A model generated the notes under the pieces. That model saw nothing but the letters and a program-made list of their open reading frames with translations, was not told the DNA's origin and made no database searches. From the IMG/VR virus record IMGVR_UViG_3300025887_000009: a stretch of DNA of 64,000 nucleotides. The stretch is one strand, 5' to 3'. The stretch is from a virus (lineage: Duplodnaviria > Heunggongvirae > Uroviricota > Caudoviricetes). The position numbers were made by a program, and so were the translations under genes. Numbering within the stretch: the stretch's first letter is position 1; the number at the start of each line of letters is the position of its first letter. This document shows, in pieces, positions 1 through 64,000 of the stretch.

Positions 1-1
1 G

Positions 2-403
2 CAATTCCAACCGCCGCAGAACTTTGCAGCATACAGACAAAGTGAATTAGATAACGCAAGAATCCCAACATTTACACAAATGATGGCTGTTCCGTTTATT
101 TCAAATAGATTTGCTATGAAACGTTACTTAGGCTTAACAGACGAAGAAGTTGCAGAGAACGAACGTCTTTGGAAAGAAGAAAATGACGACTTGCTTGACG
201 CAATGCCAACAGACACTGATGCAGAAATGCGCGGTGCCGGAGTTACTGGTGCCGGTCTCGAAGGCGATATGGGCGGACTTGATGCAGAACTAGAAGGTGA
301 CGAAACGGGCATGGAAGCAGGAATGGGCGAAGGTCCGACGTCAGCAACTGATCCAGCTCAAGGTACTGGCGCAGCACCAGGCAGCTCTGAAATAAATATT
401 TAA
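2..403 (+). CDS. 20: portal protein, C-terminal fragment (gene starts upstream of window)
   Basis: Open frame from position 2 with no stop until 403. C-terminal 'TQMMAVPFISNRFAMKRYLGLTDEEVAENERLWKEE' aligns with T4 gp20 '[39 protein letters not shown]'. Acidic tail. Confidence 0.7.
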   Translation, partial: QFQPPQNFAAYRQSELDNARIPTFTQMMAVPFISNRFAMKRYLGLTDEEVAENERLWKEENDDLLDAMPTDTDAEMRGAGVTGAGLEGDMGGLDAELEGDETGMEAGMGEGPTSATDPAQGTGAAPGSSEINI

Positions 404-412
404 GGTAAATAC
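392..412 (+). promoter_or_regulatory. T4-late-like promoter motifs (ATAAATAT / TAAATAC) abutting ATG 416
   Basis: aATAAATAtttaaggTAAATACaatATG. Confidence 0.4.
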
Positions 413-415
413 AAT

Positions 416-661
416 ATGCCATTACTACGTGAACTATTTTATTTTGATAAAGAGTCAATGGAAAACACTGACAGCAAGCTTTATAGCCCGAGAGATGACG
501 AATCTCCAATGCAATACGATGATACTCGTAAAACAAAGCTAACTTTACGCGCTATCAACAAGATTCGCAAAGCAAACGAACTACATCAAGAAGAATCTGA
601 AAAAGATTTAGTTTTTGTTCGTCAAATGTACGGAGCGCCACCGGCTGAAGAAGCTATCTAA
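416..661 (+). CDS. hypothetical protein (81 aa)
   Basis: ORF directly after the portal gene. Start is abutted by a TAAATACAATATG late-promoter-like motif. No recognised domain. Confidence 0.4.
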   Translation: MPLLRELFYFDKESMENTDSKLYSPRDDESPMQYDDTRKTKLTLRAINKIRKANELHQEESEKDLVFVRQMYGAPPAEEAI

Positions 662-662
662 C

Positions 663-1379
663 ATGACTAAGGTAGACAAACGCCTCTATACCAAAGAGGA
701 ATGGCATCGCATACGTGCAGAGCGAAGAAAAGAAAACGCACAACACCCTAAAATAGACACAACATCAAAACCTAAAACAAATGCTAATAGTAACGCACCT
801 ATTGCATTTGTTTTAGGTAATGGTACTTCAAGAGAGCACGTTCCTTTGCCTGATTTAAAGGAACGCGGCACAGTATATGCCTGTAATGCAGTGTATAGAG
901 ACTTTAATCCTGATTTTTTAGTAGCAGTTGACACTAAAATGGTTTTAGAGATAGCACAAAGCGGTTATCAAATGAATAATCAAGTTTGGACAAACCCAAA
1001 CAAAGTATACAGTAGCATAAAAAATTTAAACTTCTTTGATCCTCCTAAAGGATGGAGTTCAGGACCTACTGCACTTGATATGGCATCACGACATGGCTTT
1101 CAAGAAATATATATTCTCGGGTTTGACTACAAAGGTCTCCAAGATAAAATTAATAATATGTTTGCAGACACAAAAAACTATAAGAGATCTAAAGATCGTG
1201 CAACTTATTATGGAAATTGGCTTCGACAAACTGCGATCACTGTTGAAAAAAATAACAAAACGAGATATATAAGAGTAATAAGACCAAATGACTTTGTTCC
1301 TCCTGAGTTATTACGATTAAGCAATGTAGAACACATTACTGTCGAAAAATTCATGAAACAATTTAACATTTCACGGTGA
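663..1379 (+). CDS. hypothetical protein, possible MptE/DUF115-like Rossmann protein
   Basis: ATG at 663 directly after the stop at 661 (ORF track alternative start 615). 'FVLGNGTS...VYACNAV...AVD...ILGFDY' resembles the GNGPS motif region of the DUF115/Maf family. Weak call. Confidence 0.4.
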   Translation: MTKVDKRLYTKEEWHRIRAERRKENAQHPKIDTTSKPKTNANSNAPIAFVLGNGTSREHVPLPDLKERGTVYACNAVYRDFNPDFLVAVDTKMVLEIAQSGYQMNNQVWTNPNKVYSSIKNLNFFDPPKGWSSGPTALDMASRHGFQEIYILGFDYKGLQDKINNMFADTKNYKRSKDRATYYGNWLRQTAITVEKNNKTRYIRVIRPNDFVPPELLRLSNVEHITVEKFMKQFNISR

Positions 1380-1492
1380 AATACAAAAATGGGCTGTTTT
1401 GGCACCGTTTCCCACCCCTTTATCTAAATCTCTATAAGTATTAGTTGACAGCCTTGCTAAAGGTATTAACCCCATTTACAGGAGATTTAAAA

Positions 1493-2503
1493 ATGGCAGA
1501 TAAGAAAAAGTTTGAAAGAATGCTTGAACTTCTTATTGCGGAAGACCGCAAGGGAGCAGAAGAGCTATTCCACGAGATTGTTGTAGAACAGTCGCGTACA
1601 ATTTATGAAACCATCCTAGAAGACGATCTAGCAGATGACGAAGAAGTTGACGAAGCAACTGATGAAGAAGTTGACGAGTCAGACGACGACGAAGAAGTTG
1701 ACGAAGCAGATGATGAAGAAGTAGACGAAGACGACGAAGATCTTGACGAAGGTTTTGATTTAGACGAGTTTGAAGTTGAAGCAGATCCTGCAGACGACAT
1801 GATGGGCGACGTTGAATTCGGTAACGATGACGACGAAGAAGGTGAAGATGATCCATTCGGCGGTGACGACGAAGACGAAGGTGAAGAAGACGATGTTGAA
1901 GATCGTGTTGAAGACCTTGAGGATGCATTAGAAGATCTAAAAGCTGAATTTGACAAAATCATGGGCGGCGGCGACGACGAAGACGAAATGGACATGGACA
2001 GCGACGACGAAGATGGCATGGACATGGGTGACGAAGAAGGCGACGAAGACGAAACTGAAGAAGGTTACGAAAACTTTGCATTCGAAGATGAAGACGAAGA
2101 CGAAGAAGTCGACGAACATCAGAAGTCAGCGTCAGAAACAATGCGTGAGTATGTAGAAAAAGTCGGCAAAGGCGGCGGACTTGATCACAACGGCGAACTA
2201 AAGAGTGAAGCACCTGGTGCTAACACTAAGTCGTCAGTAGCAGGCAAGAATGACATGGGCGGCACTGCGTCGAACATTAATCAATCTGGTACCGAAGCAG
2301 GTGTTGAAGCAAACAAAGGTAACATTAAAGGCGCAGCTCTTAATGACCAAAACAAAAAAGAAGATTCGCATGGTAATGTAAATGTGCCAGGCGGTAAAGC
2401 AGCAAAATCTATGAAGCCAATGCCTAAGGGCCACGGAACTGAAAAGAAGGGCGCTGCTGAAACTGCTCCTGATAAGAAATCACTTATCGGTAGCAAGAAG
2501 TAA
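1493..2503 (+). CDS. highly acidic D/E-rich protein, probable prohead core/internal protein
   Basis: ATG at 1493 preceded by GGAG. Long ORF with over 40% D/E located just upstream of the protease gene. T4 prohead core proteins gp67/68 occupy the analogous position. Confidence 0.5.
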   Translation: MADKKKFERMLELLIAEDRKGAEELFHEIVVEQSRTIYETILEDDLADDEEVDEATDEEVDESDDDEEVDEADDEEVDEDDEDLDEGFDLDEFEVEADPADDMMGDVEFGNDDDEEGEDDPFGGDDEDEGEEDDVEDRVEDLEDALEDLKAEFDKIMGGGDDEDEMDMDSDDEDGMDMGDEEGDEDETEEGYENFAFEDEDEDEEVDEHQKSASETMREYVEKVGKGGGLDHNGELKSEAPGANTKSSVAGKNDMGGTASNINQSGTEAGVEANKGNIKGAALNDQNKKEDSHGNVNVPGGKAAKSMKPMPKGHGTEKKGAAETAPDKKSLIGSKK

Positions 2504-2515
2504 GGCGATCAATAG

Positions 2516-3148
2516 ATGAACTTTTTACGAGAGACATTGACGATGGACCAAGCTAATTTGGTTGTTGAGTCTGCTGATAACGCAAAGGGCGGCAAGGATC
2601 TATACCTTAAAGGTATTTGTATCCAAGGTGGTGTGCGTAATGCAAACCAACGTGTGTACCCTGTGAATGAGATTGGCAGGGCTGTCAAAACTCTTAACGA
2701 CCAAGTTACTGGAGGTTATTCAGTCCTCGGGGAAGTTGATCATCCAGATGGCCTTAATATAAACCTAGACCGAGTGTCTCATATGATCACAGAAATGTGG
2801 ATGGATGGAGCAAACGGTTACGGTAAACTGAAGATACTACCGACACCAATGGGAAAACTAGTTTCAACAATGTTTGAAAGCGGAGTTAAGCTAGGAGTTT
2901 CATCACGCGGTAGTGGCAATGTTAAAGAGGACGGAAGCGGTGAGGTTTCAGATTTTGAGATCATCACCGTGGACGTCGTCGCACAACCAAGCGCTCCGGG
3001 TGCATACCCCACTCCGATTTATGAGCACTTAATGAACACTCGAGGTGGGTATCAGGCATATACACTAGCACAGGCAACTAAAGAAGACCCTAAGGCACAA
3101 AAGTATCTCAAAGAATCGTTGATCAACTTGATCAAGGGTCTCCAATGA
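2516..3148 (+). CDS. 21: prohead core protein / prohead protease (T4 gp21 family)
   Basis: 'LYLKGICIQGGVRNANQRVYP...GEVDHP...TEMWMDGANGYG...GVSSRGSG...VVAQPSAPGAYPTP' matches T4 gp21 blocks (LYIEGIFMQAEVVNRNKRLYP, GELNHP, EDMWWKGNDVYG, GVSSRGLGS, VWGPSAPDAWVTP). Confidence 0.85.
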   Translation: MNFLRETLTMDQANLVVESADNAKGGKDLYLKGICIQGGVRNANQRVYPVNEIGRAVKTLNDQVTGGYSVLGEVDHPDGLNINLDRVSHMITEMWMDGANGYGKLKILPTPMGKLVSTMFESGVKLGVSSRGSGNVKEDGSGEVSDFEIITVDVVAQPSAPGAYPTPIYEHLMNTRGGYQAYTLAQATKEDPKAQKYLKESLINLIKGLQ

Positions 3149-3161
3149 AAGGAGAGAAAAC

Positions 3162-4262
3162 ATGTTGGATGCACTAAAAACTCTATTTGAAAACAATGTG
3201 GTTTCTGAAGAGATCAGAACTGATATTGAAGAAGCTTGGAACGCGAAAATTAAAGAAAATCGCTTACAAGCAACAGCAGAACTTCGCGAAGAATTTGCAA
3301 AAAAGTATGAACACGACAAGAGCACAATGGTTGAGGCCATTGAATCAATGCTTGAGGAACGCCTAACTGAAGAGATGGCAGAACTTAAGGATGATCGTAA
3401 TCAACTTGCAGAAGCAAAAGCAAAGTATGCAGTAGCAATGCGTGAGAACGCAGCGCTTGTTAACAAGTTTATTACTAAGCAACTATCTGAAGAAATCAAG
3501 GACCTCCACGAGGACCAAAAATTGATGGCTCAAAATTTTGCTAAACTTGAAGAATTCATTATCGAGTCACTGGCTAAAGAAATCAATGAGTTTATGGAGG
3601 ACAAACAGGACCTAGCAGAAACTAAGGTTCGCTTAATCCGCGAGGGTAAAGCACACTTCAACAAAGTCAAAAAGGCATTTGTTGAAAGAAGCGCAACGCT
3701 TGTTTCCGAAACTGTTTCAAAATCACTTAACCGTGAAATGACACAGCTTAAGGAAGACATCGAGCTTGCACGAAAGAACGACTTCGGTCGTAAAATATTT
3801 GAAGCGTTTGCTAACGAATATACTTCTAGTTACTTAAACGAGAAGTCAGAAACTGCACAACTACTTAAGGTTATTAACACCAAGAATAAGCAGATTGCAG
3901 AAGCAAAAACATTCGCTTCAAAAGCAAAATTACTCGCTGAAAGCGCAGCGAAAGAAAAGACACTATTAGTTGAAAGTCAAAGCCGCAAGGACACTATCAA
4001 TGAACTAGTATCACCTCTTTCAAAGTCACAGCGCGAAATTATGACAGACTTACTGGAATCAGTTCAAACAGTGAAGCTTCGTGCTTCGTTTGACAGATAC
4101 TTGCCATCCGTTCTAAACGAAGGTAAGAGCACTCCGGCCAAGCAAAAGGCACAACTAAATGAAGGCACATCTATCACAGGCAATCGCGAAAACACAAATA
4201 AAACCAGTAGTACAAGCAATGAGAACGTAGTTGATTTACGTAGACTTGCTGGATTGAAATAA
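3162..4262 (+). CDS. 22: prohead scaffolding protein (gp22-like, coiled-coil)
   Basis: Strong RBS AAAGGAGAG. Charged, heptad-rich helical protein between the protease and MCP genes. C-terminus ...DLRRLAGLK. Confidence 0.6.
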   Translation: MLDALKTLFENNVVSEEIRTDIEEAWNAKIKENRLQATAELREEFAKKYEHDKSTMVEAIESMLEERLTEEMAELKDDRNQLAEAKAKYAVAMRENAALVNKFITKQLSEEIKDLHEDQKLMAQNFAKLEEFIIESLAKEINEFMEDKQDLAETKVRLIREGKAHFNKVKKAFVERSATLVSETVSKSLNREMTQLKEDIELARKNDFGRKIFEAFANEYTSSYLNEKSETAQLLKVINTKNKQIAEAKTFASKAKLLAESAAKEKTLLVESQSRKDTINELVSPLSKSQREIMTDLLESVQTVKLRASFDRYLPSVLNEGKSTPAKQKAQLNEGTSITGNRENTNKTSSTSNENVVDLRRLAGLK

Positions 4263-4272
4263 GGAGATCATA

Positions 4273-5451
4273 ATGTCAGAACTACTAGAAAGCCGCTGGC
4301 AGGAAACTAAGGGTGCTCTACTTGAAGGTCTACACGGAACTAAAAAATCCGTTATGGCAACAACACTTGAGAACACTCGTAATTATCTTGCAGAAACAGC
4401 AACAGCAGGCGCTACAAGCGCAGGCAACATCGCAACACTTAACCGTGTTATTCTTCCAGTCATCCGTCGTGTAATGCCGACTGTGATTGCAAACGAACTT
4501 GTTGGTGTTCAGCCAATGACAGGTCCTGTGGGTCAGATCCACACGCTACGTGTACGTTATGCGGATTCGTTTAACAGCACAGGCGGTACTGATACTACTG
4601 CTGGCGAAGAGGCACTAAGCCCATTCAAGATTGCAGAAGGTTACTCCGGTAACGCTGCTGATGATAAGGCTGCACCAACTGCGTCTCTAGAAGGCCTAGC
4701 TGGTAACCGTATGAACATCCAGATCCTAAAGCAGACTGTTGAAGCTAAAACTCGTAAGCTATCAGCACGTTGGACTTTTGAATCTGCACAAGATGCTCAG
4801 TCACAGCACGGTATCGACGTAGAAGCAGAAGTAATGGCTGCTCTTGCACAGGAAATCACAGCAGAGATTGACCGTGAAGTACTATCTTCACTTCGTTCGC
4901 TTGCAGGTGCTGCTTCTGAAACATACGACCAAGCTGCGGTATCTGGTACTGCTACATTCGTTGGTGACGAACACGCTGCTCTAGCTGTTCAAATCAACCG
5001 TGTATCAAACATCATCGCTCAGCGTACACGTCGTGGCGCAGGCAACTACGCAGTTGTTAGCCCATTTGCACTTACAATTCTACAGTCAGCAACTACTTCG
5101 GCATTTGCTCGTACTACAGAAGGTTCGTTCGAAGCACCAACAAATACAAAGTTTGCTGGTACACTTAACAACGCAATGCGCGTATATGTTGACACATATG
5201 CATCAGACGCTACAGGTGTTCTTATTGGTTATAAAGGATCAACAGAAAGCGACGCGCCAGCGTTCTACTGCCCATATATCCCACTAATGAGCTCCGGTAC
5301 AGTGCTTGATCCGTCAACATTCGAACCAGTTGTGTCATTTATGACACGTTATGGTTATGTTGAGTTGAACAACACAGCATCATCGCTTGGTAACGCTGCT
5401 GACTATCTTGGTCAGGTTGCTATTACTAACGGTAACGTATCATTCAGCTAA
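4273..5451 (+). CDS. 23: major capsid protein (T4 gp23 family)
   Basis: RBS AAGGAGA. 'VMPTVIANELVGVQPMTGPVGQIHTLRVRY' aligns to T4 gp23 'AIPNLIAFDICGVQPMNSPTGQVFALRAVY'. Followed by a strong terminator. Confidence 0.9.
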   Translation: MSELLESRWQETKGALLEGLHGTKKSVMATTLENTRNYLAETATAGATSAGNIATLNRVILPVIRRVMPTVIANELVGVQPMTGPVGQIHTLRVRYADSFNSTGGTDTTAGEEALSPFKIAEGYSGNAADDKAAPTASLEGLAGNRMNIQILKQTVEAKTRKLSARWTFESAQDAQSQHGIDVEAEVMAALAQEITAEIDREVLSSLRSLAGAASETYDQAAVSGTATFVGDEHAALAVQINRVSNIIAQRTRRGAGNYAVVSPFALTILQSATTSAFARTTEGSFEAPTNTKFAGTLNNAMRVYVDTYASDATGVLIGYKGSTESDAPAFYCPYIPLMSSGTVLDPSTFEPVVSFMTRYGYVELNNTASSLGNAADYLGQVAITNGNVSFS

Positions 5452-5473
5452 TAAGTTGAGAATACAAATACAG

Positions 5474-5500
5474 AAAAGGCTCTTCGGAGCCTTTTCTTTT
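5474..5500 (+). terminator. rho-independent terminator after major capsid gene
   Basis: AAAAGGCTC-TTCG-GAGCCTTTT hairpin (UUCG loop) plus a T-tract. Confidence 0.7.
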
Positions 5501-5562
5501 GACTTGACTTTCGCCTAACAGTCTGCTATTCTATAATAGCAAAAATATTTAGGAACAATATT

Positions 5563-5841
5563 ATGATTACGAAAATTTCAGACTGGCATCCGATTATGAC
5601 AGATATTAATCAAAAAAAACAGCACCTTCCTTTTAGACAACGAATTGAAGTAAATGCTTTTAATCGTAATATTGAAAAGATGCTTTTTAACATTAGTAAA
5701 TTAGAAGTAGAACTTCGTCAAAAAAAGAGCAAACAAGTGCAATTAAAAATTGATCAAGCGTATGAAGAAGTTAATGCTATCCTTCCTGTAATGGTTAATA
5801 AAATCTCCAGATATAGTACTCTAGCTATTCTTTCAAAGTAA
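5563..5841 (+). CDS. hypothetical protein (92 aa)
   Basis: ORF after the MCP terminator and a promoter-like region. Contains an A9 homopolymer at 5604-5612. Confidence 0.35.
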   Translation: MITKISDWHPIMTDINQKKQHLPFRQRIEVNAFNRNIEKMLFNISKLEVELRQKKSKQVQLKIDQAYEEVNAILPVMVNKISRYSTLAILSK

Positions 5842-5858
5842 ACTATCTTTCTCCTTGC

Positions 5859-5866
5859 ATAAATAC
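5859..5866 (+). promoter_or_regulatory. late-promoter-like ATAAATAC 1 nt before ATG 5868
   Basis: cATAAATACtATG. Confidence 0.35.
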
Positions 5867-5867
5867 T

Positions 5868-6314
5868 ATGTCTATTAAAAGAACCAGCCAATGTGCTGGA
5901 CTTACAGCGGTTACCCGCCCTGTAGACCTAGAACGTCAAAGGAGAAACAGAATGGGACGTCCAGTTAATAAAAGATATTTCGGTGATCCAGTTGGTGGTA
6001 CTCAGCTTAAAGTAGAAGCTGATACCGGTAACGGTGCAAGTGAAGTAGCATATATCCTTGCTCAAAAAGGAACAAACGAATTTAAAGTTACCGATGGTAC
6101 GACAGCATTAGATTGCCGTCTTGTTGATAAAGCTTTTGCAGCTATTGCAGAAGGTGAAATGGTAATTGCCGGTTCAGTTGCAGGCGGTGTCGGTCGTGCA
6201 ACAATTGCAAAACTATTCAATAGAACAGCAGTTGATTTTAACAGTGTACGTTATACTTGGGAAATCCAAGATGACTCAACTGAAACAGCACTAATCCTGA
6301 CACCAATTGAGTAA
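5868..6314 (+). CDS. hypothetical virion-associated protein
   Basis: ORF with the ATAAATACTATG motif at its start. Alternative RBS-supported start at 5952 (AAGGAGAAACAGAATG). Sits in the structural module. Confidence 0.45.
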   Translation: MSIKRTSQCAGLTAVTRPVDLERQRRNRMGRPVNKRYFGDPVGGTQLKVEADTGNGASEVAYILAQKGTNEFKVTDGTTALDCRLVDKAFAAIAEGEMVIAGSVAGGVGRATIAKLFNRTAVDFNSVRYTWEIQDDSTETALILTPIE

Positions 6315-6323
6315 GGAATAAAA

Positions 6324-7301
6324 ATGACAAAGGTCCTCAGTGTACCCAATGGTAGTTACTACGTCTACGTTCAAGATGGCGGCGTAATTCGTTTAGATAC
6401 AGGCTCGGAATTAGGTAGAGTTGAAATTAGCGGTGATCTCATCGTTGAAGGAAACACTACTACAGTTTCGTCTGAGGACCTGTCTGTCCGTGACAATGTT
6501 ATTATAATTAATAACGGAGAAACTGGATCAGGAGTAACTCTTGACACAGCTGGCATACAAGTCGATAGAGGATCATTGCACGATGCATTGTTTGTTTGGG
6601 ACGAAAATGTAACATGGACAGATCCAATTTCAGAAGGTGCTCTAACAGGGGCGTGGCATTCTAAAACAGCTAACGGAAGCCTTGTCGGTATTCGAACTAA
6701 CAGCATTACAACCGGTGGCGGCGACCTTTATTTAATTAACTCTGGTACCGGTGTTATATCTGTAATAGGTACTGCAAATTACGAAGACCAAGTAATTGAT
6801 GATGATCATATTCCTAACAAGAAATATATTGTAGACTACGTTAGTACCGCGTTTACTATTAATCTTCCTATAAGAATTGAAGACGGAACAGTTGCAAGTA
6901 AAACTTATGTAGAAGCGCAAGACTTTGAAACAACTAGTAATCCGAGTAGAATAGCAGTCGGAATCGACGAAACTGTAGTAGCAACATTTAGTGCAGAGAG
7001 CGTCGACCTGTATGGATTAAGAATAGACGGAACACATCTCCAAGTAATTGATTCAAATGAAGATTTAATTTTATCAGCAGCTGGCACAGGTCTAGTTAGA
7101 GTAGATGATATGCTTCAAATTAACTCAGTACCGGGAGTAGATGATGCAACAACCGTTCCTGCTGCACCAATTGACGGCGTTACGGTATATACAAACAGTG
7201 AAGATGTAGGCGGCACCGGTATGTTCTTTGTTAATCAAGATTCTTCACGTGGAGAATTAATTTCAAAAAACAAAGCACTTGTGTTTAGCATGGTATTTTA
7301 A
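6324..7301 (+). CDS. putative structural protein (325 aa)
   Basis: Sits in the late structural block and is Gly/Thr/Val-rich. RBS AAGGAATAAAAATG. Confidence 0.5.
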   Translation: MTKVLSVPNGSYYVYVQDGGVIRLDTGSELGRVEISGDLIVEGNTTTVSSEDLSVRDNVIIINNGETGSGVTLDTAGIQVDRGSLHDALFVWDENVTWTDPISEGALTGAWHSKTANGSLVGIRTNSITTGGGDLYLINSGTGVISVIGTANYEDQVIDDDHIPNKKYIVDYVSTAFTINLPIRIEDGTVASKTYVEAQDFETTSNPSRIAVGIDETVVATFSAESVDLYGLRIDGTHLQVIDSNEDLILSAAGTGLVRVDDMLQINSVPGVDDATTVPAAPIDGVTVYTNSEDVGGTGMFFVNQDSSRGELISKNKALVFSMVF

Positions 7302-7310
7302 GGAAAAATA

Positions 7311-7655
7311 ATGGCAATTGATTATGTAGCAATAGCAAACACAGACACCGACCTTGTAGTAGTTCCTGCAGGAAAGCAGTATGCAATTACAACAATTATG
7401 GTGTGCAACACATGGGCATTAGTGAATAACCCAGAAGACGAACTCGATGGATTAACTAACTTTGATATGCACTTTGTTAAATCAGGTGGCACAAAATCCG
7501 CAGTTAATCAAGTAATTAATCAATTGGAAATTCCTGCAGGCGAAACGTTTACTTTCGATTCAGAAAAAATTATATTAAGCGAAGGCGATAAGATTGTAGT
7601 AGTTGGAGATTCGCCAACTAACCTGTCAGCAATGGTTAGTTGGTTGGAGGTATAA
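7311..7655 (+). CDS. hypothetical structural protein (114 aa)
   Basis: ORF tightly packed (9 nt gap) in the late block. Confidence 0.45.
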   Translation: MAIDYVAIANTDTDLVVVPAGKQYAITTIMVCNTWALVNNPEDELDGLTNFDMHFVKSGGTKSAVNQVINQLEIPAGETFTFDSEKIILSEGDKIVVVGDSPTNLSAMVSWLEV

Positions 7656-8155
7656 TGAGACTTATTAAAGCAAACTCGACAAATTTGCGCTCAATAAGAG
7701 GCAAAGGTATACGGTATGAAACATCGCAAGAAGTAATTGTAGATTCAACTAAATCTATAAAAATTCCAGTCGGTCCAACTTCGTCTCGTCCTCCAACCCC
7801 CGAAAACGGCATGATGCGTTACAACACAACACGCAGTGAATTTGAGTTTTATGTGCAAAATGAGTGGCAAGCTATTGGTTCAAAAAATCCAACAGATATT
7901 GTGCAACAGAACTTAGGTGTTGGCAACGATGCAGAAGTGCATTTCGGTCCATTAGATTCGGGCGATACAGATTTTCCTGTACCTAATTCGGCAGAGAATA
8001 TTTTAGTTTATGTTGAAAACGTTCCGCAAATATCAACAACTAACTACACTCTTGTTCAAAATCCTGTCGGCAAGGATCCAGGATTCTATGTTGCGTTTGG
8101 CACACCGCCACCAACCGGAAAGCCGATAATAGTATTGCATAATTTTGACAAGTAA
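7640..8155 (+). CDS. fibre-repeat-containing structural protein
   Basis: Carries 'PVGPTSSRPPTPENGMMRYNTTRSEFEFYVQNEWQAIG', the same motif found in both downstream fibre genes. Confidence 0.5.
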   Translation: MVGGIMRLIKANSTNLRSIRGKGIRYETSQEVIVDSTKSIKIPVGPTSSRPPTPENGMMRYNTTRSEFEFYVQNEWQAIGSKNPTDIVQQNLGVGNDAEVHFGPLDSGDTDFPVPNSAENILVYVENVPQISTTNYTLVQNPVGKDPGFYVAFGTPPPTGKPIIVLHNFDK

Positions 8156-8161
8156 ATTGCG

Positions 8162-8169
8162 ATAAATAT
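8162..8169 (+). promoter_or_regulatory. late-promoter-like ATAAATAT 17 nt before fibre gene ATG
   Basis: gATAAATAtctcgtaaggggtagcatATG. Confidence 0.3.
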
Positions 8170-8186
8170 CTCGTAAGGGGTAGCAT

Positions 8187-9650
8187 ATGGCACAACTAGG
8201 ACGCATAAGTGGACCTATGCTAGATGAAGATTTGTTAAGAAACGGATCTAATTTAGCTTTTAAAAACAACGCAATAGACGCACCTGTATTGTTTATTGAC
8301 GCAGTTAATGGCCGTATAGGCGTTAACACTAGCACGCCTGCTTCTGACTTAGAAGTAATCGGCGGATTAAAATTTACAGATATTACGCTAACTGATCCGG
8401 CAGATTACGGAAACCTTACAATATCTAATGGCTCTATCTCTGTAGTCTCCGGAGATCTTACAATTAGTTCTGCAGGAACAATTACGCTTCCAGGATTGCA
8501 AACAACTGATTATTTGTTTGACGGTAATAGAATAACTGGATTACAGACAGACGCTAACATAGAGATTTTGCCAAATGCCGCAGGTGAAATTGATTTCTAC
8601 GGCAACGTAAATGTAAATGAAAATATGTACGTTGCTGGAACATTATCTCTTACAGGAGACATAGATATAAATGGTAGTGTATCAACATTAGGCGATGCTA
8701 CGTCAGATACTATTGATTTTAATTTAGAATTTCAACAAAACATATTAGTAGCAATAAACGATACTCATTCTTTAGGATCTGTATTATCCGAATGGAAAAA
8801 TTTATTTGCATTTAGATTTCAAACCACTGACATATTAATTCATGATAATATAATCGAAACAACTCTAACCAATTCTAATTTAAATTTACAAACTACTGGT
8901 AGAGTAATTTTTGAAGATGTTACTGCAACTAACAACATAATTTCGTCAGATACTCAACTTGAATTAAATTCAAGTAGTAATATAATTGATTTAGATTCAA
9001 CATCATCTGTAGTAATTTCAAAAGGAACAACAGCAGAATTTGCACCTATTAATGGTGCTATGCGATATAATATAGACAATAACTTATTCGAAGGATACAA
9101 AGGAGAAGTTATTAGATTCAGCGGAATTTATTCCGGAGATACTCAAACTAGTGTACTTGCAGATCTGACACAGGATTTCCTTTCATTAACTACAAATTCA
9201 ATAACAGTTGGCACTATTAATAATAACACAAGTATTTTTAACAGAGTTGATGTTGACGACACTATAATTAATAACAACGAAATTAGTTCAGCTGTAACAA
9301 ACGCAGATTTAGAATTTAAACCTAACGGTAGTGGAGCAGTTTTCTTTGGATCTACTTTTGGATTCTTTGAAGACTCGTGGATAAACAGCACAAATTCTGC
9401 AATTTCTATCGGTGTTACAAACGATGGCAGAGTAAAATTAGCTAGTACATCTGCTGTGTCATTTCCGGCAGGAACAACAGCAGAACGTCATCCTACTCCG
9501 GAAGAAGGTATGGCCCGGTTTAATACTGACTTAGGATATTATGAGCTTCACAACGGTGCAGATTGGTTTCCTATGGTAGGTGTTGTACCACCAGTTACTC
9601 AAGAACGATTTGAGGAAATACGGTTCCTGTGGAGCCTTGTACTTACATAA
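8187..9650 (+). CDS. tail fibre-like protein (paralog A)
   Basis: N-terminus 'MAQLGRISGPML..NG.NLAFKNN..IDAVNGRIGVNT' is shared with the ORF at 9753. Contains three copies of 'GTT.ER(H)P.P..GM.R(Y/F)NTD...E'. Low-complexity N/S/T-rich middle. Confidence 0.6.
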   Translation: MAQLGRISGPMLDEDLLRNGSNLAFKNNAIDAPVLFIDAVNGRIGVNTSTPASDLEVIGGLKFTDITLTDPADYGNLTISNGSISVVSGDLTISSAGTITLPGLQTTDYLFDGNRITGLQTDANIEILPNAAGEIDFYGNVNVNENMYVAGTLSLTGDIDINGSVSTLGDATSDTIDFNLEFQQNILVAINDTHSLGSVLSEWKNLFAFRFQTTDILIHDNIIETTLTNSNLNLQTTGRVIFEDVTATNNIISSDTQLELNSSSNIIDLDSTSSVVISKGTTAEFAPINGAMRYNIDNNLFEGYKGEVIRFSGIYSGDTQTSVLADLTQDFLSLTTNSITVGTINNNTSIFNRVDVDDTIINNNEISSAVTNADLEFKPNGSGAVFFGSTFGFFEDSWINSTNSAISIGVTNDGRVKLASTSAVSFPAGTTAERHPTPEEGMARFNTDLGYYELHNGADWFPMVGVVPPVTQERFEEIRFLWSLVLT

Positions 9651-9752
9651 ACAGCTAAATAGTAGTAATGGGGAGGCAACACCCAGGACAAACTGTGGGC
9701 AGCCCGCAAGGTAAGGTGGCTGGAGGGACAGGATCCCCAAAAGAGGATTAAC

Positions 9753-11231
9753 ATGGCACTTGGTCGTATATCAGGTCCTATGTTGAAAGCTAATCTAGAA
9801 CGCCAAGGCGTTGATTTAGCTTTTGATACGGACTTACTTTACTTAGACGTAAATTCTGGCAGAATTGGTATCAATAAAGATAATCCCCAATTTGCTCTTG
9901 ATGTAGCTGGTCCTATTATTACTGATATTATTAATGCCGATTCGGCAAACATTAACGGAATGATAATAGATTCAAATTCTATTACAAGCACTTCGCCGAA
10001 TTTAACATTGGCATCCCCTGACAATGTCATCTATCAAAATAAATTAATTGTTGATGGATTGACGTTTAATGGAACTACAATTAGTTCAAATGAATCAAAT
10101 GCTAATGTTGAAATAAACCCAAATGGAATTGGGTCAATTGAATTACTTGCATCAACTAATGTTACAGGAGACGTTCACGTTATTGGTAACGTAACAGTTG
10201 TCGAGAATTTAATAATTGGCGGCGACATTACTATAGGCGATTCGGTAGATGATACATTAATAATTGTAGCAAGTATTGATTCTGATCTAATTCCTGTCGT
10301 TTCAAATACATACGATTTAGGATCTTTGGTTCAGAGGTGGAAGACTTTGTACGCAACAGAAGCGTACATAGATTCGATACATATTAACGGAAACGTAATC
10401 GAAACTATAGATTCGAATGCAGATTTAGATCTAAGAGCAGCCGGAACCGGTGTAATAATAGTTGACGATTTAACCTTTGAAAATAATACCATTTCTACAT
10501 CTACTGGTAACTTAGTATTAGAATCCCAGTCTGAAATTATTACAATGAATACTGTCGGAGCAGTAGTATTACCAAGAGGAACCACTCTTGAAAGACCTGG
10601 TGCTCCTCTTGCAGGAATGATTCGGTATAACACTGACACATCAGGTTTCGAAGGTTATACTAATGCAGCATGGACACCATTAGATGGCGTAAGAGATTTA
10701 GATGGTAATACATATATTACAGCAGAATTAACGCCTGGTGCAAATGATGATACTATTCGTTTTTATACTAATGGTGTTCTCCGCGCAGATATAACTGAAA
10801 CTCGAGCAAGGTTTGATAAATTAGAAGTAGACGAAATTACTATTGACGGTAATGTTATCTCAACAATTAGTGCCAATCAAGATTTACAGTTATCCCCAAA
10901 CGGAACCGGTTCTATTTTAATAGAAGACTTTGCAATTACTAGCAGTTCGATAACTAACACTGTATCAGATGCAGCGTTTACTTTTGAAATCACCGGCGAC
11001 AGTTATTACAAGTTTAGCGGAACAAAAGGTGTTGTGTTACCATCTGGTACTAGTTTGCAAAGACCGTCAGCAGGGAACACAGAAACAGGACAATTACGCT
11101 GGAATACAGATCTTCAGATTGCCGAAGTATATAACGGATCTGAATGGGGACTAGTTACCGGACCAGACGGATTAATTACAGAAGCAATTGCAACTGATCT
11201 CTCAATTGAATACGCATTATTATTAGGATAA
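9753..11231 (+). CDS. tail fibre-like protein (paralog B)
   Basis: N-terminus homologous to the ORF at 8187. Carries the 'RGTTLERPGAPLAGMIRYNTDTSGFEGY' and 'SGTSLQRPSAGNTETGQLRWNTDLQIAEVYNGSEWG' motifs. Confidence 0.6.
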   Translation: MALGRISGPMLKANLERQGVDLAFDTDLLYLDVNSGRIGINKDNPQFALDVAGPIITDIINADSANINGMIIDSNSITSTSPNLTLASPDNVIYQNKLIVDGLTFNGTTISSNESNANVEINPNGIGSIELLASTNVTGDVHVIGNVTVVENLIIGGDITIGDSVDDTLIIVASIDSDLIPVVSNTYDLGSLVQRWKTLYATEAYIDSIHINGNVIETIDSNADLDLRAAGTGVIIVDDLTFENNTISTSTGNLVLESQSEIITMNTVGAVVLPRGTTLERPGAPLAGMIRYNTDTSGFEGYTNAAWTPLDGVRDLDGNTYITAELTPGANDDTIRFYTNGVLRADITETRARFDKLEVDEITIDGNVISTISANQDLQLSPNGTGSILIEDFAITSSSITNTVSDAAFTFEITGDSYYKFSGTKGVVLPSGTSLQRPSAGNTETGQLRWNTDLQIAEVYNGSEWGLVTGPDGLITEAIATDLSIEYALLLG

Positions 11232-11234
11232 CAA

Positions 11235-11564
11235 ATGGCTACATTTTTTAAAAATCAATTAATTAAAGAAATAGGAACATCACCTGTAACTGCAATAACT
11301 ACAGGAGCATCATCGCAAATAACTGTAATTGGACTATCAGTGAGTAATCTAACTACCTCAGCAGTTAAAGTTAATATAACAGTTGTAGACGACTTAGCTG
11401 TTGAAGTTTACTATCTTAAAGATACAATTATTCCGGCAGGCCTTAGTCTTAGACCAATTGTCAGCGGAGAAAAATTAATCTTACCAGCGGATTATAGTAT
11501 TAAGATCTCGGCTGATACAGCAACTTCACTTGATGCTACATTTAGTTACGTAGAGATAGTGTAA
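11235..11564 (+). CDS. hypothetical protein (109 aa)
   Basis: ORF 3 nt after the fibre gene. Confidence 0.4.
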   Translation: MATFFKNQLIKEIGTSPVTAITTGASSQITVIGLSVSNLTTSAVKVNITVVDDLAVEVYYLKDTIIPAGLSLRPIVSGEKLILPADYSIKISADTATSLDATFSYVEIV

Positions 11565-11574
11565 GGAATTCATT

Positions 11575-11946
11575 ATGGATTATGTTGGCGGAAACAATAC
11601 AGTATTATCAAGTAGCGGCGTTGGCTTTCTTCAAGTAGGATTGTGGAAAGTAGCAACGGGCACAACCGAAATTGATAGTTTCCATCCGGGACAAATTGCT
11701 TATGCTGATTATACAGTAGTAGCTGATTACAGCGGGACTACTAAAGAGATAACAAAATTTACAGTTGTTGCTACTACAGCTGATGCAGTTACTGATGTGT
11801 ATAGCAAAGTAGCAGTCGGTGATCCGATAGTTGATATTTCGGTATCAGCTAGCCCGACAGCAGTGACAATAAACGTAACTCCGACAGCTGGCAAAGATGG
11901 ATGCAAGGTTACGTTTAGTGTTAGGTATTATCAAAGCAGTAGTTAA
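11575..11946 (+). CDS. hypothetical protein (123 aa)
   Basis: ORF with RBS GGAATTCATTATG. Thr/Val-rich. Confidence 0.4.
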   Translation: MDYVGGNNTVLSSSGVGFLQVGLWKVATGTTEIDSFHPGQIAYADYTVVADYSGTTKEITKFTVVATTADAVTDVYSKVAVGDPIVDISVSASPTAVTINVTPTAGKDGCKVTFSVRYYQSSS

Positions 11947-12387
11947 TTATATGTCTATAAATTCTTCTATTAATTCTAATACTGTTTTTAATTTTGTACG
12001 ACCTATTTTATTTCTTACAGTATTTAACAATCCGGAATGAAGAGGCTTAGGCCATTGTTCATAAGATACCCATGCATAACCGTCGTGTTCGTTATTTAAT
12101 ATAGGAATAAATTCTTCCTTAACTACACATAGGTATGTATAGAAATGAAATTTCTCGTCGTTGCTAACAAATGTTTCTAAAGGAATAGACTTTATAATAT
12201 CAGGCGGTGTTCCTATTTCTTCTGTGATTTCTCGTTGTAAACCCTGCCAAGGAGTTTCTTCTCCTTCTATTTTTCCACCAACAAGTCCCCAGCATTGTTT
12301 ATTTTCCTGGGTTCTATGTAAAAGTAAAAAACGCTTAGTAGTGAGATTATAAAATAACGCACCTGATCCTGTAATTGATTTGTCCAT
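11947..12387 (-). CDS. NUDIX hydrolase
   Basis: Nudix box 'GGKIEGEETPWQGLQREITEEIG' (G-x5-E-x7-REUxEExGU) is present. Confidence 0.8.
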   Translation of the reverse strand: MDKSITGSGALFYNLTTKRFLLLHRTQENKQCWGLVGGKIEGEETPWQGLQREITEEIGTPPDIIKSIPLETFVSNDEKFHFYTYLCVVKEEFIPILNNEHDGYAWVSYEQWPKPLHSGLLNTVRNKIGRTKLKTVLELIEEFIDI

Positions 12388-12417
12388 ACAAATAATTATC
12401 GGATATTATATTTTCAA

Positions 12418-13824
12418 TCATCCATCGAGGTTAAGACGCCATGTACCTGCAGGATAGATACCATCTACTGAAAGCATCCAATCTTCGCCGTCCCATCTAT
12501 ACTGCACGCCGGTGTTTAAGTTGGTAGTATAAACAAATTCTTCTATTTCTGTGTTTTCACTTGCATCAAAAACAATACTCCAACTTGATCCAGTCCATTC
12601 GATGATGTCATTTGCGCCAGCAACTAACGATGAACCATTTGTATTCTTCCACGCATCTGCGCCGTCTGTGTTATCTTCATTACCAATATCTTCTAGCAAC
12701 AATAACCGTAATCCGGAAGTTTTTAAATCTGTAGGATTAGTTTTTAATGGATCAACTATGTAATCAATACTTGTAAATGCATTTGTGTTACGTGCTGGAC
12801 CTTCGATTTGCGTGTCATCTGGGAATGTATCAGTATCCCAATTTACTACAATTTCGCCGTTGTTTAGTTCATTAATAGTAAACGTACCAGTCATTTCGAA
12901 ATAATCATTTAATTTACGAATAAGGAATAATCGAGAAATATCATCTTGATATGTACCCGGATGCGGTTCTGTTATCGTAAGCCAGTTAGCATCACTTATG
13001 ATACCATTCTTTGCAAGTTTAACAGTGCTACCGGAAACATATAAATCATAATCAAGATAGTTTACACCTACTACAGTATTGGTTTCGGTTGTTTCTATAT
13101 TTCGATTACCGCTGTTAGGATCATCAATTGCTCCTACAGGAACAGGATCATTATATTTTGATAATTGCGGAACAGAATCGCCCAAGTCAATTGTGCCTGC
13201 ACGTTCGTCGTGTATAGATGCAATAATATTTGTAATAACACCAAGACGTTTTACCTTTACGGGAGGGTTAATCCAGATAGGTGTACTGAATGTTAATGTA
13301 GCAACATCAATCTCACTGTCTGTGCCTTGAGGTATCGATCGACTACTGAAATTAAGACTGTCTAAATTTACAACAGTTAACGAAGTCCAGTCGACGTAAT
13401 TGTCTGTAGTTTGTATCTCGAGCGTCGGGCGGAATATCATTAGAATTTGTTCTAAAATCTGTAATTTTTGATCAGTGTTAGTTGTCCATAAATCTGCATT
13501 AACAGTTAATTTGTACGGAACACCCATTAAACGTTCTACTGTGTAATTCTTGCCTTGATAATTTAAATACTCTTGACCTTCGCTATCATATGCACGTTCT
13601 CTAACATGTACCTTATCAACAAACGTAGCATCACGTTGTCTTTCGCGGTCTGATTCAAGTCCGGTAATATAGATTGCCATGCGAGGCGCTTTTGGAATCT
13701 TGTTCTCAGAATTTTCTCTGATTATATTTGCTACCTGCTTGGTCATGTCTCCGTACTGCACAGGAATTTCTCTCTCAATACCTGAGCCATCTTTGTACTT
13801 AAAATTACTAAGCATACGAATCAT
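12418..13824 (-). CDS. putative virion structural protein (468 aa)
   Basis: Large ORF on the minus strand inside the structural region. No specific motif recognised. Confidence 0.45.
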   Translation of the reverse strand: MIRMLSNFKYKDGSGIEREIPVQYGDMTKQVANIIRENSENKIPKAPRMAIYITGLESDRERQRDATFVDKVHVRERAYDSEGQEYLNYQGKNYTVERLMGVPYKLTVNADLWTTNTDQKLQILEQILMIFRPTLEIQTTDNYVDWTSLTVVNLDSLNFSSRSIPQGTDSEIDVATLTFSTPIWINPPVKVKRLGVITNIIASIHDERAGTIDLGDSVPQLSKYNDPVPVGAIDDPNSGNRNIETTETNTVVGVNYLDYDLYVSGSTVKLAKNGIISDANWLTITEPHPGTYQDDISRLFLIRKLNDYFEMTGTFTINELNNGEIVVNWDTDTFPDDTQIEGPARNTNAFTSIDYIVDPLKTNPTDLKTSGLRLLLLEDIGNEDNTDGADAWKNTNGSSLVAGANDIIEWTGSSWSIVFDASENTEIEEFVYTTNLNTGVQYRWDGEDWMLSVDGIYPAGTWRLNLDG

Positions 13825-13883
13825 CTGTGTTAGATATCGTCTTACTTGCCCATCGTAGAAATGCTGTGAAATTTTAGGCTCCT

Positions 13884-15032
13884 TTATACGTCATCTGGTT
13901 TAGCTCGTAGAGCTTTTGTAATACTCTGACGCTCTTGTACTTCTTCGCCACCAATTTCGTTTGTATTTGTATTATTAACAAAAGTGCCAAGTTGTGTTTT
14001 ACGAGTGTCTGTGTTGGACAGTGTTTCGCGTACATCGTCGGTTACTTTAACCCAACGTTGTCCGTCATAACGGAATAATCTCTTTGGCATAAAATCGCTT
14101 CTTAAATAATAATCACCATTTGCGCTATCCATCGGAAATGAAATTCCAGAACCAAATGCTGCGCCATTAGGAGCTTCGTCTAAACCAATAAGGTAACCTT
14201 TGTATCCTAAACGATCGGGTTTACCAAACACTTCGTCTGCTGTATTAGTATCAGATGCATTTATATCATCTTGATCAGCAGTTCGTATTTCAGGTCTGCC
14301 TTCGTCGTCTAATGCAAGTGTATAAAAATGCGAAGTTTCGTGTCCGGATTTCTTAGCATCAGCTTCTGCTTGATCTAATACTGCTTGATTAATTGCCATA
14401 TCAGTTGAACAAGTAGATAGCAAATCTCTTAATGTAGTATTTGTATCTTCGCCTGCTGGTCGATCTAGGATATCTGAAAATTCCTGTCCGTCGTACATTT
14501 GTTTAAGTTTTACACGATATAAGTGAGGATACCAAGTTTGTGAATAACCTTCAGCGGCACGAGTTACATCTTCTACAACATAAAAACGCTTGAGTGCTAG
14601 TTCCAGATCATTAAGTGCGTATTCGTCGATTAGATGCGGCAGCTCAAACACATCCCCGGGCATTATTTTACGTCCGAGTATTTTTATAGATGAAACAATA
14701 TGTATAGTCATAAACAAAATATCGTTTGATAAAAATAAACCAAATTGTGATAAATCAAAGTCTAAGTCTTGCACATTGTAGATACCGCGAATTGAATAAA
14801 CATCTTCATCGTACGCTCTATCTCTGTTTTCAAGAAACAACATGTCTTGAATATTTCTTACATTAAGTGCATCGTATTGCGGCTGATCTGCGGTTGCATC
14901 TTCGTCGGAAACAATCTTTGGACCAAGATACTTATGTACAAATACATCAGTGCCGCCTACAGTAAATTGTTCTTCGATTATCCTATCAAAGAATCTGTAG
15001 TCATTGCCGCGCTCGGGTTTATAAAGACTCAA
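13884..15032 (-). CDS. putative virion structural protein (382 aa), TTG start
   Basis: The start codon on the minus strand is TTG (rc of plus CAA at 15030-15032). An in-frame stop lies 21 codons upstream with no ATG. A TATAAATA late motif lies 28 nt upstream on the minus strand. Confidence 0.45.
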   Translation of the reverse strand: MSLYKPERGNDYRFFDRIIEEQFTVGGTDVFVHKYLGPKIVSDEDATADQPQYDALNVRNIQDMLFLENRDRAYDEDVYSIRGIYNVQDLDFDLSQFGLFLSNDILFMTIHIVSSIKILGRKIMPGDVFELPHLIDEYALNDLELALKRFYVVEDVTRAAEGYSQTWYPHLYRVKLKQMYDGQEFSDILDRPAGEDTNTTLRDLLSTCSTDMAINQAVLDQAEADAKKSGHETSHFYTLALDDEGRPEIRTADQDDINASDTNTADEVFGKPDRLGYKGYLIGLDEAPNGAAFGSGISFPMDSANGDYYLRSDFMPKRLFRYDGQRWVKVTDDVRETLSNTDTRKTQLGTFVNNTNTNEIGGEEVQERQSITKALRAKPDDV

Positions 15033-15062
15033 TCTTGGTATGGAACTTCTCCTGTTACTTTA

Positions 15063-15070
15063 TATTTATA
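15063..15070 (-). promoter_or_regulatory. T4 late promoter consensus TATAAATA on minus strand
   Basis: rc of plus tatttata. Lies 28 nt upstream of the TTG start of the ORF at 13884..15032. Confidence 0.45.
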
Positions 15071-15073
15071 CGA

Positions 15074-15081
15074 ATAAATAC
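15074..15081 (+). promoter_or_regulatory. late-promoter-like ATAAATAC, 18 nt before ATG 15100
   Basis: aATAAATACtagtggagacaacacaaaATG. Paired with a divergent motif on the minus strand. Confidence 0.4.
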
Positions 15082-15099
15082 TAGTGGAGACAACACAAA

Positions 15100-15861
15100 A
15101 TGGCAGATGAACTAGCAACTAAAAAACAAGAAGTATTTGATTATGTTAACGCATTTTTAGGCGGCGGTATGATTGATGTAGAACTCGATCCAATTCATTA
15201 CGAAACTGCTCTTAAAAAAGCACTTGGTAAATTTAGACAGAGGTCTGATCACTCAGTCGAAGAAAGCTACATTTTTGTTGACTTAGCTATTGACAGAAAT
15301 GACTACACATTGCCACAAGAAGTAATCGAAGTGCGTCAAGTATTTCGTCGCTCTGTAGGATCACGCACAGGTGGCGGCGGAGGCGGCACAGTATTTGAAC
15401 CATTTAACATGGCATACACAAACACTTATCTTGCTTCTGGCTCTAGTATGGGAGGATTAGCAACATATGATTTCTTTGCACAACACCAAGAATTGGTAGG
15501 ACGCATGTTTGGTTCATACATTCAATTTAAATGGAACACAACAACTAAGAAACTTACTATATTTCAACGCCCGAGAGGCCCTGAGCAGATAATGCTTTAT
15601 GCTTATAACCTCCGCCCTGATGCACAACTGCTAGATGATTATCAAGCTGGGCAATGGATAAAAGATTACACACTTGCCCAATGCAAATATATATTAGGCG
15701 AAGCGAGAGGAAAATTTACTACAATTGCCGGACCACAAGGCGGCACTGCATTAAACGGCGATACGCTTAAAGCAGAAGCACAAGCAGAGATTGAAAGATT
15801 AGAGATTGAACTAATGCAGCAGGTAGGCGGCGGCAAGGGATATTCTTGGATCATCGGTTAA
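15100..15861 (+). CDS. hypothetical structural-module protein (253 aa)
   Basis: ORF downstream of an AATAAATAC motif. Contains a Gly run 'RTGGGGGGTVF'. Confidence 0.45.
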   Translation: MADELATKKQEVFDYVNAFLGGGMIDVELDPIHYETALKKALGKFRQRSDHSVEESYIFVDLAIDRNDYTLPQEVIEVRQVFRRSVGSRTGGGGGGTVFEPFNMAYTNTYLASGSSMGGLATYDFFAQHQELVGRMFGSYIQFKWNTTTKKLTIFQRPRGPEQIMLYAYNLRPDAQLLDDYQAGQWIKDYTLAQCKYILGEARGKFTTIAGPQGGTALNGDTLKAEAQAEIERLEIELMQQVGGGKGYSWIIG

Positions 15862-15868
15862 ATTTAGA

Positions 15869-15897
15869 TTGACAACTTAAAGCTTTTCTTATATAAT
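15869..15897 (+). promoter_or_regulatory. sigma70-type early promoter, perfect TTGACA-N17-TATAAT
   Basis: TTGACA 15869-15874, 17-nt spacer, TATAAT 15892-15897. Extended -35 TTGACAACTT. Confidence 0.6.
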
Positions 15898-15905
15898 ACG
15901 TTTAT

Positions 15906-16415
15906 ATGGAGAAGCTTTTGAAACCTAAATTATTAATTATCGGTCATGGACGCCACGGAAAAGATACAGTATGTGAAATACTGCGCGACGACTATGGCTT
16001 TAATTTTCAAAGCAGTAGTAAATTTTGTTCAGAGAAATTCATTTACGATAAGCTAAAAGACAGATACAACTATTCTTCTGAGGAAGAGTGTTACAATGAT
16101 CGTCACAATCATAGAGAAGAATGGTATAATTTAATCTGCGAATACAATGTGCCTGATCCTTCACGACTTGGTAGAGAAATCTTTAAAGAATACGACATTT
16201 ATTGCGGACTAAGGAATGCAGCAGAATATTATGCTATGATTGATAATCATGTTTTTGATTGTGCAGTTTGGGTAGACCGATCGCAACACCTGCCGCAAGA
16301 ATCACAAGACAGCATGACAATGGACGAAGAAATGGCAGACTATGTTATTGACAACAACGGCACTCTTGAAGAACTAAAAGAGAATGTAGAAAAGTTTTTA
16401 AAAGTCGGGGCGTAA
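15906..16415 (+). CDS. dNMP kinase-like P-loop protein
   Basis: Preceded by a perfect sigma70 promoter. 'LLIIGHGRHGKDT' and C-terminal 'DNNGTLEELKENVEKFL' resemble T4 gp1 'LIFLSGVKRSGKDT' and 'TNDGSLEELFSKIKNTL'. Confidence 0.5.
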   Translation: MEKLLKPKLLIIGHGRHGKDTVCEILRDDYGFNFQSSSKFCSEKFIYDKLKDRYNYSSEEECYNDRHNHREEWYNLICEYNVPDPSRLGREIFKEYDIYCGLRNAAEYYAMIDNHVFDCAVWVDRSQHLPQESQDSMTMDEEMADYVIDNNGTLEELKENVEKFLKVGA

Positions 16416-16736
16416 ATCTCCCTGCTTCCAGACTACGCCTTCTTTCTGTATAATGCGTTGACAGTTTGCACATACGGTTTTTAAATTTGGTACACGACAA
16501 TCGTCTAAATTTCCATTAATATGAAAAACATTAAATTGCTCAGAGTGCTTACTAGAGAAGCCGCATTTCTCGCATAAGCTTTTCTTAACATAACCAGCTT
16601 GTCTCCATTTAGGTATGCCGTGGGCATATCCTCCATGTTTTAAACAAATCTCACACTTTTTACGATAAAATACTTTCTTATCTTTTTTATAATTGATAGC
16701 TGCGGGGCGTAAACCGCATACGCATAATGGTCTCAT
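16398..16736 (-). CDS. HNH endonuclease (free-standing, homing-type)
   Basis: Cys-rich 112-aa ORF with an HNH-like 'FHINGNLDDCRVPNLKTVCANCQ' motif. It converges on and overlaps the kinase gene by 18 nt. Confidence 0.55.
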   Translation of the reverse strand: MRPLCVCGLRPAAINYKKDKKVFYRKKCEICLKHGGYAHGIPKWRQAGYVKKSLCEKCGFSSKHSEQFNVFHINGNLDDCRVPNLKTVCANCQRIIQKEGVVWKQGDLRPDF

Positions 16737-16905
16737 GTGTGTATTTATTTTTCCACACCTTTAGTGCCCCTTTTCGCCGTGATCAAAGCGGGGTTTTCCG
16801 CTCCCTTGTACTAAATACAAATGACGACGAATGTATATAAGTTATTTAACACAAATAGTTATAGCTGTACATAATTCGAATTGAGATTTAAAGGGAGACT
16901 CACTA

Positions 16906-19900
16906 ATGGCATTAGTATCACCAGGTGTAGAAGTTAGCGTAATCGACGAAAGTTTTTACACACCGGCAGAACCAGGAACTGTTCCACTTATTTTTGTTGC
17001 AACAGCATCAAATAAGGCAAACCCAAGCGGTACCGGAACAGCGCCAGGTACACTGGCAGCAAACGCAGGACGTCCATACTTGCTTACATCACAGCGTGAT
17101 CTAGCAGAAACTTTTGGAGACCCATCGTTTAAAACCGACAGCAATAACAATCCAATTCACGCAGGTGAATTAAACGAATACGGATTACAAGCAGCTTATT
17201 CATTGCTTGGTGTTTCTAATAGAGCATATGTTGTTCGTGCAGATGTTGATTTATCTGAACTTGAAGCATCTGCAACAGCGCCAGCAGGATCACCTGCAGA
17301 TGGCACATACTGGTTTGACACACAAAATACTAAGTTTGGTATTTTCGAATGGAACGGTAATCCGCAAACAACAACAGGCGGTCAAAGCTTTACTGTTAAA
17401 GAAGTTACTGTAATTACAGATGCAACTAAGGTCGATAGCTTTGGTGCACCAAAAACATCGGTTGGTGCAATTGGTGATTACGTGCTGCTTGCAACAACTA
17501 CACTTAACAAATTGTATTTCAAGAATACAGCAGGTACATGGGTAGAAGTTGGCGCGAGCGATTGGGCAGCAAGCTGGCCAACAGTACGCGGAACAGTAAG
17601 TAATCCGACGCTTTTAACAGGCGAGACAATTATTATTAACGGCACAACTGTTACACTTGCAGGAACGTTGCTTTCGAATCTAGCAAATGATATCAACGAT
17701 GCAGGAATTGCAGGAGTTACTGCGGCAGCAGTTGATGGTAGCATTGAGATTTATTCAACTGGTGTAGATGTTATTGTATCAGAAGGTTCTAATGAATTAA
17801 TGGCAGATGTTGGTTTAACAGCAGGTACGTTCTACGCGCCATCAGTTACAATCAGTCGTCACACGCAAGTACCTGAGTATAAACTTAACGATACTAATCC
17901 GCGCCCAACAGGTTCAATTTGGTCAAAGACTACAGAACCAAATGCTGGAGCACGTTGGAGAGTTAAAGTTTACAATGCAGACACACAATTGTTTGAAGAT
18001 GTCGAAGCACCACTTTACTCAAGTGGCAGTGCTGCAATTTATGCACTTGACGCAGCAGGCGGCGGCTTAAATCTTCCAGTCGGAACACTTTATGCAAAGT
18101 ATAATGACTCGGAAGAAAATCCGGTGTTTACAAACTATAAACTATATCGTCGTAGAGCAGCTGGTCCAACTAGCATCCGCTCAGGGGTTATATCCACTGG
18201 CATTTCAGCAGGTGCATTTAGCTTCGATATCCAAGAAGGTATTTTAACAAGTGGCGAACTAGCGGCTGCTATTACAGTTAGCGGAACAGCAACAGGTGCT
18301 TCGTCGGATGCAGATGTTATTGCTGGAGCAATTAACTCTGCAGGCTTTGTTAATATTACTGCAACAGTTGACGCACAGAACAGAGTTACAATCAGTCACA
18401 AACTAGGCGGCGACTTCCGTTTGGTGGATAGCGGTACTGTTTTAACAGAGATGGGCTATACAGCTTACGTAGACGCTAACAGCGGTACAACAAACCTGTA
18501 TGCAGCACCAGCTGGCGATTCAACAAACACACTAGTAGCAACAAACTGGCAAGTACTTTCGTATACAGCTTCAGAATCTGCACCAACTGCATTAACAGTA
18601 GACGGACGTCTATGGTATTCATCAGTTGTTGACGATGTCGATGTTATGGTTCATAACGGAACAACATGGGTTGGTTACCAAGATTCAACTAGCCCATTTT
18701 ATTCTGTAACCGAAGACGAAAAAACAGACCCAGCAGGTCCTATTGTTTCTGCAACCGAGCCGACTCTACAAAGCGACGGTACTGCACTAAAGAATGGCGA
18801 TTTGTGGATTGACACAGCAGATATCGAAAACTATCCAACTATCTACAAGTACAATGATGTACTTGCTGATTGGGAACTAGTTGACAAGTCTGATCAAACA
18901 ACCGAAGACGGTATCTTGTTTGCAGATGCTCGTTATAACACCTCGGGTGCTAACAGCAATACAGCAGGCGAAATTGTTGATCTATTAGCAAGCAACTTTG
19001 TTGACTTTGATGCTCCAGATCCAGCACTATACCCAAAAGGTATGCTACTTTGGAACCTACGTCGTTCAGGCTTTAACGTAAAGCGTTTTGCACGTAACTA
19101 CGTTAACACAAGTTCTGATAACATACGCTTTAGTGACGAATCAATGAGTGGTTATTATGCTAATCGTTGGGTAACTGAATCAGCAAACGAAGCAGACGGT
19201 TCGGGTGCATTTGGACGTAAGGCACAACGTAAGGTTGTGGTACAAGCGCTCCAAGCAACAGTAAACAGCAACCAAGAGATCCGCGACGACGAATCAAGAA
19301 TCTTTAACCTAATGGCAACACCGGGTTATCCAGAATTGATCGGTGAGATGATCTCACTTAACTTTGATAGAGGCCTAACAGCATTTATCGTAGCAGACTC
19401 GCCAGCAAGACTCACACCAGATGCAACATCGCTTAACGAATGGGGAACAAACGTTGCTCAAGCAGTTGAAGACAACGATGATGGATTGGTATCAAGAGAC
19501 GAGTATATGGGTGTTTACTATCCATGGGGCTTTACAAGTGACAACTTTGGTAACAACGTAGTTGTACCCCCAAGCCACATGATGCTACGTACAATTGCAC
19601 TAAGCGATCAGGTTAGCTATCCATGGTTTGCACCAGCTGGTACACGACGCGGCGGAATTACTAATGCAACGTCAACAGGCTATGTAACAAGCGAAGGCGA
19701 ATTTAACGCAATTGCTCTTAACGAAGGACAAAGAGATACATTGTACTCAGTAGATGTTAACCCAATTACATTTATTACTGGTGCAGGACTTGTAGCATTT
19801 GGACAAAAGACAAGAGCAAGAAGCGCAAGTTCGTTGGACAGAATCAACGTTGTTCGTCTTGTAGTATATCTGCGCTCGCAGCTTAAGAGACTTTCAAAGC

Positions 19901-20154
19901 CATACTTATTCGAACCTAACGATAAGATCACAAGGGACGAAATTAAGCAGGCAGCAGAAAGCTTGTGCTTAGAACTTGTAGGTTTACGCGCACTATATGA
20001 CTATCTAGTTGTATGTGACGAGTCAAACAACACACCATCGAGAATTGATAGAAATGAGCTGTATCTGGACATTGCTATCGAGCCAGTCAAGGCAGTTGAA
20101 TTTATCTATATCCCACTAAGGTTGAAAAACACTGGTGAGATTTCAGGGCTTTGA
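16906..20154 (+). CDS. 18: tail sheath protein (1082 aa, extended)
   Basis: N-terminus 'MALVSPGVEVSVIDESFY...' follows the conserved sheath start (T4 gp18 'MTLLSPGIELKET'). RBS AAAGGGAGA. Confidence 0.8.
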   Translation: MALVSPGVEVSVIDESFYTPAEPGTVPLIFVATASNKANPSGTGTAPGTLAANAGRPYLLTSQRDLAETFGDPSFKTDSNNNPIHAGELNEYGLQAAYSLLGVSNRAYVVRADVDLSELEASATAPAGSPADGTYWFDTQNTKFGIFEWNGNPQTTTGGQSFTVKEVTVITDATKVDSFGAPKTSVGAIGDYVLLATTTLNKLYFKNTAGTWVEVGASDWAASWPTVRGTVSNPTLLTGETIIINGTTVTLAGTLLSNLANDINDAGIAGVTAAAVDGSIEIYSTGVDVIVSEGSNELMADVGLTAGTFYAPSVTISRHTQVPEYKLNDTNPRPTGSIWSKTTEPNAGARWRVKVYNADTQLFEDVEAPLYSSGSAAIYALDAAGGGLNLPVGTLYAKYNDSEENPVFTNYKLYRRRAAGPTSIRSGVISTGISAGAFSFDIQEGILTSGELAAAITVSGTATGASSDADVIAGAINSAGFVNITATVDAQNRVTISHKLGGDFRLVDSGTVLTEMGYTAYVDANSGTTNLYAAPAGDSTNTLVATNWQVLSYTASESAPTALTVDGRLWYSSVVDDVDVMVHNGTTWVGYQDSTSPFYSVTEDEKTDPAGPIVSATEPTLQSDGTALKNGDLWIDTADIENYPTIYKYNDVLADWELVDKSDQTTEDGILFADARYNTSGANSNTAGEIVDLLASNFVDFDAPDPALYPKGMLLWNLRRSGFNVKRFARNYVNTSSDNIRFSDESMSGYYANRWVTESANEADGSGAFGRKAQRKVVVQALQATVNSNQEIRDDESRIFNLMATPGYPELIGEMISLNFDRGLTAFIVADSPARLTPDATSLNEWGTNVAQAVEDNDDGLVSRDEYMGVYYPWGFTSDNFGNNVVVPPSHMMLRTIALSDQVSYPWFAPAGTRRGGITNATSTGYVTSEGEFNAIALNEGQRDTLYSVDVNPITFITGAGLVAFGQKTRARSASSLDRINVVRLVVYLRSQLKRLSKPYLFEPNDKITRDEIKQAAESLCLELVGLRALYDYLVVCDESNNTPSRIDRNELYLDIAIEPVKAVEFIYIPLRLKNTGEISGL

Positions 20155-20189
20155 TAGGCATAAATAGTAGCAACAAGGAGAGAATTTAA

Positions 20190-20822
20190 ATGGCAATCTC
20201 AACACTATCAAAAATTACTGTTCCACTAGCGAGCGACCAATCCGCGGTCGCTCAGGGACAGCTAATGCCAAAGCTACAGTATCGCTTTCGAGTGATACTG
20301 GAGAACTTTGGAGTAAGTACGCCAAGAACAGAACTTACTAAGCAAGTTATGGACGTAACCCGTCCTAACTTAACTTTCGAAGAGATCACAATTGACGTGT
20401 ATAACTCACGTTCGTATCTTGCAGGAAAACACACTTGGGATCCAATCACGCTTAACTTGCGCGATGACGTAGGTGGCAACGTGCAGAAACTCGTAGGCGA
20501 GCAAAACCAGAAGCAGTTCGATTTCTTCGAACAAGCATCAGCAGCATCTGGTATTGACTATAAGTTTACAACACGCATTGAGATCCTAGACGGTGGTAAC
20601 GGAGCGTTTGACGCAACTGTACTTGAAACATTTGAACTATATGGTTGTTTTGTACAAAACACCAACTGGAACTCATTAGCTTACAACAGCAATGAACCAG
20701 CAACTGTTACACTTGCAATTCGTTACGACAACGCAATCCAGTCACCACAAGGATCTGGCATTGGTACAAATGTTGGACGTACAACAAATACACTTATTAC
20801 AGGTGGCGGCGGCGCTATCTAA
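20190..20822 (+). CDS. tail tube protein (putative)
   Basis: 210-aa ORF immediately after the sheath gene with RBS AAGGAGAGA. Followed by a strong terminator. Confidence 0.55.
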   Translation: MAISTLSKITVPLASDQSAVAQGQLMPKLQYRFRVILENFGVSTPRTELTKQVMDVTRPNLTFEEITIDVYNSRSYLAGKHTWDPITLNLRDDVGGNVQKLVGEQNQKQFDFFEQASAASGIDYKFTTRIEILDGGNGAFDATVLETFELYGCFVQNTNWNSLAYNSNEPATVTLAIRYDNAIQSPQGSGIGTNVGRTTNTLITGGGGAI

Positions 20823-20841
20823 TAATAGTTACAAGCAAAAT

Positions 20842-20870
20842 AAAAGGGGCCATGTGCCCCTTTTATTATG
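20842..20870 (+). terminator. rho-independent terminator after tail tube gene
   Basis: AAAAGGGGC-CATGT-GCCCCTTTT, then ATTATG...TTTTT. Confidence 0.75.
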
Positions 20871-20884
20871 ACTACTTTTTCTGA

Positions 20885-20892
20885 TATAAATA
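20885..20892 (+). promoter_or_regulatory. T4 late promoter consensus TATAAATA, 4 nt before ATG 20897
   Basis: gaTATAAATAcaatATG, just after the tube-gene terminator. Confidence 0.5.
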
Positions 20893-20896
20893 CAAT

Positions 20897-22039
20897 ATGT
20901 CAAATTTTTTAAATGGATTCTTAGATAACTTATTAAACGGGGCATTATCTCCGCGAGGCGATTTATCTGACTACAAACACGCTTCGTATCTATACAACCA
21001 GAACTCGTTTGCTTTAGCACCGAGACATAAATTTCTTTATCACGTTGTATTTGAACCATCAGCTGAGGCATTAAATTATATGCCTCAATTAAGTAACAGA
21101 AATAGAGAAGAAATCAACATGCTAGTTAAGTCTGTTGACTTGCCTCAATTTAATGCAGAGATTGAAACAAAGAATCAATACAATCGTAAAAAGAATGTAC
21201 AAACAGCTATTTCTTATGATCCTGTTCAAATAGTATTTCATGATGACAATGTAGGCATTACTACATCATTGCTAGAAGCATATTATCGTTATTATTACGA
21301 AGACGGAAACTTACTTGGTAATGCATCTGCATATGATCCAAGGTCCACGTACAAGTCATCACAGTTAGCAAAGATTAACTACGGTATGACTAACAAAGCG
21401 CAAGTGCCATTTTTTAGAAGAATTACCGTATTCCAATTAGCTAGACAAAGATTTACAGGATTTACATTAGTTAATCCGATTATTACAAATTGGGGCCACG
21501 ACTCATTAGATAACGCAGATAGTCAACCAACAGCAAACACTATACGAGTAGCATACGAAGCTGTGCACTATACTCGAGGAAATGCAGGCGAAGATAGTCC
21601 TGCTGGTTTTGCTAAATCGCACTACGACAAACAACCAAGTTCGATTAGATCAACAACAAGTGATTTTGGAAACGGTGGCGTGCTCGGTACTGTAGGTGAT
21701 ATTCTAACCGACGTTACAACAGGAAACACTGGTCTAAGTACAGTTCTTAAAGGAATTGATTTGTTTAGAAATTCAAAAACATTAACTTCTGACAGATTAC
21801 GAACAGACGGTGTAAGAATACTTGAAAACTTTGCATCAACTGCAATACGTTCTGCTCCGTTGTTTATTAATTCTAATACATCAACTAATTCGTTAAGCGG
21901 AATAGCAAACACATCGTTTCCTAAAAGTGCAGGACCTGGTGCAAGAGCGAGTCAAACGACTAGCCAAGGCGGATCAGTTGATACTGCTAGCTCGTCGTAT
22001 GCTGCAAGAATAGCCCAAGCAAGAGAGAACAATAGATAA
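20897..22039 (+). CDS. hypothetical late protein (380 aa)
   Basis: ORF starts right after a TATAAATACAATATG motif. S/T/N-rich C-terminus. Confidence 0.5.
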   Translation: MSNFLNGFLDNLLNGALSPRGDLSDYKHASYLYNQNSFALAPRHKFLYHVVFEPSAEALNYMPQLSNRNREEINMLVKSVDLPQFNAEIETKNQYNRKKNVQTAISYDPVQIVFHDDNVGITTSLLEAYYRYYYEDGNLLGNASAYDPRSTYKSSQLAKINYGMTNKAQVPFFRRITVFQLARQRFTGFTLVNPIITNWGHDSLDNADSQPTANTIRVAYEAVHYTRGNAGEDSPAGFAKSHYDKQPSSIRSTTSDFGNGGVLGTVGDILTDVTTGNTGLSTVLKGIDLFRNSKTLTSDRLRTDGVRILENFASTAIRSAPLFINSNTSTNSLSGIANTSFPKSAGPGARASQTTSQGGSVDTASSSYAARIAQARENNR

Positions 22040-22401
22040 TGTCAAACTATGAAAATAAACCTTCTGATAGCGCAACCGAAGTTAAAGAATTCTATGACAG
22101 ATATTTTGTTAAAAGAATATCATATCCGGCTGCTGAAGTAGATGCAGTTTTTAATTTCTTTACAAAGCGTAATTTTGAAGAACAAGCTGCCCGCGCAGTT
22201 AGTTCAGTTCTTTTAGAGCAGGCTAAACTAGACGGAATTAAAGTGTTTAAATTGTTAGACACACTTAAAGGATTGTCCGAAGTGCAATTAAGTTCAGTAG
22301 TTACAGAAATACTTAACTACAATCGCCCGCGTTCTAGCACACTTGGTTATAGAGTTGAGAACCAGTCACAGTTTAATGAGTTACGCAACATAATACTATA
22401 A
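22039..22401 (+). CDS. hypothetical protein (120 aa)
   Basis: ORF overlapping the previous stop by ATAATG. Confidence 0.45.
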   Translation: MSNYENKPSDSATEVKEFYDRYFVKRISYPAAEVDAVFNFFTKRNFEEQAARAVSSVLLEQAKLDGIKVFKLLDTLKGLSEVQLSSVVTEILNYNRPRSSTLGYRVENQSQFNELRNIIL

Positions 22402-22838
22402 TGTCTAGATTTGCACAAGGAAAATTTACGCCAAAGAATCCTGAAAAATATATTGGCAAAAAGACTCCTACGTACAGATCAGGCTGGGAATTCACGTTTA
22501 TGAAATTCTGCGACGAGAATCCTAATATACAACAATGGGCAAGTGAAGCAATACGCATACCTTACAAGAATCCTTTTACAGGTAAGAACACAGTATATGT
22601 GCCAGACTTCTTTATATCTTATACAGACCAAAAAGGTATCGATCACGTTGAACTAATAGAAGTCAAACCAAAAAATCAAGCAATACAAGAACAAGTGGGC
22701 AAGAACAAAAGCAATCAAGCACAGTATGCGCTAAATCAAGTAAAGTGGGCAGCGGCACAGGCATGGTGTAAGCAACAACGTATAAAATTCCGTATTGTTA
22801 CCGAGGACGATATCTTCGGTGGCGGTCGGAGAAGATAA
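22401..22838 (+). CDS. possible PD-(D/E)xK nuclease-like protein
   Basis: 'VYVPDFFISY...HVELIEVKP' resembles a D...ExK nuclease core. Weak call. Confidence 0.35.
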   Translation: MSRFAQGKFTPKNPEKYIGKKTPTYRSGWEFTFMKFCDENPNIQQWASEAIRIPYKNPFTGKNTVYVPDFFISYTDQKGIDHVELIEVKPKNQAIQEQVGKNKSNQAQYALNQVKWAAAQAWCKQQRIKFRIVTEDDIFGGGRRR

Positions 22839-22863
22839 CTAAATACACTTGGAGAAATAGCGT

Positions 22864-23016
22864 ATGTTTAAATGCAAAAATTGCGAGCGAGATTGTCATT
22901 GCGGCAGTCCGTTGTTTGAAGAAGCACGTAACTGGCGGGAAGAACGCCTAGGCGAACGAAAAGTTTGTAACGAATGCGACTGCAAAAACTGCAACAAAGA
23001 GGCATCCGAATTATGA
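22864..23016 (+). CDS. small Cys-rich zinc-ribbon protein (50 aa; below ORF-track cut-off)
   Basis: ATG at 22864 with GGAG 8 nt upstream. 'CKNCERDCHCG...CNECDCKNCN'. Stop overlaps the next ATG (ATGA). Confidence 0.4.
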   Translation: MFKCKNCERDCHCGSPLFEEARNWREERLGERKVCNECDCKNCNKEASEL

Positions 23017-23531
23017 CACGTAAATTAGAAGAACTTTTAAACCTTCCTGATTCAAAAGATGTAGTCGACGAAGAGCTCAAAAAGAAACAAGCAGAAGCGC
23101 TTGCTGAAAAGAAACGTAAGAAAAGTAAAGCATCAAAAGCGTTAACAACTTATGAGCAGCTTGATAAGATTACTTCGGCACTGCCGAGAGTTAAAGGACT
23201 TAATAACAAAGGCGATGAAGAAATCGACGACATTGCAGAACGTGCGTTAAAGTCATATGAAGACCTAATGGATCTTGGTATGAATGTAGAACAGCGCTAT
23301 GCAGGTAGAATATTTGAAGTAGCAGGATCAATGCTTAAAACAAGTCTAGATGCAAAGACAGCAAAGCTAGACAAAAAATTAAAGATGGTCGATTTGCAAC
23401 TTAAGAAAGAAAAGCAAGACAATGACTTGCGAGCTAAAGAAACCAACAACGGAGTAGTTAACGGCGACGGTGTAGTTATTACAGATCGTAACAGCTTACT
23501 AGCCAGCATTAAAGGCAACGCTGCTAAATAG
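23013..23531 (+). CDS. hypothetical coiled-coil protein
   Basis: Translationally coupled to the small Cys-rich ORF. K/E-rich. ORF track's alternative start is 22974. Confidence 0.45.
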   Translation: MTRKLEELLNLPDSKDVVDEELKKKQAEALAEKKRKKSKASKALTTYEQLDKITSALPRVKGLNNKGDEEIDDIAERALKSYEDLMDLGMNVEQRYAGRIFEVAGSMLKTSLDAKTAKLDKKLKMVDLQLKKEKQDNDLRAKETNNGVVNGDGVVITDRNSLLASIKGNAAK

Positions 23532-23547
23532 CTATAAGGGGATTACA

Positions 23548-24120
23548 ATGAAGAAGTTTTTAGAATATATAGTCGAAAGTGAAAAGAAATATGAATTTAA
23601 GATTCGTATTGCTGGTCACGACATACCGACTGACAGAGTAAGCAAGTTAGAAACAGCATTGCAAAAGTACGAGTTAGTGTCATTTGCATCTGGCAGGAAA
23701 ACACCAATACAAGAAAATCCGTTACACTTTCCGCAAATTCAAAATTGCGAAGTAATGACATATGATGCTGTATTAAAATACCCTGCAACAGCAACAATCT
23801 TGCAAAAGTATCTAGCTGATACAATTGGATTAGCAGAGACACATGTTCTTGTAACATCTGCAACTGAGCCTTTTGAAGAGCTTGCAAATCCAGCAGCTAA
23901 AAGCGACACATACGAGCCGATCCTTTCTAAAACAGAAATGGAAGATGCTGACCCCGATGCACAAAGCAAAGTAGGCTCAAACAGAGTAATGGACTTGCTT
24001 AAAGAACTAGAGCAAGCAAGAGCAGAACGCACTACAGGTAATCCAACAGAAGGAACTCCAGTAGGCGACAGCACAGATATATCCCCAATAGTAAACACCG
24101 ATTCGGTAGTAGGAGGTTAA
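23548..24120 (+). CDS. hypothetical protein (190 aa)
   Basis: ORF with RBS AAGGGGATTACAATG. Confidence 0.45.
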   Translation: MKKFLEYIVESEKKYEFKIRIAGHDIPTDRVSKLETALQKYELVSFASGRKTPIQENPLHFPQIQNCEVMTYDAVLKYPATATILQKYLADTIGLAETHVLVTSATEPFEELANPAAKSDTYEPILSKTEMEDADPDAQSKVGSNRVMDLLKELEQARAERTTGNPTEGTPVGDSTDISPIVNTDSVVGG

Positions 24121-24121
24121 C

Positions 24122-24955
24122 ATGGATAACCAAAAAGACATTTTTAAAGCTTTAATTCAAGCAGTAAAATCAAACGACGTAGACACTAAGCCAGCAAAGC
24201 AACTAAACGAAGCGGCAGCAGCAAATATCAGTCTTACAGGCGACAGCGCGGCAGAAGTAGAACAACTAATGCGTATGTTCAAAAATGCAGGAATGCCAGA
24301 TGCAGCGCCGGCGCCGATGTCTATTCAATCAGGCGAAGAAGAATCATGTGGGTCAGGCAGTGAAGAAGATCCTGAATCAATATCGATAGCAATGGGCGAC
24401 ATGGAAGACGAGCACGAAAATGGCGAATATGACAGCCAGTCTAACGAAGAATATGAAAATGAGCCAAATGACGAGTACCAAGACAACGAGTATATGCAAC
24501 ATGATTTAGCTGGCGGTATTAACAAGCCGAAGAAAATGTATGCAAAAGCACAAGATGGTGACAACGCAATGGCAGTTGAAACTATTAAGCAGTCTCTTTT
24601 GAAAGCACTTAGTGAAAAGATGCAAGATGACAAAGTCGCCGAAGCAAGCAAACCGTCATGGGAAAAAGAAGGCAGCTGGTCAAAGAATATAAAGAAGAAG
24701 CAAGACGAATATCTTCCTAAGAGTTCAAAGAAGCCAGTTGCTAAAGAAAAGAATACAACTGAAGCTTCAAAAGAAACGAAGTTTTCAGGCTATTCAAAAG
24801 GCAATAATAAAAAAGGGCATCCAGACCAAGGCAAGCTTGTTGGAGAGAGCAAAGAAGTTAACGATATTGTTAAACTTGCCCTAACAGAAGTAAACGCACC
24901 TTCTGCAAACAAAACACAACATGCACTGGACCTTAAGAAACTAGCAGGTATCTAA
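24122..24955 (+). CDS. acidic hypothetical protein, C-terminal ...DLKKLAGI (scaffold-like tail motif)
   Basis: RBS GGAGG. Acidic middle. The C-terminus matches the scaffold C-terminus ...DLRRLAGLK. Confidence 0.5.
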   Translation: MDNQKDIFKALIQAVKSNDVDTKPAKQLNEAAAANISLTGDSAAEVEQLMRMFKNAGMPDAAPAPMSIQSGEEESCGSGSEEDPESISIAMGDMEDEHENGEYDSQSNEEYENEPNDEYQDNEYMQHDLAGGINKPKKMYAKAQDGDNAMAVETIKQSLLKALSEKMQDDKVAEASKPSWEKEGSWSKNIKKKQDEYLPKSSKKPVAKEKNTTEASKETKFSGYSKGNNKKGHPDQGKLVGESKEVNDIVKLALTEVNAPSANKTQHALDLKKLAGI

Positions 24956-26539
24956 ATGTCAAAGTCGTTAGACGGCGTACTGATTAAAAAAGCCAATCAG
25001 AAGGAATCATACACTGAAAAAGAAGTTGGAGAACTTATAAAGTGTATGGATCCTGATGATGGCTATTTGTATTTTTCTAGAAATTTCGCATATATTCAAC
25101 ACCCTGTAAAAGGTAAGTTGTTATTTGCTCCATATGAATATCAGCTAGGATTAATGGACAGTTATCACAGCTTTAGATTTAATATTAATATGATGCCTAG
25201 ACAAACGGGTAAAACTACTTGTGCTGCTATCTATCTTGCATGGTATGCAATGTTTAATCCAGACCAAACTATTCTAATTGCTGCTCACAAATACACAGGT
25301 GCGCAGGAAATTATGTCACGTATACGATTTGTATACGAAAGTTGCCCTGATCATATTAGAGCCGGGGTTACAAGCTATAACAAAGGTTCTATTGAATTTG
25401 AAAATGGATCACGTATTGTAAGCCAAACAACAACAGGCAACACAGGACGTGGTATGTCTATTTCGTTATTATATTGTGACGAATTTGCATTTGTGCAACC
25501 TAACATTGCTGAAGAATTTTGGACTTCAATTTCACCTACACTAGCAACAGGTGGACGTGCAATTCTTACAAGCACGCCTAACTCAGATGAAGATACATTT
25601 GCTACTATATGGAAAGGTGCAGAACAAAAGTTTGACGAGCACGGCAACGAGAGCGACGTAGGAGTCAACGGGTTTCACTCGTTTATATCAACATGGGACG
25701 AACATCCAGATAGAGACGAAGCGTGGAAAGCTACCGAAGTTGGAAGAATTGGTGAAGAGAAATTCCGTCGTGAATACGGCTGTGAATTCCTTGTATTTGA
25801 TGAGACTCTTATTCACGCAATTAAGCTTGCTGAAATGGAAGGCATATCTCCTATACTTAATATGGGACAAACACGCTGGTATAAGAAGCCAAAGAAACAA
25901 TATTCTTATGTTGTAGCACTCGACCCTAGTATGGGAACCGGTGGCAACAATGCAGCTATACAAATTATCGAAGTTCCTACTTACATACAAGTAGGAGAAT
26001 GGATGCACAACGACACAGGCATACCTGGGCAGATACGAGTACTAAAAGACATCTGCACGTACATTGCAGATAGATGTAAAAATAATGGAGAAAATGTATA
26101 CTGGTCTGTTGAAAATAACGGACTTGGAGAAGCAGCTCTAATTGTAATTGATGATTTTGGAGAAGAAACTATTCCCGGAATGTTCCTCTCAGAGCCTGCA
26201 CGAAAAGGGCACGTTCGTAAATTCCGTAAAGGTTTTAACACGACTCACGGGCATAAGATCTCGTCGTGTTCTAAGTTAAAAACGATGGTAGAAAATAATA
26301 AATTTACCATTAATTCAAAGCCACTTATTTCTGAATTAAAAAACTTTGTAGCAACTGGATCTTCGTATCAAGCTAAGTCGGGACAAACAGACGACTTGGT
26401 TTCTGCAATCTTGTTAACCTTACGAATGCTAACAGTAATGAAAGACTGGGATGCAAAGATTTATAACACCTTCACACAACTTGACGAGGATGAGAAATAC
26501 GACGTTGCTCCGATGCCAATGTTTATCAGTATAACTTAA
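24956..26539 (+). CDS. 17: terminase large subunit
   Basis: Walker A 'MPRQTGKTT'. Classic T4 gp17-like ATPase N-domain and nuclease C-domain layout. Confidence 0.9.
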   Translation: MSKSLDGVLIKKANQKESYTEKEVGELIKCMDPDDGYLYFSRNFAYIQHPVKGKLLFAPYEYQLGLMDSYHSFRFNINMMPRQTGKTTCAAIYLAWYAMFNPDQTILIAAHKYTGAQEIMSRIRFVYESCPDHIRAGVTSYNKGSIEFENGSRIVSQTTTGNTGRGMSISLLYCDEFAFVQPNIAEEFWTSISPTLATGGRAILTSTPNSDEDTFATIWKGAEQKFDEHGNESDVGVNGFHSFISTWDEHPDRDEAWKATEVGRIGEEKFRREYGCEFLVFDETLIHAIKLAEMEGISPILNMGQTRWYKKPKKQYSYVVALDPSMGTGGNNAAIQIIEVPTYIQVGEWMHNDTGIPGQIRVLKDICTYIADRCKNNGENVYWSVENNGLGEAALIVIDDFGEETIPGMFLSEPARKGHVRKFRKGFNTTHGHKISSCSKLKTMVENNKFTINSKPLISELKNFVATGSSYQAKSGQTDDLVSAILLTLRMLTVMKDWDAKIYNTFTQLDEDEKYDVAPMPMFISIT

Positions 26540-26546
26540 TAAATAC
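26539..26546 (+). promoter_or_regulatory. late-promoter-like ATAAATAC, 3 nt before ATG 26550
   Basis: taATAAATACaatATG. Same 13-mer as at 416 and 20897. Confidence 0.4.
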
Positions 26547-26549
26547 AAT

Positions 26550-29222
26550 ATGAAAGATTTAAGCACAATAGGTGAAGAACTATTTAACAAGATTCGCGGA
26601 CGATTCCCGTCAGTTACCATCGGTGACGAAAACGGCAAAGTAACCAACGTTCCAGAAGAGGCAAGATTTTTTGATTTTGCATATTCAAAAATGGATCCAA
26701 ACAACAAAGTATCTGTTAGCATAGATGAAGACAGTGGCTTGGTTGTGATGTACAACAGTGATTTAATTGCACTCGAAGGCAGCAACAGAAAAAGCGACTG
26801 GTACGGATTCTTACGTGAGTTACGTCGATTTGCTCGCAAGCGGTTACTTAGTTTTGACACTAGAGATATTGAGCGCAACAATTTAAAGAAAAGAGATTAC
26901 AAGTATCTCGCTAAACCTCCAAAGGACGAATCAATGAACGAATCAAAGATGTACGGCACTGCAAGAATAAGCTACCAGGATGTAGGAAACGCAAGATTAA
27001 TGGTGCGTCATACTAAGCCGGTAAACACAGAATTACCAACAGGTAGAACGATGCATATTGAAGGCATTTACATTGAGAGTTCAGAAGGTGAAAGATTTAA
27101 ATATCCATTTAAGCACATGTCAGGTGCTCGTGCAATGGCTCGTCACGTATCCGAAGGCGGTAATGCGTATGATGAGTTTGGCGGGCACATTACGGGACTA
27201 TCAGAAGAACTAGCAAAACTACGCAAGTTTAAATCGTACATGGGTCGTTCAAGTGTTATGGCAGAAGGTTTGTCGGGATACATGGACGTTGTTAACGAAC
27301 GAGTAAGCGAAGTAAAATCACGCATTGATAAACTACAGCGCGAAAGCTATTACAAAGAAGCTTTTGAAGGTTTTGAAAAGCCTATGTTTGAAGATGTTCC
27401 AGAAGACGTAAAGCAAGACTGGATTGCACAACTTACAATTAAACAGTTTAACGAAGAATTGCAAGATGTATTTCCTTACATCTACAAGCTTATCGGAGAA
27501 GCCGGACCACGCGAGCTTACAGCTGATGAGATGGTGTCCGAAGATGATCCGTGCTGGAAAGATCACAAGCAAGTTGGAATGAAAGAAAAAAGCGGCAAAA
27601 AAGTGCCAAATTGTGTTCCGGAAGAAGAAGAACTAGAACGCGGAATTGAAGAAATGATGGGACAATTTGCAGAACATCAAATATCCGAAAAGAAAGATTA
27701 CAACTTTACAGCAGATGACATTCAAAAACTACAACGCATCAAAGATTTGAAGCAAGCACAAGAATTTGCATTTAAATTAGTTTCTGCAGATTCAGCTAAG
27801 CCTATGCAAAAGCAAAAAGTTAACTGGTTTAAGCAAAATATTGCTTCAAAGAAATCAGTAATGGATCTTGTAAAAATGATGTACGACCTTCTACTAAGTG
27901 GAGAAGGTAAAGGTGTAATTGGATCAGGTAGCAGCATGAGCAAAAACAGCTATCGCAGAACATTTGATTCTGTTGAAGAAGCCGGCGGCGTTGGTAACCT
28001 TTATCTTAAATTTAGAACACAAATGACTCCGGGTTCGAGCGCAGAAGGTTCTGTTCCTTACCTTGTAGGTTTTGCAGGTTTTGAACAAGATCCTAAAGAT
28101 CTAAAAATGAAAACAGCAACCCGAAAGTTTCTTAACTTAAACACTCAAAAAGATATTCAGAACGCTGTTAAGAAATTGATGAACGACAAGGTGTTTGTAA
28201 ACGCTGGGAAGATTATATTATATAGAGAAGACAGTGTAGTCGGGCAACACCCGCAACTGCGTGACTTCTTTAAGTGGATGAAATCATACAGCGGCGAAGC
28301 AGTCGGAGTAGAACGTGCGCCGGATAGAGACAAGATTGAAAAAGATCCTAATGGACCTCTTAAAAAGAGAGCAAAGAAAGGCTCGTTTGCATCAGGAGAC
28401 AGAGAAGTAACTGCACCTGATAAGAAGATGACTAGATACCTTACTATTGATAATGCTCGACTTCTTGACATGTTTAAAAAGCAATATCCAGACTTTATGA
28501 GAAAGTATTACAAGCCTGCTCAGAGGACGTTTGTTATGCCTGATAAGGTCTACAGACAATTTGCAAACACAGTAACGAAGCCGGCAATAGTACAAAGCTA
28601 TGGTCCAACTAAGATAACAGTTGATCAAGAGAAGAGTTTTGCAGAAGAGCCACAAATGAAAGCAGCAAAGCCGGATCAGATACCATTAGGTGAATTTATC
28701 CTTAGCTATTTTGATAAAGAAACTGGGCGATTCCCTAAGGGCGAAACAGCAGTGCTTACGTCAATTGAGAAAGACTATGGTGAAAGCTTTATTGATCCTG
28801 CAAAGAAGTTTATTGAACAGATCCACGGTAAGTTCGCAGAGCATACTAAGCGTCCAGAAATAAATGATGTAGAGCAACTAGGCGACAGTGAAATTGGCGA
28901 GAGAGCCGGCGAAAAAAGTGGTGAATTTGACAGCTATATAGACGATGACGACGGCACAGAAGTAACTGTACATTGGGAAGCAGACGAAGATATGTACGGA
29001 AATTCCGACATCACATTTTATGCAGTTGATGCAGCAGGAAACGAAGTAGATTATTCTCCAAGAGATGAAGCTCGTTGGAAAGAAGAACTCGGCGATCAAA
29101 TGAGCAGCTACGACGACGAACGCGGCGATCATATGTATCAACAGCAAAAAGACAACGGCTTTGAATCATCTGGGTACCGTGAAGAAATGGCTGGTATTGC
29201 AAAGTTAGCAGGTTTAAAGTAA
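26550..29222 (+). CDS. large hypothetical protein (890 aa), C-terminal ...IAKLAGLK
   Basis: Long uninterrupted ORF with an AATAAATACAATATG start. No polymerase or portal motifs seen. The C-terminus shares the LAGLK tail with the scaffold protein. Confidence 0.55.
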   Translation: MKDLSTIGEELFNKIRGRFPSVTIGDENGKVTNVPEEARFFDFAYSKMDPNNKVSVSIDEDSGLVVMYNSDLIALEGSNRKSDWYGFLRELRRFARKRLLSFDTRDIERNNLKKRDYKYLAKPPKDESMNESKMYGTARISYQDVGNARLMVRHTKPVNTELPTGRTMHIEGIYIESSEGERFKYPFKHMSGARAMARHVSEGGNAYDEFGGHITGLSEELAKLRKFKSYMGRSSVMAEGLSGYMDVVNERVSEVKSRIDKLQRESYYKEAFEGFEKPMFEDVPEDVKQDWIAQLTIKQFNEELQDVFPYIYKLIGEAGPRELTADEMVSEDDPCWKDHKQVGMKEKSGKKVPNCVPEEEELERGIEEMMGQFAEHQISEKKDYNFTADDIQKLQRIKDLKQAQEFAFKLVSADSAKPMQKQKVNWFKQNIASKKSVMDLVKMMYDLLLSGEGKGVIGSGSSMSKNSYRRTFDSVEEAGGVGNLYLKFRTQMTPGSSAEGSVPYLVGFAGFEQDPKDLKMKTATRKFLNLNTQKDIQNAVKKLMNDKVFVNAGKIILYREDSVVGQHPQLRDFFKWMKSYSGEAVGVERAPDRDKIEKDPNGPLKKRAKKGSFASGDREVTAPDKKMTRYLTIDNARLLDMFKKQYPDFMRKYYKPAQRTFVMPDKVYRQFANTVTKPAIVQSYGPTKITVDQEKSFAEEPQMKAAKPDQIPLGEFILSYFDKETGRFPKGETAVLTSIEKDYGESFIDPAKKFIEQIHGKFAEHTKRPEINDVEQLGDSEIGERAGEKSGEFDSYIDDDDGTEVTVHWEADEDMYGNSDITFYAVDAAGNEVDYSPRDEARWKEELGDQMSSYDDERGDHMYQQQKDNGFESSGYREEMAGIAKLAGLK

Positions 29223-29230
29223 CCTGCTAA
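29205..29230 (+). other. 10-bp perfect inverted repeat overlapping the stop of the 890-aa gene
   Basis: TTAGCAGGTT-taaagt-AACCTGCTAA. No adjacent T-tract. Confidence 0.4.
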
Positions 29231-29266
29231 CCCCTTGAAAACATTCGCTTTTTGCGTATTTTTCTC

Positions 29267-29295
29267 TTGACTTGCTAAATAAGTGTGTAATAATA
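29267..29295 (+). promoter_or_regulatory. sigma70-like promoter upstream of gene 32 (TTGACT ... TAATAAT)
   Basis: TTGACT at 29267-29272, then a 16-17-nt spacer, then TAATAA. Confidence 0.35.
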
Positions 29296-29353
29296 CAAGT
29301 ATAGTGTTGTTACACATTAGGCACTTATAGGCATTACAGGAGAAAATCACATT

Positions 29354-30349
29354 ATGGCCACACTAGCAGAAATTCGCGCGAAACTTAAAGAGCAAGAAAC
29401 CAGAGGCGGTTCTAACTCAGGACCGTCAGACAACGCAATATTCCCTTTTTGGAATATGCAAGAAGGACAATCATCTACAGTTAGATTCCTTCCAGACGCA
29501 AACCCTAAAAATGACTTTTTCTGGCAAGAACGATTAATGATCAAACTACCCTTTGCAGGTATTAAAGGTCAAACTGATTCACGACCAACAGTTGTACAAG
29601 TACCATGCATGGAAATGTATGGCGAAGCTTGTCCAGTTCTTACCGAAGTACGTCCATGGTTTAAAGATCCAGCTATGGAATCTATGGGTCGTACATATTG
29701 GAAAAAGCGTTCGTACATCTTCCAGAATCTGGTTGTTGAATCAGATATGAACGAAGAGAACAAGCCAGAGAATCCGATTCGTAGAAGTATTATTGGACCA
29801 CAAATCTTTGGATTGATCAAGGACGCACTTCTTGATCCAGATCTTGAAGACTTGCCAACTGACTATGCAAACGGTCTTGACTTTGTTATTAAGAAGACTA
29901 GCAAAGGTAATTTTGCTGATTATTCAACATCAAAGTGGGCACGTCGCGAGCGTCCGTTGTCACAATCTGATATCGACGCAATTGAAGAGCATGGTTTGCT
30001 TGATCTGTCTGACTTTATTCCAAAGCAGCCAGATGCAGTAGCAGTGCAAGTTATTAAAGAAATGTTTGAAGCAAGCGTTGATGGCGAACCATACGATCCA
30101 GATCGTTGGAGCCAGTACTTCCGTCCAGCAGGCATGAGTCAAGCAACAGGCGATCCAAACAAGACACCTGCACCTGCACCTAAGCCAGCCCCGGCAGCTA
30201 GCGAAGACATTCCTTTTAAAAGCAATGAAGAAGCAGCGGCAGAGGCATCAGTATCTCCGCCAGCAGAAACAGCACCTGCACCAGATGCAAGTGCAAGCGG
30301 TGATGCAAGCGATATCCTAGCAGCGATTCGCAGACGTCAAGGCGCGTAA
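29354..30349 (+). CDS. 32: ssDNA-binding protein (T4 gp32 family)
   Basis: 'VRFLPDANPKNDFFWQERLMIKLP' aligns to gp32 '[21 protein letters not shown]'. Has the Cys/His zinc site region and an acidic PAPAP C-tail. A terminator follows. Confidence 0.9.
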   Translation: MATLAEIRAKLKEQETRGGSNSGPSDNAIFPFWNMQEGQSSTVRFLPDANPKNDFFWQERLMIKLPFAGIKGQTDSRPTVVQVPCMEMYGEACPVLTEVRPWFKDPAMESMGRTYWKKRSYIFQNLVVESDMNEENKPENPIRRSIIGPQIFGLIKDALLDPDLEDLPTDYANGLDFVIKKTSKGNFADYSTSKWARRERPLSQSDIDAIEEHGLLDLSDFIPKQPDAVAVQVIKEMFEASVDGEPYDPDRWSQYFRPAGMSQATGDPNKTPAPAPKPAPAASEDIPFKSNEEAAAEASVSPPAETAPAPDASASGDASDILAAIRRRQGA

Positions 30350-30355
30350 CTAAAA

Positions 30356-30390
30356 AGAGACAGGGTTTCGGCTCTGTCTCTTTCTTATCT
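30356..30390 (+). terminator. rho-independent terminator after gene 32
   Basis: AGAGACAG...CTGTCTCT hairpin followed by TTTCTTATCT. Confidence 0.6.
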
Positions 30391-30410
30391 AAAACCATAT
30401 AGGAGACATA

Positions 30411-31505
30411 ATGGCGAATAAATCATTTGACCCATCTGCATTTCGCAAAGGGTTAACTAAATCCATCACGGGCATGAGCAGCGGCTTTAACGATCCAACA
30501 GACTGGATCTCAACAGGCAACTATGCCTTAAATTATCTTGTTAGCGGAGACTTTAATAAAGGTGTTCCGCTAGGAAAAGTAAGCGTATTTGCTGGAGAAT
30601 CAGGTGCAGGTAAATCATATATTGCATCAGGAAATATTGTAAAAGCAGCGCAAGATCAAGGCATTTACGTTATCTTAATTGATACAGAAAATGCACTTGA
30701 CGAATCTTGGCTAACTGCACTGGGCGTAGACACTAGCGAAGAAAAGATCCTAAAGCTAAACATGGCAATGATCGACGACGTAGCTAAAACTATGTCAACA
30801 TTTATGAAAGACTACAGAGACAGTCCAGAAGAAGATCGACCGAAAGTTTTGTTTGTAGTTGACTCGCTAGGCATGTTAATGACACCGACCGAGGTTAATC
30901 AGTTTGACGCAGGTGACATGAAAGGCGACATGGGTCGTAAAGCAAAAGCACTCAAAGCACTTGTAACAAACTGTGTGAATATGTTTGGTTCATTTAACGT
31001 AGGCATGGTTGCAACCAATCACACTTATGCATCACAAGATATGTTTGACCCAGACGACAAGATCTCAGGCGGCGCAGGCTTTATCTATGCATCAAGTATT
31101 GTTGTTGCTATGAAAAAGCTTAAACTAAAAGTAGATGCAAACGGCGTAAAAACTTCTCAAGTACACGGTATTAGAGCAGCATGTAAGGTTGTTAAAACAC
31201 GTTATGCAAAACCGTTTGAAGGTGTACAAGTTGAGATTCCTTGGGAAACAGGCATGAATCCTTATAGTGGTCTAGTTGAGTTGTTCGAAAAGAAAGAACA
31301 GCTTGTTAAACAAGGCAACCGTTTGAAATATGTTGATTCGTCAGGCGAAGAGCATCTTGCTTATCGTAAAGACTGGAATGGCGAAATGCTTGACATGGTT
31401 ATGTCAGACTACCTTCTTAAAGAAGAACTTTCGGTAAATACCGAGATTGAAGAAGCTGAAGAAATCGATACAGAAATTGATGTCGACATCGAAGCTGAAT
31501 CCTAA
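30411..31505 (+). CDS. uvsX: UvsX recombinase (RecA family)
   Basis: Walker A 'GESGAGKS' and a RecA-like core. Acidic C-terminal tail. Confidence 0.9.
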   Translation: MANKSFDPSAFRKGLTKSITGMSSGFNDPTDWISTGNYALNYLVSGDFNKGVPLGKVSVFAGESGAGKSYIASGNIVKAAQDQGIYVILIDTENALDESWLTALGVDTSEEKILKLNMAMIDDVAKTMSTFMKDYRDSPEEDRPKVLFVVDSLGMLMTPTEVNQFDAGDMKGDMGRKAKALKALVTNCVNMFGSFNVGMVATNHTYASQDMFDPDDKISGGAGFIYASSIVVAMKKLKLKVDANGVKTSQVHGIRAACKVVKTRYAKPFEGVQVEIPWETGMNPYSGLVELFEKKEQLVKQGNRLKYVDSSGEEHLAYRKDWNGEMLDMVMSDYLLKEELSVNTEIEEAEEIDTEIDVDIEAES

Positions 31506-31519
31506 GGAGACTGCCATTT

Positions 31520-31744
31520 ATGGATGAAGATATACTAGTTGATTTGTGGACACTATTTCGACCAAATCTTGATAAAAAACAGATTGAAATTACAGCTGAA
31601 AAGTTTGTTGATCTGTGCGCAGACTACGGAGTTAGTGAAGAAACATTAACTCTTAGTTTAGGTGCAGACGCAGCATTAGATGACGCTATTAAGTACTATC
31701 TCGATCTTGATGAAAAAGACGACGAGGATGAAGAGGATTACTAA
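31520..31744 (+). CDS. small acidic protein (74 aa)
   Basis: ORF with RBS AAGGAGA. Confidence 0.4.
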   Translation: MDEDILVDLWTLFRPNLDKKQIEITAEKFVDLCADYGVSEETLTLSLGADAALDDAIKYYLDLDEKDDEDEEDY

Positions 31745-32200
31745 ATGGGATGGTACAATAAAGTATCAAGTGACATTAACGAGATTCCAAATGCGATTGC
31801 ATATTATGAATCTGAATTAGTAGACGCCCAAAAGGAAGTTCGCCTCAAAGGAAATGTAGAAAAAGCAGCCGCTGAATTACCAGGATTGGTAGAACAGCGG
31901 TTTGCTCAACTACAAGAAATCGAAGCAATACTAAATCATCTTAACATTAAACTACGTAAAGTACGATCTGTACTTTTTAAAAAGTATCTTGAAAATTATC
32001 AAAGAGCACTGTCTAGTAGAGACGTTGAAAAATACGTTGACGGAGAACAGGCAGTAATCGACTATGAAGATCTAATTAACGAATTTGCACTTGTGCGTAA
32101 TCGCTGGTTAGCAGTTCTAAAAGGACTGGATCAAAAACAGTGGCAGATTACAAACATTGTTAAACTACGAGTAGCAGGAATGGAAGATGCCTCAGTATGA
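31745..32200 (+). CDS. hypothetical protein, possibly UvsY-like recombination mediator
   Basis: Sits next to uvsX. 151-aa helical protein with faint pattern similarity to the T4 UvsY C-terminal region. Speculative. Confidence 0.3.
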   Translation: MGWYNKVSSDINEIPNAIAYYESELVDAQKEVRLKGNVEKAAAELPGLVEQRFAQLQEIEAILNHLNIKLRKVRSVLFKKYLENYQRALSSRDVEKYVDGEQAVIDYEDLINEFALVRNRWLAVLKGLDQKQWQITNIVKLRVAGMEDASV

Positions 32201-32853
32201 GCAATAATATTAAACACGGATGGCATGTGCTTGAGGGAGATAATACCCTCGAGCGTGCTATGAAAAAAGAAAGAATAACAGAAGTTTCTGAATATCAAAA
32301 ACAACAGTTAGACATTTCTTATAAATTTTGTAAACAGTTTCGACATGCAATTGATGTAGGAGCAAATTACGGAATAATGTCGTACAACATGGCTAGGAAG
32401 TTTCAAAAAGTTTCTGCATTTGAAATTGTACCAGAAGTACTAGAATGTTTTAAACTTAATGCTGCTAAGTTTAACCTATCAAATGTTGATATTTACAACT
32501 GCGGGTTAGGCAATAAAGAAGAAACAGTATCCTTGCATTTTAATCCAGGCAAAACTTTTTCCACTCATGTAGACACAAGCAAACCCGGAAACGTAAAAGT
32601 TAATAAATTAGATTATTACAATTTTACAGATGTAGATTTCATCAAAATCGATGCAGAAGGATTTGAATCATTTATAATCGAAGGCGGAATGGAAACAATT
32701 CAGAAATACAAACCGGTTATTTTGTATGAAAGAAAAGGACATTCGCAACGATATAACAAACCTAACAGTATTGTCTTGGACATATTAGCCCCGTTAGGGT
32801 ATAAAGAATTAGCACCGATAGATAGAAAAAATGCGTTAATAGGTGTAGCATGA
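32197..32853 (+). CDS. FkbM-family methyltransferase 1
   Basis: 'IDVGANYGIMS' SAM motif and 'FIKIDAEGFE' match the FkbM domain signature. Confidence 0.7.
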   Translation: MSNNIKHGWHVLEGDNTLERAMKKERITEVSEYQKQQLDISYKFCKQFRHAIDVGANYGIMSYNMARKFQKVSAFEIVPEVLECFKLNAAKFNLSNVDIYNCGLGNKEETVSLHFNPGKTFSTHVDTSKPGNVKVNKLDYYNFTDVDFIKIDAEGFESFIIEGGMETIQKYKPVILYERKGHSQRYNKPNSIVLDILAPLGYKELAPIDRKNALIGVA

Positions 32854-33476
32854 AACAGGTTTACAAATATTGGATGCCCGACAGCGATGACCATTTTGAA
32901 AGATTAATTACCAAGCGAATTAAAAATGGCGGACCTGCAGAATATCAGGATGACGTCAGAGACGAAGCATACAAGTACGTAACTGATTTTAATTTAGCAG
33001 TAGATGTTGGCGCAAATGTCGGATTATGGGCAAGACCGTTAAGTGAAAAATTTGGAAAAGTCTTAGCATATGAACCTATTCAAGAGGTTTATAAATGTTT
33101 GAAATTAAATGTACGAGACTGCAATGTACAACTAAACAACTTTGCTTTAGGCAATGCAAACAGCACAATTGAAATGATTTTTGATCGAGAAAATACCGGT
33201 GCAAGTTACGTTGACGAAAGTTCAATAGGCAAAGGCAGTATTGATATAAAGCGTATGGATGATTTAAATTTACCAAGGTTTGGATTACTTAAAATTGATT
33301 GTGAAAGATTTGAATTAGAAGTACTCAATGGCGGTATTGAAACTATTTTAAAATATAAACCTATTGTAGTAGTTGAGCAACACCCTGATACTGAATATTG
33401 TGCAGGAAAGTTTTTAAAAGAATACGGTGCAAAAGAAATCACCAATGTCAGGAAAGACTATATTTTCGGCTGGTAA
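32850..33476 (+). CDS. FkbM-family methyltransferase 2
   Basis: 'VDVGANVGLWA' and 'LLKIDCERFE'. 4-nt ATGA overlap with the upstream methyltransferase. Confidence 0.7.
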   Translation: MKQVYKYWMPDSDDHFERLITKRIKNGGPAEYQDDVRDEAYKYVTDFNLAVDVGANVGLWARPLSEKFGKVLAYEPIQEVYKCLKLNVRDCNVQLNNFALGNANSTIEMIFDRENTGASYVDESSIGKGSIDIKRMDDLNLPRFGLLKIDCERFELEVLNGGIETILKYKPIVVVEQHPDTEYCAGKFLKEYGAKEITNVRKDYIFGW

Positions 33477-33513
33477 TGGTTAAATAGCAGCATATAATTT
33501 AATAGGAATAACA

Positions 33514-34221
33514 ATGAAAAATAGAGTTTATATAGGCTACGATCCAAGAGAAGATATTGCGTATCAAGTATGCAAATACAGCATAGAATCTCGCAATCCG
33601 GATATCGAAGTTATACCTCTTAAGCAACAAGAATTACGCAATTACGAATTATACTGGAGAGAAATAGATAAGTTAGCAGCAACTGAATTTACTTTTACTA
33701 GATTTCTTATACCTGAATTAAATAAATTCGAAGGCTGGGCGTTATTTTGTGATTGCGACATTTTGTTTTTAACAGACGTACAAGAACTTTTTGATCAAGC
33801 AGATGACCAATATGCTGTGATGTGTGCGCAGCACGATTATAAGCCAACAGACACAATTAAGATGGATGGACAAGTTCAATCAATTTATCCACGTAAGAAT
33901 TGGAGCTCGGTTATGCTTATTAATTGCGGACACGCATCAAATAAGCAACTAACAAAAGAGCTTGTTAATCATCCAGATACTACTGGTGCATTCTTGCATA
34001 GATTTAGTTGGTTAGATGACAGCGAAGTTGGAGAGTTTAGTCACGAATGGAATTGGTTAGTTGATTGGTATGAAGAACCATCTAACGGTAAACCAAAGGC
34101 ATTACATTATACGTCAGGCGGACCTTGGTTTGAGAACTATAGATTTTGCCATTATCATAAAGAATGGAAATACGAACTTAGAAAAATGATGAACGACAAT
34201 CCAGAAGAAGCCAATGACTGA
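33514..34221 (+). CDS. glycosyltransferase family 8-like (retaining, DxD)
   Basis: 'TRFLIPEL...WALFCDCDILFL' (DxD), 'VMLINCG', and the GT8 C-terminal motif 'HYTSGGPWFE' (HxxGxxKPW-like). Confidence 0.6.
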   Translation: MKNRVYIGYDPREDIAYQVCKYSIESRNPDIEVIPLKQQELRNYELYWREIDKLAATEFTFTRFLIPELNKFEGWALFCDCDILFLTDVQELFDQADDQYAVMCAQHDYKPTDTIKMDGQVQSIYPRKNWSSVMLINCGHASNKQLTKELVNHPDTTGAFLHRFSWLDDSEVGEFSHEWNWLVDWYEEPSNGKPKALHYTSGGPWFENYRFCHYHKEWKYELRKMMNDNPEEAND

Positions 34222-35023
34222 AGTAAGAATGCTAGGCACAGATTCTACAGATGTAATCTTAGGAGCATGGATTGAAGGCACCGGTGGCATATCAATTAAT
34301 GCTAAATCTAGAGATGATTATCCTAAGCATATTCCTCTTGCATTCCGGTCGCTAACTAAGCGTAAATTAATTTATGCACTTTGGGACGAGGGCAGAGACT
34401 TCTATTATATAGATACTGGATACATCGGCAATCTAGGAAAAAGAAAAGATTTTCATCGTGTTGTTAAAAATAACGTACAACATTTAACCGGTGTTAAAAA
34501 GATGCCAAGAGACAGATTCGAAACTATATGCAGAATGCAACCTTATATGGAATATAAAGGAAAAAGACAAGACACAGGTGAAGCAATTCTTGTCGTTACT
34601 CCATCAGGTAAACCCTGCCAATTTTATAATGTTAACAGGGACAAATGGTTAGAAGAAACAATAAGTGAGATTAAAAAACATACAAATCGTCCTATTGTTA
34701 TACGTGATAAACCCGATCGTCGTAATCGTGTCGGCGACAACTCATTAGCCGCACAGTTACAAACCGATAACATACATGCGCTAGTGACGTACAATTCAAT
34801 TGCTGCTGTTGAAGCAATACATGCAGGAGTGCCAGCGTTTACCCTTGCTCCAAATGCTGCGCAATCACTAGCATCGCAAGATTTATCTACAATCGAAGAT
34901 CCGTATTATCCAGCAGAAGAAGCAGTAGAAGAATTTCTTTGTTATTTGGCGTATTGTCAGTACACCCCAGAAGAACTAGCCGACGGAACAGCATGGAAAC
35001 TACAACAGGAATATCAGCTATGA
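34214..35023 (+). CDS. GT-B-like paralog A (putative glycosyltransferase)
   Basis: C-terminal region 'IVIRDKPDRRN...LVTYNSIAAVEAIHAGVPAFTL...LAYCQYTPEELADG' is paralogous to the ORFs at 35020 and 36787. Confidence 0.5.
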   Translation: MTEVRMLGTDSTDVILGAWIEGTGGISINAKSRDDYPKHIPLAFRSLTKRKLIYALWDEGRDFYYIDTGYIGNLGKRKDFHRVVKNNVQHLTGVKKMPRDRFETICRMQPYMEYKGKRQDTGEAILVVTPSGKPCQFYNVNRDKWLEETISEIKKHTNRPIVIRDKPDRRNRVGDNSLAAQLQTDNIHALVTYNSIAAVEAIHAGVPAFTLAPNAAQSLASQDLSTIEDPYYPAEEAVEEFLCYLAYCQYTPEELADGTAWKLQQEYQL

Positions 35024-35961
35024 TTTCGGTTGCTGCATATCTATCAGGAATACCACCTAACAACAGAAACCTTGAAAAACCGCTTTTGATTAAGAACTTC
35101 ATAGAGGGCGTAAACAATTCAGGAGATCAAGGTACTGTTGTCGACACAAGAACAGTACTTCCTGCAGACGTAGCATTAATACAAGGCTTTGTGCACGCCA
35201 ACAGCAAAAATACTCCCCATTTGATGTTGCGCAAAAAAGTTTTCGAAACACAGTTAGAAGAGAACAAGCGTTGTATTATAGCAGACAGCAATTTGTTTCT
35301 TTATGCAGATCCGGGTAATTCAAAAAAATATCTACGTTATTCGTACGATGGAGTATTTCCAAATACTGGAGAATATTGTAATGCAAGTCCTGATCCGGAA
35401 CGCTGGGAAAAGATAAAAACAGCCTTAGGGATTGCATTAAAGCCTTGGGATTTTAATGGCAAATATTTTCTAATTTGTTGTCAGCGTGACGGCGGTTGGA
35501 GTATGGGCGGCAATAGCATTGTTCCGTGGTTAATTAATACTATAACCGAAATGCGAAGATATTCAACTACTCCTATTAAAATACGATTCCATCCCGGTGA
35601 CAAAAAGAAAAAAGATCATATAGCAAGAATAAAAAGATTACGTATACCAGATACTGAAATATCGGTTGAACCCGATATCCGCAACGACTTTAAGAAAGCA
35701 AAGGCAGTAATCACGTATAACTCATCTCCCGGGGTTGCAGCAGCAATAGAAGGTAAACCTGTGGTTGTATTAGATCCGCAACGAAGCCAAGCTGCTTCTG
35801 TTTCTCATCACCATCTTAGAGATCTAAAAAACTTAAAAGAATTTGATAGAGAATTTTGGATACAGCAAATTGCACAAATGCATTGGAATTTAGACGAACT
35901 AAAATCAGGCGAAGCGTGGACCCATATGAAGAAATGGGCAAAATTGGAAACAAAAACATGA
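35020..35961 (+). CDS. GT-B-like paralog B (putative glycosyltransferase)
   Basis: ATGA overlap. 'IKIRFHPGD...VITYNSSPGVAAAIEGKPVVVL' shares the paralogous core and carries an HP motif. Confidence 0.5.
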   Translation: MISVAAYLSGIPPNNRNLEKPLLIKNFIEGVNNSGDQGTVVDTRTVLPADVALIQGFVHANSKNTPHLMLRKKVFETQLEENKRCIIADSNLFLYADPGNSKKYLRYSYDGVFPNTGEYCNASPDPERWEKIKTALGIALKPWDFNGKYFLICCQRDGGWSMGGNSIVPWLINTITEMRRYSTTPIKIRFHPGDKKKKDHIARIKRLRIPDTEISVEPDIRNDFKKAKAVITYNSSPGVAAAIEGKPVVVLDPQRSQAASVSHHHLRDLKNLKEFDREFWIQQIAQMHWNLDELKSGEAWTHMKKWAKLETKT

Positions 35962-36797
35962 AGATCGAAGTAGTAACTACATTTCATAAAGAAGGTCTAG
36001 ACACATATGGTCAGAGATTTTTAAACAGCTTTGCACATAATGTGCCTAAAGAAATAAAACTCACAGTGTACGCAGAGAATTGTGTTCCTGTTAATCCTAA
36101 TTCTAAGCAAATTGTAATATTAGATGCAAGCCACTTAACTGACTTACATGAGTTTAAAACAAAATGGAAAGATGTTCCTAAAGCAAATGGCAAATGTCCG
36201 TTTCCAGAAAGACGTCCGAGAGACCATCATAAAGAATTTAAATGGGATGCTGTGAGATTTGCTAATAAAGTGTATGCGGTATTTGATGCAGTAATGAAAA
36301 CCGATGCCGACTGGGTAGTATGGATGGATGCAGACACTTATGTTCACTCACCTATTACTAACGAAGAGTTTGAATCGTTGTTAGATCCTAAACATTGGAT
36401 AACTTACGTTGGACGCGGCAAAGGTTCGCAGTCGTGGCCGGAGTGTGGATTCTACGGAATAAACATGCACGATCCAGCAGCACAATATTTCCTAGGCGAG
36501 TTTCAGCGTATGTACGACGATGCAGAAAATGGAATCTTCAAACTAGAAGAATGGCACGACTCGTTTGTGTTTGGGCATATATTAAATGACATGAAATCTA
36601 AGTATCCTCACTTTTATGATTACACAGATGGGATATATAACAAGACTGCTAAAACTGGCGGTGGCGGACACCCCCTTATTAATAGTGTGCTAGGCACGTG
36701 GTTTGATCACATGAAAGGCGGTCGTAAAGACACAGGACATTCTCATAAAAAAGATCTAATGTCCCAACGCAAGGAAAAATATTGGAATGAAATTTAG
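35958..36797 (+). CDS. GT-A-like DxD glycosyltransferase (putative)
   Basis: ATGA overlap. 'DWVVWMDADTYV' is a DxD motif preceded by a hydrophobic strand. Confidence 0.45.
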   Translation: MKIEVVTTFHKEGLDTYGQRFLNSFAHNVPKEIKLTVYAENCVPVNPNSKQIVILDASHLTDLHEFKTKWKDVPKANGKCPFPERRPRDHHKEFKWDAVRFANKVYAVFDAVMKTDADWVVWMDADTYVHSPITNEEFESLLDPKHWITYVGRGKGSQSWPECGFYGINMHDPAAQYFLGEFQRMYDDAENGIFKLEEWHDSFVFGHILNDMKSKYPHFYDYTDGIYNKTAKTGGGGHPLINSVLGTWFDHMKGGRKDTGHSHKKDLMSQRKEKYWNEI

Positions 36798-37617
36798 TCT
36801 ATGGACCAAATACGGAGCGCAAAACTCAAAACCTGTATTTGATGCTTTTGCACAATCATTAAAAAATGAAGGGCACACTGTTGTTTACAATGAGCCTGGA
36901 GCAGACAAAGACGTAATATGGAGCGTACTTTGGAAAGGAAAGATGGCATCAAATAAAGCCATCTTTAACAGCAGCACTATTGTTTTAGAAGTAGGCGGTA
37001 TTAAACGAGGCACAACGTGGAAGGTAGCAATAGGTGGCATAGATCGCCATGCAATGTTTCCGAGACCAGATCCAGGGGACGAACGAGCTAAGAAGCTAGG
37101 ATTAAAAGCAGACCTATGGTGCCCAAATACAAAAGGACCGGTTGTAATTTGTTGTCAAAATTATAATTCATTTCAGTGGAACGGAAAACCAAGTATCGAA
37201 CAATGGTTAGAAAATACTATAATTGAACTTCGGCAACACACCAAACGAGACATTCTAATTAGAGCCCATCCAAGATCTACAATTTCCGACATATCTAAAA
37301 AATTCAAAAACGTGCAATATTCAGTACCAACAAAAATCCCCCGCAGCTACGATGATTACGACTTCAATCCAAAAACCGCTTGGGCAGTAGTTAACGCATC
37401 TTCTGGCCCTGGTGTACAAGCAGCTATAAAAGGGATCCCTGTTTTTGTAGAAAATGCAAGCCTGGCATGGGACGTAGGAAATCATAACCTTTCTACAATA
37501 GAACATCCAGAAATGCCAGATCGCACAGAATGGATAAATCATTTAGCTTACACAGAATGGACTGTGTCTGAGATTGCCAGCGGCGAACCGTTAAAGAGGT
37601 TGACAGATCACTTGTAG
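36787..37617 (+). CDS. GT-B-like paralog C (putative glycosyltransferase)
   Basis: 'ILIRAHPRS...AVVNASSGPGVQAAIKGIPVFV...LAYTEWTVSEIASG' gives a paralogous core with an HP motif. 11-nt overlap upstream. Confidence 0.5.
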   Translation: MKFSLWTKYGAQNSKPVFDAFAQSLKNEGHTVVYNEPGADKDVIWSVLWKGKMASNKAIFNSSTIVLEVGGIKRGTTWKVAIGGIDRHAMFPRPDPGDERAKKLGLKADLWCPNTKGPVVICCQNYNSFQWNGKPSIEQWLENTIIELRQHTKRDILIRAHPRSTISDISKKFKNVQYSVPTKIPRSYDDYDFNPKTAWAVVNASSGPGVQAAIKGIPVFVENASLAWDVGNHNLSTIEHPEMPDRTEWINHLAYTEWTVSEIASGEPLKRLTDHL

Positions 37618-37657
37618 TATAGTATCTTAGTATAAGCACAACCTTATAGAGGACGTT

Positions 37658-38872
37658 ATGCAAGATATTGAAACCATGATCGCTACCTTACATCTAACCA
37701 AGGTAATGAAAGATTCTAAAGATAAAAAAGTAATTTCATCTTTGTATCGACAAACAGCTGATAATAAACTAGGACTAACTGCTCGTCAGATGGTTCTAGC
37801 TTCTTCTATTTTAGACAAACATCGTAGTTATCTTGAAGAAACTAAAATTGACTACGATGTCGCTATTGCTAATACTGCCCTTGGAATCAGAGAAATTGAT
37901 CGCACACGTTTGATTACAATAATTGATTCAACGATTGCTGTACGATTTGCATTCTCAACCGAAATCCTTAAAAAAATAAGAGTCTTACAACGAGACATTG
38001 CAGGGCACTATTACAAAGACAAAACTCATTTCTGGCCCGCAACGCACAAAAATCTTTATAAAATTATTTCAAATTTAAAGGATATGTCTTTTGAAATCGA
38101 AGAAGACTTAATGGAACGATACGCAGAATACGAAAATATTATCTTAAACAAAACTGCACATCTTCCTTATGTTGAAATTGGGAAAATTTCAAGACTTCAT
38201 GCCAATTCAAAAAAAGCAATGATAGCAGAACTCGGAGAACCAGCTGCGGAAAATATTCACTTGTTTCAAGATCGTTCTGTGCAGTACGGAACACTTGTAA
38301 ATCAAGATCAAGTAAACAATGCATTGCGTTCAAAAACAGAATTGACTGGACTAATTGCAAATCGATGCAAATCGCATGTTAATCTTTTGCCTAGCGAATT
38401 CGGGTATAGTGACATTTTTAAGTCGTTGCTAGAACTCAACCGATTCCCTCTCATGATCGTACTTGATGATAAATCTGCATTGCAGCAATTAAAGACTACA
38501 CACGATGCGTTGCAGGGAATTGTTGCAAACGAAGACATCTCTGTTCTATATCGATTGCTTAACAAAGGCACCGGCATTGAATACAACGAATATGTAAAGT
38601 CAAGCAAAATCAACAACCGACTTGACAAAACTACTAAAGTGTTGTATACTAACAAGAATAAGCTACAAAAAACTATTTTAAAAGAAAATATACAAGCTAA
38701 GACAATTTTATTATGCTCGAGTACTAGATTAACTGCTAAACTCGAGAACTACGCAAATTCAACAGACTTGGTCATTCATTATGATACCTCTATAACAAGC
38801 TGGAGAAGCGTATTGCAAAGAACGGAACTCTTACGGAGAATGAATGCCAACGTGCCAATTAAAAATATTTGA
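37658..38872 (+). CDS. hypothetical protein (404 aa)
   Basis: Long ORF between the sugar operon and uvsW. Confidence 0.5.
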   Translation: MQDIETMIATLHLTKVMKDSKDKKVISSLYRQTADNKLGLTARQMVLASSILDKHRSYLEETKIDYDVAIANTALGIREIDRTRLITIIDSTIAVRFAFSTEILKKIRVLQRDIAGHYYKDKTHFWPATHKNLYKIISNLKDMSFEIEEDLMERYAEYENIILNKTAHLPYVEIGKISRLHANSKKAMIAELGEPAAENIHLFQDRSVQYGTLVNQDQVNNALRSKTELTGLIANRCKSHVNLLPSEFGYSDIFKSLLELNRFPLMIVLDDKSALQQLKTTHDALQGIVANEDISVLYRLLNKGTGIEYNEYVKSSKINNRLDKTTKVLYTNKNKLQKTILKENIQAKTILLCSSTRLTAKLENYANSTDLVIHYDTSITSWRSVLQRTELLRRMNANVPIKNI

Positions 38873-40301
38873 CGAAGTTAATATTAAAATAGAAGGCTTG
38901 CCCGCAGACATCCGTCGCAAGTTAACTAAAGAAATGAAATTTGAAATACCTTATGCTCGGCACACGCCGCAGTTTAAGTTAGGCCGATGGGACGGAATGA
39001 AAGGATATTTTGGACTTTCTGGTCACGGCTATTTAAATCATTTAGAGAAACTATTACCTATTCTTGAGGCTAACGGTTATGCAATTGACGACATTGAAGA
39101 CAATCGTCATGTTGTTGATTTAAGTATTGATCCTATTACAGAAGATTATTGGGGCGATCAAGTGTGGCCACCAGGGCATCCTGCGGCAGGCGAACCAATA
39201 CGAATGCGCGACTATCAAGTCGAAGCTGTTAACAATTTTATTAAGAATCCGCAATCGTTGCAACAGATTGCAACAGGCGCAGGTAAAACAATTATGACAG
39301 CAACACTGTCAAAAATTGTAGAACCTATTGGACGTTCTATTATTATTGTTCCAAATAAAAGCCTTGTTGTGCAAACAGAAAAAGACTATATAAATGTAGG
39401 TCTTGACGTAGGTGTGTACTTTGGTGATAGAAAAGAATTAGGCAGAACGCATACTATCTGCACTTGGCAAAGTCTTAACATTCTTGACAAGAAAGGCGCA
39501 GACGGATCTTCAAAGCTTACATTGGCAGAATTTCTCGAAGGTGTTGCAACGGTTATTGTTGACGAAGTTCACCAAGCAAAAGCAGATGTTCTTACAAAAT
39601 TGTTAACAGAGAATCTACGTCACGCTCCAATACGTTGGGGATTGACGGGAACTGTACCAAAAGAAGATTTTGAATTTATGGGAATCTTAGCTGCAATCGG
39701 CCCAGTTGTAGGAAACATTGCAGCGCATGATTTACAAGACCAAGGCGTTCTCGCTAAACTGCAAGTTAATATCGTGCAGTTGCTAGATATGGTAGATTTT
39801 AAAAACTATCAAGAAGAACTAAAATATCTAGTTACAGATCAGAAAAGATTAGAATATTTAGGCAAACTGTTAACAAAGGTTAGCAATACAGGCAATACAT
39901 TAATACTTGTGGATAGGATATCCACGGGCACACTTTTAACAGAACTTATTGAAGGTGCAGTTTTTATCAACGGATCGGTCAAAGTAGACGACCGTAATAC
40001 AGAATACGATGATATTAATACATCTGAAAATAAAGTAATTATTGCGACTTATGGAGTCGCTGCCGTTGGAATTAATATTCCGCGAATATTTAATCTAGTA
40101 CTAATTGAACCAGGCAAATCTTTTGTTAGAGTTATTCAGTCAATTGGTCGAGGAGTACGTGTTGCAAAAGACAAAGACTTTGTAAATATTTGGGATATTA
40201 CTAGTAATTGTAAATTCGCAAAAAGGCATTTGCGTGAACGTAAAAAATTCTATAACGAGGCAAAATATCCATTTTCAATAGAAAAGGTTGACTGGAAATG
40301 A
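38844..40301 (+). CDS. uvsW: UvsW DNA helicase (SF2)
   Basis: N-terminus aligns with T4 UvsW ('GRWDGMKGYF' vs 'GNWDGRIRLL'). Motif I 'ATGAGKT' and motif II 'DEVHQ'. Confidence 0.85.
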   Translation: MPTCQLKIFDEVNIKIEGLPADIRRKLTKEMKFEIPYARHTPQFKLGRWDGMKGYFGLSGHGYLNHLEKLLPILEANGYAIDDIEDNRHVVDLSIDPITEDYWGDQVWPPGHPAAGEPIRMRDYQVEAVNNFIKNPQSLQQIATGAGKTIMTATLSKIVEPIGRSIIIVPNKSLVVQTEKDYINVGLDVGVYFGDRKELGRTHTICTWQSLNILDKKGADGSSKLTLAEFLEGVATVIVDEVHQAKADVLTKLLTENLRHAPIRWGLTGTVPKEDFEFMGILAAIGPVVGNIAAHDLQDQGVLAKLQVNIVQLLDMVDFKNYQEELKYLVTDQKRLEYLGKLLTKVSNTGNTLILVDRISTGTLLTELIEGAVFINGSVKVDDRNTEYDDINTSENKVIIATYGVAAVGINIPRIFNLVLIEPGKSFVRVIQSIGRGVRVAKDKDFVNIWDITSNCKFAKRHLRERKKFYNEAKYPFSIEKVDWK

Positions 40302-40804
40302 AAATCCTAACACTCGAAAATACATTCTTTAACTTAACGCAACTACCGGACGAAATAGAAGACGACGTACGATTTGCAGTACTAGATAATTCAGATAATA
40401 AGAATCCAGATTTCTTTTTTGTTCCTCTTATCTTTCTGGAATCTTTTAGTTCGCCTGCTGTTGTATTAGACGTCGGCGGCCACGAAGTAACTGTTCCTCT
40501 GGATTGGTGCATTGCATTAGGTGACAGAGAAACAGGTAACGACTTAGAAGTAATCTCAATTACTAGTTTGAATCTAAGAGGCTTTGATGCGTTCATATTC
40601 AATCCTCTAACCAGTTACATGACCAGCTTTGCTCCTGTAAAAGTTGTTAACTTTTATAACGACGTGCAATGGTATTTTCCAAAGATGCGAAACGGCCAAT
40701 TGCTAGCACTACCAATTGAAGACAAACCAAATCCACAATGCATTTACATCGTTAAAGAAATTAGCAGACAAAGCGAACTGATTGACTATGACTTGCTGAT
40801 GTAA
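40298..40804 (+). CDS. hypothetical protein (168 aa)
   Basis: ORF overlapping the uvsW stop (ATGA). Confidence 0.45.
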   Translation: MKILTLENTFFNLTQLPDEIEDDVRFAVLDNSDNKNPDFFFVPLIFLESFSSPAVVLDVGGHEVTVPLDWCIALGDRETGNDLEVISITSLNLRGFDAFIFNPLTSYMTSFAPVKVVNFYNDVQWYFPKMRNGQLLALPIEDKPNPQCIYIVKEISRQSELIDYDLLM

Positions 40805-40939
40805 CATGTGGATATTTCTAATCATGTTAGGATTACTTAAACTAGCACTGTTTTTTGTTATAAAGAATTTGTTAGAATCTATAGCTTGGAAATTAATAGT
40901 AAAATCTGTTAAATCAAGGGTATCAAAAAAAGATAAAAG

Positions 40940-40968
40940 TTGACAACTTGCACAAAGGAAAGTATAAT
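40940..40968 (+). promoter_or_regulatory. sigma70-type early promoter, perfect consensus
   Basis: TTGACAACTT...17-nt spacer...TATAAT at 40963-40968, upstream of the ORF at 41016. Confidence 0.6.
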
Positions 40969-41015
40969 TATAACATGACACAACAAAATAATATTAACCG
41001 AAGAAATTTTATAAC

Positions 41016-41474
41016 ATGAGTAAGCTTCCGTTAAAAGATATACTTGCTGCAATTGATTACAACGCCAAAAGCGTATGGAAGGAATTCAGCGACGAAGATA
41101 GAAAACAAGTAAGTTTCTGGTTACTTAATCGTTATGTTAGTTCGGTTGAAGGGACGCCGGATCAAGTAGAGCTTGCTGTATTAAAAGTAAACGAATACTA
41201 CAATAAGAACTGGAATGTAATTGGCACAAAGCACCCGCACTTACAGTGGCAACTTTTATGTGCCGCAGGAGGTGAAGGAAAGATCCAAAGACACACCTGG
41301 ATTGGTCATAAGAAAAAAGGTGTAGACAATTCAAAAACTGCTAAATTTATTGACAAGCACTTTCCTAATATGAAGACAGATGAGGTTGAATTACTTGCTA
41401 GAATATCTACCAAAGAAGAAATCAGAGAGTTGGCTAAAGACCTTGGTTATGAAAAACGAGACTTCCCGGTCTAA
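41016..41474 (+). CDS. hypothetical early protein (152 aa)
   Basis: ORF downstream of a perfect sigma70 promoter at 40940. Confidence 0.45.
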   Translation: MSKLPLKDILAAIDYNAKSVWKEFSDEDRKQVSFWLLNRYVSSVEGTPDQVELAVLKVNEYYNKNWNVIGTKHPHLQWQLLCAAGGEGKIQRHTWIGHKKKGVDNSKTAKFIDKHFPNMKTDEVELLARISTKEEIRELAKDLGYEKRDFPV

Positions 41475-42153
41475 TAAACCTTTTAAGTGTGGTTATTGCA
41501 ACACTGGGTTTACTAGAGAAAAAACATTATTCTCACATACGTGTGAACAAAAGCGCAGGCATTTGCAAAAAGACGACAAGCATGTTCGTCTTGCGTTTTA
41601 TGCTTTCTTGAGGTTTTATAAACTAAACGTAGGATCAACTACAAAAGAAAAGAGCTACGACGATTTTTGTAGATCGCAATATTATAAAGCATTTGTTAAA
41701 TTTGGATCGTATGTGTCAAACGTTAAGCCATTGTATCCTGAAAAATATATTGACTATGTTGTAACAAGTGGCGCAAAATTGGATCATTGGTGCAGAGATG
41801 AATTGTATGAAAAGTATGCACTAGCATACATTCTCAAAGAAGATGCAACAGTAGCACTAACTCGATCGATAGAAACAATGGATGCATGGGCAAAAGAAAA
41901 TAACTCTTCGTACAATCATTATTTCTTATATGCATCACCGAACAGAATTGTACGAGATGTCAGAGATGGTAAAGTATCCCCGTGGTTAATGCTAAATTGT
42001 AAGAGCGGTAAAGAAGCGCTGAATAAATTTAATGACGAGCAACTAAGCAACGTGTTTGATGTAATTAATCCAAAGAACTGGACTATACGTTTTAGCAGAG
42101 AAAAAGATGATGTTGCACTTATAAAAGACATAGCTAAGAAGGCAAACCTATAA
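41449..42153 (+). CDS. hypothetical protein with C2H2-like zinc finger
   Basis: Internal Met start with a 26-nt overlap (ORF track start 41380). 'FKCGYCNTGFTREKTLFSHTCEQ'. Confidence 0.4.
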   Translation: MKNETSRSNKPFKCGYCNTGFTREKTLFSHTCEQKRRHLQKDDKHVRLAFYAFLRFYKLNVGSTTKEKSYDDFCRSQYYKAFVKFGSYVSNVKPLYPEKYIDYVVTSGAKLDHWCRDELYEKYALAYILKEDATVALTRSIETMDAWAKENNSSYNHYFLYASPNRIVRDVRDGKVSPWLMLNCKSGKEALNKFNDEQLSNVFDVINPKNWTIRFSREKDDVALIKDIAKKANL

Positions 42154-42653
42154 TGGAATTAGTACACTACCCAGCAGAAATATTAAACAAACAATTAAAA
42201 CTAATTGATATTGAAAACATCGATTTTGACCCAAATGAATTACTTAAAGAAATGTCAGACACAATGCTTGCATCGGACGGCGTTGGCTTAGCAGCTTGTC
42301 AAGTTGGAATAGATCGTGCATTGTTTATTATGGGCGACAAAGTTGCTGGTGTAAAAATGTTTATCAATCCTCAAGTCCTACAGCACACATCTGACACTGG
42401 ATTAGACTACGAAGGATGTTTGTCGTTTCCTGGAATGTTTGTAAAAGTAAAACGTCCAAAAGAAATCTTAGTTCAATATTTCGACGAGGATCTTGTGCAG
42501 CAAACAGTTAAAATCGATGACTACTCTGCCCGGGTGTTTTTGCACGAATGGGACCACTTGCAAGGTATCACATTTAAAGACCGAGTAAGTAAACTCAAAT
42601 GGGATAGAGCAAGACAAAAGAAAAACAAAGTAGCAAAGCTGTATTCAATCTAA
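42153..42653 (+). CDS. def: peptide deformylase
   Basis: Deformylase motifs 'GVGLAACQVG', 'EGCLSFPG' and 'HEWDHLQG' are all present. Confidence 0.85.
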   Translation: MELVHYPAEILNKQLKLIDIENIDFDPNELLKEMSDTMLASDGVGLAACQVGIDRALFIMGDKVAGVKMFINPQVLQHTSDTGLDYEGCLSFPGMFVKVKRPKEILVQYFDEDLVQQTVKIDDYSARVFLHEWDHLQGITFKDRVSKLKWDRARQKKNKVAKLYSI

Positions 42654-43216
42654 TGGACGTCGACATTGATTTTTCAAACAGAGATGATCTTCTAAACCTT
42701 TTCAAGCATCATCCTGCTATACTTGAAAACGGAAAGAAGCATAACACCGGGGTATATTTTACAGATATACCCCACGATCCTATCACAGGCTATGCTACAA
42801 TAGATTACAAGAAAGCTGAAGAGCGTGGTTATTTTAAACTCGACTGTCTTAATGTAAGTATCTATCAAAATGTCAGAGACGAAGAACATCTCAACGAGTT
42901 AATGCGTGAACCTATGTGGGAACTGTTGCAGCATGAAGAATTTGTAGATAAAGTTTTTCACTTGTCTGGGCATCATAATATTTTACAAAAACTCAAACCC
43001 GACACAGTTGAAAAGTTAGCAGCTTGTCTTGCTGTTATTCGTCCTGCAAAACGATACTTGTTAAATAGAGATTGGTATGATATATTTCAAGAAGTGTGGA
43101 TTGCTCCGAGTACTGATCAATACTTCTTTAAGAAAAGCCACGCCCATTCTTATGCAATGGCTGTAGTTGTTCATATGAATTTACTTTGTGAAGAACTTAA
43201 TCCTTTGGACGTCTAA
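42653..43216 (+). CDS. hypothetical protein (187 aa)
   Basis: ORF whose start overlaps the deformylase stop. Confidence 0.45.
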   Translation: MDVDIDFSNRDDLLNLFKHHPAILENGKKHNTGVYFTDIPHDPITGYATIDYKKAEERGYFKLDCLNVSIYQNVRDEEHLNELMREPMWELLQHEEFVDKVFHLSGHHNILQKLKPDTVEKLAACLAVIRPAKRYLLNRDWYDIFQEVWIAPSTDQYFFKKSHAHSYAMAVVVHMNLLCEELNPLDV

Positions 43217-43568
43217 CTAACTGCACTGATTTACGTTTTACCCTTTTAACAGCAAGGTTGTTTAAATTTACTGTCGGACCTGTTACTACTTTTACATCTT
43301 TTGTTACCATAGACATTATGCAATATCCAAATTGATCCATTTCGTCTCCTAAGAAAATATTTATAGGTATCATTCTATTTGATTCCCACCACCAAACATC
43401 TCCTAGTTCTAAGAATGCTTGTTTTTCCAAAGTTGTCTTTAAAAGGTTGTAACTATACAAACTTGTAATAACTTGATCTTGATTTGAAATAATTCCTACG
43501 TATTCGTTGCCGCCATAGGTGACTACGCTTATGAAAGGAAAATTTTCGTTGATATCTCTTAATAACAT
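43197..43568 (-). CDS. hypothetical protein (123 aa), lone leftward gene
   Basis: ORF on the minus strand in a plus-strand context. 20-nt convergent overlap. Confidence 0.3.
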   Translation of the reverse strand: MLLRDINENFPFISVVTYGGNEYVGIISNQDQVITSLYSYNLLKTTLEKQAFLELGDVWWWESNRMIPINIFLGDEMDQFGYCIMSMVTKDVKVVTGPTVNLNNLAVKRVKRKSVQLVRRPKD

Positions 43569-43580
43569 ATAAATATACTC

Positions 43581-44363
43581 ATGCAGTTAGTGCCGCGATA
43601 TTTAGTCAATAACAGAACCGTAGTTGTCTTAGATGAAGCCGGCTTCACCGTGGAGTTCAGACCAGTGTATCAAAGAAACTTATATGTCTACAAAGGAATT
43701 GATAATGTGTTACAATTCCAAGTTAAAAACGCAGACCAAAAGCCAGTTAACATAACATCCTATACACCGAGGTTTGTTGCCTTTGATGAAAATTCAAATC
43801 AAGTGTTAGACATTAATGGTGTTCTTCTTGATGACGATTCGAGCGCAACACGTGGCACGTTTAAAGTAATAATTCCTGAGAACAATTTGCTCAATTTAAA
43901 ACAGCAGTATCTCACTTATAACATTTACATGGAAGATGCAGACAACGAAAAAGTTTTAACTTACGCCAACGAATGGTTTGACGCAACTGGTGTTATATAC
44001 TTGTCGTCTAGAGCTTTTCCTGGACCGCGGGCAACTGGCGAGATTAATACCTTCTCAAAAGTGTCACCAAGTCTTGATGAATGGACAAGTGAAAGTTTAG
44101 ACGCACAGCCTGGCATCAATGGCAACGAAGCATTGCATACTGTAGCGGTGTATACAAGCGAATACACAGGCGATGTAGTAGTACAAGGTACCTTAGAGAA
44201 CCAAGTTACTCCTAACACTGTGTGGGCTGATTTGACTACTCTAACAGCAGCTAACGAAACTGCTCCTATCTACGCAAATTTCAACGGAGTGTTTAGCTAC
44301 CTTAGAGTTAAAACAACGGTAGATCCTGCAGATAAAATCACAAAGATTCTCGTCAGGAATTAA
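43581..44363 (+). CDS. hypothetical protein (260 aa)
   Basis: ORF with no recognised domain. Confidence 0.45.
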   Translation: MQLVPRYLVNNRTVVVLDEAGFTVEFRPVYQRNLYVYKGIDNVLQFQVKNADQKPVNITSYTPRFVAFDENSNQVLDINGVLLDDDSSATRGTFKVIIPENNLLNLKQQYLTYNIYMEDADNEKVLTYANEWFDATGVIYLSSRAFPGPRATGEINTFSKVSPSLDEWTSESLDAQPGINGNEALHTVAVYTSEYTGDVVVQGTLENQVTPNTVWADLTTLTAANETAPIYANFNGVFSYLRVKTTVDPADKITKILVRN

Positions 44364-44364
44364 C

Positions 44365-44393
44365 TTGACAACTTGACCAGGCTGTGCTAATGT
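44365..44393 (+). promoter_or_regulatory. sigma70-type promoter (TTGACA-N17-TAATGT)
   Basis: TTGACAACTT -35 with a 17-nt spacer, upstream of the plus-strand MORN gene pair. Confidence 0.45.
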
Positions 44394-44414
44394 TCTTTTA
44401 AGAAAGGACAATGT

Positions 44415-44762
44415 ATGCGTAATGGATTAATCGTAGACGAAGATGGACCCAAGACTTGGTATCAAAACAATCTACTACATCGCGAAGATGGACCAGCAGT
44501 TGAATGGACAGATGGCACCAAAGCGTGGTATCAAAACAATCAGCTACATCGAACAGATGGACCAGCTGTTGAATATGCAGATGGCAAAAAGGTGTGGTAT
44601 CAAAACGGCCGACTACATCGAATTGACGGACCAGCAGTCGAACATCCAGATGGCACCAAGGTGTGGTATTTCAACGGGGAACAACTTTCATTAAACCTAT
44701 GGTTTGAACAGGTCGACGCCACCGAAGCACGAAAAACATTGATGAGGTTACAGTATGCGTAA
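44415..44762 (+). CDS. MORN-variant (YwqK-like) repeat protein, 3 repeats
   Basis: 23-aa repeats 'WYQNNxLHRxDGPAVEYADGTKx', conserved C-terminal '...TLMRLQYA', and an ATGCGTAA overlap with the next gene. Preceded by a sigma70 promoter. Confidence 0.65.
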   Translation: MRNGLIVDEDGPKTWYQNNLLHREDGPAVEWTDGTKAWYQNNQLHRTDGPAVEYADGKKVWYQNGRLHRIDGPAVEHPDGTKVWYFNGEQLSLNLWFEQVDATEARKTLMRLQYA

Positions 44763-45036
44763 TGGATTAATCGTAGACGAAGATGGAACCAAGACTTGGT
44801 ATCAAAACAATCTACTACATCGCGAAGATGGACCAGCAGTCGAACATCCAGATGGCACCAAGGTGTGGTATCAAAACAATCAGCTACATCGAACAGATGG
44901 CCCAGCTGTTGAATATGCAGATGGCGTCAACCTTTGGTTCCTCAAAGACGTCGAGCACGACTTCAACGAGTGGCTTGAGCGTGTTGACACATGTACAGAA
45001 GTAGAAAAAACAATGATACGATTGCAATATACGTAA
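44755..45036 (+). CDS. MORN-variant repeat protein, 2 repeats
   Basis: First ~85 nt nearly identical to the ORF at 44415. Ends '...TMIRLQYT'. Confidence 0.65.
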   Translation: MRNGLIVDEDGTKTWYQNNLLHREDGPAVEHPDGTKVWYQNNQLHRTDGPAVEYADGVNLWFLKDVEHDFNEWLERVDTCTEVEKTMIRLQYT

Positions 45037-45045
45037 TGGAAAATC

Positions 45046-45074
45046 TTGACAGTACACTGAAATAATGTTATAAT
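45046..45074 (+). promoter_or_regulatory. sigma70-type early promoter, perfect consensus
   Basis: TTGACA 45046-45051, 17 nt, TATAAT 45069-45074. Upstream of the primase gene. Confidence 0.6.
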
Positions 45075-45080
45075 TACAGT

Positions 45081-46064
45081 ATGAGTATTGTGTATGATAC
45101 ATTAATGACCTATCTGCCTGGCAAGAGGAAGACAACGCCGAGCGGATGGACGTCGTTTAACGCTACCTGTTGTATTCACAATGGCGAGTCTGCAGATACA
45201 CGAATGCGCGGCGGCGTTATTGGTAGTGATGAAGAAGTTAGTTATCATTGCTTTAACTGTGGCTATAAAGCAAGTCATGTTAAAGGGCGCACACTATCTC
45301 ATAATATGAGAAAACTGTTTGTTTGGTTAGGAATACCTGACGACACTATTAATAAAATTGCTTTACAACTTCTAAGAGAAAAAGAAGGCGTAGAGTCTAC
45401 AGAAAGAATAGTTCATCTACCAAGTTTTGATGAAAAGGAACTGCCTCCTGATTCTAAGCCTATTTTAGATTGGGATATCGAAAACAATCAATATATTGTT
45501 AAAGTTGCAACCTACATGAACGAACGAGGATTGTATCTTGACGACTACAACTTTCACTGGTCGCCTGATAGAATATACCGTAACAGACTTATGATACCAT
45601 TTTACTATGAGGGTAAAATTGTCGGCTGGACTGCAAGAGACGTGACAGGAAATGCAGCATCAAAATACATGTCGCACCAGCCTGTAGGATATGTGTTTAA
45701 TTTAGACGAGCAACAAAATAATCGTGTATTCTGCTTGGTGTTCGAAGGACCAATTGATGCAATATACTTTGACGGAGTTGCGATACTAGGATCAGAAATC
45801 AAAGACGAGCAAGCATTGCTAATTAATAGACTGGCTAAAATAAATGTATTAGTGCCTGACAGAGACAGCAAAGGCAAACAGATGGTTCAACAAGCAATCG
45901 ATCTAGGCTGGCTTGTTTCGTTTCCTGAGTGGGAAGAAGGCATAGATGATGCTGGCTCGGCTGTTGAAAAATACGGAAGGCTATATACGTTGCACTCGAT
46001 TATCGGCGCAATCGAGACAAGCCCACTTAAGATAAAACTAAGGATGAAGAAATGGTTTGGTTAA
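45081..46064 (+). CDS. 61: DNA primase (gp61-like; zinc ribbon + TOPRIM)
   Basis: 'CCIHNGE...CFNCGY' zinc ribbon. TOPRIM-like 'VFCLVFEGPIDAIYFDG' and 'VPDRDSKG'. A perfect sigma70 promoter lies upstream. Confidence 0.7.
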   Translation: MSIVYDTLMTYLPGKRKTTPSGWTSFNATCCIHNGESADTRMRGGVIGSDEEVSYHCFNCGYKASHVKGRTLSHNMRKLFVWLGIPDDTINKIALQLLREKEGVESTERIVHLPSFDEKELPPDSKPILDWDIENNQYIVKVATYMNERGLYLDDYNFHWSPDRIYRNRLMIPFYYEGKIVGWTARDVTGNAASKYMSHQPVGYVFNLDEQQNNRVFCLVFEGPIDAIYFDGVAILGSEIKDEQALLINRLAKINVLVPDRDSKGKQMVQQAIDLGWLVSFPEWEEGIDDAGSAVEKYGRLYTLHSIIGAIETSPLKIKLRMKKWFG

Positions 46065-46182
46065 AGAAGCTTTGGGGAATTATTAAATTTCCATACACAT
46101 GGTATAAAGAAGAGAAGGCGTTTAAAAAGCGTCTTAAGAAAATGAGAGAACAAGATCCGTTTATATACCGATAAGGAACACA

Positions 46183-47154
46183 ATGACAACAAAAATTATC
46201 TGGGGAATGACTGGTAACAGCCATGACGCAAGCATTGCCGGTTTTACACACGACGGTAAAACATTAACACCAAAATGGGCAAAGTTAGCCAATAACTCTG
46301 ACATCACCGAAGAGCTTATTCAAGGAGCAATAGAAAATGTCGGTTACCCGGATCAAGTAGTCTGGTATGAAAAACCTTTGTTAAAAACTCTACGACAATG
46401 GCGTGCAGGGCAAGGATGGTTGCTAAAAGAAAACAACATCAAGCAATATCTTGCAGAACGTAATTTATGCGACATTCCTATCGTCTATACCAAACACCAC
46501 CTCAGTCATGCAGCATATGCTTACTATACGCAACCGTATGCCGACTGTGCAATAATCTGTCTTGACTCAATTGGAGAGTTTGAAACATTAACGATGTGGA
46601 AAGGCGACAAAGACTGGCGGCTTACTAAAGTCTATTCACAAAACTATCCGCATAGTCTTGGTTTGTTTTATTCAGCTATGGTTCAGCGCGCCGGCGGCAC
46701 GCCGCAACAAGATGAACATTTGTTAGCAGCACTCGGCGATCCAGTAAAAGGTATTGATTCTCTTGTTCCTGCTATCTACGAAGATATTTTGGAAATACAA
46801 GACACTGCTCCGTTTATTAAGATGAAGCAAAACTTGCACAAAGGATACAAAGACTGGCGTCCAGATCTTAAAAAATTTAAGGATCGAAAACGCATTGCAG
46901 CGGCAACACAATCAGTATTTGAAGATTGCATCAGTCATTTGTCGTCTAAAGCAGTGTATCTAACTGGATCACCAAATCTTGCACTTGCAGGTGGCGGAGC
47001 AATGAATAAAAGAGCGGTTGACAAAATTCGAAATCAATGGCATAATGTACATGTACCGGTAAATCCAGGCGACCCAGGGTCTGCGATAGGTGCAGTTCTA
47101 GCGCGGTATAATCAGCGTGTGAACATAGACGGAATTTGGGAGACAAAGGAGTAA
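46183..47154 (+). CDS. carbamoyltransferase N-terminal (Kae1/NodU-like ASKHA) domain protein
   Basis: 'ILGMTGNSHDASIA', 'HHLSHAAYAY', 'CLDSIGE', 'SLGLFYSAMVQ', 'LAGGGAMNKRAV' and 'NPGDPGSAIGAVL' match the NodU/CmcH/TobZ N-domain. No YrdC-like C-domain. Confidence 0.6.
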   Translation: MTTKIIWGMTGNSHDASIAGFTHDGKTLTPKWAKLANNSDITEELIQGAIENVGYPDQVVWYEKPLLKTLRQWRAGQGWLLKENNIKQYLAERNLCDIPIVYTKHHLSHAAYAYYTQPYADCAIICLDSIGEFETLTMWKGDKDWRLTKVYSQNYPHSLGLFYSAMVQRAGGTPQQDEHLLAALGDPVKGIDSLVPAIYEDILEIQDTAPFIKMKQNLHKGYKDWRPDLKKFKDRKRIAAATQSVFEDCISHLSSKAVYLTGSPNLALAGGGAMNKRAVDKIRNQWHNVHVPVNPGDPGSAIGAVLARYNQRVNIDGIWETKE

Positions 47155-47155
47155 A

Positions 47156-48586
47156 ATGGCAGTAAGACAAAACACAGACTACGGGGTAGACATACAAAAG
47201 GTTTATCTCGAAATAATGCTATCAGATGCAGAAACATTTGTACGATGCCAGAATATTTTTGACGATACGTTGTTTGACAGATCATTGCAACCGTCTGCAA
47301 AGTTCATAAATGATTATGTAACAGAATACAATGCTATGCCGACCATTGATATTGTATCATCTGCTACCGGAACAAAATTTAAGGAAATAACAGACCTTGC
47401 TGAAAATCATTATGACTGGTTACTTGACGAATTTGAAACATTTACAAAACACAAAGCACTAGAACGGGCAATATTCGAAAGTGCAGACTTATTAGAAAAA
47501 GGCGACTACGGACCAGTAGAAGAGCGCATTAAAGCAGCCGTACAAATCGGTTTGCAGAAAGACATGGGCACAGATTACTTTGGTAATCCTCTTGAACGAT
47601 TGATGGCAATTAAAGACAAGAACGGACAGATATCTACAGGCTGGCCTGGGTTGGATAGAAAGCTGTTTGGTGGATTTAACAGAGGCGAACTAAACATCTT
47701 CGCAGGTGCATCAGGCGCAGGTAAGAGTTTGTTCCTTGCTAACCTCGGAGTGAACTGGGCCGAGGCAGGCTACAACGTATTGTATCTAACATTAGAGCTT
47801 AGTGAAAACCTAGTTGGTATGCGACTCGACTCTATGACAACAGGCATACCATCGCGGGACATCTTTAAGAATATCGAAGACGTTAACTTAAAGGTCAGAA
47901 TGATTGGTAAGAAGAGTGGATCATTCCAAATCAAATATATGCCCAGCGGCAAGACAGCAAACGATGTTCGTGCATACTTAAAAGAACTTGAAATCAAAAC
48001 AGGACGCAAAGTAGATATTGTGTTGCTTGACTATCTTGATCTGTTGATGCCTATCTCTATTAAAATTAGTCCAGAGAACTTGTTCATCAAAGACAAATAC
48101 GTATCAGAAGAACTACGCAATCTAGCAATGGAATTGAACACTATCTTTGTAACAGCATCGCAGTTAAACAGAGGTGCAACAGAGGAAGTTGAATTTGACC
48201 ATTCACACATCTCAGGAGGCTTGTCAAAGATTCAAACAGCAGACAACGTGCTCGGTATCTTTACATCTAGGGCAATGCGAGAACGAGGACGATATCAGCT
48301 TCAGTTAATGAAGACACGTTCGTCATCCGGTGTTGGCTCAAAAATTGATCTAGGATTTAATGTAGATACATTGCGCATTGAAGATTTAGGCGAAGACGAA
48401 GACGGAGATTCTCCAACTGCATCTGCAAGTTCAAAAGTCGGCGCTGCTATCATTGACAAAGTAAAACGCAATAGTTCTAGCAGAGACGAAGATGCAGACG
48501 AACCGGCACCTAAGATCCGCGCAGAAGCAGACTCGACTAAATTGCGAGCATTTTTAAATAATCTTGGAAACGACGACGAAGATTAA
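47156..48586 (+). CDS. 41: replicative DNA helicase (DnaB/gp41 family)
   Basis: Walker A 'GASGAGKS' in a RecA-like C-domain. Acidic C-tail. Confidence 0.85.
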   Translation: MAVRQNTDYGVDIQKVYLEIMLSDAETFVRCQNIFDDTLFDRSLQPSAKFINDYVTEYNAMPTIDIVSSATGTKFKEITDLAENHYDWLLDEFETFTKHKALERAIFESADLLEKGDYGPVEERIKAAVQIGLQKDMGTDYFGNPLERLMAIKDKNGQISTGWPGLDRKLFGGFNRGELNIFAGASGAGKSLFLANLGVNWAEAGYNVLYLTLELSENLVGMRLDSMTTGIPSRDIFKNIEDVNLKVRMIGKKSGSFQIKYMPSGKTANDVRAYLKELEIKTGRKVDIVLLDYLDLLMPISIKISPENLFIKDKYVSEELRNLAMELNTIFVTASQLNRGATEEVEFDHSHISGGLSKIQTADNVLGIFTSRAMRERGRYQLQLMKTRSSSGVGSKIDLGFNVDTLRIEDLGEDEDGDSPTASASSKVGAAIIDKVKRNSSSRDEDADEPAPKIRAEADSTKLRAFLNNLGNDDED

Positions 48587-48589
48587 TAG

Positions 48590-48618
48590 TTGACACAGCT
48601 TAACGGCTGTGTTACATT
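48590..48618 (+). promoter_or_regulatory. sigma70-like promoter (TTGACA-N17-TACATT) overlapping a hairpin
   Basis: The spacer contains the inverted repeat ACACAGC..GCTGTGT after the helicase gene. Confidence 0.35.
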
Positions 48619-48643
48619 GTGCTAACAAGCTGAGGATATGTAG

Positions 48644-48904
48644 ATGCCATTAAGTAAAATAAAACCTACCTGGCACATCGAAGTCGATACCCGTCTTCAT
48701 CCTTTAATTAGTGTCATTCAAACAATCTTACTGCTCAGCAATTTCGGCTTCGATGTAGAAGAAATGCCCGAATGTCATGCACGGTGGAAATGGCAGTACC
48801 AATTAACCCACGATAGCAAAAGTGCATTTACTGCTTTTATGATGTTATATCCCGGAGACGTAACCGACCTTATAACTGTAGTATGGGAAAGAGAATGTTT
48901 GTAG
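48644..48904 (+). CDS. hypothetical protein (86 aa)
   Basis: ORF after a promoter-like TTGACA-17-TACATT. Confidence 0.35.
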   Translation: MPLSKIKPTWHIEVDTRLHPLISVIQTILLLSNFGFDVEEMPECHARWKWQYQLTHDSKSAFTAFMMLYPGDVTDLITVVWERECL

Positions 48905-49197
48905 AACGAAAAATTGTAAACCTGTATTATATTAGCACAACCGTCGATCACAATAGTTACTACAATCTACTTAAGATTGTAGAGAAGGTACATTTTACTC
49001 AATTAAGAGGTCCGTTTGCCTATGCGTATAGGGTGTTTTATTTTAAAGATGAAAAAGATGAAACAATATGGCTGTTATCCTGTAGAGACATTCCTCGAGC
49101 TTTCTCAACCCGTGCAGTAGATAATAAAATTTCATTTAAAGAAGCAGTGATAAGAAAATTACAAAAAGATAAGTCTATTCTTTTTAGGCCTTTTTAG
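48883..49197 (+). CDS. hypothetical protein (104 aa)
   Basis: ORF overlapping the previous one. Confidence 0.35.
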   Translation: MGKRMFVERKIVNLYYISTTVDHNSYYNLLKIVEKVHFTQLRGPFAYAYRVFYFKDEKDETIWLLSCRDIPRAFSTRAVDNKISFKEAVIRKLQKDKSILFRPF

Positions 49198-49346
49198 CAA
49201 GCACACTTCTAAATTTTGCTTCTCTAGTATCATTATGCGTTACGCATATATAGATAAAAAAATTAACAAACCTGCACGACAGGTAGGTTTTAACGTGGCG
49301 GAAACTACCTGTCGTTAAGGTTTAGAAAAAGATGGTTCTTTATTAT

Positions 49347-49634
49347 CTAGTCTAGGTCTGTAAATACTAGTTCTGTCTCCCAGCAAGGATCAATCCATTG
49401 GCCAGAAGATAACACCAAGAATGTGCTAAGATTCTCGGGTGCGTTGTCTATTATTATTTGTATCCAAGTGCGGTGAACATGTTCTATCATAGCATCGTGT
49501 CCTTGTGCACACATCCACGCAACAGCTTTTTCTGCCCTGCGTTCCATCTTAAACATGTGTGTTAGGTATACTGAATATCTTACATTAGAATCTCGAGACT
49601 CGTCTAAGTTGGTGCTAATAATTCTTACTCGCAT
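49347..49634 (-). CDS. hypothetical early protein
   Basis: Member of a densely packed leftward small-gene block. Confidence 0.4.
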   Translation of the reverse strand: MRVRIISTNLDESRDSNVRYSVYLTHMFKMERRAEKAVAWMCAQGHDAMIEHVHRTWIQIIIDNAPENLSTFLVLSSGQWIDPCWETELVFTDLD

Positions 49635-49642
49635 ACACGTAC

Positions 49643-49906
49643 TTATGCAAACATTAAACTAAACCAAGTTTTTTCCTTGTCAGATCGAAAATACACTAGT
49701 AAATCTCTGTCAGTGTGTACTGCATAAATTCCCTGACCGCAACAGACTTGATATATGTTTTCTATAGTTATGTGATCGCACATTTCTTCAGCTCGGATTG
49801 AAACATAATATCTTTCTGGTTCTGTTATCATTTCCCATTTGTTTTCTTCGTACTCGTACGGTTGCTCACTTTCGGGGAAATATCCAAACTCAATTTTCAT
49901 GACCAT
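49643..49906 (-). CDS. hypothetical early protein
   Basis: Packed ORF in the leftward block. Confidence 0.4.
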   Translation of the reverse strand: MVMKIEFGYFPESEQPYEYEENKWEMITEPERYYVSIRAEEMCDHITIENIYQVCCGQGIYAVHTDRDLLVYFRSDKEKTWFSLMFA

Positions 49907-50160
49907 TTTAACAAGAATACAGTAAAGGCCGCTTCTGATTCAAATTCAATCGAGTGCCATCGTGGTTGGTTATTACTTTCCGACACGCCTCCGAGAATTT
50001 TAGCCTTGTGTAGCTTCTTCCATTGTATCTCCATTGTTGTCCAATGGTTAGGTTGTTTTGCTAAATGGTTAGCACCGCCTAATGATTTAACAACTGCGTG
50101 GTGAGCTCGCTGAAAAGGTCCGTCGATCTCATACATCTTTACAATATAAGTCATATGCAC
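49897..50160 (-). CDS. hypothetical early protein
   Basis: Packed ORF with a 10-nt overlap. Confidence 0.4.
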   Translation of the reverse strand: MHMTYIVKMYEIDGPFQRAHHAVVKSLGGANHLAKQPNHWTTMEIQWKKLHKAKILGGVSESNNQPRWHSIEFESEAAFTVFLLKWS

Positions 50161-50474
50161 ATTGTAAATTTTGTAGCGTCTTTGTTATACGCAAAATAGA
50201 ACCGAGAGTTTAGATTGACCCATGCGCCTTCTTTGAGGTTCTTTCGGCACCAGACCTTAGCTTTAATTAGATCAGTTAGAGATATTTTAATGCAACTATA
50301 TCCAGCTGCGGTCACATCACTGACTTTTTGTTTCTTTTTTCTATTGTCTAATTTAATAAAATGTTGGTAATGTACTTTTTTCATAATAACCTCTGATGTC
50401 CAACCCTTCCAAATTCTGGATCGTCTTGATTTAAAAATTGGATAGGATTTAACAATCGGACGGATCTGCATCAT
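50151..50474 (-). CDS. hypothetical early protein
   Basis: Packed ORF. Confidence 0.4.
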   Translation of the reverse strand: MMQIRPIVKSYPIFKSRRSRIWKGWTSEVIMKKVHYQHFIKLDNRKKKQKVSDVTAAGYSCIKISLTDLIKAKVWCRKNLKEGAWVNLNSRFYFAYNKDATKFTMCI

Positions 50475-50477
50475 ACG

Positions 50478-50897
50478 TTAACTCCAGATAAGTATGAACA
50501 AAATAAGGTCTCGATCATCTTTGAATCCCATTGCTAATCTATCTACTCCAAATGTACCAATTGGAGAATATTGATCTTTGTAATCTTTTATGTGTGGCAG
50601 CCAGAAATGTTTAAACTTGTTTCTGCAATGTTTCTCACACCAATTTATTACGTTGTCACAATTATGAATAGGTCCCCACATGCTGTCATGAGTAACTCCT
50701 AGTTTACTAGAATCGATAATTGTGTAGTAAGGATAGCCACAGAATATTTCTTCAAGGTTTCGACCTTCTGGATTTAAACCCGGATCATTGTGGTAAAGAT
50801 AATTCTCCCAACTACGGTAACCGCCATCTTTGAGAACTTGATCCCATTCGCGTTCTAATCGTGTATACTTAAACTGCTTAAATAATTTTCTTAGCAA
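50478..50897 (-). CDS. hypothetical early protein (139 aa)
   Basis: Packed ORF. Confidence 0.4.
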   Translation of the reverse strand: MLRKLFKQFKYTRLEREWDQVLKDGGYRSWENYLYHNDPGLNPEGRNLEEIFCGYPYYTIIDSSKLGVTHDSMWGPIHNCDNVINWCEKHCRNKFKHFWLPHIKDYKDQYSPIGTFGVDRLAMGFKDDRDLILFILIWS

Positions 50898-50906
50898 CTT
50901 AGTCTC

Positions 50907-51278
50907 TTAAGGTGGTGCATCTTTTGGCTTCCATAACTTTGCAAATTTAAGCACATTAGGTCTAACTGCATCTTCTGTTACTAACGGAATTGCGCAACTT
51001 GGATTGCCCTCTAATACAGTACTTTCGTAACCTATGTACGCATTATTTATACTACACACCTTGTCAAATTCCTTCTGGTTTACTTGAACAACGCATTTCT
51101 TAAAATTGTTTGTAAACCAATCTATGTATTCAGGAAATTTGTATGTGCCTTGGTCAAAGATATCTTCAAGTTTGTTTACAGCGATAAAATGTTTGTGTGC
51201 ACCTAGCACTGAATGTGCAACAAGAACAGGTACCATATGATCCGGTACTTGGTCTAGAACTGCAATATACATTTTCAT
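50907..51278 (-). CDS. possible PTH2-type peptidyl-tRNA hydrolase-like protein
   Basis: N-terminus 'MKMYIAVLDQVPDHMVPVLVAHSVLGAHKHF' resembles the PTH2 'KMVIVVRTDL...IAAQCAHAALGAY' start. Weak call. Confidence 0.3.
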   Translation of the reverse strand: MKMYIAVLDQVPDHMVPVLVAHSVLGAHKHFIAVNKLEDIFDQGTYKFPEYIDWFTNNFKKCVVQVNQKEFDKVCSINNAYIGYESTVLEGNPSCAIPLVTEDAVRPNVLKFAKLWKPKDAPP

Positions 51279-51460
51279 TTTGTTTCCTGACTGATTCTAA
51301 ATTTAGTATAGTAATCATCCCAGATAATCATCCAGCCTGGAATTGCAAGTGCGTTTAATACAACTTTCCACCAAATCTCTTCGATGAACATTCCTGTTGT
51401 GACTGTAAAAAGTGCGTGTGCAACAATTGCTGCTGCAATGTAATCATACCAACGTATCAT
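51275..51460 (-). CDS. small membrane protein (61 aa)
   Basis: Hydrophobic 61-aa ORF with a sigma70-like promoter upstream on the minus strand. Confidence 0.4.
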   Translation of the reverse strand: MIRWYDYIAAAIVAHALFTVTTGMFIEEIWWKVVLNALAIPGWMIIWDDYYTKFRISQETK

Positions 51461-51483
51461 GTACTGTCTCCTATTTGTAAGTT

Positions 51484-51512
51484 TACTATATGCTAACTAG
51501 ACAACAATGTCA
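51484..51512 (-). promoter_or_regulatory. sigma70-type promoter on minus strand (TTGACA-N17-TATAGT)
   Basis: rc of plus 51507-51512 gives TTGACA. rc of 51484-51489 gives TATAGT. Upstream of the ORF at 51275..51460. Confidence 0.5.
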
Positions 51513-51923
51513 ACTTTTAATCCCTCTATGTCGGAAGCCAGATCCGTAAGGTTTAACAGTTAACTCGATCCAATCTTTTATTCCTACACCGTCGTGCTGA
51601 TGTGTAGTCGAAACCGTTAATTGTTCGTTGTCCCAAAATGATACAAATTCCTGCCACAACTCTTGGTGTTTAGCGTTACCTTTGATTGCAGCATGTATCC
51701 AAGATTTTAAGTTATAGTCACTGATTTTAATATACGGTATTTTTCCGCTTTCAATATCAGTGACTATATTAGTTTGCCATTTATTAAGGGTATCTTGTAT
51801 TTTTTTGCGTTCTTTACGAATCTTGGCCATGTCAGCAAGGTGCTGAGCTTCAAGGCCTTTAACCTTAGCTTGGTCGAGCTCTGTCAAAGTAGCTTTTAAT
51901 TTATCAACTAGTTTCATTCCCAC
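51510..51923 (-). CDS. hypothetical early protein (137 aa)
   Basis: Packed ORF with a coiled-coil N-terminus. Confidence 0.4.
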   Translation of the reverse strand: MGMKLVDKLKATLTELDQAKVKGLEAQHLADMAKIRKERKKIQDTLNKWQTNIVTDIESGKIPYIKISDYNLKSWIHAAIKGNAKHQELWQEFVSFWDNEQLTVSTTHQHDGVGIKDWIELTVKPYGSGFRHRGIKS

Positions 51924-52261
51924 TGTCCTAATCCTTCTGAACTAAACGGATGTGTGTCGTCGTTAAAATCATGCAAGTAGCCTTCATCATCAAAAGGATC
52001 GCATTCTTCACCGGTTCGACTGTTCATCCAAACTTTACCTTCGCGACGAATTTTCTTCATACGCTCTGGATGCAAATTGCTTACACCTTTGCCGTTAAGA
52101 TATGCAGCATGTTGTCCGTTTTTCTTCTCTTGTGCAATAGCTTTGCATCTTTTGCTACAGAATTTACCCCAGCCTCGATCTAAGTCAGCTCGGCGAACTT
52201 CGTGACCTTTGCCACAACATGCACATAATTTTAAAACCATTGTTGCCATTGTCTCTTCCAA
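51914..52261 (-). CDS. hypothetical zinc-binding protein
   Basis: Cys pairs 'CACCGKGH...CSKRCK'. Confidence 0.4.
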   Translation of the reverse strand: MEETMATMVLKLCACCGKGHEVRRADLDRGWGKFCSKRCKAIAQEKKNGQHAAYLNGKGVSNLHPERMKKIRREGKVWMNSRTGEECDPFDDEGYLHDFNDDTHPFSSEGLGQWE

Positions 52262-52337
52262 TATATTTCTTATAACTTACTATAGCGCCGGAGCAATCAG
52301 AAAGCAAGAAGCAATTGTAGTTATTACCAGGCCGGCA

Positions 52338-52586
52338 TTATCGGTCGTCGGAGTCAATTGGAAATGTTTCAGGATGATGTGGAATTTCTTCAAAGCTGTC
52401 AATCTCACACATTCCGCGTAGTTTCCACGTTCCGAACTCGCACATCAAAACATGTCCAAGAGCATGTTCGAATTCGCCCAAGCATGTATATACCAGTTCA
52501 CGTTCGATTTCATACATTTTCGGCGAGCTGTCTTTGAGCATATCGATCCACCAGCCTGCTCGTCTATATAGTTTAAGAGTTTTCAT
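52338..52586 (-). CDS. hypothetical early protein
   Basis: Packed ORF. Confidence 0.4.
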   Translation of the reverse strand: MKTLKLYRRAGWWIDMLKDSSPKMYEIERELVYTCLGEFEHALGHVLMCEFGTWKLRGMCEIDSFEEIPHHPETFPIDSDDR

Positions 52587-52589
52587 ATT

Positions 52590-52808
52590 TTATACTCCGT
52601 CAATTACCACAGCTCTGCAAAGGTCATTTGCATCGTACTCTCCGATGTCTTCGTCTGCAATTTCTTCTCCATCTTCGTCTACATATCTCATCACCGGACC
52701 GCCTGCGGCAAGACACATCTGACCATGGTCTGCCCAGACGTAAACTGGAACATTGCCATTTTCTTTTTCAAGCTTTTTAAGCTGTTTAATCAATTTTTTA
52801 ATCTTCAT
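52590..52808 (-). CDS. hypothetical early protein
   Basis: Packed ORF. Confidence 0.4.
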   Translation of the reverse strand: MKIKKLIKQLKKLEKENGNVPVYVWADHGQMCLAAGGPVMRYVDEDGEEIADEDIGEYDANDLCRAVVIDGV

Positions 52809-53035
52809 GTTTTGTTAATGCTTTCTTGTTCGAGCAGATCTAGCAGCCAGCCACCGCCTTCATAAACACTGTCGTGCCAAACAAATCCAGCATCTTCCAG
52901 CTTGTTGAGTTCTTCTTGTGAAAGTTGATCTCGCGGTGCAAGATCGCCAGGAATACCAAATGAGCCGTTGCCTTTTTCTTCAATGCGCGTCAACATCATT
53001 TCTAGTACTTCGATAAGATTTTTATCAAGTTTCAT
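52805..53035 (-). CDS. hypothetical early protein
   Basis: Packed ORF with a 4-nt overlap. Confidence 0.4.
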   Translation of the reverse strand: MKLDKNLIEVLEMMLTRIEEKGNGSFGIPGDLAPRDQLSQEELNKLEDAGFVWHDSVYEGGGWLLDLLEQESINKT

Positions 53036-53406
53036 TTCTGTTTCCGTCTCTCTTCTTTTAAGTGTTTCATAAAATTATTCATATAGCTGATAATCTTTTC
53101 TTTACCAACTGGGTTCATACTATGTACAGTATAGTGGAAATCCTTAGGAAAGTCAAGATCATTATCAAGAATATGATCACACAGCCAGCGAGCAAAGTCG
53201 TAGCCTGTCTTGTCGCCATGGCCTTGTACGTAATGCTCTTCAGCAAGATCGTGGTCGAAATGTACAACCTGCGGAATGCCGTAACGAGTAACATAGAAAA
53301 TAGCATCATCCATATTGCGAGCAATGATCAGTAGTTCGTCCTTTTCATACGAAACCTTTGCTTGGTCTAGTGTTCTAATGTCATCGAGGAAAAGATACCA
53401 TTTCAT
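53032..53406 (-). CDS. hypothetical early protein (124 aa)
   Basis: Packed ORF with His-rich motifs 'HFDHD' and 'HYTVHS'. Confidence 0.4.
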   Translation of the reverse strand: MKWYLFLDDIRTLDQAKVSYEKDELLIIARNMDDAIFYVTRYGIPQVVHFDHDLAEEHYVQGHGDKTGYDFARWLCDHILDNDLDFPKDFHYTVHSMNPVGKEKIISYMNNFMKHLKEERRKQK

Positions 53407-53420
53407 TTTATTACCCTTTG

Positions 53421-53672
53421 CTATCGCTTCTGGTGGCGATTGATTTCTTCGTCAGTAAATTGCCCGCCGGACCTGTCGGGATTGTGTTCCCAAGACAGTG
53501 CACTTAATACATCTCCCATGCTGTCGCAGCCTGCTGAATATCCAGCTTGCCATGCAACGTACAACAATTCGTAGTTGTCATGATTTAGCATCTTTGTAAG
53601 TTTGTCTTGGTTTGATTCAAACCATTTATCAAATTTACTAACACTCATTGCGTTATTCCTTGTACTTTCCAT
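53421..53672 (-). CDS. hypothetical early protein
   Basis: Packed ORF. Confidence 0.4.
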   Translation of the reverse strand: MESTRNNAMSVSKFDKWFESNQDKLTKMLNHDNYELLYVAWQAGYSAGCDSMGDVLSALSWEHNPDRSGGQFTDEEINRHQKR

Positions 53673-54058
53673 TCACCAAAATCGCCGTAGTAGTTGTCCT
53701 TGTGACGGCATTCTTTGAAGCTCATAACTCTTGCCTCTGCCAGATCGCCGGTGATGCTTTGCTCAAACACACGGCACTCTTGCATCATTTGTGTTTGCAC
53801 AGTCGGCGGTCCTATAATAAAAAACAAGCTCGGGAAAAAGGTGATAATAAACATCGCTGGACCCCATTTTTGATATTTTCTAAGTTTATCAAAAAATGTC
53901 ATTGGACCGGCTATAATAAGTGTGCCTACAAGTACATAAGGAAAAACCCAAAAGGTGTTAACAAGCATTTCTCCATCAAGCAAGTAAAACAGCAATTCGG
54001 CTGCACCTAACATAATATCTCTAATCATTTCCTTCTCCATAGTGTAGGACCGTTCCAC
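53645..54058 (-). CDS. predicted multi-pass membrane protein
   Basis: Several hydrophobic segments (three or more predicted TM helices). Confidence 0.4.
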   Translation of the reverse strand: MERSYTMEKEMIRDIMLGAAELLFYLLDGEMLVNTFWVFPYVLVGTLIIAGPMTFFDKLRKYQKWGPAMFIITFFPSLFFIIGPPTVQTQMMQECRVFEQSITGDLAEARVMSFKECRHKDNYYGDFGEWKVQGITQ

Positions 54059-54426
54059 GAGTCCGAGTCAGTAACAACACATCCTTTCGGAACGTAGTAC
54101 TCTTTTTTAGTGCGTTCGCCTTTGAGGACTTCACCGAAAGGATTTTCTCTGCCATCATCAGAAACATAATTTAGAAGTGTAAAGAGGTAGTCTCGACCAC
54201 TTTGTTCCACTTCGTCTGCTGTGCCTTTAAACCAAGTTCGAACTTCTGTGTCTTCTAACTGTTCTTGATGAGATCTAGCAAACCAAGGATGTGATAGTGA
54301 ATGAAAGTTAGATATGCACGGCTTAGGCGCATTATACGCTTCATACAGTGTGCCTGCATAGAAAAAGCTAGCACATGCTAGTGACGCAATTGCCCATCCT
54401 GTAATGTATCCGTATCGATTAACCAT
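54025..54426 (-). CDS. N-terminally anchored / secreted protein
   Basis: N-terminal hydrophobic segment 'ITGWAIASLACASFFYAGTLY'. Confidence 0.4.
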   Translation of the reverse strand: MVNRYGYITGWAIASLACASFFYAGTLYEAYNAPKPCISNFHSLSHPWFARSHQEQLEDTEVRTWFKGTADEVEQSGRDYLFTLLNYVSDDGRENPFGEVLKGERTKKEYYVPKGCVVTDSDSWNGPTLWRRK

Positions 54427-54486
54427 CTTATGATTCTTTCTTTTGTTGTGTTACTAATGTGTAGCATATTACTATTAGCGTGTCAA

Positions 54487-55020
54487 CTAGAAAGTTGCAA
54501 AATATCTAGGTTGTCCGAATGTTATTTTCGGGTTGAAAGGAATATCGGACATAATAGAATGAGTCTTTTGAATTTCTATTCGTTCGACTAATTTAGGCCA
54601 GTCATCGGCAAAAAACTCAGTGCTGTACCCAAACCGGTTGTTGCCGCCGCCACTTCCTGTGCCAAGCCGGATGCGACTTCCTTGAAAAAGGTCCTTTGCA
54701 AAAACCGGAAGATTGTGAGTTATACAAAATTCAATTCTTGAACGCCATCCGGGATATCCCCTTGGTGCATCTTTTACTCTGCCGCCCCAGTTGGTCCGTT
54801 TGCCAAACGGGGCACTATGATTGTTCGAAACTACTTCGCTCCAGCGTCCTTCGAGGTAAGTGACTTCAATACGAAAGTCGTTGACTATTCTGTTATACAA
54901 ATATCGATAATTACTATTGTTTCCTAATGCGTTTAACAGGAACACATTGGAATTAATATTAACCCATTCGGCTATTTTTTCAAAGCTAGGTTGTTGCCAA
55001 AGTTCTGCAAATTTGTCCAT
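54487..55020 (-). CDS. hypothetical protein, paralog 1 of the 'SAPFGKRTNWGGRVKDAPRGYPGW' family
   Basis: Shares a conserved core and a 71-bp DNA-identical segment with the ORF at 55340. A sigma70-like promoter lies upstream on the minus strand. Confidence 0.5.
   Translation of the reverse strand: MDKFAELWQQPSFEKIAEWVNINSNVFLLNALGNNSNYRYLYNRIVNDFRIEVTYLEGRWSEVVSNNHSAPFGKRTNWGGRVKDAPRGYPGWRSRIEFCITHNLPVFAKDLFQGSRIRLGTGSGGGNNRFGYSTEFFADDWPKLVERIEIQKTHSIMSDIPFNPKITFGQPRYFATF
54744..54814. repeat. 71-bp perfect direct repeat, copy 1 (copy 2 at 55531-55601)
   Basis: Identical string gccatccgggatatccccttggtgcatcttttactctgccgccccagttggtccgtttgccaaacggggca inside both paralogs. Confidence 0.8.
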
Positions 55021-55052
55021 TGTACTAATTTCTATATTGTTGCAATTATCTT

Positions 55053-55081
55053 ATTGTAGCATGTCTGTTAACGTATGTCAA
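55053..55081 (-). promoter_or_regulatory. sigma70-type promoter on minus strand (TTGACA-N17-TACAAT)
   Basis: rc of 55076-55081 gives TTGACA. rc of 55053-55058 gives TACAAT. Upstream of the ORF at 54487..55020. Confidence 0.5.
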
Positions 55082-55339
55082 TAGAAATTATAAATATGCA
55101 TATGAAGTTTAAAGAATTTGCCATTGCCGAAGACCCTGTATCAAGTTCATGGATTGCTGATTTAACATTAGTCAATGGACCGAGCGGAGACATTACTATG
55201 GCGTTAGGAAACGGTCGCCGGTATCGTGTAAGAAGAGCCGGGGAACAAGTTTACCAGGCGTGGATGCAAGCGGGCAGTAAAGGTCAGTTCTGGCACAGTA
55301 ATGTTAAGAACCAATTTGTTACCGTCCGCTTGATGTAAG

Positions 55340-56053
55340 TTATTTCTGACTTAGAATGTCTAGTGTTCGTGATTTTGCAAGACCAGGCCAGTCATCTTCA
55401 AAGAGTTCCACCGTGTATTGAAATTTAAGGCCACCGCCCCCGCCACTTCCTATGTTGATTCCAGTGTTATTGAACATATTAGTAGTGAAGCTAGGCACTT
55501 CATGACTCATTGTAAAACTAATAGAACCTTGCCATCCGGGATATCCCCTTGGTGCATCTTTTACTCTGCCGCCCCAGTTGGTCCGTTTGCCAAACGGGGC
55601 AGAATGCGAGTTGCTTACATTATTGCTATAATTGAGTACAAGTCTAGTAACAGTGATGTTAAAATCACAAATAATACTCTCTAGATATTTTCGGTCGTCT
55701 GCAAAACTGTCTAGGATTATGTTATTGATAAAAAATTCTGGATTCATTTCGATCCATTGAATAATATTGTCAATACTAGTTTGGTTCCTTAGATTCTCTA
55801 ATTTTCGTTGCCAACGTTGCTTTGAATTATTTCTACGAATAGTAGTCGCGCGGTACTTTTGCAGATGCGTCACGTATGCACGTTTTGTACTGTAAATTTT
55901 ATTAGTAAACGGGCAACGATATGCCTTGCCGACTTTTGCTTCCTCAAATGGAATAACTAGTCCATTTGCTTTGTATACTTTAATTGCTGGCATTGTCTTC
56001 TCTCTGTGTATGTTTCTTTTGTTCACAATAGCAGGTGCAATATTAGATGTCAA
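55340..56053 (-). CDS. hypothetical protein, paralog 2 (with N-terminal extension)
   Basis: Same core 'NSHSAPFGKRTNWGGRVKDAPRGYPGW...GSGGGGG'. Extra ~90-aa basic N-terminus. Confidence 0.5.
   Translation of the reverse strand: MTSNIAPAIVNKRNIHREKTMPAIKVYKANGLVIPFEEAKVGKAYRCPFTNKIYSTKRAYVTHLQKYRATTIRRNNSKQRWQRKLENLRNQTSIDNIIQWIEMNPEFFINNIILDSFADDRKYLESIICDFNITVTRLVLNYSNNVSNSHSAPFGKRTNWGGRVKDAPRGYPGWQGSISFTMSHEVPSFTTNMFNNTGINIGSGGGGGLKFQYTVELFEDDWPGLAKSRTLDILSQK
55531..55601. repeat. 71-bp perfect direct repeat, copy 2
   Basis: See copy 1. Confidence 0.8.
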
Positions 56054-56058
56054 GAAAA

Positions 56059-56328
56059 TTATAGATTGTTTTTAAGTAAAAACAATGTGAGTTCTTTTTC
56101 CGAGCCCACAAACTTTGCATAACGTTCTTTATTTTTTTGGAAAACAGAAAATCTTTGAGTCCATAGCCAGTCTTCGAAATGCCTGCCTCTGATAGGACAT
56201 TGCCGGCTAACATGTTTGTATGTGTAACGTGCAGGGTACCTGTAATTAATATCAGAATGATTTACACGGACTAACCATTGTTGGTATAGAGAATCTAGTG
56301 CCTCTGGAGGTAATACGTATTCTTTCAT
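56059..56328 (-). CDS. hypothetical early protein
   Basis: Packed ORF. Confidence 0.4.
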   Translation of the reverse strand: MKEYVLPPEALDSLYQQWLVRVNHSDINYRYPARYTYKHVSRQCPIRGRHFEDWLWTQRFSVFQKNKERYAKFVGSEKELTLFLLKNNL

Positions 56329-56585
56329 TTTTTGTATTCTGGGTCAACATCAAGCAACTTGGTTTCACAAGTTGCAGTGAATTTGTTTGTAGGGAACATC
56401 AATAACACTGCGTTGTCTGGATCAACTCGATAATGATTTTCAATATCTTCAATCATTAATTTAGTAATTGTCTGACATTGATCAAGTGTCTGTCCTGCAA
56501 AGCCCATTGTTAATACAACCTTGCCTGCAAAATAAAGCGTTGCCCAATATGTCATAGATATTTCTTTAACTGCTTTGCATAACAA
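56325..56585 (-). CDS. hypothetical early protein
   Basis: Packed ORF with a 4-nt overlap. Confidence 0.4.
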   Translation of the reverse strand: MLCKAVKEISMTYWATLYFAGKVVLTMGFAGQTLDQCQTITKLMIEDIENHYRVDPDNAVLLMFPTNKFTATCETKLLDVDPEYKK

Positions 56586-56770
56586 GTATCATCAATCTTC
56601 TTGATGCTAAAGTTATTGTCTACTAATGTTTGTATTACGTCTCGCTTAAGAACATTAACTGTAAACACAGTAGGGGATCCTCCCCAAGGTTTTGTGCTAC
56701 GATCAGTAATGCGCATGTCGTCTACATAAATTGAACCATTCTTAAGCACTTCGAGTTTTACAGTTTTCAT
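56552..56770 (-). CDS. hypothetical early protein (first gene of the leftward block)
   Basis: RBS AAAGGAGACTGTAATG and a sigma70-like promoter upstream. Confidence 0.4.
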   Translation of the reverse strand: MKTVKLEVLKNGSIYVDDMRITDRSTKPWGGSPTVFTVNVLKRDVIQTLVDNNFSIKKIDDTCYAKQLKKYL

Positions 56771-56795
56771 TACAGTCTCCTTTGTGTAAATTTAA

Positions 56796-56824
56796 CGTAT
56801 ACTATTTTTTTTAATCGATGTCAA
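56796..56824 (-). promoter_or_regulatory. sigma70-like promoter on minus strand (TTGACA-N17-TATACG)
   Basis: Heads the leftward early block (ORF 56552..56770). Confidence 0.4.
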
Positions 56825-57052
56825 CCGATTACGCATACTTTACTACAACCTATTTGTGTGTTAAAACATTTTGGCCAACAGCTTCGGCCAAATCCTGTCC
56901 CACTGCGTGGTAGTGTATCGCCTGCGTTGTCCTAGACGAGAATTAAATTCAACAGTAGTGCCGTCGCTTGATACATGAAACATTCTATAATCCTATGTTG
57001 CTTTTATTTTATATAATTTACTGTAGCACAAATACGCAATAGATGTCAAGAA

Positions 57053-57080
57053 AAAAGAGCCCCTAAAGGCTCTTTTTGTT
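57053..57080 (-). terminator. bidirectional hairpin terminator ending the leftward SPFH operon
   Basis: AAAAAGAGCC-CCTAAA-GGCTCTTTTT, with A-run and T-run flanks. Confidence 0.65.
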
Positions 57081-57095
57081 TGCATGTGTTGTGAA

Positions 57096-58469
57096 TTATT
57101 TAAATCGCGGTGCTTCTTTTGCTGCGCGGTCTTCCAGGTTCTTCAGTGCGCCGAGCGTAGTAAACACATCAAGTGATGTTGGTGCTTCTGCGCCGCTACC
57201 GCCGCTGTAGAAGTCTGGCATGTCAATAGTAACATCTTTCAGCGCAGGGTACATAACCCGAGCAATGTCACGTTCGATTTCTGCCATATAGATATCCTTA
57301 GCTGATTGCTTTGCACTCAATTTAGCAAGTTCAACATCTGCTTCGGCTAGACCCTTTTCGCGGATTGCCATACCTTCAAACTTTGCAGCTTGTGCAGCAG
57401 CTTCTTGGATACCGCGGTTAGCTTCGGCAATAGCAAGTTCCTTTTCCTTTTGGATCACAGCAACATCTTTCTCTTTTTGTTGCTTTACAAGTTCTTGCAA
57501 GGCTTGCTGGCGCTCTACTTCAACACGTTGCTGACCTTGGATAGTTGCAAGTTCTTTTTCCTTCTGAGCATCTTGAATAGCTTTTTGCTTATCAATTTCG
57601 CGCTCTTGCTTTGCTGCTTCTGCCTTTACACGGTTTGTGTCGATTTCCTGTTGAGCAGTAATCTTTTCACCAACCGATTGACGCTTTCGGTCAAGCAATG
57701 TTTCAAGTTGAGAATCTGCTGTAGGTTTACCAATTGTTACCTGCGTAACTTGGATACCGTATTCTGCCATAGGATTCTCAAGTCGCCGAGGTTGTCCCGA
57801 AGTCTCGTCAATGACGATCACATTTTTCATCACAAGTCGAATTTCGTTTTCAACAAGATTAGCGTTTGAGTTTGTGCTTGATACATCAGCATATCCGCTT
57901 TCTGTAACTTCAACTTGCTGTCGCTTTGTTACATATAGACCATTTGAAAGTTGATCTTCCATTTGTGCTTTGTAAGCGTTAACTCCACCTTGGATGAATT
58001 CTTCACCTGTGTACTGAGTTGCTGTAACAACTGCAACGTTGCGAGAGTTGTTAACAAGCAAAGTATCTACCAAGTTGTCAAAGCTTCGGAAATCTTGGTG
58101 CAGCTTTCGGAAGTTCTCTTCATCTACAGGCAAACGATAACGGAACGTTGCAGGAACTGTGCCTGTGTAAGTATCCGCAAAGCCGACATTAATTGCACCA
58201 AGGTTTCGAGTAAAGTTACCGTCTTCCATGGTCATATCAATTGTTGCAACACGTTTGTATTCATAGATATTAGTAAACAATGGCATCTTCAAGTGCACAC
58301 CCGGTTCCGAGTAAACAGTAGTAGAGCCCGTGAGTTTGTTTTGCACATAGTACAAATACCCTTCACTGGTAGTAAACCAAGTCGAAAGTGCCACGAATAG
58401 AACTACTACAGATGCTACTGCGTATTTTGCAAATCGTTTTACCATATTCGTAAATTCTTTATCATTCAT
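57096..58469 (-). CDS. SPFH/band-7 (flotillin-like) membrane protein
   Basis: N-terminal TM 'YAVASVVVLFVALSTWF', an SPFH-type domain, then a long Q/E/K/A-rich coiled coil with EA-rich stretches. Terminator downstream. Confidence 0.75.
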   Translation of the reverse strand: MNDKEFTNMVKRFAKYAVASVVVLFVALSTWFTTSEGYLYYVQNKLTGSTTVYSEPGVHLKMPLFTNIYEYKRVATIDMTMEDGNFTRNLGAINVGFADTYTGTVPATFRYRLPVDEENFRKLHQDFRSFDNLVDTLLVNNSRNVAVVTATQYTGEEFIQGGVNAYKAQMEDQLSNGLYVTKRQQVEVTESGYADVSSTNSNANLVENEIRLVMKNVIVIDETSGQPRRLENPMAEYGIQVTQVTIGKPTADSQLETLLDRKRQSVGEKITAQQEIDTNRVKAEAAKQEREIDKQKAIQDAQKEKELATIQGQQRVEVERQQALQELVKQQKEKDVAVIQKEKELAIAEANRGIQEAAAQAAKFEGMAIREKGLAEADVELAKLSAKQSAKDIYMAEIERDIARVMYPALKDVTIDMPDFYSGGSGAEAPTSLDVFTTLGALKNLEDRAAKEAPRFK

Positions 58470-58481
58470 TTGTTTAGTTCC

Positions 58482-58742
58482 TTATTGAGTTTTCTGAAAA
58501 CATTCCATGCCCATGTACGGTGCATGATCTGCGTTACCGATTGCAACAGTACAGAATGTATTTTCATCATTTTCTGTCTGCCATTCGTACACACGAAAAT
58601 CAAATCCGTATGCTTCGACTTTGTAAGCTGAACTCTCTTTAGACGGCCACTTTGATGTAGCCAACTGATCGAACAATCCTGCTTGAGCAGATGCTACACT
58701 GAGTGCTAGTCCTGCCACAAGTCCAAATAGTACCTTTTGCAT
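58482..58742 (-). CDS. small secreted protein (signal peptide)
   Basis: 'MQKVLFGLVAGLALSVASAQA' signal peptide with an AxA site. Confidence 0.5.
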   Translation of the reverse strand: MQKVLFGLVAGLALSVASAQAGLFDQLATSKWPSKESSAYKVEAYGFDFRVYEWQTENDENTFCTVAIGNADHAPYMGMECFQKTQ

Positions 58743-58810
58743 TTTATCTCCATGCGTTGTTTTGTGTAAGTTAACACTAGCAGGTATAAGTTATAATGTC
58801 AACCTTTATT

Positions 58811-59083
58811 TTAAAGCAATTCACCTTCTTGGATTTCAATATGATAACTTCCTAGATCATATTCGATTTCTGCGCGGTCCTCATCGTCTATATCTGCAGA
58901 GTCAAGGTCGTCAGTGATTTTGAGATTGTATTCACTGTAGATGTTAGCTTTAACAGCATCCTGGGCCAGCTGCATTGCTTTCTCGTATGTAGTTGCAGCA
59001 ACCCATGGAGTATAAAACGTATTCCAATTCTCGCGATCGCCGCCTTCTTCGCGGTCATAGAATGCAATATAGATTTTAGTCAT
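58811..59083 (-). CDS. small acidic protein (90 aa)
   Basis: ORF in the same leftward operon. Confidence 0.4.
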   Translation of the reverse strand: MTKIYIAFYDREEGGDRENWNTFYTPWVAATTYEKAMQLAQDAVKANIYSEYNLKITDDLDSADIDDEDRAEIEYDLGSYHIEIQEGELL

Positions 59084-59096
59084 CTTGTAATCCTTT

Positions 59097-59272
59097 TAAG
59101 ATGTGCGCAAAGGCACGTTGGTTTGTGAATCAATGTAATCGCCTTTGTAGAAACGACGAGTGGTTGTAGTGCGAACTGTAGTACCATCAGGTTTTGATCG
59201 ATAGGTTATAAGTTCTTGCATGATGATGTCATCGCATGGATCTTCCATCATTGTTTTATATGGGTCAGACAT
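59097..59272 (-). CDS. small protein (58 aa; below ORF-track cut-off)
   Basis: ATG (rc) at 59272 with AAGGA 9 nt upstream. 'MSDPYKTMMEDPCDD...'. Confidence 0.3.
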
Positions 59273-59313
59273 TTTGTTTTTCCTTTTGTTTTGTGTACAT
59301 ATAGCTTTGTTGA

Positions 59314-59595
59314 TTACGCATATTGTAACCTCATTAATGTTTTTTCTACTTCGGTGTATGTGTCGACTAGTTCAAGCCACTCGTCAAATAAAAGTGGTTT
59401 GCCTTTATAAAACCAATGTCGGTCGCCATTTGTATATTCAGCTGCTGGGCCGTCAACACGATGCAGTCGGCCTTCGAACCACCAACTGTATTCGCCATTT
59501 GCATATTCAACTGCCGGTCCATCAGTTCTGTGCAGCAATCCGTCTTGATACCAATACCGGTCGCCGCTTGCAAGTGTAGCTACTCCATTACGCAT
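59314..59595 (-). CDS. MORN-variant repeat protein (2 repeats)
   Basis: Last gene of the array. 'MRNGVATLASGDRYWYQDGLLHRTDGPAVEYANG...TLMRLQYA'. Confidence 0.65.
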   Translation of the reverse strand: MRNGVATLASGDRYWYQDGLLHRTDGPAVEYANGEYSWWFEGRLHRVDGPAAEYTNGDRHWFYKGKPLLFDEWLELVDTYTEVEKTLMRLQYA

Positions 59596-60142
59596 ATTGT
59601 AACCTCATTAATGTTTTTTCTACTTCTGTGTAATTGGCGTGTTCGAGCCAATCAATGAAGTTGTACTCGACGCCTCTGAAGTACCAAAGCTTAGAACCAC
59701 TTACGCGGTCAACTGCCGGACCGTCGGTTCGGTGTAATTCTCCGTTTTGATACCAAGCCCGATCGCCATTTGCGTATTCAGTTGCTGGTCCAGCTGTTCT
59801 GTGTCGTTGATTGTTTTGATGCCACTCCTTGGTGCCACTTGCGTATTCAACTGCTGGTCCGTCAATTCGATGTAGTTCTCCGTTTTGATACCACATCTTA
59901 GTGCCATTTGCACGTTCAGCAGCTGGGCCATCAGTTCTGTGTCGTTGCCCGTTTTGATACCACTCCTTATCACCATCTGCAAATTCGATTGCTGGTCCGT
60001 CAATTCTATGTAGTAAGCCGTGTTGATACCACTCCTTGTTGCCATCTGGGTATTCAACTGCTGGCCCATCGTCGCGATGTAGTAGACCGTTTTGATACCA
60101 AAACCGGTCGCCGGATTTGTTTGTGATCATTCTATTACGCAT
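59588..60142 (-). CDS. MORN-variant repeat protein (6 repeats)
   Basis: 23-aa repeats. 8-nt ATGCGTAA overlaps on both sides. Confidence 0.65.
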   Translation of the reverse strand: MRNRMITNKSGDRFWYQNGLLHRDDGPAVEYPDGNKEWYQHGLLHRIDGPAIEFADGDKEWYQNGQRHRTDGPAAERANGTKMWYQNGELHRIDGPAVEYASGTKEWHQNNQRHRTAGPATEYANGDRAWYQNGELHRTDGPAVDRVSGSKLWYFRGVEYNFIDWLEHANYTEVEKTLMRLQYA

Positions 60143-60551
60143 ACTGCAACCTCAACATTGTTTTTTGTACTTCGTTGAAAGCGACCTCTTCAAGCCAGTC
60201 ATTAAAAAAAAGTGGTTCATTTTTAAGGAACCAACGCCGGTTGCCATTTGCGTATTCAATAGCTGGTCCGGTGGTTCTGTGTAGTAGATCATTTTGATAC
60301 CAATACCGGTCGCCCGCAGCGAATTCAACTGCTGGTCCATCTGTTCTGTGTCGCTGGCCGTGTTGATGCCACTCTTTGCCGCCACTTGCATATTCAGCTG
60401 CTGGACCATTAGTGCGGTGTAGTCGGCCTTTAAAATACCAATGCTTGTCGCCGTTGTGCCATTCAACTGCTGGTCCATCTGTTCTGTGTCGTCGGTCGTT
60501 TTGGTACCAAATCTTGGTGCCATTTTTGTCTACGATCAATCCATTACGCAT
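60135..60551 (-). CDS. MORN-variant repeat protein (4 repeats)
   Basis: Same repeat family and C-terminal 'TMLRLQYA'. Confidence 0.65.
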   Translation of the reverse strand: MRNGLIVDKNGTKIWYQNDRRHRTDGPAVEWHNGDKHWYFKGRLHRTNGPAAEYASGGKEWHQHGQRHRTDGPAVEFAAGDRYWYQNDLLHRTTGPAIEYANGNRRWFLKNEPLFFNDWLEEVAFNEVQKTMLRLQYA

Positions 60552-61098
60552 ACTGCAACCTCAACATTGTTTTTTGTACTTCTGTGTAATTGACGTGTTC
60601 AAGCCAGTCATTTAAAAAAAACGGTTCACTTTTAAGGAACCAACGCTGATTGCCATTTGCGTATTCAATAGCTGGTCCATCTGTTCGGTGTAGTTGATTG
60701 TTTTGATACCAATACCGGTCGCCGCTTGCGCGTTCAATCGCTGGGCCATCTGTTCTGTGTCGTCCGTTGTGTTGATACCAATACCGGCCGCCGCTTGCGC
60801 GTTCAATCGCTGGGCCATCTGTTCGATGTAGTCGGCCTTCGAAATACCACTCCTTGTCGCTGTTGTACCATTCAATCGCTGGGCCATCTGTTCGATGTAG
60901 TCGGCCTTCGAAATACCACTGCTTGGTGCCATCGTTCCGTTCAATCGCTGGTCCATTTGTTCTGTGTCGTTGCCCGTGTTGATACCACTCCTTGCGGCCA
61001 TTTGCATATTCGACTGCTGGTCCTTGGTCTCGATGTAGTAGATCATCTTGATACCACACCTTAGCACCTTGAATGTCTACGATCAATCCATTACGCAT
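60544..61098 (-). CDS. MORN-variant repeat protein (6 repeats)
   Basis: Same repeat family. Confidence 0.65.
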   Translation of the reverse strand: MRNGLIVDIQGAKVWYQDDLLHRDQGPAVEYANGRKEWYQHGQRHRTNGPAIERNDGTKQWYFEGRLHRTDGPAIEWYNSDKEWYFEGRLHRTDGPAIERASGGRYWYQHNGRHRTDGPAIERASGDRYWYQNNQLHRTDGPAIEYANGNQRWFLKSEPFFLNDWLEHVNYTEVQKTMLRLQYA

Positions 61099-61645
61099 AC
61101 TGCAACCTCATCATTGTTTTTTCTACTTCGGTGATGTTAACAAGTTCAATCCAGTCGCCAAAGGAACACCTAACGCCTTCGAAGTACCACTTTTTGGTCC
61201 CACTTGAGCGCTCAATAGCTGGGCCATCTGTTCGGTGTAGTTCTCCGTCTTGATACCACACCTTTTTGCCAGTTGCATATTCAATCGCTGGGCCATCAAT
61301 TCGATGTAGTCGGTTGTGTTGATACCACTCCTTGGTGCCACTTGAGCGCTCGATTGCCGGGCCATCTGTTCGATGTAGTTCTCCGTCTTGATACCACACC
61401 TTTTTGCCAGTTGCATATTCAACTGCTGGTCCGTCAATTCGATGTAGTTCTCCGTGTTGATACCACTCCTTGGTGCCATCTGCGAATTCAACTGCTGGTC
61501 CGTCAATTCGATGTAGTTCTCCGTTTTGATACCACTCCTTGTGGACATCTGCATATTCAACAGCTGGACCATCCGTTCGATGTAGTTGGCCGTTTTGATA
61601 CCAAGTCTTGGTTCCATCTCCTTCTATGATCAATCCATTACGCAT
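61091..61645 (-). CDS. MORN-variant repeat protein (6 repeats)
   Basis: Same repeat family. Confidence 0.65.
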   Translation of the reverse strand: MRNGLIIEGDGTKTWYQNGQLHRTDGPAVEYADVHKEWYQNGELHRIDGPAVEFADGTKEWYQHGELHRIDGPAVEYATGKKVWYQDGELHRTDGPAIERSSGTKEWYQHNRLHRIDGPAIEYATGKKVWYQDGELHRTDGPAIERSSGTKKWYFEGVRCSFGDWIELVNITEVEKTMMRLQYA

Positions 61646-61985
61646 ATTGTAACCTCATTAACGTTTTTTGTGCTTCGGTATAATCGGTGTGTTCAAGCCA
61701 TTGGTCGAAGCTGTATATATCGCCTTTGATGAACCACAACTTGGTGCTGCTTGAATGTTCAACTGCTGGACCATCTATTCTGTGTCGTTGCCCGTGTTGA
61801 TACCACTCCTTGGTGCCATCGCTCCATTCAGCTGCTGGTCCATCTTCGCGATGTAGTAGATTGTTTTGATACCACATCTTGCGGCCATTTGGATATTCAA
61901 CTGCTGGCCCGTCAACACGATGTAGTTCTCCGTTTTGATACCAAGACTTAGTGCCATTTTCGGTTATGGTCAATCCATTACGCAT
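61638..61985 (-). CDS. MORN-variant repeat protein (3 repeats)
   Basis: Same repeat family. The first ~60 nt are identical to the next gene. Confidence 0.65.
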   Translation of the reverse strand: MRNGLTITENGTKSWYQNGELHRVDGPAVEYPNGRKMWYQNNLLHREDGPAAEWSDGTKEWYQHGQRHRIDGPAVEHSSSTKLWFIKGDIYSFDQWLEHTDYTEAQKTLMRLQYA

Positions 61986-62325
61986 ATTGTAACCTCATTA
62001 ACGTTTTTTGTGCTTCGGTATAATCGGTGTGTTCAAGCCATTTGTCGAAGCTGTACCTGATGCCTTTGATGTACCAATACCGTTCGCCATCTGTATATTC
62101 AACTGCTGGGCCATCTGTTCGATGTAGCTGATTGTTTTGATACCAAAAATGATTGCCATTTGGATATTCAATAGCTGGTCCGTCAATTCGATGTAGTTCT
62201 CCGTTTTGATACCACTCCTTATCGCCATCTGCAAATTCGATTGCTGGTCCATCGGTTTGATGCAGTAGATTGTTTTGATACCAAGACTTAGTGCCATTTT
62301 CGGTTATGATCAATCCATTACGCAT
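61978..62325 (-). CDS. MORN-variant repeat protein (3 repeats), first of array
   Basis: RBS AGGAAGAAATATG on the minus strand. Same repeat family. Confidence 0.65.
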   Translation of the reverse strand: MRNGLIITENGTKSWYQNNLLHQTDGPAIEFADGDKEWYQNGELHRIDGPAIEYPNGNHFWYQNNQLHRTDGPAVEYTDGERYWYIKGIRYSFDKWLEHTDYTEAQKTLMRLQYA

Positions 62326-62352
62326 ATTTCTTCCTGATATTCCCGGGTTTGC

Positions 62353-62724
62353 TTATAGCAATATTTCTGGCCAAATTGTTACAGAAGCAACCACTAGTAC
62401 AAGTGCTACAAGCACAAGCGCTACAACACTGGATGTATTGGATTGTGTAATGGTTACTAACTTAGTTGGATCTGGTTCAGCTTTTGAACGCTTGCCACGA
62501 TACGCAACTGATATAGTACGATGATATGTATTGACTGTAACGTTCTTTACTGAACAGTTATTCCCACTAAACACTCGATCGATATATTCCCCCGCTGGTT
62601 CGTATACAGTTTTGTGAACAGGGTTCCACGAATGTCGATTGTCAGAAACAACAACCCACCCAGCATCATCCTCGTCATAATAAATCGGGATCACCGCTAC
62701 CTTATCTCTCACAGTAATATCCAT
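62353..62724 (-). CDS. tail-anchored membrane protein (123 aa)
   Basis: Start at internal Met 'MDITVRDK' with AAAGGA 8 nt upstream. C-terminal TM 'VVALVLVALVLVVASVTIW'. A sigma70-like promoter lies upstream on the minus strand. Confidence 0.5.
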   Translation of the reverse strand: MDITVRDKVAVIPIYYDEDDAGWVVVSDNRHSWNPVHKTVYEPAGEYIDRVFSGNNCSVKNVTVNTYHRTISVAYRGKRSKAEPDPTKLVTITQSNTSSVVALVLVALVLVVASVTIWPEILL

Positions 62725-62755
62725 AGTAGTTCCTTTATACTCTAATTGCTGTACG

Positions 62756-62784
62756 ACTATAACACGGAAAGCGCAACCTGTCAA
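62756..62784 (-). promoter_or_regulatory. sigma70-type promoter on minus strand (TTGACA-N17-TATAGT)
   Basis: rc of 62779-62784 gives TTGACA. rc of 62756-62761 gives TATAGT. Drives the membrane protein and MORN array operon. Confidence 0.5.
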
Positions 62785-62928
62785 GAGAAAGCAGCGTAGC
62801 TGCCTCAGCAAAAATTTTTTAGACGTTTAATGTACATGCTTTTTCTACACCCACTCACAGAAGCTGCGCTTCTCGTCGTAGGGTTCCGAAACGCAGTATA
62901 GCTCAGATTCTTTTCTTAGAAACTCGCT

Positions 62929-62947
62929 ATTCTCTAAGTTAGAGAAT
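62929..62947. other. 9-bp inverted repeat hairpin overlapping the stop of the ORF at 62939..63193
   Basis: ATTCTCTAA-g-TTAGAGAAT. T-run follows on the plus strand. Confidence 0.35.
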
Positions 62948-63193
62948 TTTGTTCTCTTCTATGTTAACAGTATAGTAGTCGGAGTACCGTGAACCCAGAA
63001 GTTCGAATAGTACAAGAGTAGCATCGCTTGCGCGTGTGTGCTCTAAGACTAGTTTGTAATCATCTTCACGGTGCACGGTTCTAGGTGAGCCACTGTGGGC
63101 TATGGTGTTAACAAGGTTACCGACTATTCGCTTGCTGAGTGCAGGCATGGTTTTAAGAGCTGGGGTGAAGTTGATGTTGTATATGGTTCTCAC
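62939..63193 (-). CDS. hypothetical protein (84 aa)
   Basis: ORF at the edge of the non-coding repeat region. A hairpin overlaps its stop. Confidence 0.35.
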   Translation of the reverse strand: MRTIYNINFTPALKTMPALSKRIVGNLVNTIAHSGSPRTVHREDDYKLVLEHTRASDATLVLFELLGSRYSDYYTVNIEENKIL

Positions 63194-63534
63194 AGTGTAT
63201 ATATCATCTTACACTGTATGCTATGGTACTCGTCTGGTGCAGTCTGCACCATTCGCAGCTGGCTTCGTTCGCTTCGCGACTCGAGCTGAGTCAGCTTCGC
63301 TTTTGTGTAGTGCCCGAAATGGGTCCTGCGTGTTCTTAAAAATTTCCCGCGCAGTTTTTTATGGTGAAGTACTTATAGATGGTAGGTGGTGATTCTGCAT
63401 CACCCAGTTTTAAAAATGTTGATTTAAATTTGAAATTAAATAATTTGAAATCCGTTTAGCGTTTAGTGTTGTAAAGCAAATAATTAATTTATATACCCCG
63501 ACCCCCCTCTTTTTTTATTTTTTATTTTTTTATT

Positions 63535-63570
63535 TTTGTTTGTTACTTTGTTTGTTACTTTGTTTGTTAC
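63535..63570. repeat. 3 x 12-bp tandem repeat TTTGTTTGTTAC in AT-rich non-coding region
   Basis: Perfect triplication, preceded by T7/T6/T7/T5 runs. Confidence 0.8.
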
Positions 63571-63604
63571 TATACATATACTGTACACTACTGCGCTACG
63601 CATT

Positions 63605-63646
63605 GCAAGCACTAATATAATTTATTTTAATGCATTTAGTGCTTGC
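63605..63646. repeat. 11-bp perfect inverted repeat GCAAGCACTAA / TTAGTGCTTGC with 20-nt AT-rich loop
   Basis: Arms at 63605-63615 and 63636-63646. Confidence 0.75.
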
Positions 63647-63648
63647 GC

Positions 63649-64000
63649 TAGTGCTGCGCAACTGCTATAACATATGTATAGCAACGCAACAAACAGCAAA
63701 GTAGCACAGTATGTACACAGCAACGCATTACGCAAACTACACAACGCAAAAGCGCGCAAACATTGCACAAGCAGCATTGTACGCAAAGCTTATTAAAAAG
63801 CTTAACAAGTACAACGCAAAGCACAACACAAACTACGTGCTGCAAGCAACAACACAAGCTAGCGTATGCAATACGCAAGTGTACGTAACACTTGCAATTA
63901 CTTGCAAAAAGTATAAGCAAGCTGTTAAGTTGTTTAACAAAACAGTAAGTGCGTTTTACAAGCAACTTAACGACTCGCACGATTCTAACAGCTTTGTTGT
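63649..64000. other. strand-biased A+C-rich (T-poor) low-complexity non-coding region with recurring ACGCAA/GCAAGC words
   Basis: No plausible ORF. Only a Cys-rich antisense artefact ORF is present. Composition is unlike the rest of the genome. Confidence 0.5.

Follow-up and report, generated by a model that had tools for sequence, protein, structure and literature searches.

Does a phage late-promoter motif that abuts the start codons of virion genes give rise to leaderless late mRNAs? This question was raised by a 64-kb stretch of DNA (the window) from an uncultured jumbo myovirus of a distant T4-like group, in which an initial annotation had described copies of TAAATA, the core of the T4 late promoter TATAAATA, fused to several start codons. 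The genome from which the window comes measures at least 275 kb. Its sheath protein matched those of Atu_ph07 (43%) and PA5oct (40%), and a megablast search with 14 kb of the window against 50,697 phage records gave no match, distant matches being the only ones. Neither tRNA genes nor Rfam families at the gathering threshold were found in the window. Environmental relatives were present in metagenome bins assigned to Crocinitomicaceae, Neomarinimicrobiota, Rickettsiales, Gammaproteobacteria, Haliscomenobacter, Legionellales, Polynucleobacter and others. As these taxa are discordant, the relatives are mis-binned phage contigs, and no consistent host was found from the bins. Long contigs of the family include IMGVR_UViG_3300021959_006010 (275 kb) and PBPT01000016.1 (335 kb), and IMGVR_UViG_3300007276_000748 matches the window with 100% identity across gene 416. 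All counts over relatives given below are of contexts that are phylogenetically non-independent.

Late genes fused to the TAAATA motif

The 13-mer TAAATACAATATG, reported at three gene starts, occurred exactly three times in the window (406, 20887 and 26540) and not once in 100 dinucleotide shuffles. The genes that it heads, additional genes with the same arrangement and one associated terminator are as follows.

406..418, plus strand: TAAATA (406-411), 4-nt spacer and ATG 416 of an 81-aa gene located after the portal gene (416-661)
20839..20867: GC-rich terminator hairpin of 12 bp with flanking A/T runs, 18 nt upstream of the tail-tube paralogue promoter
20885..20899, plus strand: TATAAATA, CAAT and ATG 20897 of a 380-aa tail-tube paralogue (20897-22039); no Shine-Dalgarno (SD) sequence
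26539..26552, plus strand: ATAAATA, CAAT and ATG 26550 of an 890-aa virion structural gene (26550-29222); no SD sequence
43568..43583, plus strand: TATAAATA, TACTC and ATG 43581 of a 260-aa virion structural gene (43581-44363); no SD sequence
16734..16752, minus strand: ATAAATA, CACAC and ATG 16736 of a 112-aa gene (16736..16398); no SD sequence
55089..55104, plus strand: TATAAATA, TGCAT and ATG 55102 of a candidate fused gene, a 78-aa ORF extending to 55338

The lack of an SD sequence, originally asserted for all of the cited genes, held for 20897 and 26550; gene 416 has a weak AAGG (402-405) 10 nt upstream, as well as a second TAAATA (393-398) 17 nt upstream. The fused position was retained at orthologous genes in the environmental relatives, with spacers of variable sequence (Nx denotes x nucleotides between TAAATA and ATG). 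Orthologues of gene 416 were fused in 27 of 27 distinct contexts (N5 in 25, N4 in 2; spacer variable) and share the N-terminus M(I/L)LRELFYFD. The tail-tube paralogue was fused in all relatives (40-46% amino acid identity), where a similar hairpin is followed by gATAAATA, N4 or N5 and ATG; its N-terminus, MSNFL, is shared with CBB_207. The promoter of gene 26550 lies directly after the stop codon of TerL (26537-26539), and in relatives the motif overlaps that stop codon (tTGATAAATA) with a spacing of N4 (L006) or N7. Assignment of gene 26550 as the portal was rejected; it encodes a virion structural protein, and the portal C-terminus is encoded at 80-403. Orthologues of gene 43581 were fused in 31 of 38 contexts (20 N5, 8 N4, 2 N6 and 1 N8), distant ones having N21-25, and in L002 the gene 16736 orthologue was fused (N4) and likewise begins MRPLC. 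Genes 43581 and 16736 each head a divergent intergenic region. TerL itself is fused in relatives. Because the N-terminal peptides of orthologues of genes 416, 20897, 26550, 43581 and 16736 are conserved from residue 1-5, the fused ATG is the true protein start at these five genes. ATG 55102, a plus-strand start within a minus-strand early block, is probably also a leaderless late start and is listed as a candidate.

Placement, consensus and spacing of the motif

TAAATA is rare in the window (44 copies versus 75 ± 8.5 expected), and the depletion was seen on both strands. Of the 44 copies, about 17 are found on the coding strand no more than 45 nt upstream of a gene start, often directly after a terminator hairpin. 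All eight matches to TAAATA-N2-5-ATG coincide with the beginning of an ORF, and TAAATAC-N1-4-ATG was found six times (1.2 expected; 0 of 300 shuffles). The bare 8-mers were not enriched (ATAAATAC, 5 versus 4.0 expected; TATAAATA, 6 versus 5.5); the non-random feature of TAAATA is its position. Two arrangements were apparent: 17-30 nt before an ATG with an SD sequence, and 4-5 nt before an ATG without one. The consensus (g/t)ATAAATA was invariant across 92 distinct fused contexts from the window and a larger set of loci from relatives, with T-13 being loose, as it is in other T4-like phages. Neither the N4 nor the N5 set had a conserved column that could represent a -35 element within 30 nt upstream of the motif. 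The genes behind the motif include those for the sheath, both tube proteins, the adaptor and virion proteins, and in relatives TerL. (g/t)ATAAATA behaves as a DNA-level signal, and we infer that it is the late promoter of this phage family, equivalent to T4 TATAAATA.

The 13-mer contains TACAAT, and a weak ATGACT-17-TACAAT (9 of 12 matches) ends at 20896; together with the chance frequency of the bare 8-mers, this could point to coincidence or to the -10 box of an ordinary host sigma70 promoter. However, the 13-mer was present in three copies with none expected, and from a -10 box that abuts the ATG, transcription would start about 7 nt inside the gene. Moreover, relatives retain TAAATA and its spacing but not TACAAT, their spacers being ctat, cttt, catt, cagt and ttagt. 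TACAAT was rejected as a -10 box on this basis, and the explanation as a whole, already contradicted by conservation, is very improbable.

Among the 92 fused contexts the spacing was N5 in 55, N4 in 27, N6 in 3 and N7 in 6. In the window and relatives the distance from motif to ATG was bimodal (N4, 15; N5, 8; N7, 6; N8-14, 0), resuming only at N15 or more. RNA polymerase start sites prefer a pyrimidine at -1 and a purine at +1. In agreement with this preference, the base preceding the ATG was a pyrimidine in 54 of 55 N5 contexts and T in 24 of 27 N4 contexts; among the 66 non-fused window genes, 26 had a pyrimidine there. Leaderless initiation requires a 5'-terminal AUG. Start codons at fused positions were exclusively ATG (48, with no GTG or TTG), while SD-led genes used 142 ATG, 20 TTG and 7 GTG codons (27 of 169 non-ATG). 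An SD-like 4-mer at -18 to -4 was missing from six of the seven fused window genes, the exception being gene 416 (AAGG), and present in 47 of the 66 others. Codon-position entropy over the first 12 codons was weakly informative. As T4 TATAAATA spans -13 to -6 (PMC1524935), a spacing of N5 would set +1 on the A of the ATG.

The fused genes without SD sequences could also be explained if TAAATA acted in RNA, as an A/U-rich element for SD-independent ribosome loading or enhancement (e.g. S1-dependent), with the real promoters farther upstream. A/U-rich unstructured leaders do support initiation. Several results argue against such an element: the motif also stands at a fixed offset upstream of strong SD sequences, where an enhancer would be superfluous; TAAATA is depleted on both strands; no second conserved element was present upstream of the fused motif; the tube and TerL contexts leave only about 20-30 nt between terminator and motif; the empty N8-14 interval fits a promoter and not an enhancer; and the motif matches the late promoters of T4 and CBB. 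We consider an RNA-level role quite unlikely.

Two sigma70-type promoters are fused in the same manner.

45046..45083, plus strand: TTGACA-17-TATAAT-6-ATG 45081 of the DNA primase gene (45081-46064); no SD sequence
15869..15908, plus strand: TTGACA-17-TATAAT-8-ATG 15906 of a dNMP-kinase-like gene (15906-16415); no SD sequence

The arrangement at gene 15906 was kept in relatives (TTGACA, 17 nt, a -10 hexamer and 5 or 6 nt to the ATG), and the remaining sigma70-type promoters of the window lie 21-47 nt before the ATG. That two such promoters are fused likewise suggests that the host, assumed here to be competent for it, translates leaderless mRNA well. The same lines of evidence would extend leaderless initiation to genes absent from the initial annotation, namely 43581, 16736 (minus strand), the sigma70-type fusions 45081 and 15906, and probably 55102.

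Leadered late genes and apparent starts

Other late genes use the motif with a leader. As had been pointed out, the MCP gene (4273) and scaffold-like gene (3162) have strong SD sequences (AAGGAG / AAAGGAGAG). Further leadered messages are listed below.

5859..5954, plus strand: gene 5952-6314, not leaderless; ATAAATAC promoter (5859-5866), SD sequence (5939-5945) and ATG 5952
8163..8189, plus strand: leadered late promoter; TAAATA, SD sequence (AAGGGG) from the 7th nucleotide and ATG 8187
15030..15070, minus strand: gene at 15032/15041, leadered; TATAAATA (15070..15063) and GGAG 7 nt before ATA 15041..15039
15075..15102, plus strand: leadered late promoter of the head-tail adaptor; TAAATA-N5-GGAG, ATG 15100, SD sequence at the predicted 5' end
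16812..16908, plus strand: sheath promoter with a leader of about 85 nt; sheath ATG 16906 behind AAAGGGAG
20161..20192, plus strand: leadered late promoter of the canonical tail tube gene (20190-20822); SD sequence AAGGAGAG
22840..22866, plus strand: leadered late promoter; TAAATA-N5-GGAG and ATG 22864
23525..23550, plus strand: leadered late promoter of a virion protein; TAAATA-N5-AAGGGG and ATG 23548
33481..33516, plus strand: possible leadered late promoter; TAAATA 30 nt before ATG 33514, weak SD sequence (TAGGAA)

The motif ATAAATAC claimed at start 5868 does exist and is followed by T and ATG, but this ATG was rejected as a leaderless start; orthologues begin at the equivalent of ATG 5952, reading MGRP(V/L/I)NKRYF behind the SD sequence AAGGAGAAA. 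The 5' end is predicted at G 5870, followed by a conserved structured leader of about 80 nt. In 20 relatives the conserved part of this 5' untranslated region begins with GTC, 4-5 nt past TAAATA, a boundary that may serve as an independent marker of the promoter-to-start offset. ATG 16821 (TAAATA, CAA, ATG) opens a 17-codon ORF only, within the sheath leader, and was likewise discarded as a gene start; the sheath gene of relatives has cTAAATA 30-37 nt before the ATG and an AGGAG SD sequence. The minus-strand TATAAATA upstream of 15032 was also correctly noted (15063-15070), but its message in the window appears to be leadered with an SD sequence. ATA 15041..15039 is ATG in orthologues, with TTG 15032 three codons downstream; in L023 and L033 the orthologous gene is fused (TAAATA-N5-ATG, MPRLSLYRPE). 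Fused and leadered forms thus swap between relatives at this gene, and they also do so at distant orthologues of gene 43581 and at the TerL gene of the window. In leadered copies the SD sequence is never nearer than about 5 nt to TAAATA.

Placement of the transcription start at or next to the ATG by a T4-type core is thus backed by comparative and geometric evidence at 416, 20897 and 26550, and does not apply to 5868. The leaderless reading is strongly supported for these three of the four plus-strand genes cited originally, and the same kinds of evidence favor the proposed coexistence of leaderless late genes with leadered, SD-bearing ones.

Proposed late expression and its relation to known systems

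We propose that a gp55-type late sigma factor would read (g/t)ATAAATA as a lone -10-like element, with transcription starting 5-6 nt beyond its final A. Some late genes, namely the 81-aa gene behind the portal gene, the tail-tube paralogue, the genes of the 890-aa and 260-aa virion proteins, the 112-aa gene and, in relatives, TerL, would have this promoter at a distance of exactly 4-5 nt (6-7 nt in rare cases) from the ATG, and their mRNA would thus begin with, or no more than 1-2 nt from, a 5'-AUG. Such an mRNA would be translated without an SD sequence through recognition of the 5'-terminal AUG by 70S ribosomes and initiator tRNA. The MCP, scaffold-like, sheath, canonical tube and adaptor genes would use the same promoter with a short leader, often with the SD sequence right at the predicted 5' end. 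Judging from conservation and geometry, fusion of the late promoter to the ATG probably yields leaderless late mRNAs, and the late messages of the fused SD-less virion genes most likely begin at the start codon itself.

Some features fit this proposal less well. The N4 spacing of all three window 13-mers needs a start one base nearer than the T4 rule, under which the mRNA would otherwise lose the first base of the codon, and N7 sites imply a leader of 1-3 nt. In addition, 8-13 nt separate the ATGs of 416 and 26550 from the stop codons of the genes upstream, and termination-reinitiation could be a second route to the translation of both. It is conceivable that the motif is a late promoter but that transcripts from its fused copies have their 5' ends within or beyond the ATG and would express downstream genes only. 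The fused genes would then depend on read-through polycistronic mRNA, on which ribosomes would start by termination-reinitiation or by SD-independent internal initiation. Strict T4 geometry places +1 on the U of the AUG at N4, the upstream stop codon of relatives is often within the motif, and at 5859 and 16812 an ATG 2-3 nt past the motif is clearly not a functional start. However, the tube paralogue and the TerL gene of relatives follow a terminator hairpin with no adjoining upstream ORF, and the divergent regions headed by genes 43581 and 16736 are equally at odds with read-through. The commonest spacing, N5, puts +1 exactly on the A, reinitiation would need neither the pyrimidine at -1 nor ATG-only starts, and the sigma70-type fusions share the design. 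Read-through translation is an unlikely account of the fused genes.

T4 late promoters, which are read by gp55 with gp33 and the gp45 clamp, resemble those of the window in core sequence, absence of a -35 element, location at virion genes and implied distance from motif to start. In contrast, the motif in the T4 late region is 12-46 nt before the ATG of SD-bearing genes and none is fused; one closer copy, 9 nt before gene 6, lies inside the preceding gene and is probably not a promoter. T4 encodes gp55, gp33 and gp45, whereas none was found within the window, which covers 64 kb of at least 275 kb: a tblastn search with CBB_244 gave no gp55 match in the window or 1.46 Mb of further loci, no sigma-factor or gp33/gp45-type family was found among 50 window proteins (PHROGs), and no sigma domain was found in 10 unassigned window proteins (Pfam). 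A gp55 scan of viral contigs gave matches only in Rak2-like phages. The Rak2-like jumbo phages CBB and GAP32, of the same broad clade, have a predicted late promoter with the identical 7-mer, ATAAATA, before structural genes and a gp55-like sigma factor (PMC5259590). Orthologous genes of CBB, PA5oct, Atu_ph07, RaK2 and Munch are leadered with SD sequences, the motif being 20-50 nt upstream or absent, and promoter-ATG fusion was absent in T4, PA5oct, RaK2, CBB and Munch. Only sigma70-like promoters were reported in the PA5oct paper.

Leaderless mRNAs are known from lambda cI transcribed from PRM and from mycobacterial and Thermus transcripts. The window shares with them a +1 (here predicted) at the A of the AUG, the lack of an SD sequence and an obligatory AUG, and differs in having a T4-type late promoter, genes for abundant virion components and conservation across a large environmental jumbo-phage family. 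Poxvirus late promoters have a TAAATG initiator in which TAAAT shares bases with the ATG, and their transcripts acquire a poly(A) head through slippage. These promoters resemble the window motif in their A/T-rich core and in TAAAT adjoining the ATG, and a likeness to T4 TATAAATA has been remarked on (PMC2674943). A poxvirus-type initiator was nevertheless rejected, as the window motif and the ATG do not overlap but have a variable spacer of 4-5 nt between them; polymerase and host domain are also unrelated. Literature on leaderless late mRNAs in T4-like, jumbo and cyanophages yielded reference-list matches only, and none linking T4-type late promoters with leaderless mRNA was found.

A bolder proposal is that the family runs a dedicated late leaderless regime, in which clamp-coupled gp55-type transcription would feed 5'-AUG virion mRNAs straight to 70S ribosomes, bypassing anti-SD competition, perhaps with the aid of ribosomes or initiation factors that the phage has modified. 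Under this proposal selection would have shaped the promoter-ATG unit as an expression module, and host biology would not have produced it as a side effect; we regard this as unlikely. In T4-type late transcription, a textbook system, the leaders of late genes bear SD sequences. In a large, widespread environmental branch of the T4 superfamily, major virion genes appear to have the late promoter joined directly to their start codon. From the fused pattern, the host would be expected to translate leaderless mRNA with high efficiency. Software that calls genes by their SD sequence would mis-start or miss fused genes and call false starts such as 5868, and the rule TAAATA-N4/5-ATG may provide a simple aid for annotating late genes and their starts in related metagenomic phages. 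If the leaderless interpretation is true, gp55-type promoters and leaderless translation, two known mechanisms unreported together, would be joined in these phages.

Position of the probable late-promoter motif

The 13-mer TAAATACAATATG, placed by the initial annotation at the starts of ORFs 416, 20897 and 26550, has exactly three copies in the window (406, 20887 and 26540). At all three sites the final bases are the ATG of the ORF, and 100 dinucleotide shuffles yielded no copy. TACAAT within the 13-mer was considered as a sigma70 -10 box, but it is not conserved in relatives. Bare 8-mers occurred at chance frequency, and the TAAATA core was depleted on both strands (44 observed; dinucleotide shuffles predict 75 ± 8.5), which would fit selection against stray late promoters. 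All eight matches to TAAATA-N2-5-ATG lie at an ORF head, N being the nucleotide count between motif and ATG, and TAAATAC-N1-4-ATG was found six times versus 1.2 expected (0 of 300 shuffles). Position, not abundance, is the non-random feature of the motif.

Of the 44 TAAATA copies, about 17 are on the coding strand and no more than 45 nt ahead of a gene start. The genes behind them are almost all virion genes, and several copies follow terminator hairpins; depletion elsewhere on both strands is as expected of a DNA-level signal. The motif matches the T4 late promoter TATAAATA; in other T4-like phages the first T of that promoter is only loosely conserved (PMC1524935). A second match is the ATAAATA that was predicted ahead of structural genes in CBB and GAP32, phages that encode a gp55-like sigma (PMC5259590). 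No conserved -35-like element was found beside the motif, and neither the window nor the examined loci of relatives yielded a gp55, gp33 or gp45.

Genes assigned with PHROGs
80-403, portal C-terminus
protease and scaffold-like protein
4273-5451, MCP
16906-20154, sheath
20190-20822, canonical tube gene
20897-22039, tube paralogue, 380 aa
24956-26539, TerL
26550-29222, virion protein, 890 aa

Spacing classes and predicted transcription starts

Motif-to-ATG distances pooled from the window and a first set of relatives were bimodal: 15 contexts at N4, eight at N5, six at N7 and none at N8-14, resuming from N15. The short (fused) class is without a Shine-Dalgarno sequence (SD). In the long (leadered) class an SD is present, often beginning 5-6 nt after the motif, e.g. 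TAAATA-ctagt-GGAG at 15075. The promoter model predicts the empty gap: leaders of 3-9 nt exceed what 5'-AUG recognition allows and leave no room for an SD. The rival idea of an A/U enhancer acting in the RNA does not fit, as the motif also lies upstream of strong SDs, is depleted on both strands and leaves N8-14 empty.

Motif-to-ATG stretches of leadered late genes with the SD 5-6 nt past TAAATA
15075-15102
22840-22866
23525-23550
8163-8189

In these four genes the SD sits at the predicted mRNA 5' end, which would give leaders of only ~10-14 nt.

The T4 motif occupies -13 to -6 (PMC1524935). It thus leaves five bases before +1, and by T4 geometry the modal N5 would make the A of the ATG +1. 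N4, the form of all three 13-mer copies, needs a start one base nearer than the T4 rule. Directly ahead of the ATG, 54 of 55 N5 sites carry a pyrimidine and 24 of 27 N4 sites a T, against a pyrimidine in 26 of 66 other window genes. Transcription start sites prefer a pyrimidine at -1 and a purine at +1, and the pyrimidine before fused ATGs fits this preference. Fused genes started with ATG in 48 cases and never with GTG or TTG, and about 16% of SD-led genes use GTG or TTG.

Two sites of the initial annotation were revised. ATAAATAC-T-ATG is indeed present at 5859-5870, but ATG 5868 is not a start; the gene begins at 5952. Orthologues begin MGRP(V/L/I)NKRYF behind AAGGAGAAA, and in one relative (L052) a stop closes the upstream frame. 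Gene 5952-6314 (120 aa, just after MCP) has a structured 5'UTR (5870-5951), conserved in the window and loci L049-L082 and lying between the late promoter at 5859 and the gene. In 20 relatives this 5'UTR begins (GTC) 4-5 nt past the motif, and its boundary independently marks the same motif-to-start offset. It had no Rfam match and is possibly a translational operator or stability element.

Hairpins of the 5'UTR
5884-5899, P1: sequence varies, pairing always kept
5905-5922, P2: UAUGCGG...CCGCGUA; variants GGGG/CCCC, CUG/CAG
5925-5937, P3: loop CUAGAAC; stems GAC/GUC, UAC/GUA or CGG/CCG

The minus-strand TATAAATA reported upstream of a TTG start at 15032 is likewise present (15063-15070), but the message is leadered in the window phage. 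This virion gene (13884-15041, minus) carries ATA (15041..15039) in place of its orthologues' ATG (MPRLSLYRPE). GGAG lies 7 nt upstream, and the next canonical start, TTG 15032, is 16 nt from the SD (15030-15044, minus). Either AUA serves as a non-canonical start, or the ATA stems from a recent mutation or from a sequencing error. ATG 16821 was rejected as a gene start; it opens a 17-codon ORF inside the sheath leader.

The phage family and conservation of the fusion

The window comes from an uncultured jumbo myovirus in the distant T4-like group. Its sheath shares 43% identity with Agrobacterium phage Atu_ph07, 40% with PA5oct and about 35% with CBB/GAP32; no nucleotide-level relatives were found among 50,697 phage records searched. 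IMG/VR holds hundreds of same-family contigs, the longest 275 kb, with identities of ~63% (sheath) and 73-79% (TerL). Family contigs, including 335-kb and 183-kb ones, were also found within MAGs (L244-L273, GTDB genome contigs). The MAG labels are taxonomically scattered (Neomarinimicrobiota, Haliscomenobacter, Rickettsiales, Legionellales, Crocinitomicaceae and others), and these contigs are evidently mis-binned phage genomes.

All loci together gave 92 distinct fused contexts (N5 55, N4 27, N6 3, N7 6), although contexts counted in relatives are not independent of one another. All 27 distinct contexts of the gene after portal (g416) are fused (N5 in 25, N4 in two), as are 31 of 38 for g43581, a 260-aa virion gene that is leadered in distant members. 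Every relative has a terminator hairpin, gATAAATA, N4/5 and ATG at the tube paralogue, with protein identity of only 40-46% and varying spacers (caat, ctat, cttt, catt, cagt, ttagt). For the 890-aa gene the motif over the TerL stop is kept at N4 or N7; TerL itself and g16736 (minus) are fused in relatives. Fused and leadered forms swap between relatives at single genes. N-terminal peptides of fused genes are conserved from the first residues, MSNFL of the tube paralogue being common to CBB_207, and the fused ATGs are therefore true starts.

TerL in relatives has its own terminator and fused late promoter. In the window that promoter is absent and a 277-aa gene (24122-24955) adjoins TerL (24956; TAAATG overlap). 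This gene has almost no homologue in relatives and is probably an insertion.

Non-late genes and comparison phages

Replication genes (SSB, UvsX/Y, helicases, primase) follow those in the PHROGs list. Two further products (42153-42653 and 46183-47154), a peptide deformylase and a Nol-like carbamoyltransferase, are typical of marine phages; the deformylase has the formyl-Met ends of newly made proteins as its substrate. Eight ORFs of 93-184 aa start with ATGCGT (59588-62325, minus; 44415-45036, plus), neighbours overlapping by 8 nt. The same ~25-nt sequence (aaaaaacaatgttgaggttgcagtATGCGT) precedes seven of them, including five of six tandem minus-strand ORFs (59588-61985) and 44755-45036 (plus); together they resemble an early gene family present in several copies. 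Near the window end (63536-63600), a C-rich stretch passes into a long T-rich one (ccccgacccccctctttttttattttttatttttttattt).

Perfect TTGACA-17-TATAAT promoters fused to start codons
45046-45083, 6 nt before primase ATG 45081
15869-15908, 8 nt before ATG 15906 of a dNMP-kinase-like gene

Nine other promoters of this type stand farther off, 21-47 nt ahead of starts that bear an SD. Relatives keep the 15906 fusion, with a spacing of 5-6 nt. If the -10 hexamer occupies -12 to -7, N6 likewise makes the A of the ATG the predicted +1, and these non-late genes therefore look leaderless as well. Reinitiation on read-through mRNA could serve g416 and g26550, but it cannot serve genes behind terminators or divergent spacers, and it leaves the pyrimidine at -1, the ATG-only rule and the sigma70-type fusions unexplained.

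Both T4-type late promoters and leaderless mRNAs are well known already; no report of their fusion at major virion genes, conserved across a large family, turned up in the searchable literature. In T4, late-region copies of the motif precede the ATG of SD-bearing genes by 12-46 nt; the only closer copy, 9 nt before gene 6 and within the preceding gene, is probably not a promoter. Orthologous genes of PA5oct, Atu_ph07, CBB, RaK2 and Munch bear SDs, with the motif distant or absent. As none of these controls has the fusion, we conclude that it is specific to the environmental family.

What the first reader, a model, noticed from the sequence alone, without database searches (positions are those of the whole stretch)
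3162..29222. Shared C-terminal 'K-L-A-G-L/I-K' tail on scaffold and two other late proteins
The scaffold (3162..4262) ends ...VDLRRLAGLK. The acidic protein 24122..24955 ends ...LDLKKLAGI. The 890-aa protein 26550..29222 ends ...GIAKLAGLK. The acidic core protein 1493..2503 ends with a weaker ...SLIGSKK. A common C-terminal peptide on otherwise unrelated proteins suggests a shared docking or capsid-targeting signal. One possibility is binding the coat-protein shell or portal; another is a prohead-protease recognition site. That would make the 277-aa and 890-aa proteins packaged internal head proteins, analogous to T4 IPs/Alt but targeted from the C-terminus.
Basis: seen in the sequence. Interest (0 to 1): 0.6.

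Follow-up and report, generated by a model that had tools for sequence, protein, structure and literature searches.

The report
Shared head-targeting tail on phage proteins
Three unrelated late proteins of an uncultured marine giant phage, including the capsid scaffold, end in the same conserved ten-residue peptide (…D-L-K/R-K/R-L-A-G-L/I), which most likely acts as a portable address label docking proteins inside the assembling head.

Summary
The scaffold (3162-4262), a 277-aa acidic protein (24122-24955) and an 890-aa multidomain protein (26550-29222) all end in [DE]-[LI]-[KR]-x-L-A-G-[LI](K). About 0.01 such genes are expected in the window (P~2e-7). The fourth protein (1493-2503) has a different ending.

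The tail is strongly conserved at the peptide level, with free synonymous variation. It ends 120/120 close scaffold homologues and 116/150 distant ones, including PA5oct, Atu_ph07 and Rak2-like phages. It ends 117/120 homologues of the 890-aa protein despite lengths of 498-1325 aa, and all 9 orthologues of the 277-aa protein.

AlphaFold models place it as a short capped helix after a disordered linker, as in scaffolds whose C-terminal helix binds coat protein. In Atu_ph07 and PA5oct the same motif sits at the N-terminus of proteins next to the terminase gene, so it is portable.

The Atu_ph07 homologue of the 890-aa family is an abundant, fragmented virion protein, while the scaffold is absent from virions.

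Best reading: a prohead-docking peptide shared by scaffold and cargo. The receptor (coat protein favoured) is unproven. It is a new variant of known targeting signals and appears undescribed.

The parts
3162..4262 (+). Scaffolding protein (366 aa), a positional gp22 analogue between the prohead protease and the major capsid protein
   Evidence: PHROG 10922, and 39% identity to PA5oct gp330. The AF2 model has long helices 16-213, 229-283 and 288-321, a disordered linker 323-351 and a terminal helix 354-362. It contains 26 (L/I/V)xE sites.
4224..4259 (+). Scaffold tail NVVDLRRLAGLK (residues 355-366)
   Evidence: It is invariant or near-invariant in 120/120 close homologues and 80/80 IMG/VR loci. 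It is present in 116/150 distant representatives and in PA5oct, Atu_ph07, Vibrio 2.275.O and Munch. Synonymous codons vary.
24122..24955 (+). 277-aa acidic low-complexity protein directly upstream of, and abutting, the large terminase gene. It belongs to a modular family of putative internal head proteins.
   Evidence: No Pfam, PHROG or NCBIfam hit. Homologues form a modular family with CTS-like N-termini. The positional equivalents PA5oct gp281 and Atu_ph07 gp111 were MS-detected.
24920..24952 (+). Tail HALDLKKLAGI of the 277-aa protein
   Evidence: All 9 true orthologues end in [LM]D[LI][KR]KLAG[IL]. An LTE site at residue 256 would leave a 21-aa tail peptide.
26550..29222 (+). 890-aa multidomain protein directly downstream of the large terminase. 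It has a conserved N-terminal domain (1-320), a Cys hairpin motif (333-357), a variable middle, a conserved module (709-767), a linker and the tail.
   Evidence: Alignments A1 and A2 and an AF2 model with pLDDT 75. The N-domain is homologous to PA5oct gp278, 121Q gp5 and Atu_ph07 gp108. The BFVD top hit is annotated as containing a 'large polyvalent protein-associated domain'. Atu_ph07 gp108 has 25 peptides in virions.
29181..29219 (+). Tail EEMAGIAKLAGLK of the 890-aa protein (contains a half-repeat, MAGI + LAGL)
   Evidence: 117/120 homologues of 498-1325 aa end in [IM]-[KRS]-x-L-[AS]-G-[LIV] plus 0-2 residues, as do 57 IMG/VR loci. Phosso gene 412 ends ...ARLRKLAGI. The model shows helix 875-886 after a linker of pLDDT <50.
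2516..3148 (+). T4 gp21-type prohead protease (Peptidase_S77), a candidate to release or clip tail-bearing proteins
   Evidence: PHROG 207, E 2e-57. PF03420 is recorded for the identical gene in L174.
4273..5451 (+). Major capsid protein (T4 gp23-like, 392 aa), the favoured but unproven receptor of the tail
   Evidence: PHROG 138, E 3e-100. The only solved relatives are T4 gp23 and gp24.
24956..26539 (+). Large terminase subunit, flanked by the two tail-bearing cargo genes
   Evidence: PHROG 36964, E 5e-118. The synteny matches PA5oct, 121Q, CBB, Atu_ph07 and Phosso.
1493..2503 (+). Acidic core protein (pI 4.05).
   Evidence: It is a homologue of PA5oct gp332. Family endings are KS[TIV][IV]G[SGK] or STRAK. 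The Atu_ph07 homologue gp213 is in virions, mainly in the lowest-MW band.

Best explanation
The 9-11-residue peptide phi-[DE]-[LI]-[KR]-x-L-A-G-[LI] (plus 0-1 residue) is a portable prohead-docking peptide. It forms a short amphipathic, basic helix ended by a Gly-hydrophobic cap and is tethered by a flexible linker.

On the scaffold, it is the element that anchors every scaffold subunit to its partner inside the assembling head. That partner is most likely the inner face or N-terminal propeptide region of the T4-type major capsid protein. The 890-aa multidomain protein and, in this lineage, the 277-aa internal-protein-like protein carry a copy of the same peptide. They are therefore co-assembled into the prohead by mimicking the scaffold.

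The gp21-type protease then degrades the scaffold, which has 26 candidate L/I/V-x-E sites, and cuts the cargo. This frees the small tail peptides, and the remaining cargo fragments stay in the head with the DNA.

What is shown: the motif, its conservation at the peptide level on three unrelated families, its structural context, its portability to N-termini in relatives, the virion presence and fragmentation of the 890-aa family in Atu_ph07, and the absence of the scaffold from virions. What is inferred: that the peptide binds something in the prohead, that the receptor is the coat protein, and that the tail is what loads the cargo.
For: (1) Chance is excluded.
(2) There is deep purifying selection on the peptide only. 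Scaffold homologues carry it in 120/120 cases and 116/150 distant representatives. Homologues of the 890-aa protein carry it in 117/120 cases. The 277-aa orthologues carry it in 9/9. Information content collapses upstream of position -8, and synonymous codons are free.
(3) In ~510,000 ORF residues from 160 related loci, 139 of 186 L[AS]G[LIVM] occurrences lie within 4 residues of a C-terminus. All but three of them are on the scaffold or the 890-aa family.
(4) AF2 places the tail as a short helix after a linker of pLDDT <50 in both modelled proteins. It is not packed on the protein's own body.
(5) The scaffold tail persists in PA5oct, Atu_ph07, Vibrio 2.275.O and Rak2-like Munch. The cargo tail is present in cultured phage Phosso.
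(6) The same motif is at the N-terminus of Atu_ph07 gp111 and PA5oct gp281, next to the terminase gene. This fits a position-independent address, as with the N-terminal T4 CTS (PMC5694885).
(7) In the Atu_ph07 proteome, gp108 has 25 peptides and 31% coverage and is most abundant in the lowest-MW band. Neighbouring RecA, SSB and TerL have 1-4 peptides, gp111 is detected, and scaffold gp214 is not detected.
(8) There is precedent. The 80alpha scaffold and the unrelated SaPI1 CpmB share a C-terminal RIIK motif that binds the same site on the coat protein (PMC6893505).
(9) Related coliphages phAPEC6 and 121Q contain an inner body whose proteins are unidentified, so internal proteins needing an address exist in this clade (PMC7247149).
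Against: There is no binding or structural evidence for any receptor, and no solved structure exists for this scaffold or cargo family. Homologues of the 890-aa protein that lack the tail are still reported in virions (Atu_ph07 gp108 ends ...INAVKRF; also PA5oct gp278 and 121Q gp5). The tail is therefore not necessary for incorporation in those lineages. Most relatives have a tail-less protein at the position of the 277-aa gene. Several virion proteomes of this clade also list SSB and RecA, so MS presence alone is weak. T4 gp22 itself lacks the tail.
Confidence: 0.55

Rival explanations
1. The tail binds another core component or the scaffold lattice itself rather than the coat protein. Candidates are the extremely acidic core protein 1493-2503 or the scaffold coiled coil. 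Tail-bearing proteins would then co-polymerise into the T4-type core before the shell forms. This is still prohead targeting, but core-directed, like the T4 CTS.
For: In T4, internal proteins associate with the core via the CTS before the shell assembles (PMC5694885). The tail is basic (RR/KK). The neighbouring core protein has pI 4.05, with 127 D/E in 336 aa, and its Atu_ph07 homologue gp213 is in virions.
Against: AF2 with a deep alignment does not fold the tail back onto the scaffold body. The acidic tracts of the core protein are low-complexity and poorly conserved, whereas the tail is precisely conserved, including L-A-G, which suggests a shaped pocket.
Confidence: 0.2
2. The tail is a portal-docking peptide. 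The scaffold would use it to nucleate assembly on the portal. The two proteins encoded beside the terminase would use it to sit at the portal vertex, for example as part of an axial inner body or ejection apparatus.
For: Both cargo genes flank the terminase gene. Scaffold-portal contacts are essential in P22 (PMC5529062 and PMC12005531, listed). The inner body in phAPEC6 and 121Q lies on the portal axis.
Against: Every scaffold copy (hundreds to thousands) keeps the tail with near-invariance, but only 12 portal subunits exist. In known systems the scaffold's C-terminal helix binds coat protein and a different region binds the portal.
Confidence: 0.1
3. The tail is a recognition or cleavage element for the gp21-type prohead protease (an exosite or substrate motif) rather than an address.
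For: All three proteins are likely protease substrates. In PA5oct the motif copies are followed within 4-8 residues by phi-x-E: VKE, VEE, VDE. Scaffold position -5 is D/E after V-[VI].
Against: T4-type proteases cut after Glu in L/I-x-E. The scaffold position is Asp in 92/120 and Glu in 22/120. The 890-aa family has no acidic residue at a fixed register, and the invariant L-A-G lies beyond any such site. A cleavage site need not be terminal.
Confidence: 0.07
4. The tail has nothing to do with the head. It could be a C-terminal tag read by a chaperone or an AAA+ unfoldase/protease (relatives encode ClpX/ClpA/ClpS/FtsH-like proteins). Alternatively it could be a generic helix-capping ending that recurs without a common partner.
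For: PA5oct encodes ClpX-, ClpA-, ClpS- and FtsH-like proteins. C-terminal hydrophobic tags such as ssrA ...LAA are read by ClpX (general knowledge).
Against: The carriers are restricted to head-module and terminase-flanking genes. The motif also works at N-termini. A generic cap would not be confined to two or three families among about 2,500 ORFs in 160 loci.
Confidence: 0.08

Closest known systems
80alpha scaffolding protein gp46 and SaPI1 CpmB (shared C-terminal RIIK motif)
   Same: Two unrelated proteins carry the same short, conserved, basic C-terminal motif. It binds one site on the coat protein, so the second protein enters the procapsid by mimicking the scaffold (PMC6893505).
   Different: The motif sequence differs (RIIK versus [KR]xLAG[LI]), as do the phage lineages (HK97-like siphovirus versus T4-superfamily jumbo myovirus). 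CpmB is encoded by a parasite and redirects capsid size. Here the mimics are conserved, syntenic phage genes, one of them large and multidomain.
T4 capsid targeting sequence (CTS) of internal proteins IPI-III and Alt
   Same: A ~10-residue portable peptide addresses otherwise unrelated proteins to the T4-type prohead core and is removed by the gp21 protease (PMC5694885). The head module here is T4-type (portal, S77 protease, gp23-like MCP). Relatives carry the LAG motif at N-termini, and the 277-aa family has CTS-like N-termini.
   Different: The T4 CTS is N-terminal and is not present on the scaffold gp22. Here the peptide is at the C-terminus in the window and is shared with the scaffold itself. 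T4 gp22 lacks it.
C-terminal coat-binding domains of scaffolds (P22 gp8 helix-turn-helix, phi29 gp7)
   Same: An elongated helical scaffold, a flexible linker and a small basic C-terminal helix that contacts coat protein. The AF2 architecture matches.
   Different: There is no sequence relation. The element here is a single capped helix of about 9 residues, not a helix-turn-helix. Binding to coat protein is not demonstrated.
Nested protease/scaffold genes sharing one C-terminus (lambda C/Nu3, herpesvirus UL26/UL26.5)
   Same: A common C-terminal segment delivers more than one protein to the procapsid interior via the coat protein (established knowledge).
   Different: In those systems the shared end arises from in-frame overlapping genes. 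Here three separate genes with unrelated bodies share only about 10 residues.
Polyvalent proteins injected by phages (Iyer et al. 2017, PMC5512222)
   Same: The 890-aa family has a conserved frame with a hypervariable multidomain middle (498-1325 aa) and occasional LysM or KOW inserts. Its top structural neighbour is annotated as containing an LPD domain.
   Different: No LPD or effector domain is detectable in the window protein by Pfam. Injection is not shown.

Membership tests
Scaffold C-terminal coat-binding peptide (P22 / phi29 / 80alpha type) | Sits at the extreme C-terminus of an elongated alpha-helical scaffold, after a flexible linker | tested here: met
   The AF2 scaffold model has helices to residue 321, a linker 323-351 with pLDDT <50, and a terminal helix 354-362.
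Scaffold C-terminal coat-binding peptide (P22 / phi29 / 80alpha type) | Most conserved segment of an otherwise fast-evolving scaffold; basic and amphipathic | tested here: met
   Information content is 3-4.3 bits at positions -8..+2 versus 1-2 bits upstream. R/K occupy -3 and -2. The tail is kept down to ~32% identity.
Scaffold C-terminal coat-binding peptide (P22 / phi29 / 80alpha type) | Physically binds the inner surface of the major capsid protein; deletion abolishes procapsid assembly | not testable with these tools
   Only single-chain prediction was available, and no solved structure of this clade exists.
T4 capsid targeting sequence (CTS) | N-terminal ~10-residue peptide | tested here: not met
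   It is C-terminal in all three window proteins. It is N-terminal only in the relatives Atu_ph07 gp111 and PA5oct gp281.
T4 capsid targeting sequence (CTS) | Followed by an L/I-x-E gp21 cleavage site and removed on maturation | tested here: inconclusive
   phi-x-E follows the motif in PA5oct gp281 and gp249. In the window, the candidate sites LTE256 (277-aa protein) and LNE334 (scaffold) lie upstream of the tails. No MS data on protein ends are available.
T4 capsid targeting sequence (CTS) | Carrier proteins are found inside virions | tested here: inconclusive
   Atu_ph07 gp108 (25 peptides) and gp111 (2 peptides) are in virions, but gp108 itself lacks the tail. No proteome exists for a phage whose 890-aa homologue has the tail.
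T4 capsid targeting sequence (CTS) | Sufficient to package a foreign protein | not testable with these tools
   This needs fusion experiments.
Nested protease/scaffold shared C-terminus (lambda C/Nu3, HSV UL26/UL26.5) | The shared end arises from in-frame overlapping genes | tested here: not met
   The three genes are separate, 20 kb apart and have unrelated bodies. The protease has a different C-terminus.
SaPI CpmB-type scaffold mimic | An unrelated protein shares the scaffold's C-terminal motif | tested here: met
SaPI CpmB-type scaffold mimic | Encoded by a parasitic element; redirects capsid size | tested here: not met
   The carriers are syntenic core-neighbourhood genes of the phage across PA5oct, 121Q, CBB, Atu_ph07 and the marine clade.
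T4 gp21-type protease cleavage site | Glu at P1 with L/I/V at P3 in a fixed register | tested here: not met
   Scaffold position -5 is Asp in 92/120. The 890-aa family has no fixed acidic position next to L-A-G.
Helix-turn-helix DNA-binding motif (…LAG[VI]S…) | The turn is followed by a recognition helix | tested here: not met
   The polypeptides stop 0-1 residue after G-[LI].
Polyvalent proteins (for the 890-aa protein) | Multiple recognisable effector or LPD domains in one polypeptide | tested here: inconclusive
   [not shown]

The most novel reading that the evidence does not exclude
The LAG peptide is the general, position-independent prohead 'address code' of the whole Rak2 / PA5oct / Atu_ph07 / marine jumbo-phage clade. 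It binds the same pocket on the T4-type coat protein (or core) that every scaffold subunit uses. A hypervariable, polyvalent-type cargo protein and modular internal proteins are loaded by scaffold mimicry and later form the inner body or ejected protein set. If so, about 10 residues would suffice to programme packaging of arbitrary proteins into giant-phage heads, and the tail could be used to enumerate the unknown internal proteomes of uncultured jumbo phages from sequence alone.
Probability: 0.4. Interest if true: 0.75.

Novelty: new variant of a known kind. Interest (0 to 1): 0.62.

Why it matters
How giant phages load dozens of non-structural proteins into their heads is largely unknown. 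The inner-body proteins of the Rak2/121Q group have not been identified, and the only defined address in T4-type heads is the N-terminal CTS.

A short, sequence-recognisable peptide shared by the scaffold and cargo would do four things:
- It would explain how scaffold and cargo are co-assembled.
- It would give a sequence rule for predicting packaged proteins in thousands of uncultured marine jumbo-phage genomes.
- It would point to the scaffold-receptor interface in a very abundant phage clade with no structural data.
- It would offer a minimal tag for packaging engineered proteins.

All of this is directly testable in the cultured phages PA5oct, Atu_ph07 and Phosso.

Tried and rejected
1. 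Chance, rejected.
2. Paralogy of the three proteins, rejected. There are only low-complexity BLASTP matches, and similarity is confined to the tail.
3. DNA-level conservation (RBS, terminator or promoter in the tail codons), rejected. Synonymous codons vary freely, and the MCP gene has its own AAGGAG after the scaffold stop. The hairpin at the 890-aa stop is window-specific and has no T-run.
4. The acidic core protein as a fourth carrier, rejected.
5. The 890-aa protein as portal, rejected. The portal is upstream (PF07230 at the window start and in L174).
6. The 277-aa protein as small terminase, no support. It has no family hit, it is a low-complexity modular family, and its positional equivalents were MS-detected in virions. 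This is not formally excluded.
7. Loose matches in the UvsY-like ORF 31745-32200 (…LRVAGMEDASV) and the tail sheath (…GEISGL), treated as coincidental.
8. T4 gp22 as a carrier: it is not one.
10. Literature searches for the motif strings and for shared scaffold/cargo tails in jumbo phages found no description.
11. The search for related loci with the 277-aa protein found nothing in IMG/VR, and tblastn found nothing in cultured phages.

Full report
CONTEXT. The window comes from an uncultured phage of the T4 superfamily. It is related, at 30-40% protein identity, to the jumbo myoviruses PA5oct (Arenbergviridae), Atu_ph07/Phosso and the Rak2/121Q group. It belongs to a very large environmental, mostly marine clade: 7,883 scaffold homologues, contigs up to ~300 kb, and Tara and JGI sources.

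Gene order is syntenic with PA5oct. It runs portal (C-terminus at 2-403), small ORFs, acidic core protein (1493-2503), S77/gp21-type protease (2516-3148), scaffold (3162-4262) and gp23-like MCP (4273-5451). Further on come the tail sheath (16906-20154), tube, head-closure gene, two small virion proteins, the 277-aa protein (24122-24955), large terminase (24956-26539), the 890-aa protein (26550-29222), then SSB, UvsX and UvsY.

OBSERVATION. The three termini are exactly as reported: …NVVDLRRLAGLK, …HALDLKKLAGI and …EEMAGIAKLAGLK. LAG[LIVM] occurs six times in all six-frame ORFs of the window, and three of those are these C-termini. With the window's composition, 0.010 genes are expected to end this way, giving P(>=3) = 1.7e-7. 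Apart from the tail, the proteins share only low-complexity similarity. The 'weaker' fourth case (1493-2503) belongs to a family with its own ending, KS[TIV][IV]G[SGK] or STRAK, and is not a carrier.

CONSERVATION. All 120 closest scaffold homologues end in N-V-[VI]-[DE]-[IL]-[RK]-R-L-A-G-[LI] plus 0-1 residue, as do all 80 scaffold loci from IMG/VR. Among the 150 best representatives of 50%-identity clusters (32-59% identical to the query), 116 end with the motif within four residues of the terminus. Most others are fragments or have 5-6 extra residues, and a small subclade has another ending.

In cultured phages the scaffold ends as follows: EELRRLAGIK in PA5oct, NDLKRLAGIKK in Atu_ph07, LDRLTKIAGIRK in Vibrio phage 2.275.O, and LKSLERNAGIHKK in the Rak2-like Munch. 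T4 gp22 does not have it. T4 gp68 (…KRRKALGLS) and gp21 (…AMKKAL) are only loosely similar.

The 890-aa family has a conserved N-terminal domain of ~320 aa, a Cys hairpin motif, a hypervariable middle and a conserved ~55-aa module. Lengths range from 498 to 1325 aa, yet 117/120 members end in E-x3-[IM]-[KRS]-x-L-[AS]-G-[LIV] plus 0-2 residues, as do 57 IMG/VR loci. The homologue in the cultured Sinorhizobium phage Phosso (976 aa) ends …ARLRKLAGI. All nine true orthologues of the 277-aa protein end in [LM]-D-[LI]-[KR]-K-L-A-G-[IL].

Information content falls to background upstream of position -8 in every family. All synonymous codons for L, A, G and R are used, so selection acts on the peptide and not on an overlapping nucleic-acid signal. 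Across ~510,000 ORF residues in 160 loci, 139 of 186 L[AS]G[LIVM] matches are C-terminal.

ANATOMY. The AF2 scaffold model (140-sequence alignment, pLDDT 82) is a set of very long helices, followed by a disordered linker (323-351) and a terminal helix (354-362) that stops at L-A before G-L-K. The 890-aa model (pLDDT 75) is a string of small domains, then a linker of pLDDT <50 (856-880) and a terminal helix 875-886. In neither model does the tail pack on the protein's own body.

Hydrophobic residues at positions -7, -4, -1 and +2, with K/R at -3 and -2 and an invariant Gly, fit an amphipathic basic helix with a Gly-hydrophobic C-cap (inference). This is the architecture of scaffolds whose C-terminal helix binds coat protein (P22, phi29, 80alpha; established knowledge and PMC6893505).

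PORTABILITY. In PA5oct, the protein upstream of the terminase (gp281) starts MFNINDILRLAGVQAVKE and has a second copy, LDEISKLAGISNVEE. The virion protein gp249 has KKLAGISNDSAVDE. In Atu_ph07, the 113-aa protein upstream of the terminase starts MDIERLKILAGLENSK. Internal copies with the same context occur in the marine modular proteins. The motif therefore works at either end, as expected of a linear docking or address peptide.

In most marine relatives, the gene at the position of the 277-aa protein belongs to a modular low-complexity family. Its N-termini (MDMKKLIESMDHIEE…, MNMKDMIQRMTDIE…) resemble the T4 CTS, and its C-terminal modules are interchangeable. The LAGI tail is one such module, used in the window's lineage.

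VIRION EVIDENCE. In the Atu_ph07 proteome (PMC6102473, Table S5), gp108, the homologue of the 890-aa family, has 25 unique peptides and 31% coverage. It is found in every gel slice and is most abundant in the lowest-MW slice. Its genomic neighbours have far fewer peptides: RecA-like 1, SSB 3 and TerL 4. gp111 is detected with 2 peptides and 24% coverage. The acidic core homologue gp213 is present, mainly in the lowest slice. The scaffold gp214 is absent.

Homologues are annotated as structural in 121Q, PBECO4, CBB (where the neighbouring SSB and RecA are not), BF and PA5oct. In phAPEC6 the signal is weak (2 peptides), and SSB and RecA are also listed. Caveat: Atu_ph07 gp108, PA5oct gp278 and 121Q gp5 lack the tail. 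The N-terminal domain can therefore be incorporated without it. phAPEC6 and 121Q possess an axial inner body of unknown composition.

MECHANISM. The best-supported reading is that the peptide docks its bearer to a site inside the assembling prohead, and that the cargo proteins copy the scaffold's own anchor. The receptor is not identified.

The coat protein is favoured for two reasons. Every scaffold copy keeps the tail, and in every well-studied system the scaffold's C-terminal helix contacts coat protein. A core-directed interaction (with the acidic core protein or the scaffold lattice) or a portal interaction remain possible.

The scaffold has 26 L/I/V-x-E candidate protease sites, the last at E334. 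The 277-aa protein has LTE256. The tails would therefore end up on peptides of 32 and 21 residues that could leave the head (inference).

A protease-site reading of the motif itself fails. There is no Glu in a fixed register, and the invariant L-A-G lies beyond any candidate site. An HTH reading fails because the proteins stop right after the turn. A degron or chaperone tag is unlikely given the restriction to head-module genes and the N-terminal copies.

COMPARISON AND NOVELTY. Functionally the closest precedents are the following:
- The RIIK motif shared by the 80alpha scaffold and SaPI1 CpmB, which bind the same coat-protein site (PMC6893505).
- The N-terminal T4 CTS (PMC5694885).
- The shared C-termini of nested protease/scaffold genes.

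The present case differs in several ways. The sequence is different, and it occurs in T4-type jumbo phages. It is shared between the scaffold and conserved phage cargo genes, one of them a hypervariable multidomain (polyvalent-like) protein. It can be used at either terminus. No paper in the searchable library describes it, and no solved structure covers these families. I rate it a new variant of a known kind, of moderate-to-high interest because it is immediately testable and gives a sequence rule for predicting packaged proteins in an abundant uncultured clade.

LIMITS. No complex prediction could be run. Only ±10 kb beyond the window was inspected (no further carriers found). Virion proteomes of this clade contain likely contaminants. 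No proteome exists for a phage in which the 890-aa homologue carries the tail.

Noticed in passing
L007-L086 (gene immediately upstream of the terminase match); window 24122-24955: The gene upstream of TerL is a fast-evolving modular family. Its N-termini (MDMKKLIESMDHIEE…, MNMKDMIQRMTDIE…) resemble the T4 capsid-targeting sequence. Its C-terminal modules are interchangeable (GSKPKKGxVPPQFKKK; CPxCGxxGKKKLMACSxCGC; CWDGYEKVPGKKRGEPGSCRKK). These are possibly a pool of internal head proteins.
   Followed up: partly
L179 1372-1713 (Atu_ph07 gp111); L003 29321-30817 (PA5oct gp281); L004 8221-8847 (PA5oct gp249): The same LAG motif occurs at the extreme N-terminus (MDIERLKILAGLE…, MFNINDILRLAGVQAVKE…) or internally, followed within 4-8 residues by phi-x-E, the T4-type protease consensus. 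All three proteins were MS-detected in virions.
   Followed up: partly
window 27546-27620: A small Cys motif, DPCWKDHKQVGMKEKSGKKVPNCVP, is predicted as a beta-hairpin. It is nearly invariant in the 890-aa family and hits several PHROGs of unknown function. Related CW…GxKKKGG…C endings occur on other small marine phage proteins.
   Followed up: no
window 29205-29230: A perfect 9-bp hairpin, TTAGCAGGT-N8-ACCTGCTAA, spans the stop codon of the 890-aa gene, and the L-A-G codons form its 5' arm. There is no T-run, and the terminator scan does not call it.
   Followed up: partly
window 44415-45036 (+) and 59588-62325 (-): There is an array of at least eight paralogous genes starting MRNGLIVDEDGTKTWYQNNLLHREDGPAVE… and ending …KTLMRLQYA. 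They give weak Pfam DUF6745 matches. The two clusters lie on opposite strands.
   Followed up: partly
window 2516-3148 and 1493-2503; L087-L166: Other head-module proteins have their own conserved C-terminal endings. The protease ends in an amphipathic L[IV]N[IL]I[SN]xL[QR]. The acidic core protein ends in KS[TIV][IV]G[SGK]. These may be further docking elements.
   Followed up: partly
L171 4024-5087 (T4 genes 68 and 21): T4 core proteins gp68 (…KRRKALGLS) and gp21 (…AMKKAL) end in basic-hydrophobic peptides loosely reminiscent of the LAG tail. T4 gp22 does not.
   Followed up: no
L174 3829-4560 (about 6 kb upstream of the window start in the same phage): A 243-aa ORF ends …VKILRKAGITGVRILPGD. 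This is a loose AGI motif nine residues from the end, and its significance is unknown.
   Followed up: no
[not shown]
   Followed up: partly
window 3162-4262: The scaffold carries 26 (L/I/V)-x-E motifs in 366 residues, consistent with T4 gp22-like complete degradation by the gp21-type protease. The MCP has candidates at residues 6, 18 and 41 in its N-terminal region.
   Followed up: no

Follow-up and report, generated by a model that had tools for sequence, protein, structure and literature searches.

An uncultured marine jumbo phage carries a cluster of seven genes for methyltransferases and glycosyltransferases, which raises the question of what glycan these enzymes assemble and on which acceptor it is placed. 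A preliminary description of the window (the whole 64-kb stretch of phage DNA analysed here) had proposed a branched, O-methylated oligosaccharide on a hydroxymethyl pyrimidine of the phage DNA, with glycosylation of virion or host surface structures as the fallback. We compared the locus with 86 of the related loci, which number at least 583 in IMG/VR, and with known glycosylation systems, and the evidence points in the direction of that fallback.

Gene order and junctions of the cluster

The seven open reading frames run in one direction and fill positions 32197-37617 exactly, as had been described, although the order is methyltransferase, methyltransferase, GT8, KpsC-like, KpsC-like, GT-A and KpsC-like (Table 1), with the DxD enzyme sixth and not fourth. 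The cluster does lie between uvsX and uvsW, but that placement skips p74 and uvsY, its upstream neighbours, and a 404-aa gene whose function was not recognised, which precedes uvsW downstream. Five internal junctions overlap, by 4 nt (g1/g2, ATGA), 8 nt (g3/g4), 4 nt (g4/g5), 4 nt (g5/g6) and 11 nt (g6/g7), whereas g2 and g3 are separated by a 37-nt spacer, so the earlier statement that overlaps join all seven genes holds for five junctions only. The stop codon of uvsY and the start of g1 also overlap (ATGA), and the coupled chain therefore begins upstream of 32197. From uvsY to g7, six of seven junctions overlap, compared with 25 of 75 in the remaining window, a density that is above the phage background, yet not exotic. 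Each of the seven proteins is soluble, and the window showed no gene for a flippase, an ABC exporter or an initiating phosphoglycosyltransferase.

Table 1. Features of the glycan cluster; gene coordinates are those of ATG starts
Feature	Position	Strand	Remarks
g1, FkbM methyltransferase	32197..32853	+	218 aa; accessory, varies by lineage
g2, FkbM methyltransferase	32850..33476	+	208 aa; accessory
Late-promoter-like element TTAAATAGCAG	33480..33490	+	In the sole intergenic spacer of the array
g3, divergent GT8-family glycosyltransferase, GT-A, retaining-type	33514..34221	+	235 aa; conserved core starts here
g4, KpsC-like-fold paralogue	34214..35023	+	269 aa; lacks the Gln and His-Pro motifs
g5, KpsC/WbbB-like-fold glycosyltransferase	35020..35961	+	313 aa, counted from the ATGA-overlapping ATG
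g6, GT-A-fold DxD glycosyltransferase	35958..36797	+	279 aa; family unclassified, phage-restricted
g7, KpsC/WbbB-like-fold glycosyltransferase	36787..37617	+	276 aa

Enzyme families and their motifs

Both methyltransferases score above the curated cut-offs of PF05050 and TIGR01444 (2.7e-13 and 3e-22 for g1, 8.6e-14 and 1.1e-23 for g2) and carry the FkbM motifs quoted previously (IDVGANYG and KIDAEGFE in g1, VDVGANVG and KIDCERFE in g2). They share 37% identity; g1 matches the methyltransferase family phrog_8156, and g2 gives a weak match to V. cholerae RfbT. The g3 protein itself scores slightly under the gathering score of the GT8 profile PF01501 (7.4e-5), and 20 of the 21 members of its family match that profile (best 6e-9). 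Its top profile-to-PDB matches are the GT8 enzymes WbbM and GlyE, in an alignment that covers the DxD region, and D80xD82 and H198..G202GPW are invariant (sequence motifs FCDCD and LHYTSGGPWF), in line with the earlier GT8-like call from DxD and HY.SG.PW motifs. The protein is strongly acidic (pI ~5) and is 57-77% identical across the related loci.

The reported VVWMDADTYV motif and GT-A fold of g6 were both recovered, and no Pfam family could be assigned. Its best fold match is A64R, a capsid-glycosylating enzyme of chlorovirus PBCV-1, at 11% sequence identity and ahead of GT6 and GT8 matches by a small margin only. This is the most conserved protein of the cluster, with 62-70% identity across related loci, on par with UvsW, and a search of 185,579 genomes for cellular members of its family returned only five misbinned phage contigs.

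The three GT-B-like proteins are paralogues, as had been noted: g4 matches g5 (2e-10) and g7 (9e-15), and g5 and g7 are 33% identical over 184 aa (5e-21). Their GT-B-derived fold is nearest to the beta-Kdo transferases KpsC (GT107), WbbB (GT99) and KrkA (GT140), while at the sequence level none of the three resembles any PDB chain or Pfam Capsule_synth, and g5 has no match in Pfam, PHROG or PDB. At 269-313 aa they are shorter than those enzymes and consist of a single module. Among the Gln, His-Pro and Asp motifs that define the KpsC/WbbB/KrkA type (PMC12887879), g5 keeps Gln155 and His191-Pro192, and g7 keeps Gln124 and His161-Pro162, with Gln-to-His spacings of 36 and 37 that approximate the 37 of WbbB (Gln228, His265). 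The g5 family conserves the patterns ccQR.gGWSM and R.HPGDk. In contrast, the Asp nucleophile of the QxxxD motif (Asp232 in WbbB), absolutely conserved in the known enzymes, is replaced by Ser in the g7 family (Ser128) and by Gly in g5 (Gln+4). The g4 family has neither the Gln nor the His-Pro motif, with PS.Kp and R.K..R at these positions, and g4 may either have a divergent donor specificity or be non-catalytic. Judging from ORF lengths, g3 and g4 are fused in some relatives (single ORFs of 564-577 aa, a g3 length plus a g4 length, in loci L046, L049, L050 and L086). A median pI of ~9 marks the g4 and g5 families as basic.

Conserved core, variable island and late-promoter-like elements

The genes g3-g4-g5-g6-g7 lie between uvsY and uvsW in every locus that spans this interval among the 86 compared, and this core status, together with the conservation of g6, fits an essential phage function better than an accessory host-modifying one. 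The 404-aa protein encoded next to g7 is fast-evolving and in the related loci invariably follows it. In contrast to the core, g1 is missing from most related loci and g2 is present in a subset only; the g2 stretch is a regional GC minimum (0.34-0.355). The methyltransferases are part of a hypervariable, strain-specific sugar island, whose slot in relatives holds other tailoring and sugar-nucleotide genes, namely a CTP_transf_3 (KdsB/NeuA family) fusion, a GT29 sialyltransferase-like gene, a DegT aminotransferase, epimerase/dehydratases and additional methyltransferases. GT25 and GT9 genes occur in related islands and modules. This interval between recombination genes is a constant site of a hypervariable island, and the position is not in itself functional evidence.

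Related modules also occur in other genomic settings. In CcrColossus the module is flanked by a tail protein and the lysis cassette, and one of its genes is MptE-like, with an annotation as alpha-2,3-sialyltransferase-like; in the small temperate P22-like podovirus ct7QV12 its position is immediately upstream of the terminase and portal genes. Pelagibacter phage Mosig EXVC030M (MT647606, genes 183-191) has a homologous, tightly packed module among early and DNA-metabolism genes, with two FkbM-like proteins (27-28% identity), a g6-like (31%), a g3-like (43%) and two KpsC-like proteins (28-29%), all annotated as hypothetical or putative only. This phage differs in being a T4-like member of the Kyanoviridae with a 141-kb genome, and its module has another gene order, a sulfotransferase and a further glycosyltransferase.

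The element in the g2/g3 spacer precedes the g3 ATG by 33 nt. Its pattern TAAATAGYAG occurs three times in the 64 kb (0.33 expected), and the other two copies are upstream of the tail tube gene (20190) and of a virion structural gene (9753). The shorter TAAATA precedes 11 further genes, all structural or within the structural block, and in 33 of 44 diverged related loci it recurs in spacers of the island. The window gave no identifiable late sigma factor. From this short AT-rich motif and its likeness to T4 late promoters we infer that g3-g7 may be expressed late. As a separate observation, both tail-tube paralogues have C-terminal tails rich in Ser, Thr and Gly, which we record as a lead only.

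The acceptor of the glycan

That the gene set builds and methylates a glycan is borne out by the FkbM, GT8, GT-A and KpsC-like assignments, while nothing was found to support a branched product. We propose a phage-encoded cytoplasmic assembly line in which the five soluble glycosyltransferases of the clade-wide core (g3-g7) would build one fixed core oligosaccharide, which g1 and g2 would then O-methylate in this phage. NDP-hexoses are the probable donors of g3 and g6. The Gln and His-Pro retained in g5 and g7 would bind the sugar carboxylate and handle the CMP leaving group, respectively, and these enzymes probably transfer a CMP-activated ulosonic acid, either Kdo or a nonulosonic acid; this assignment comes from two short motifs, as likeness of fold leaves the donor sugar unfixed. 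The CMP-sugar genes of the variable island support such a donor. Lacking the Asp nucleophile, g5 and g7 probably act by single displacement (inverting), like sialyltransferases, and the degenerate paralogue g4 may serve as a scaffold or take a different donor.

The likeliest acceptor, which we put forward tentatively and as putative, is at least one virion structural protein, modified late, before or during assembly. Virion-protein glycosylation is favoured by the late-promoter-like elements and by the related modules beside structural genes, and the soluble enzymes, the lack of export or initiating functions in the window and the A64R match of g6 also count for it. Against it stand the translational coupling of g1/g2 to uvsY, the recombination genes on both flanks and the setting of the Mosig module. 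GT8, GT25 and GT9 are, moreover, classic LPS-core families, and to our knowledge all characterised members of the KpsC/WbbB/KrkA fold act on lipid-linked glycans and not on proteins. These enzyme relationships suit a somewhat unlikely alternative, in which soluble enzymes at the cytoplasmic face of the inner membrane remodel a host envelope glycolipid (the lipid A-Kdo core of LOS, the lyso-PG-Kdo capsule linker or an Und-PP-linked glycan) and host machinery exports the product; the altered surface would block superinfection or the adsorption of progeny to debris. Known relatives of each enzyme class work on such substrates, LgtC and WbbM among the GT8 enzymes included, basic g4 and g5 families would be expected of proteins that bind anionic membranes, prophages classically convert the surface of their hosts (ct7QV12 is temperate), and such a role is commonly proposed in the marine phage literature. 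However, a clade-wide core as conserved as g6, in phages whose hosts presumably differ in surface, would be unusual for accessory genes, late-promoter-like elements fit badly with a superinfection block, which should come early, membrane anchors, transporters and ligases are absent, and the g6 family is without cellular members.

Another cytoplasmic acceptor appears improbable; it could be a host protein such as flagellin or pilin, in the manner of Maf-type nonulosonate transferases, a phage protein that is not structural, or else a small molecule or free oligosaccharide. The solubility of every enzyme, the unexplained 404-aa protein and the MptE-like gene of CcrColossus are compatible with such a target; the latter presumably shares its Pfam family with the flagellin glycosyltransferases of the Maf type, and phages of the phiCbK type make use of the flagellum. 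Nothing specific points to such an acceptor, though, and a core kept so strictly throughout a large clade speaks for a target intrinsic to the phage.

The least probable reading, in our view, is the DNA hypermodification that had been proposed, in which a modified base of the phage DNA would carry the methylated oligosaccharide and so evade restriction or other nucleic-acid defences; we found nothing to support its hydroxymethyl-pyrimidine form. The position between uvsY and uvsW counts for DNA modification (in T4, beta-gt adjoins uvsX), as does the basic g5, and core status would suit essential genome protection. Known DNA sugar-hypermodification clusters (T4 alpha/beta-gt; C5-MT/5mYOX/GT and ThyS/GT, Pyle et al. 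2024) likewise use glycosyltransferases derived from LPS enzymes, which attach mono- to trisaccharides, heptose included, to 5hmC, often among DNA-metabolism neighbours; in the work of Pyle et al. the secondary, chain-extending enzymes are GT8-like with A64R as best PDB match, which resembles the folds of g3 and g6. Characterised clusters normally adjoin the enzymes that generate the hydroxymethyl pyrimidine, although ~65% of the glycosyltransferase contigs have no base-modifying gene nearby, so that distance by itself does not eliminate DNA as acceptor (Pyle et al. 2024). In the hydroxymethylase search suggested earlier, ThyA-like genes were absent from the 64-kb window, from 10 kb to either side in the 86 related loci and from two complete genomes, that of Mosig, which has only ThyX, and that of ct7QV12. 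Among the Pfam matches of the window proteins there was neither a TET/JBP-type 5mYOX nor a C5-cytosine methyltransferase family, and by product name no 5mYOX is annotated in ct7QV12 or in Mosig, which does have Fe(II)/2OG oxygenases without an assignment. Also unlike DNA-glycan clusters, the locus has no first-sugar transferase resembling T4 beta-GT, JGT or TarP, and its five conserved glycosyltransferases are more than any described DNA glycan pathway has. FkbM enzymes O-methylate sugars and polyketides and are not DNA methyltransferases, and the late-promoter-like elements and the acidic g3 count further against DNA as acceptor.

The view that neither pathway had precedent does not hold, given the 5hmC trisaccharides above and the virion cassettes of mycobacteriophages. 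In the chloroviruses, the capsid glycan has a conserved core and strain-specific decorations. PBCV-1 (A64R/A064R and partners) resembles the present phage in its virus-encoded GT-A glycosyltransferases and sugar methyltransferase activity; it differs in infecting a eukaryote, in carrying its glycans N-linked to the major capsid protein and in having no known KpsC-like enzymes, and A64R is related to g6 at the level of fold only. The mycobacteriophage cassettes (cluster O/Corndog type; Freeman et al. 2023, as summarised in PMC11600133 and PMC12619734) glycosylate the C-termini of the phage's own capsid and tail tube proteins. According to those summaries, they too place an O-methyltransferase gene before tandem genes for soluble cytoplasmic glycosyltransferases, but these number three, not five, belong to other families with no KpsC-like enzyme described, and serve phages of Gram-positive-like actinobacterial hosts, and it is here that the methyltransferases are the variable rather than the fixed part. 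Modification of the virion by the present cluster would parallel the virion glycosylation of both mycobacteriophages and chloroviruses.

Genomic setting of the cluster

The window derives from an uncultured jumbo myovirus, of whose genome it covers a fragment. Metagenomic contigs (33 and 93 kb) carry identical sequence, the exact product of g6, the sixth of the seven cluster genes (g1 to g7), was found on a further contig (up to 209 kb), and relatives of the phage reach up to 330-350 kb. No match came back when the cluster was compared by megablast with 50,697 phage records. The phage is without a cultured close relative. The best matches of its UvsX, at ~65% identity, are to jumbo phages of the Atu_ph07/Rak2 type, which are the closest cultured relatives and do not carry the cluster. 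Metagenomic homologues of g6 and of g7 number in the thousands, none of them named; cluster-member names all read 'hypothetical protein'.

Features of the window, with strand and spacing from the preceding gene where given (negative values are overlaps)
Feature	Position	Strand	Spacing (nt)	Remark
Tail and baseplate genes				Upstream end of the local gene order
Protein ending in ...RRLAGLK	3162-4262			
Gene starts preceded by TAAATA	5868, 8187, 9753, 15100, 16906, 20190, 20897, 22974, 23548, 26550, 43581			
Sheath	16906-20154			
Tail-tube paralogue	20190-20822			210 aa
Tail-tube paralogue	20897-22039			380 aa, adjacent to the 210-aa paralogue
Protein ending in ...KKLAGI	24122-24955			
TerL	24956-26539			
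Virion-protein-like gene				890 aa, after TerL
Protein ending in ...AKLAGLK	26550-29222			
gp32, UvsX, p74				In this order before UvsY; p74 is a 74-aa gene
UvsY	31745-32200			
g1	32197-32853		-4 (ATGA)	FkbM-family methyltransferase
g2	32850-33476		-4	FkbM-family methyltransferase
g3	33514-34221		+37	GT8
g4	34214-35023		-8	KpsC-like paralogue
g5	35020-35961		-4	KpsC-like paralogue
g6	35958-36797		-4	GT-A type
g7	36787-37617		-11	KpsC-like paralogue
p404	37658-38872			404 aa, directly downstream of g7
UvsW				After p404
Peptide deformylase	42153-42653	+		Further downstream of UvsW
Primase				After the deformylase
Carbamoyltransferase fragment	46183-47154			After the primase
DnaB				After the carbamoyltransferase
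cREC_REC receiver-like domain protein	53032-53406	-		
SPFH/Band-7 protein	57096-58469	-		
Array of small genes	59588-62325	-		

Six of the seven junctions from uvsY to g7 overlap, against 25 of 75 in the rest of the window. The preliminary description had all seven genes joined by overlaps, which holds for the other internal junctions but not for g2/g3, and the chain begins at uvsY. Its gene order was wrong, as the DxD enzyme is the sixth gene.

Outside the cluster, a near-identical C-terminal motif recurs in three proteins encoded within or close to the structural block, and may represent a common signal for targeting, cleavage or docking. The minus-strand array consists of six small genes in tandem (184, 138, 184, 184, 115 and 115 aa) with 8-nt overlaps throughout and weak DUF6745 matches in two of them, and looks like a paralogous family expanded in place. 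The NodU/Nol-like carbamoyltransferase (323 aa; PF02543, phrog_1601) consists of the N-terminal domain alone, and its gene stops 1 nt short of that for the DnaB helicase. It is a potential further sugar- or nucleoside-modifying enzyme; the Pelagibacter phage Mosig also carries a carbamoyltransferase, within a second glycan-like island.

Conserved core and variable island

The five-enzyme core occurs in at least 583 IMG/VR loci, and we mapped the window proteins onto 86 related loci. Downstream of gp32-UvsX-p74-UvsY, the order g3-g4-g5-g6-g7-p404-UvsW was found in every locus of the 86 that spans it, with identities of 62-70% for g6, 65-70% for UvsW and 57-77% for g3. The FkbM genes lie outside this core and are absent, single or double among the loci. 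As the core is conserved and the FkbM genes vary, the real unit is a core of five glycosyltransferases with lineage-specific tailoring, which in the window phage amounts to just the two methyltransferases, encoded in a stretch of lower GC.

Between uvsY and g3 lies a mosaic island. Its contents in other members of the clade include GT25 enzymes, epimerase/dehydratases, Methyltransf_24/CmcI-like enzymes, a DegT aminotransferase, a GT29 sialyltransferase-like gene and an Asn-synthase-like amidotransferase. A cytidylyltransferase-cupin gene occurs there in 51 of the 86 loci and is absent from the window phage, and the island of some relatives encodes a KdsB/NeuA-family cytidylyltransferase fused to an RraA-like aldolase. 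Core-like conservation next to a hypervariable island suggests an essential glycan under diversifying selection.

Some relatives differ in the core itself. A single ORF of 564-577 aa replaces g3 and g4 in L046 (3247-4980), L049 (7165-8895), L050 (6792-8522) and L086 (4536-6230), and looks like a gene fusion linking both enzymes to one pathway, the alternative being a sequencing or frameshift artefact. In a sub-lineage, g5, g7 and every other neighbour share one strand and only g6 is on the other (L053, 9992-10828; also L055, L060, L062, L067, L068, L072, L074, L075, L077, L079, L084, L086 and L087), a single-gene inversion within a co-directional, overlapping array; g6 must therefore have its own promoter there. 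The basic protein p404 (pI 9.3) is always encoded between g7 and uvsW, with a 29-nt overlap with uvsW, and evolves much faster than its neighbours (25-34% identity across the loci versus ~65%). It had no above-threshold Pfam, no PHROG and no PDB match, even as a 25-sequence profile, and could belong to the glycan set or to the helicase.

Enzyme families of the cluster

The two FkbM profiles were matched by both g1 (50.8 bits to PF05050, 79.6 bits to TIGR01444) and g2 (52.5 and 84.3 bits), above the curated cut-offs of 22.7 and 37.7, and the SAM-binding DVGAN.G motif is present as IDVGANYG and VDVGANVG, which confirms the family proposed earlier for these genes. The two proteins share 37% identity. 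From the glycosyltransferase context and a weak match of g2 to RfbT, we infer that their substrate would be a sugar hydroxyl, resulting in O-methylation.

The GT8 and GT-A assignments of the preliminary description also held. Against Pfam GT8 (PF01501), g3 itself is borderline, at 22.9 bits under a gathering score of 24.3, and the same profile matches 20 of the 21 members of its family (best 6e-9). A g3 profile placed the GT8 enzymes WbbM and GlyE at the top of the PDB, with an alignment covering the DxD region, and both D80xD82 and the C-terminal H..G..PW motif (H198..GGPW; H198, G202, G203, P204, W205) are invariant in the family. For g6, the AlphaFold model (pLDDT 89.3) has a Rossmann-like GT-A fold, and D124xD126 is invariant in its family. 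No Pfam, NCBIfam or PHROG profile matched g6, PDB sequence and profile searches were likewise empty, and none of the 120 homologues listed carries a Pfam domain. When 185,579 bacterial and archaeal genomes were scanned for cellular relatives of g6 or a host, five matches were obtained, all of them phage contigs misbinned into unrelated MAGs, which leaves no host signal. By its modelled fold, g6 represents an unclassified, phage-only GT-A family. Cassette-bearing jumbo contigs of up to 335 kb (L090, L091 (PBPT01), L092, L093 and L094) form part of deposited MAGs that bear the labels Neomarinimicrobiota, Spirochaetaceae, Crocinitomicaceae and even Methanobacteriota; this placement is evidently misbinning, and host assignment from it is unreliable.

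The remaining three enzymes, g4, g5 and g7, are mutual paralogues (E 2e-10 to 5e-21), and the AlphaFold model of g7 matches the modified GT-B architecture of the beta-Kdo transferases KpsC, WbbB and KrkA. Among viral models, the fold resembles the 'capsule polysaccharide biosynthesis' paralogues of Tetraselmis virus 1 and one protein of the phage CcrColossus. PDB sequence and profile searches with g5 and the g7 family returned nothing significant. As the PDB searches with g3, g5, g6, the g6/g7 families and p404 were near-empty, the weak GT8 matches of g3 being the sole exception, only the fold comparison was informative.

Two motifs, QxxxD and HP, define the retaining Kdo transferases (PMC12887879; PMC9587256): the Gln holds the carboxylate of Kdo, the Asp serves as covalent nucleophile and, as is also seen in sialyltransferases, the His donates a proton to the CMP phosphate. 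Matched by spacing and predicted secondary structure rather than by residue-level superposition, Gln228 and His265 of WbbB, 37 residues apart, correspond to Gln124 and His161-Pro162 of g7, also 37 apart, and to Gln155 and His191-Pro192 of g5, 36 apart, and the position of the nucleophile (Gln+4, Asp232 in WbbB) is taken by a near-invariant Ser128 in the g7 family and by Gly in g5. P162 is invariant and H161 near-invariant in the g7 family, the g5 family has R.HPGDk, and the g4 family has neither the Gln nor the His-Pro motif (R.K..R instead), which would make g4 a degenerate paralogue. Architecture and His-Pro are thus common to g5/g7 and GT99, GT107 and GT140, but the defining Asp is lost in g5 and g7. 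On these residues, g5 and g7 are predicted to bind a CMP-activated ulosonic acid, which they would transfer by direct (inverting) displacement and not through a covalent Asp adduct. The KpsC-fold class is newly tied to phage glycosylation by these three paralogues, with Gln and HP kept in g5 and g7 and the Asp lost.

Late-promoter-like elements and the glycan acceptor

The only spacer of the array, between g2 and g3, holds TAAATAGCAG. Its TAAATA resembles the T4 late promoter, TATAAATA. TAAATAGYAG occurs three times in 64 kb against 0.33 expected, the other two copies lying upstream of a tail tube gene and of a virion structural gene. The HTAAATAB pattern is depleted overall (28 in the window versus ~41 expected), yet TAAATA stands a short way before 11 genes, each of them structural or within the structural block. 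Of 44 non-redundant relatives, 33 have TAAATA in short island spacers, usually 10-14 or 26-33 nt ahead of the ATG. The argument for late-promoter-like elements is one of a short AT-rich motif and of analogy with T4. Conservation of the element exactly upstream of g3 was dropped as a test, as another coding gene directly precedes g3 in most relatives. Sigma-70-like TTGACA/TATAAT pairs were observed upstream of gp32 and several replication genes.

Because of the late-promoter-like element, the adjacency to structural genes in relatives, a parallel in mycobacteriophages and the tails of the tail-tube proteins, we tentatively rank a virion protein first among the acceptors. In two of three other lineages the module adjoins structural genes: it lies directly upstream of the terminase in ct7QV12, a temperate P22-like podovirus, and the glycosyltransferase cluster of phiCbK-type Caulobacter phages, including CcrColossus, lies between tail and lysis genes. 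In contrast, the neighbours of the window cluster and of the Mosig module (two FkbM-like methyltransferases, a g6-like, a g3-like and two KpsC-like genes, and a sulfotransferase) are recombination/replication genes. In cluster O mycobacteriophages, an O-methyltransferase and three tandem glycosyltransferases glycosylate the capsid and the tail tube, the latter at its C-terminus (PMC11600133); phage-encoded tandem glycosyltransferases with a methyltransferase are common to that cassette and the window cluster. Both tail-tube paralogues of the window have S/T/G-rich, probably flexible C-termini, which we treat as a lead only. The 'TibC' annotation of a ct7QV12 gene, which had no PDB and no Pfam match, and the CcrColossus GT9 gene were dropped as evidence of protein heptosyltransferases. 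The 'moraphage' paper, which has four core glycosyltransferase orthogroups, was likewise dropped as a description of the clade, its identity with the clade not being established.

Remodelling of a host glycolipid comes second and is, in our view, rather unlikely. The synthesis of LOS, LPS core and capsule draws on these enzyme families, and the acceptors of known KpsC-fold enzymes are lipid-linked, but transmembrane segments are lacking in g1-g7, and the window Pfam results and the sampled islands show neither export nor initiation genes (KpsMTED, Wzx/Wzy, a WecA/WbaP-type initiator or a ligase), although host functions could replace them. Also counting against a glycolipid are the lack of cellular members of the g6 family in the scanned genomes and a conservation of the core that resembles that of an essential phage gene. 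Another cytoplasmic acceptor, third in our ranking, is improbable, and the chances of DNA hypermodification are slimmer still. The preliminary description had raised glycosylation of a hydroxymethyl pyrimidine in DNA, yet the Pfam results for the window genes contain no ThyA-type hydroxymethylase, no TET/JBP-type 5mYOX and no route to that base through a C5-methyltransferase with 5mYOX/TET or a ThyA-like enzyme. A tblastn search with E. coli ThyA gave no match in the window, the 86 related loci, Mosig or ct7QV12. By name, the annotations of the complete Mosig genome and of ct7QV12 include no ThyA-type hydroxymethylase or 5mYOX, Mosig having ThyX only, along with many Fe(II)/2OG oxygenases listed without assignment. 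Nor was any enzyme like T4 alpha/beta-GT, JGT or TarP found that would attach the first sugar. DNA-glycan clusters usually adjoin ThyS or 5mYOX, which speaks against DNA, and their chain-extending glycosyltransferases can be GT8-/A64R-like, which speaks for it (Pyle et al.). The lack of a ThyA-type enzyme in the window, the 86 loci, Mosig and ct7QV12 weakens the case for DNA, and the hydroxymethyl-pyrimidine proposal is unsupported. It is unlikely, though conceivable, that the five-glycosyltransferase core and its tailoring decorate phage DNA with an acidic, methylated, ulosonic-acid oligosaccharide, the base-modifying enzymes lying elsewhere in the >300 kb genome. The pI and hydropathy of the cluster proteins do not discriminate between acceptors.

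Phage-encoded glycan cassettes with methyltransferases are of a kind known from mycobacteriophages, chloroviruses and DNA-glycan clusters. What is new is that the core is clade-wide in an abundant marine lineage of jumbo phages and goes together with a hypervariable sugar island: five glycan enzymes are conserved like replication proteins across a large, globally distributed, uncultured clade. The cluster adds two unclassified glycosyltransferase families, g6 and the g5/g7 subclass, the latter a natural test case for comparing double-displacement Kdo transferases with inverting enzymes. If the acceptor were DNA, this would be a new class of DNA modification, with a glycan far larger than any known on DNA, across an abundant marine phage clade. 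Experimental demonstrations of virus-encoded virion glycosylation are confined to a few phage groups and to giant eukaryotic viruses, and if the acceptor is a virion protein, as we favour, such glycosylation would extend to Gram-negative marine jumbo phages.
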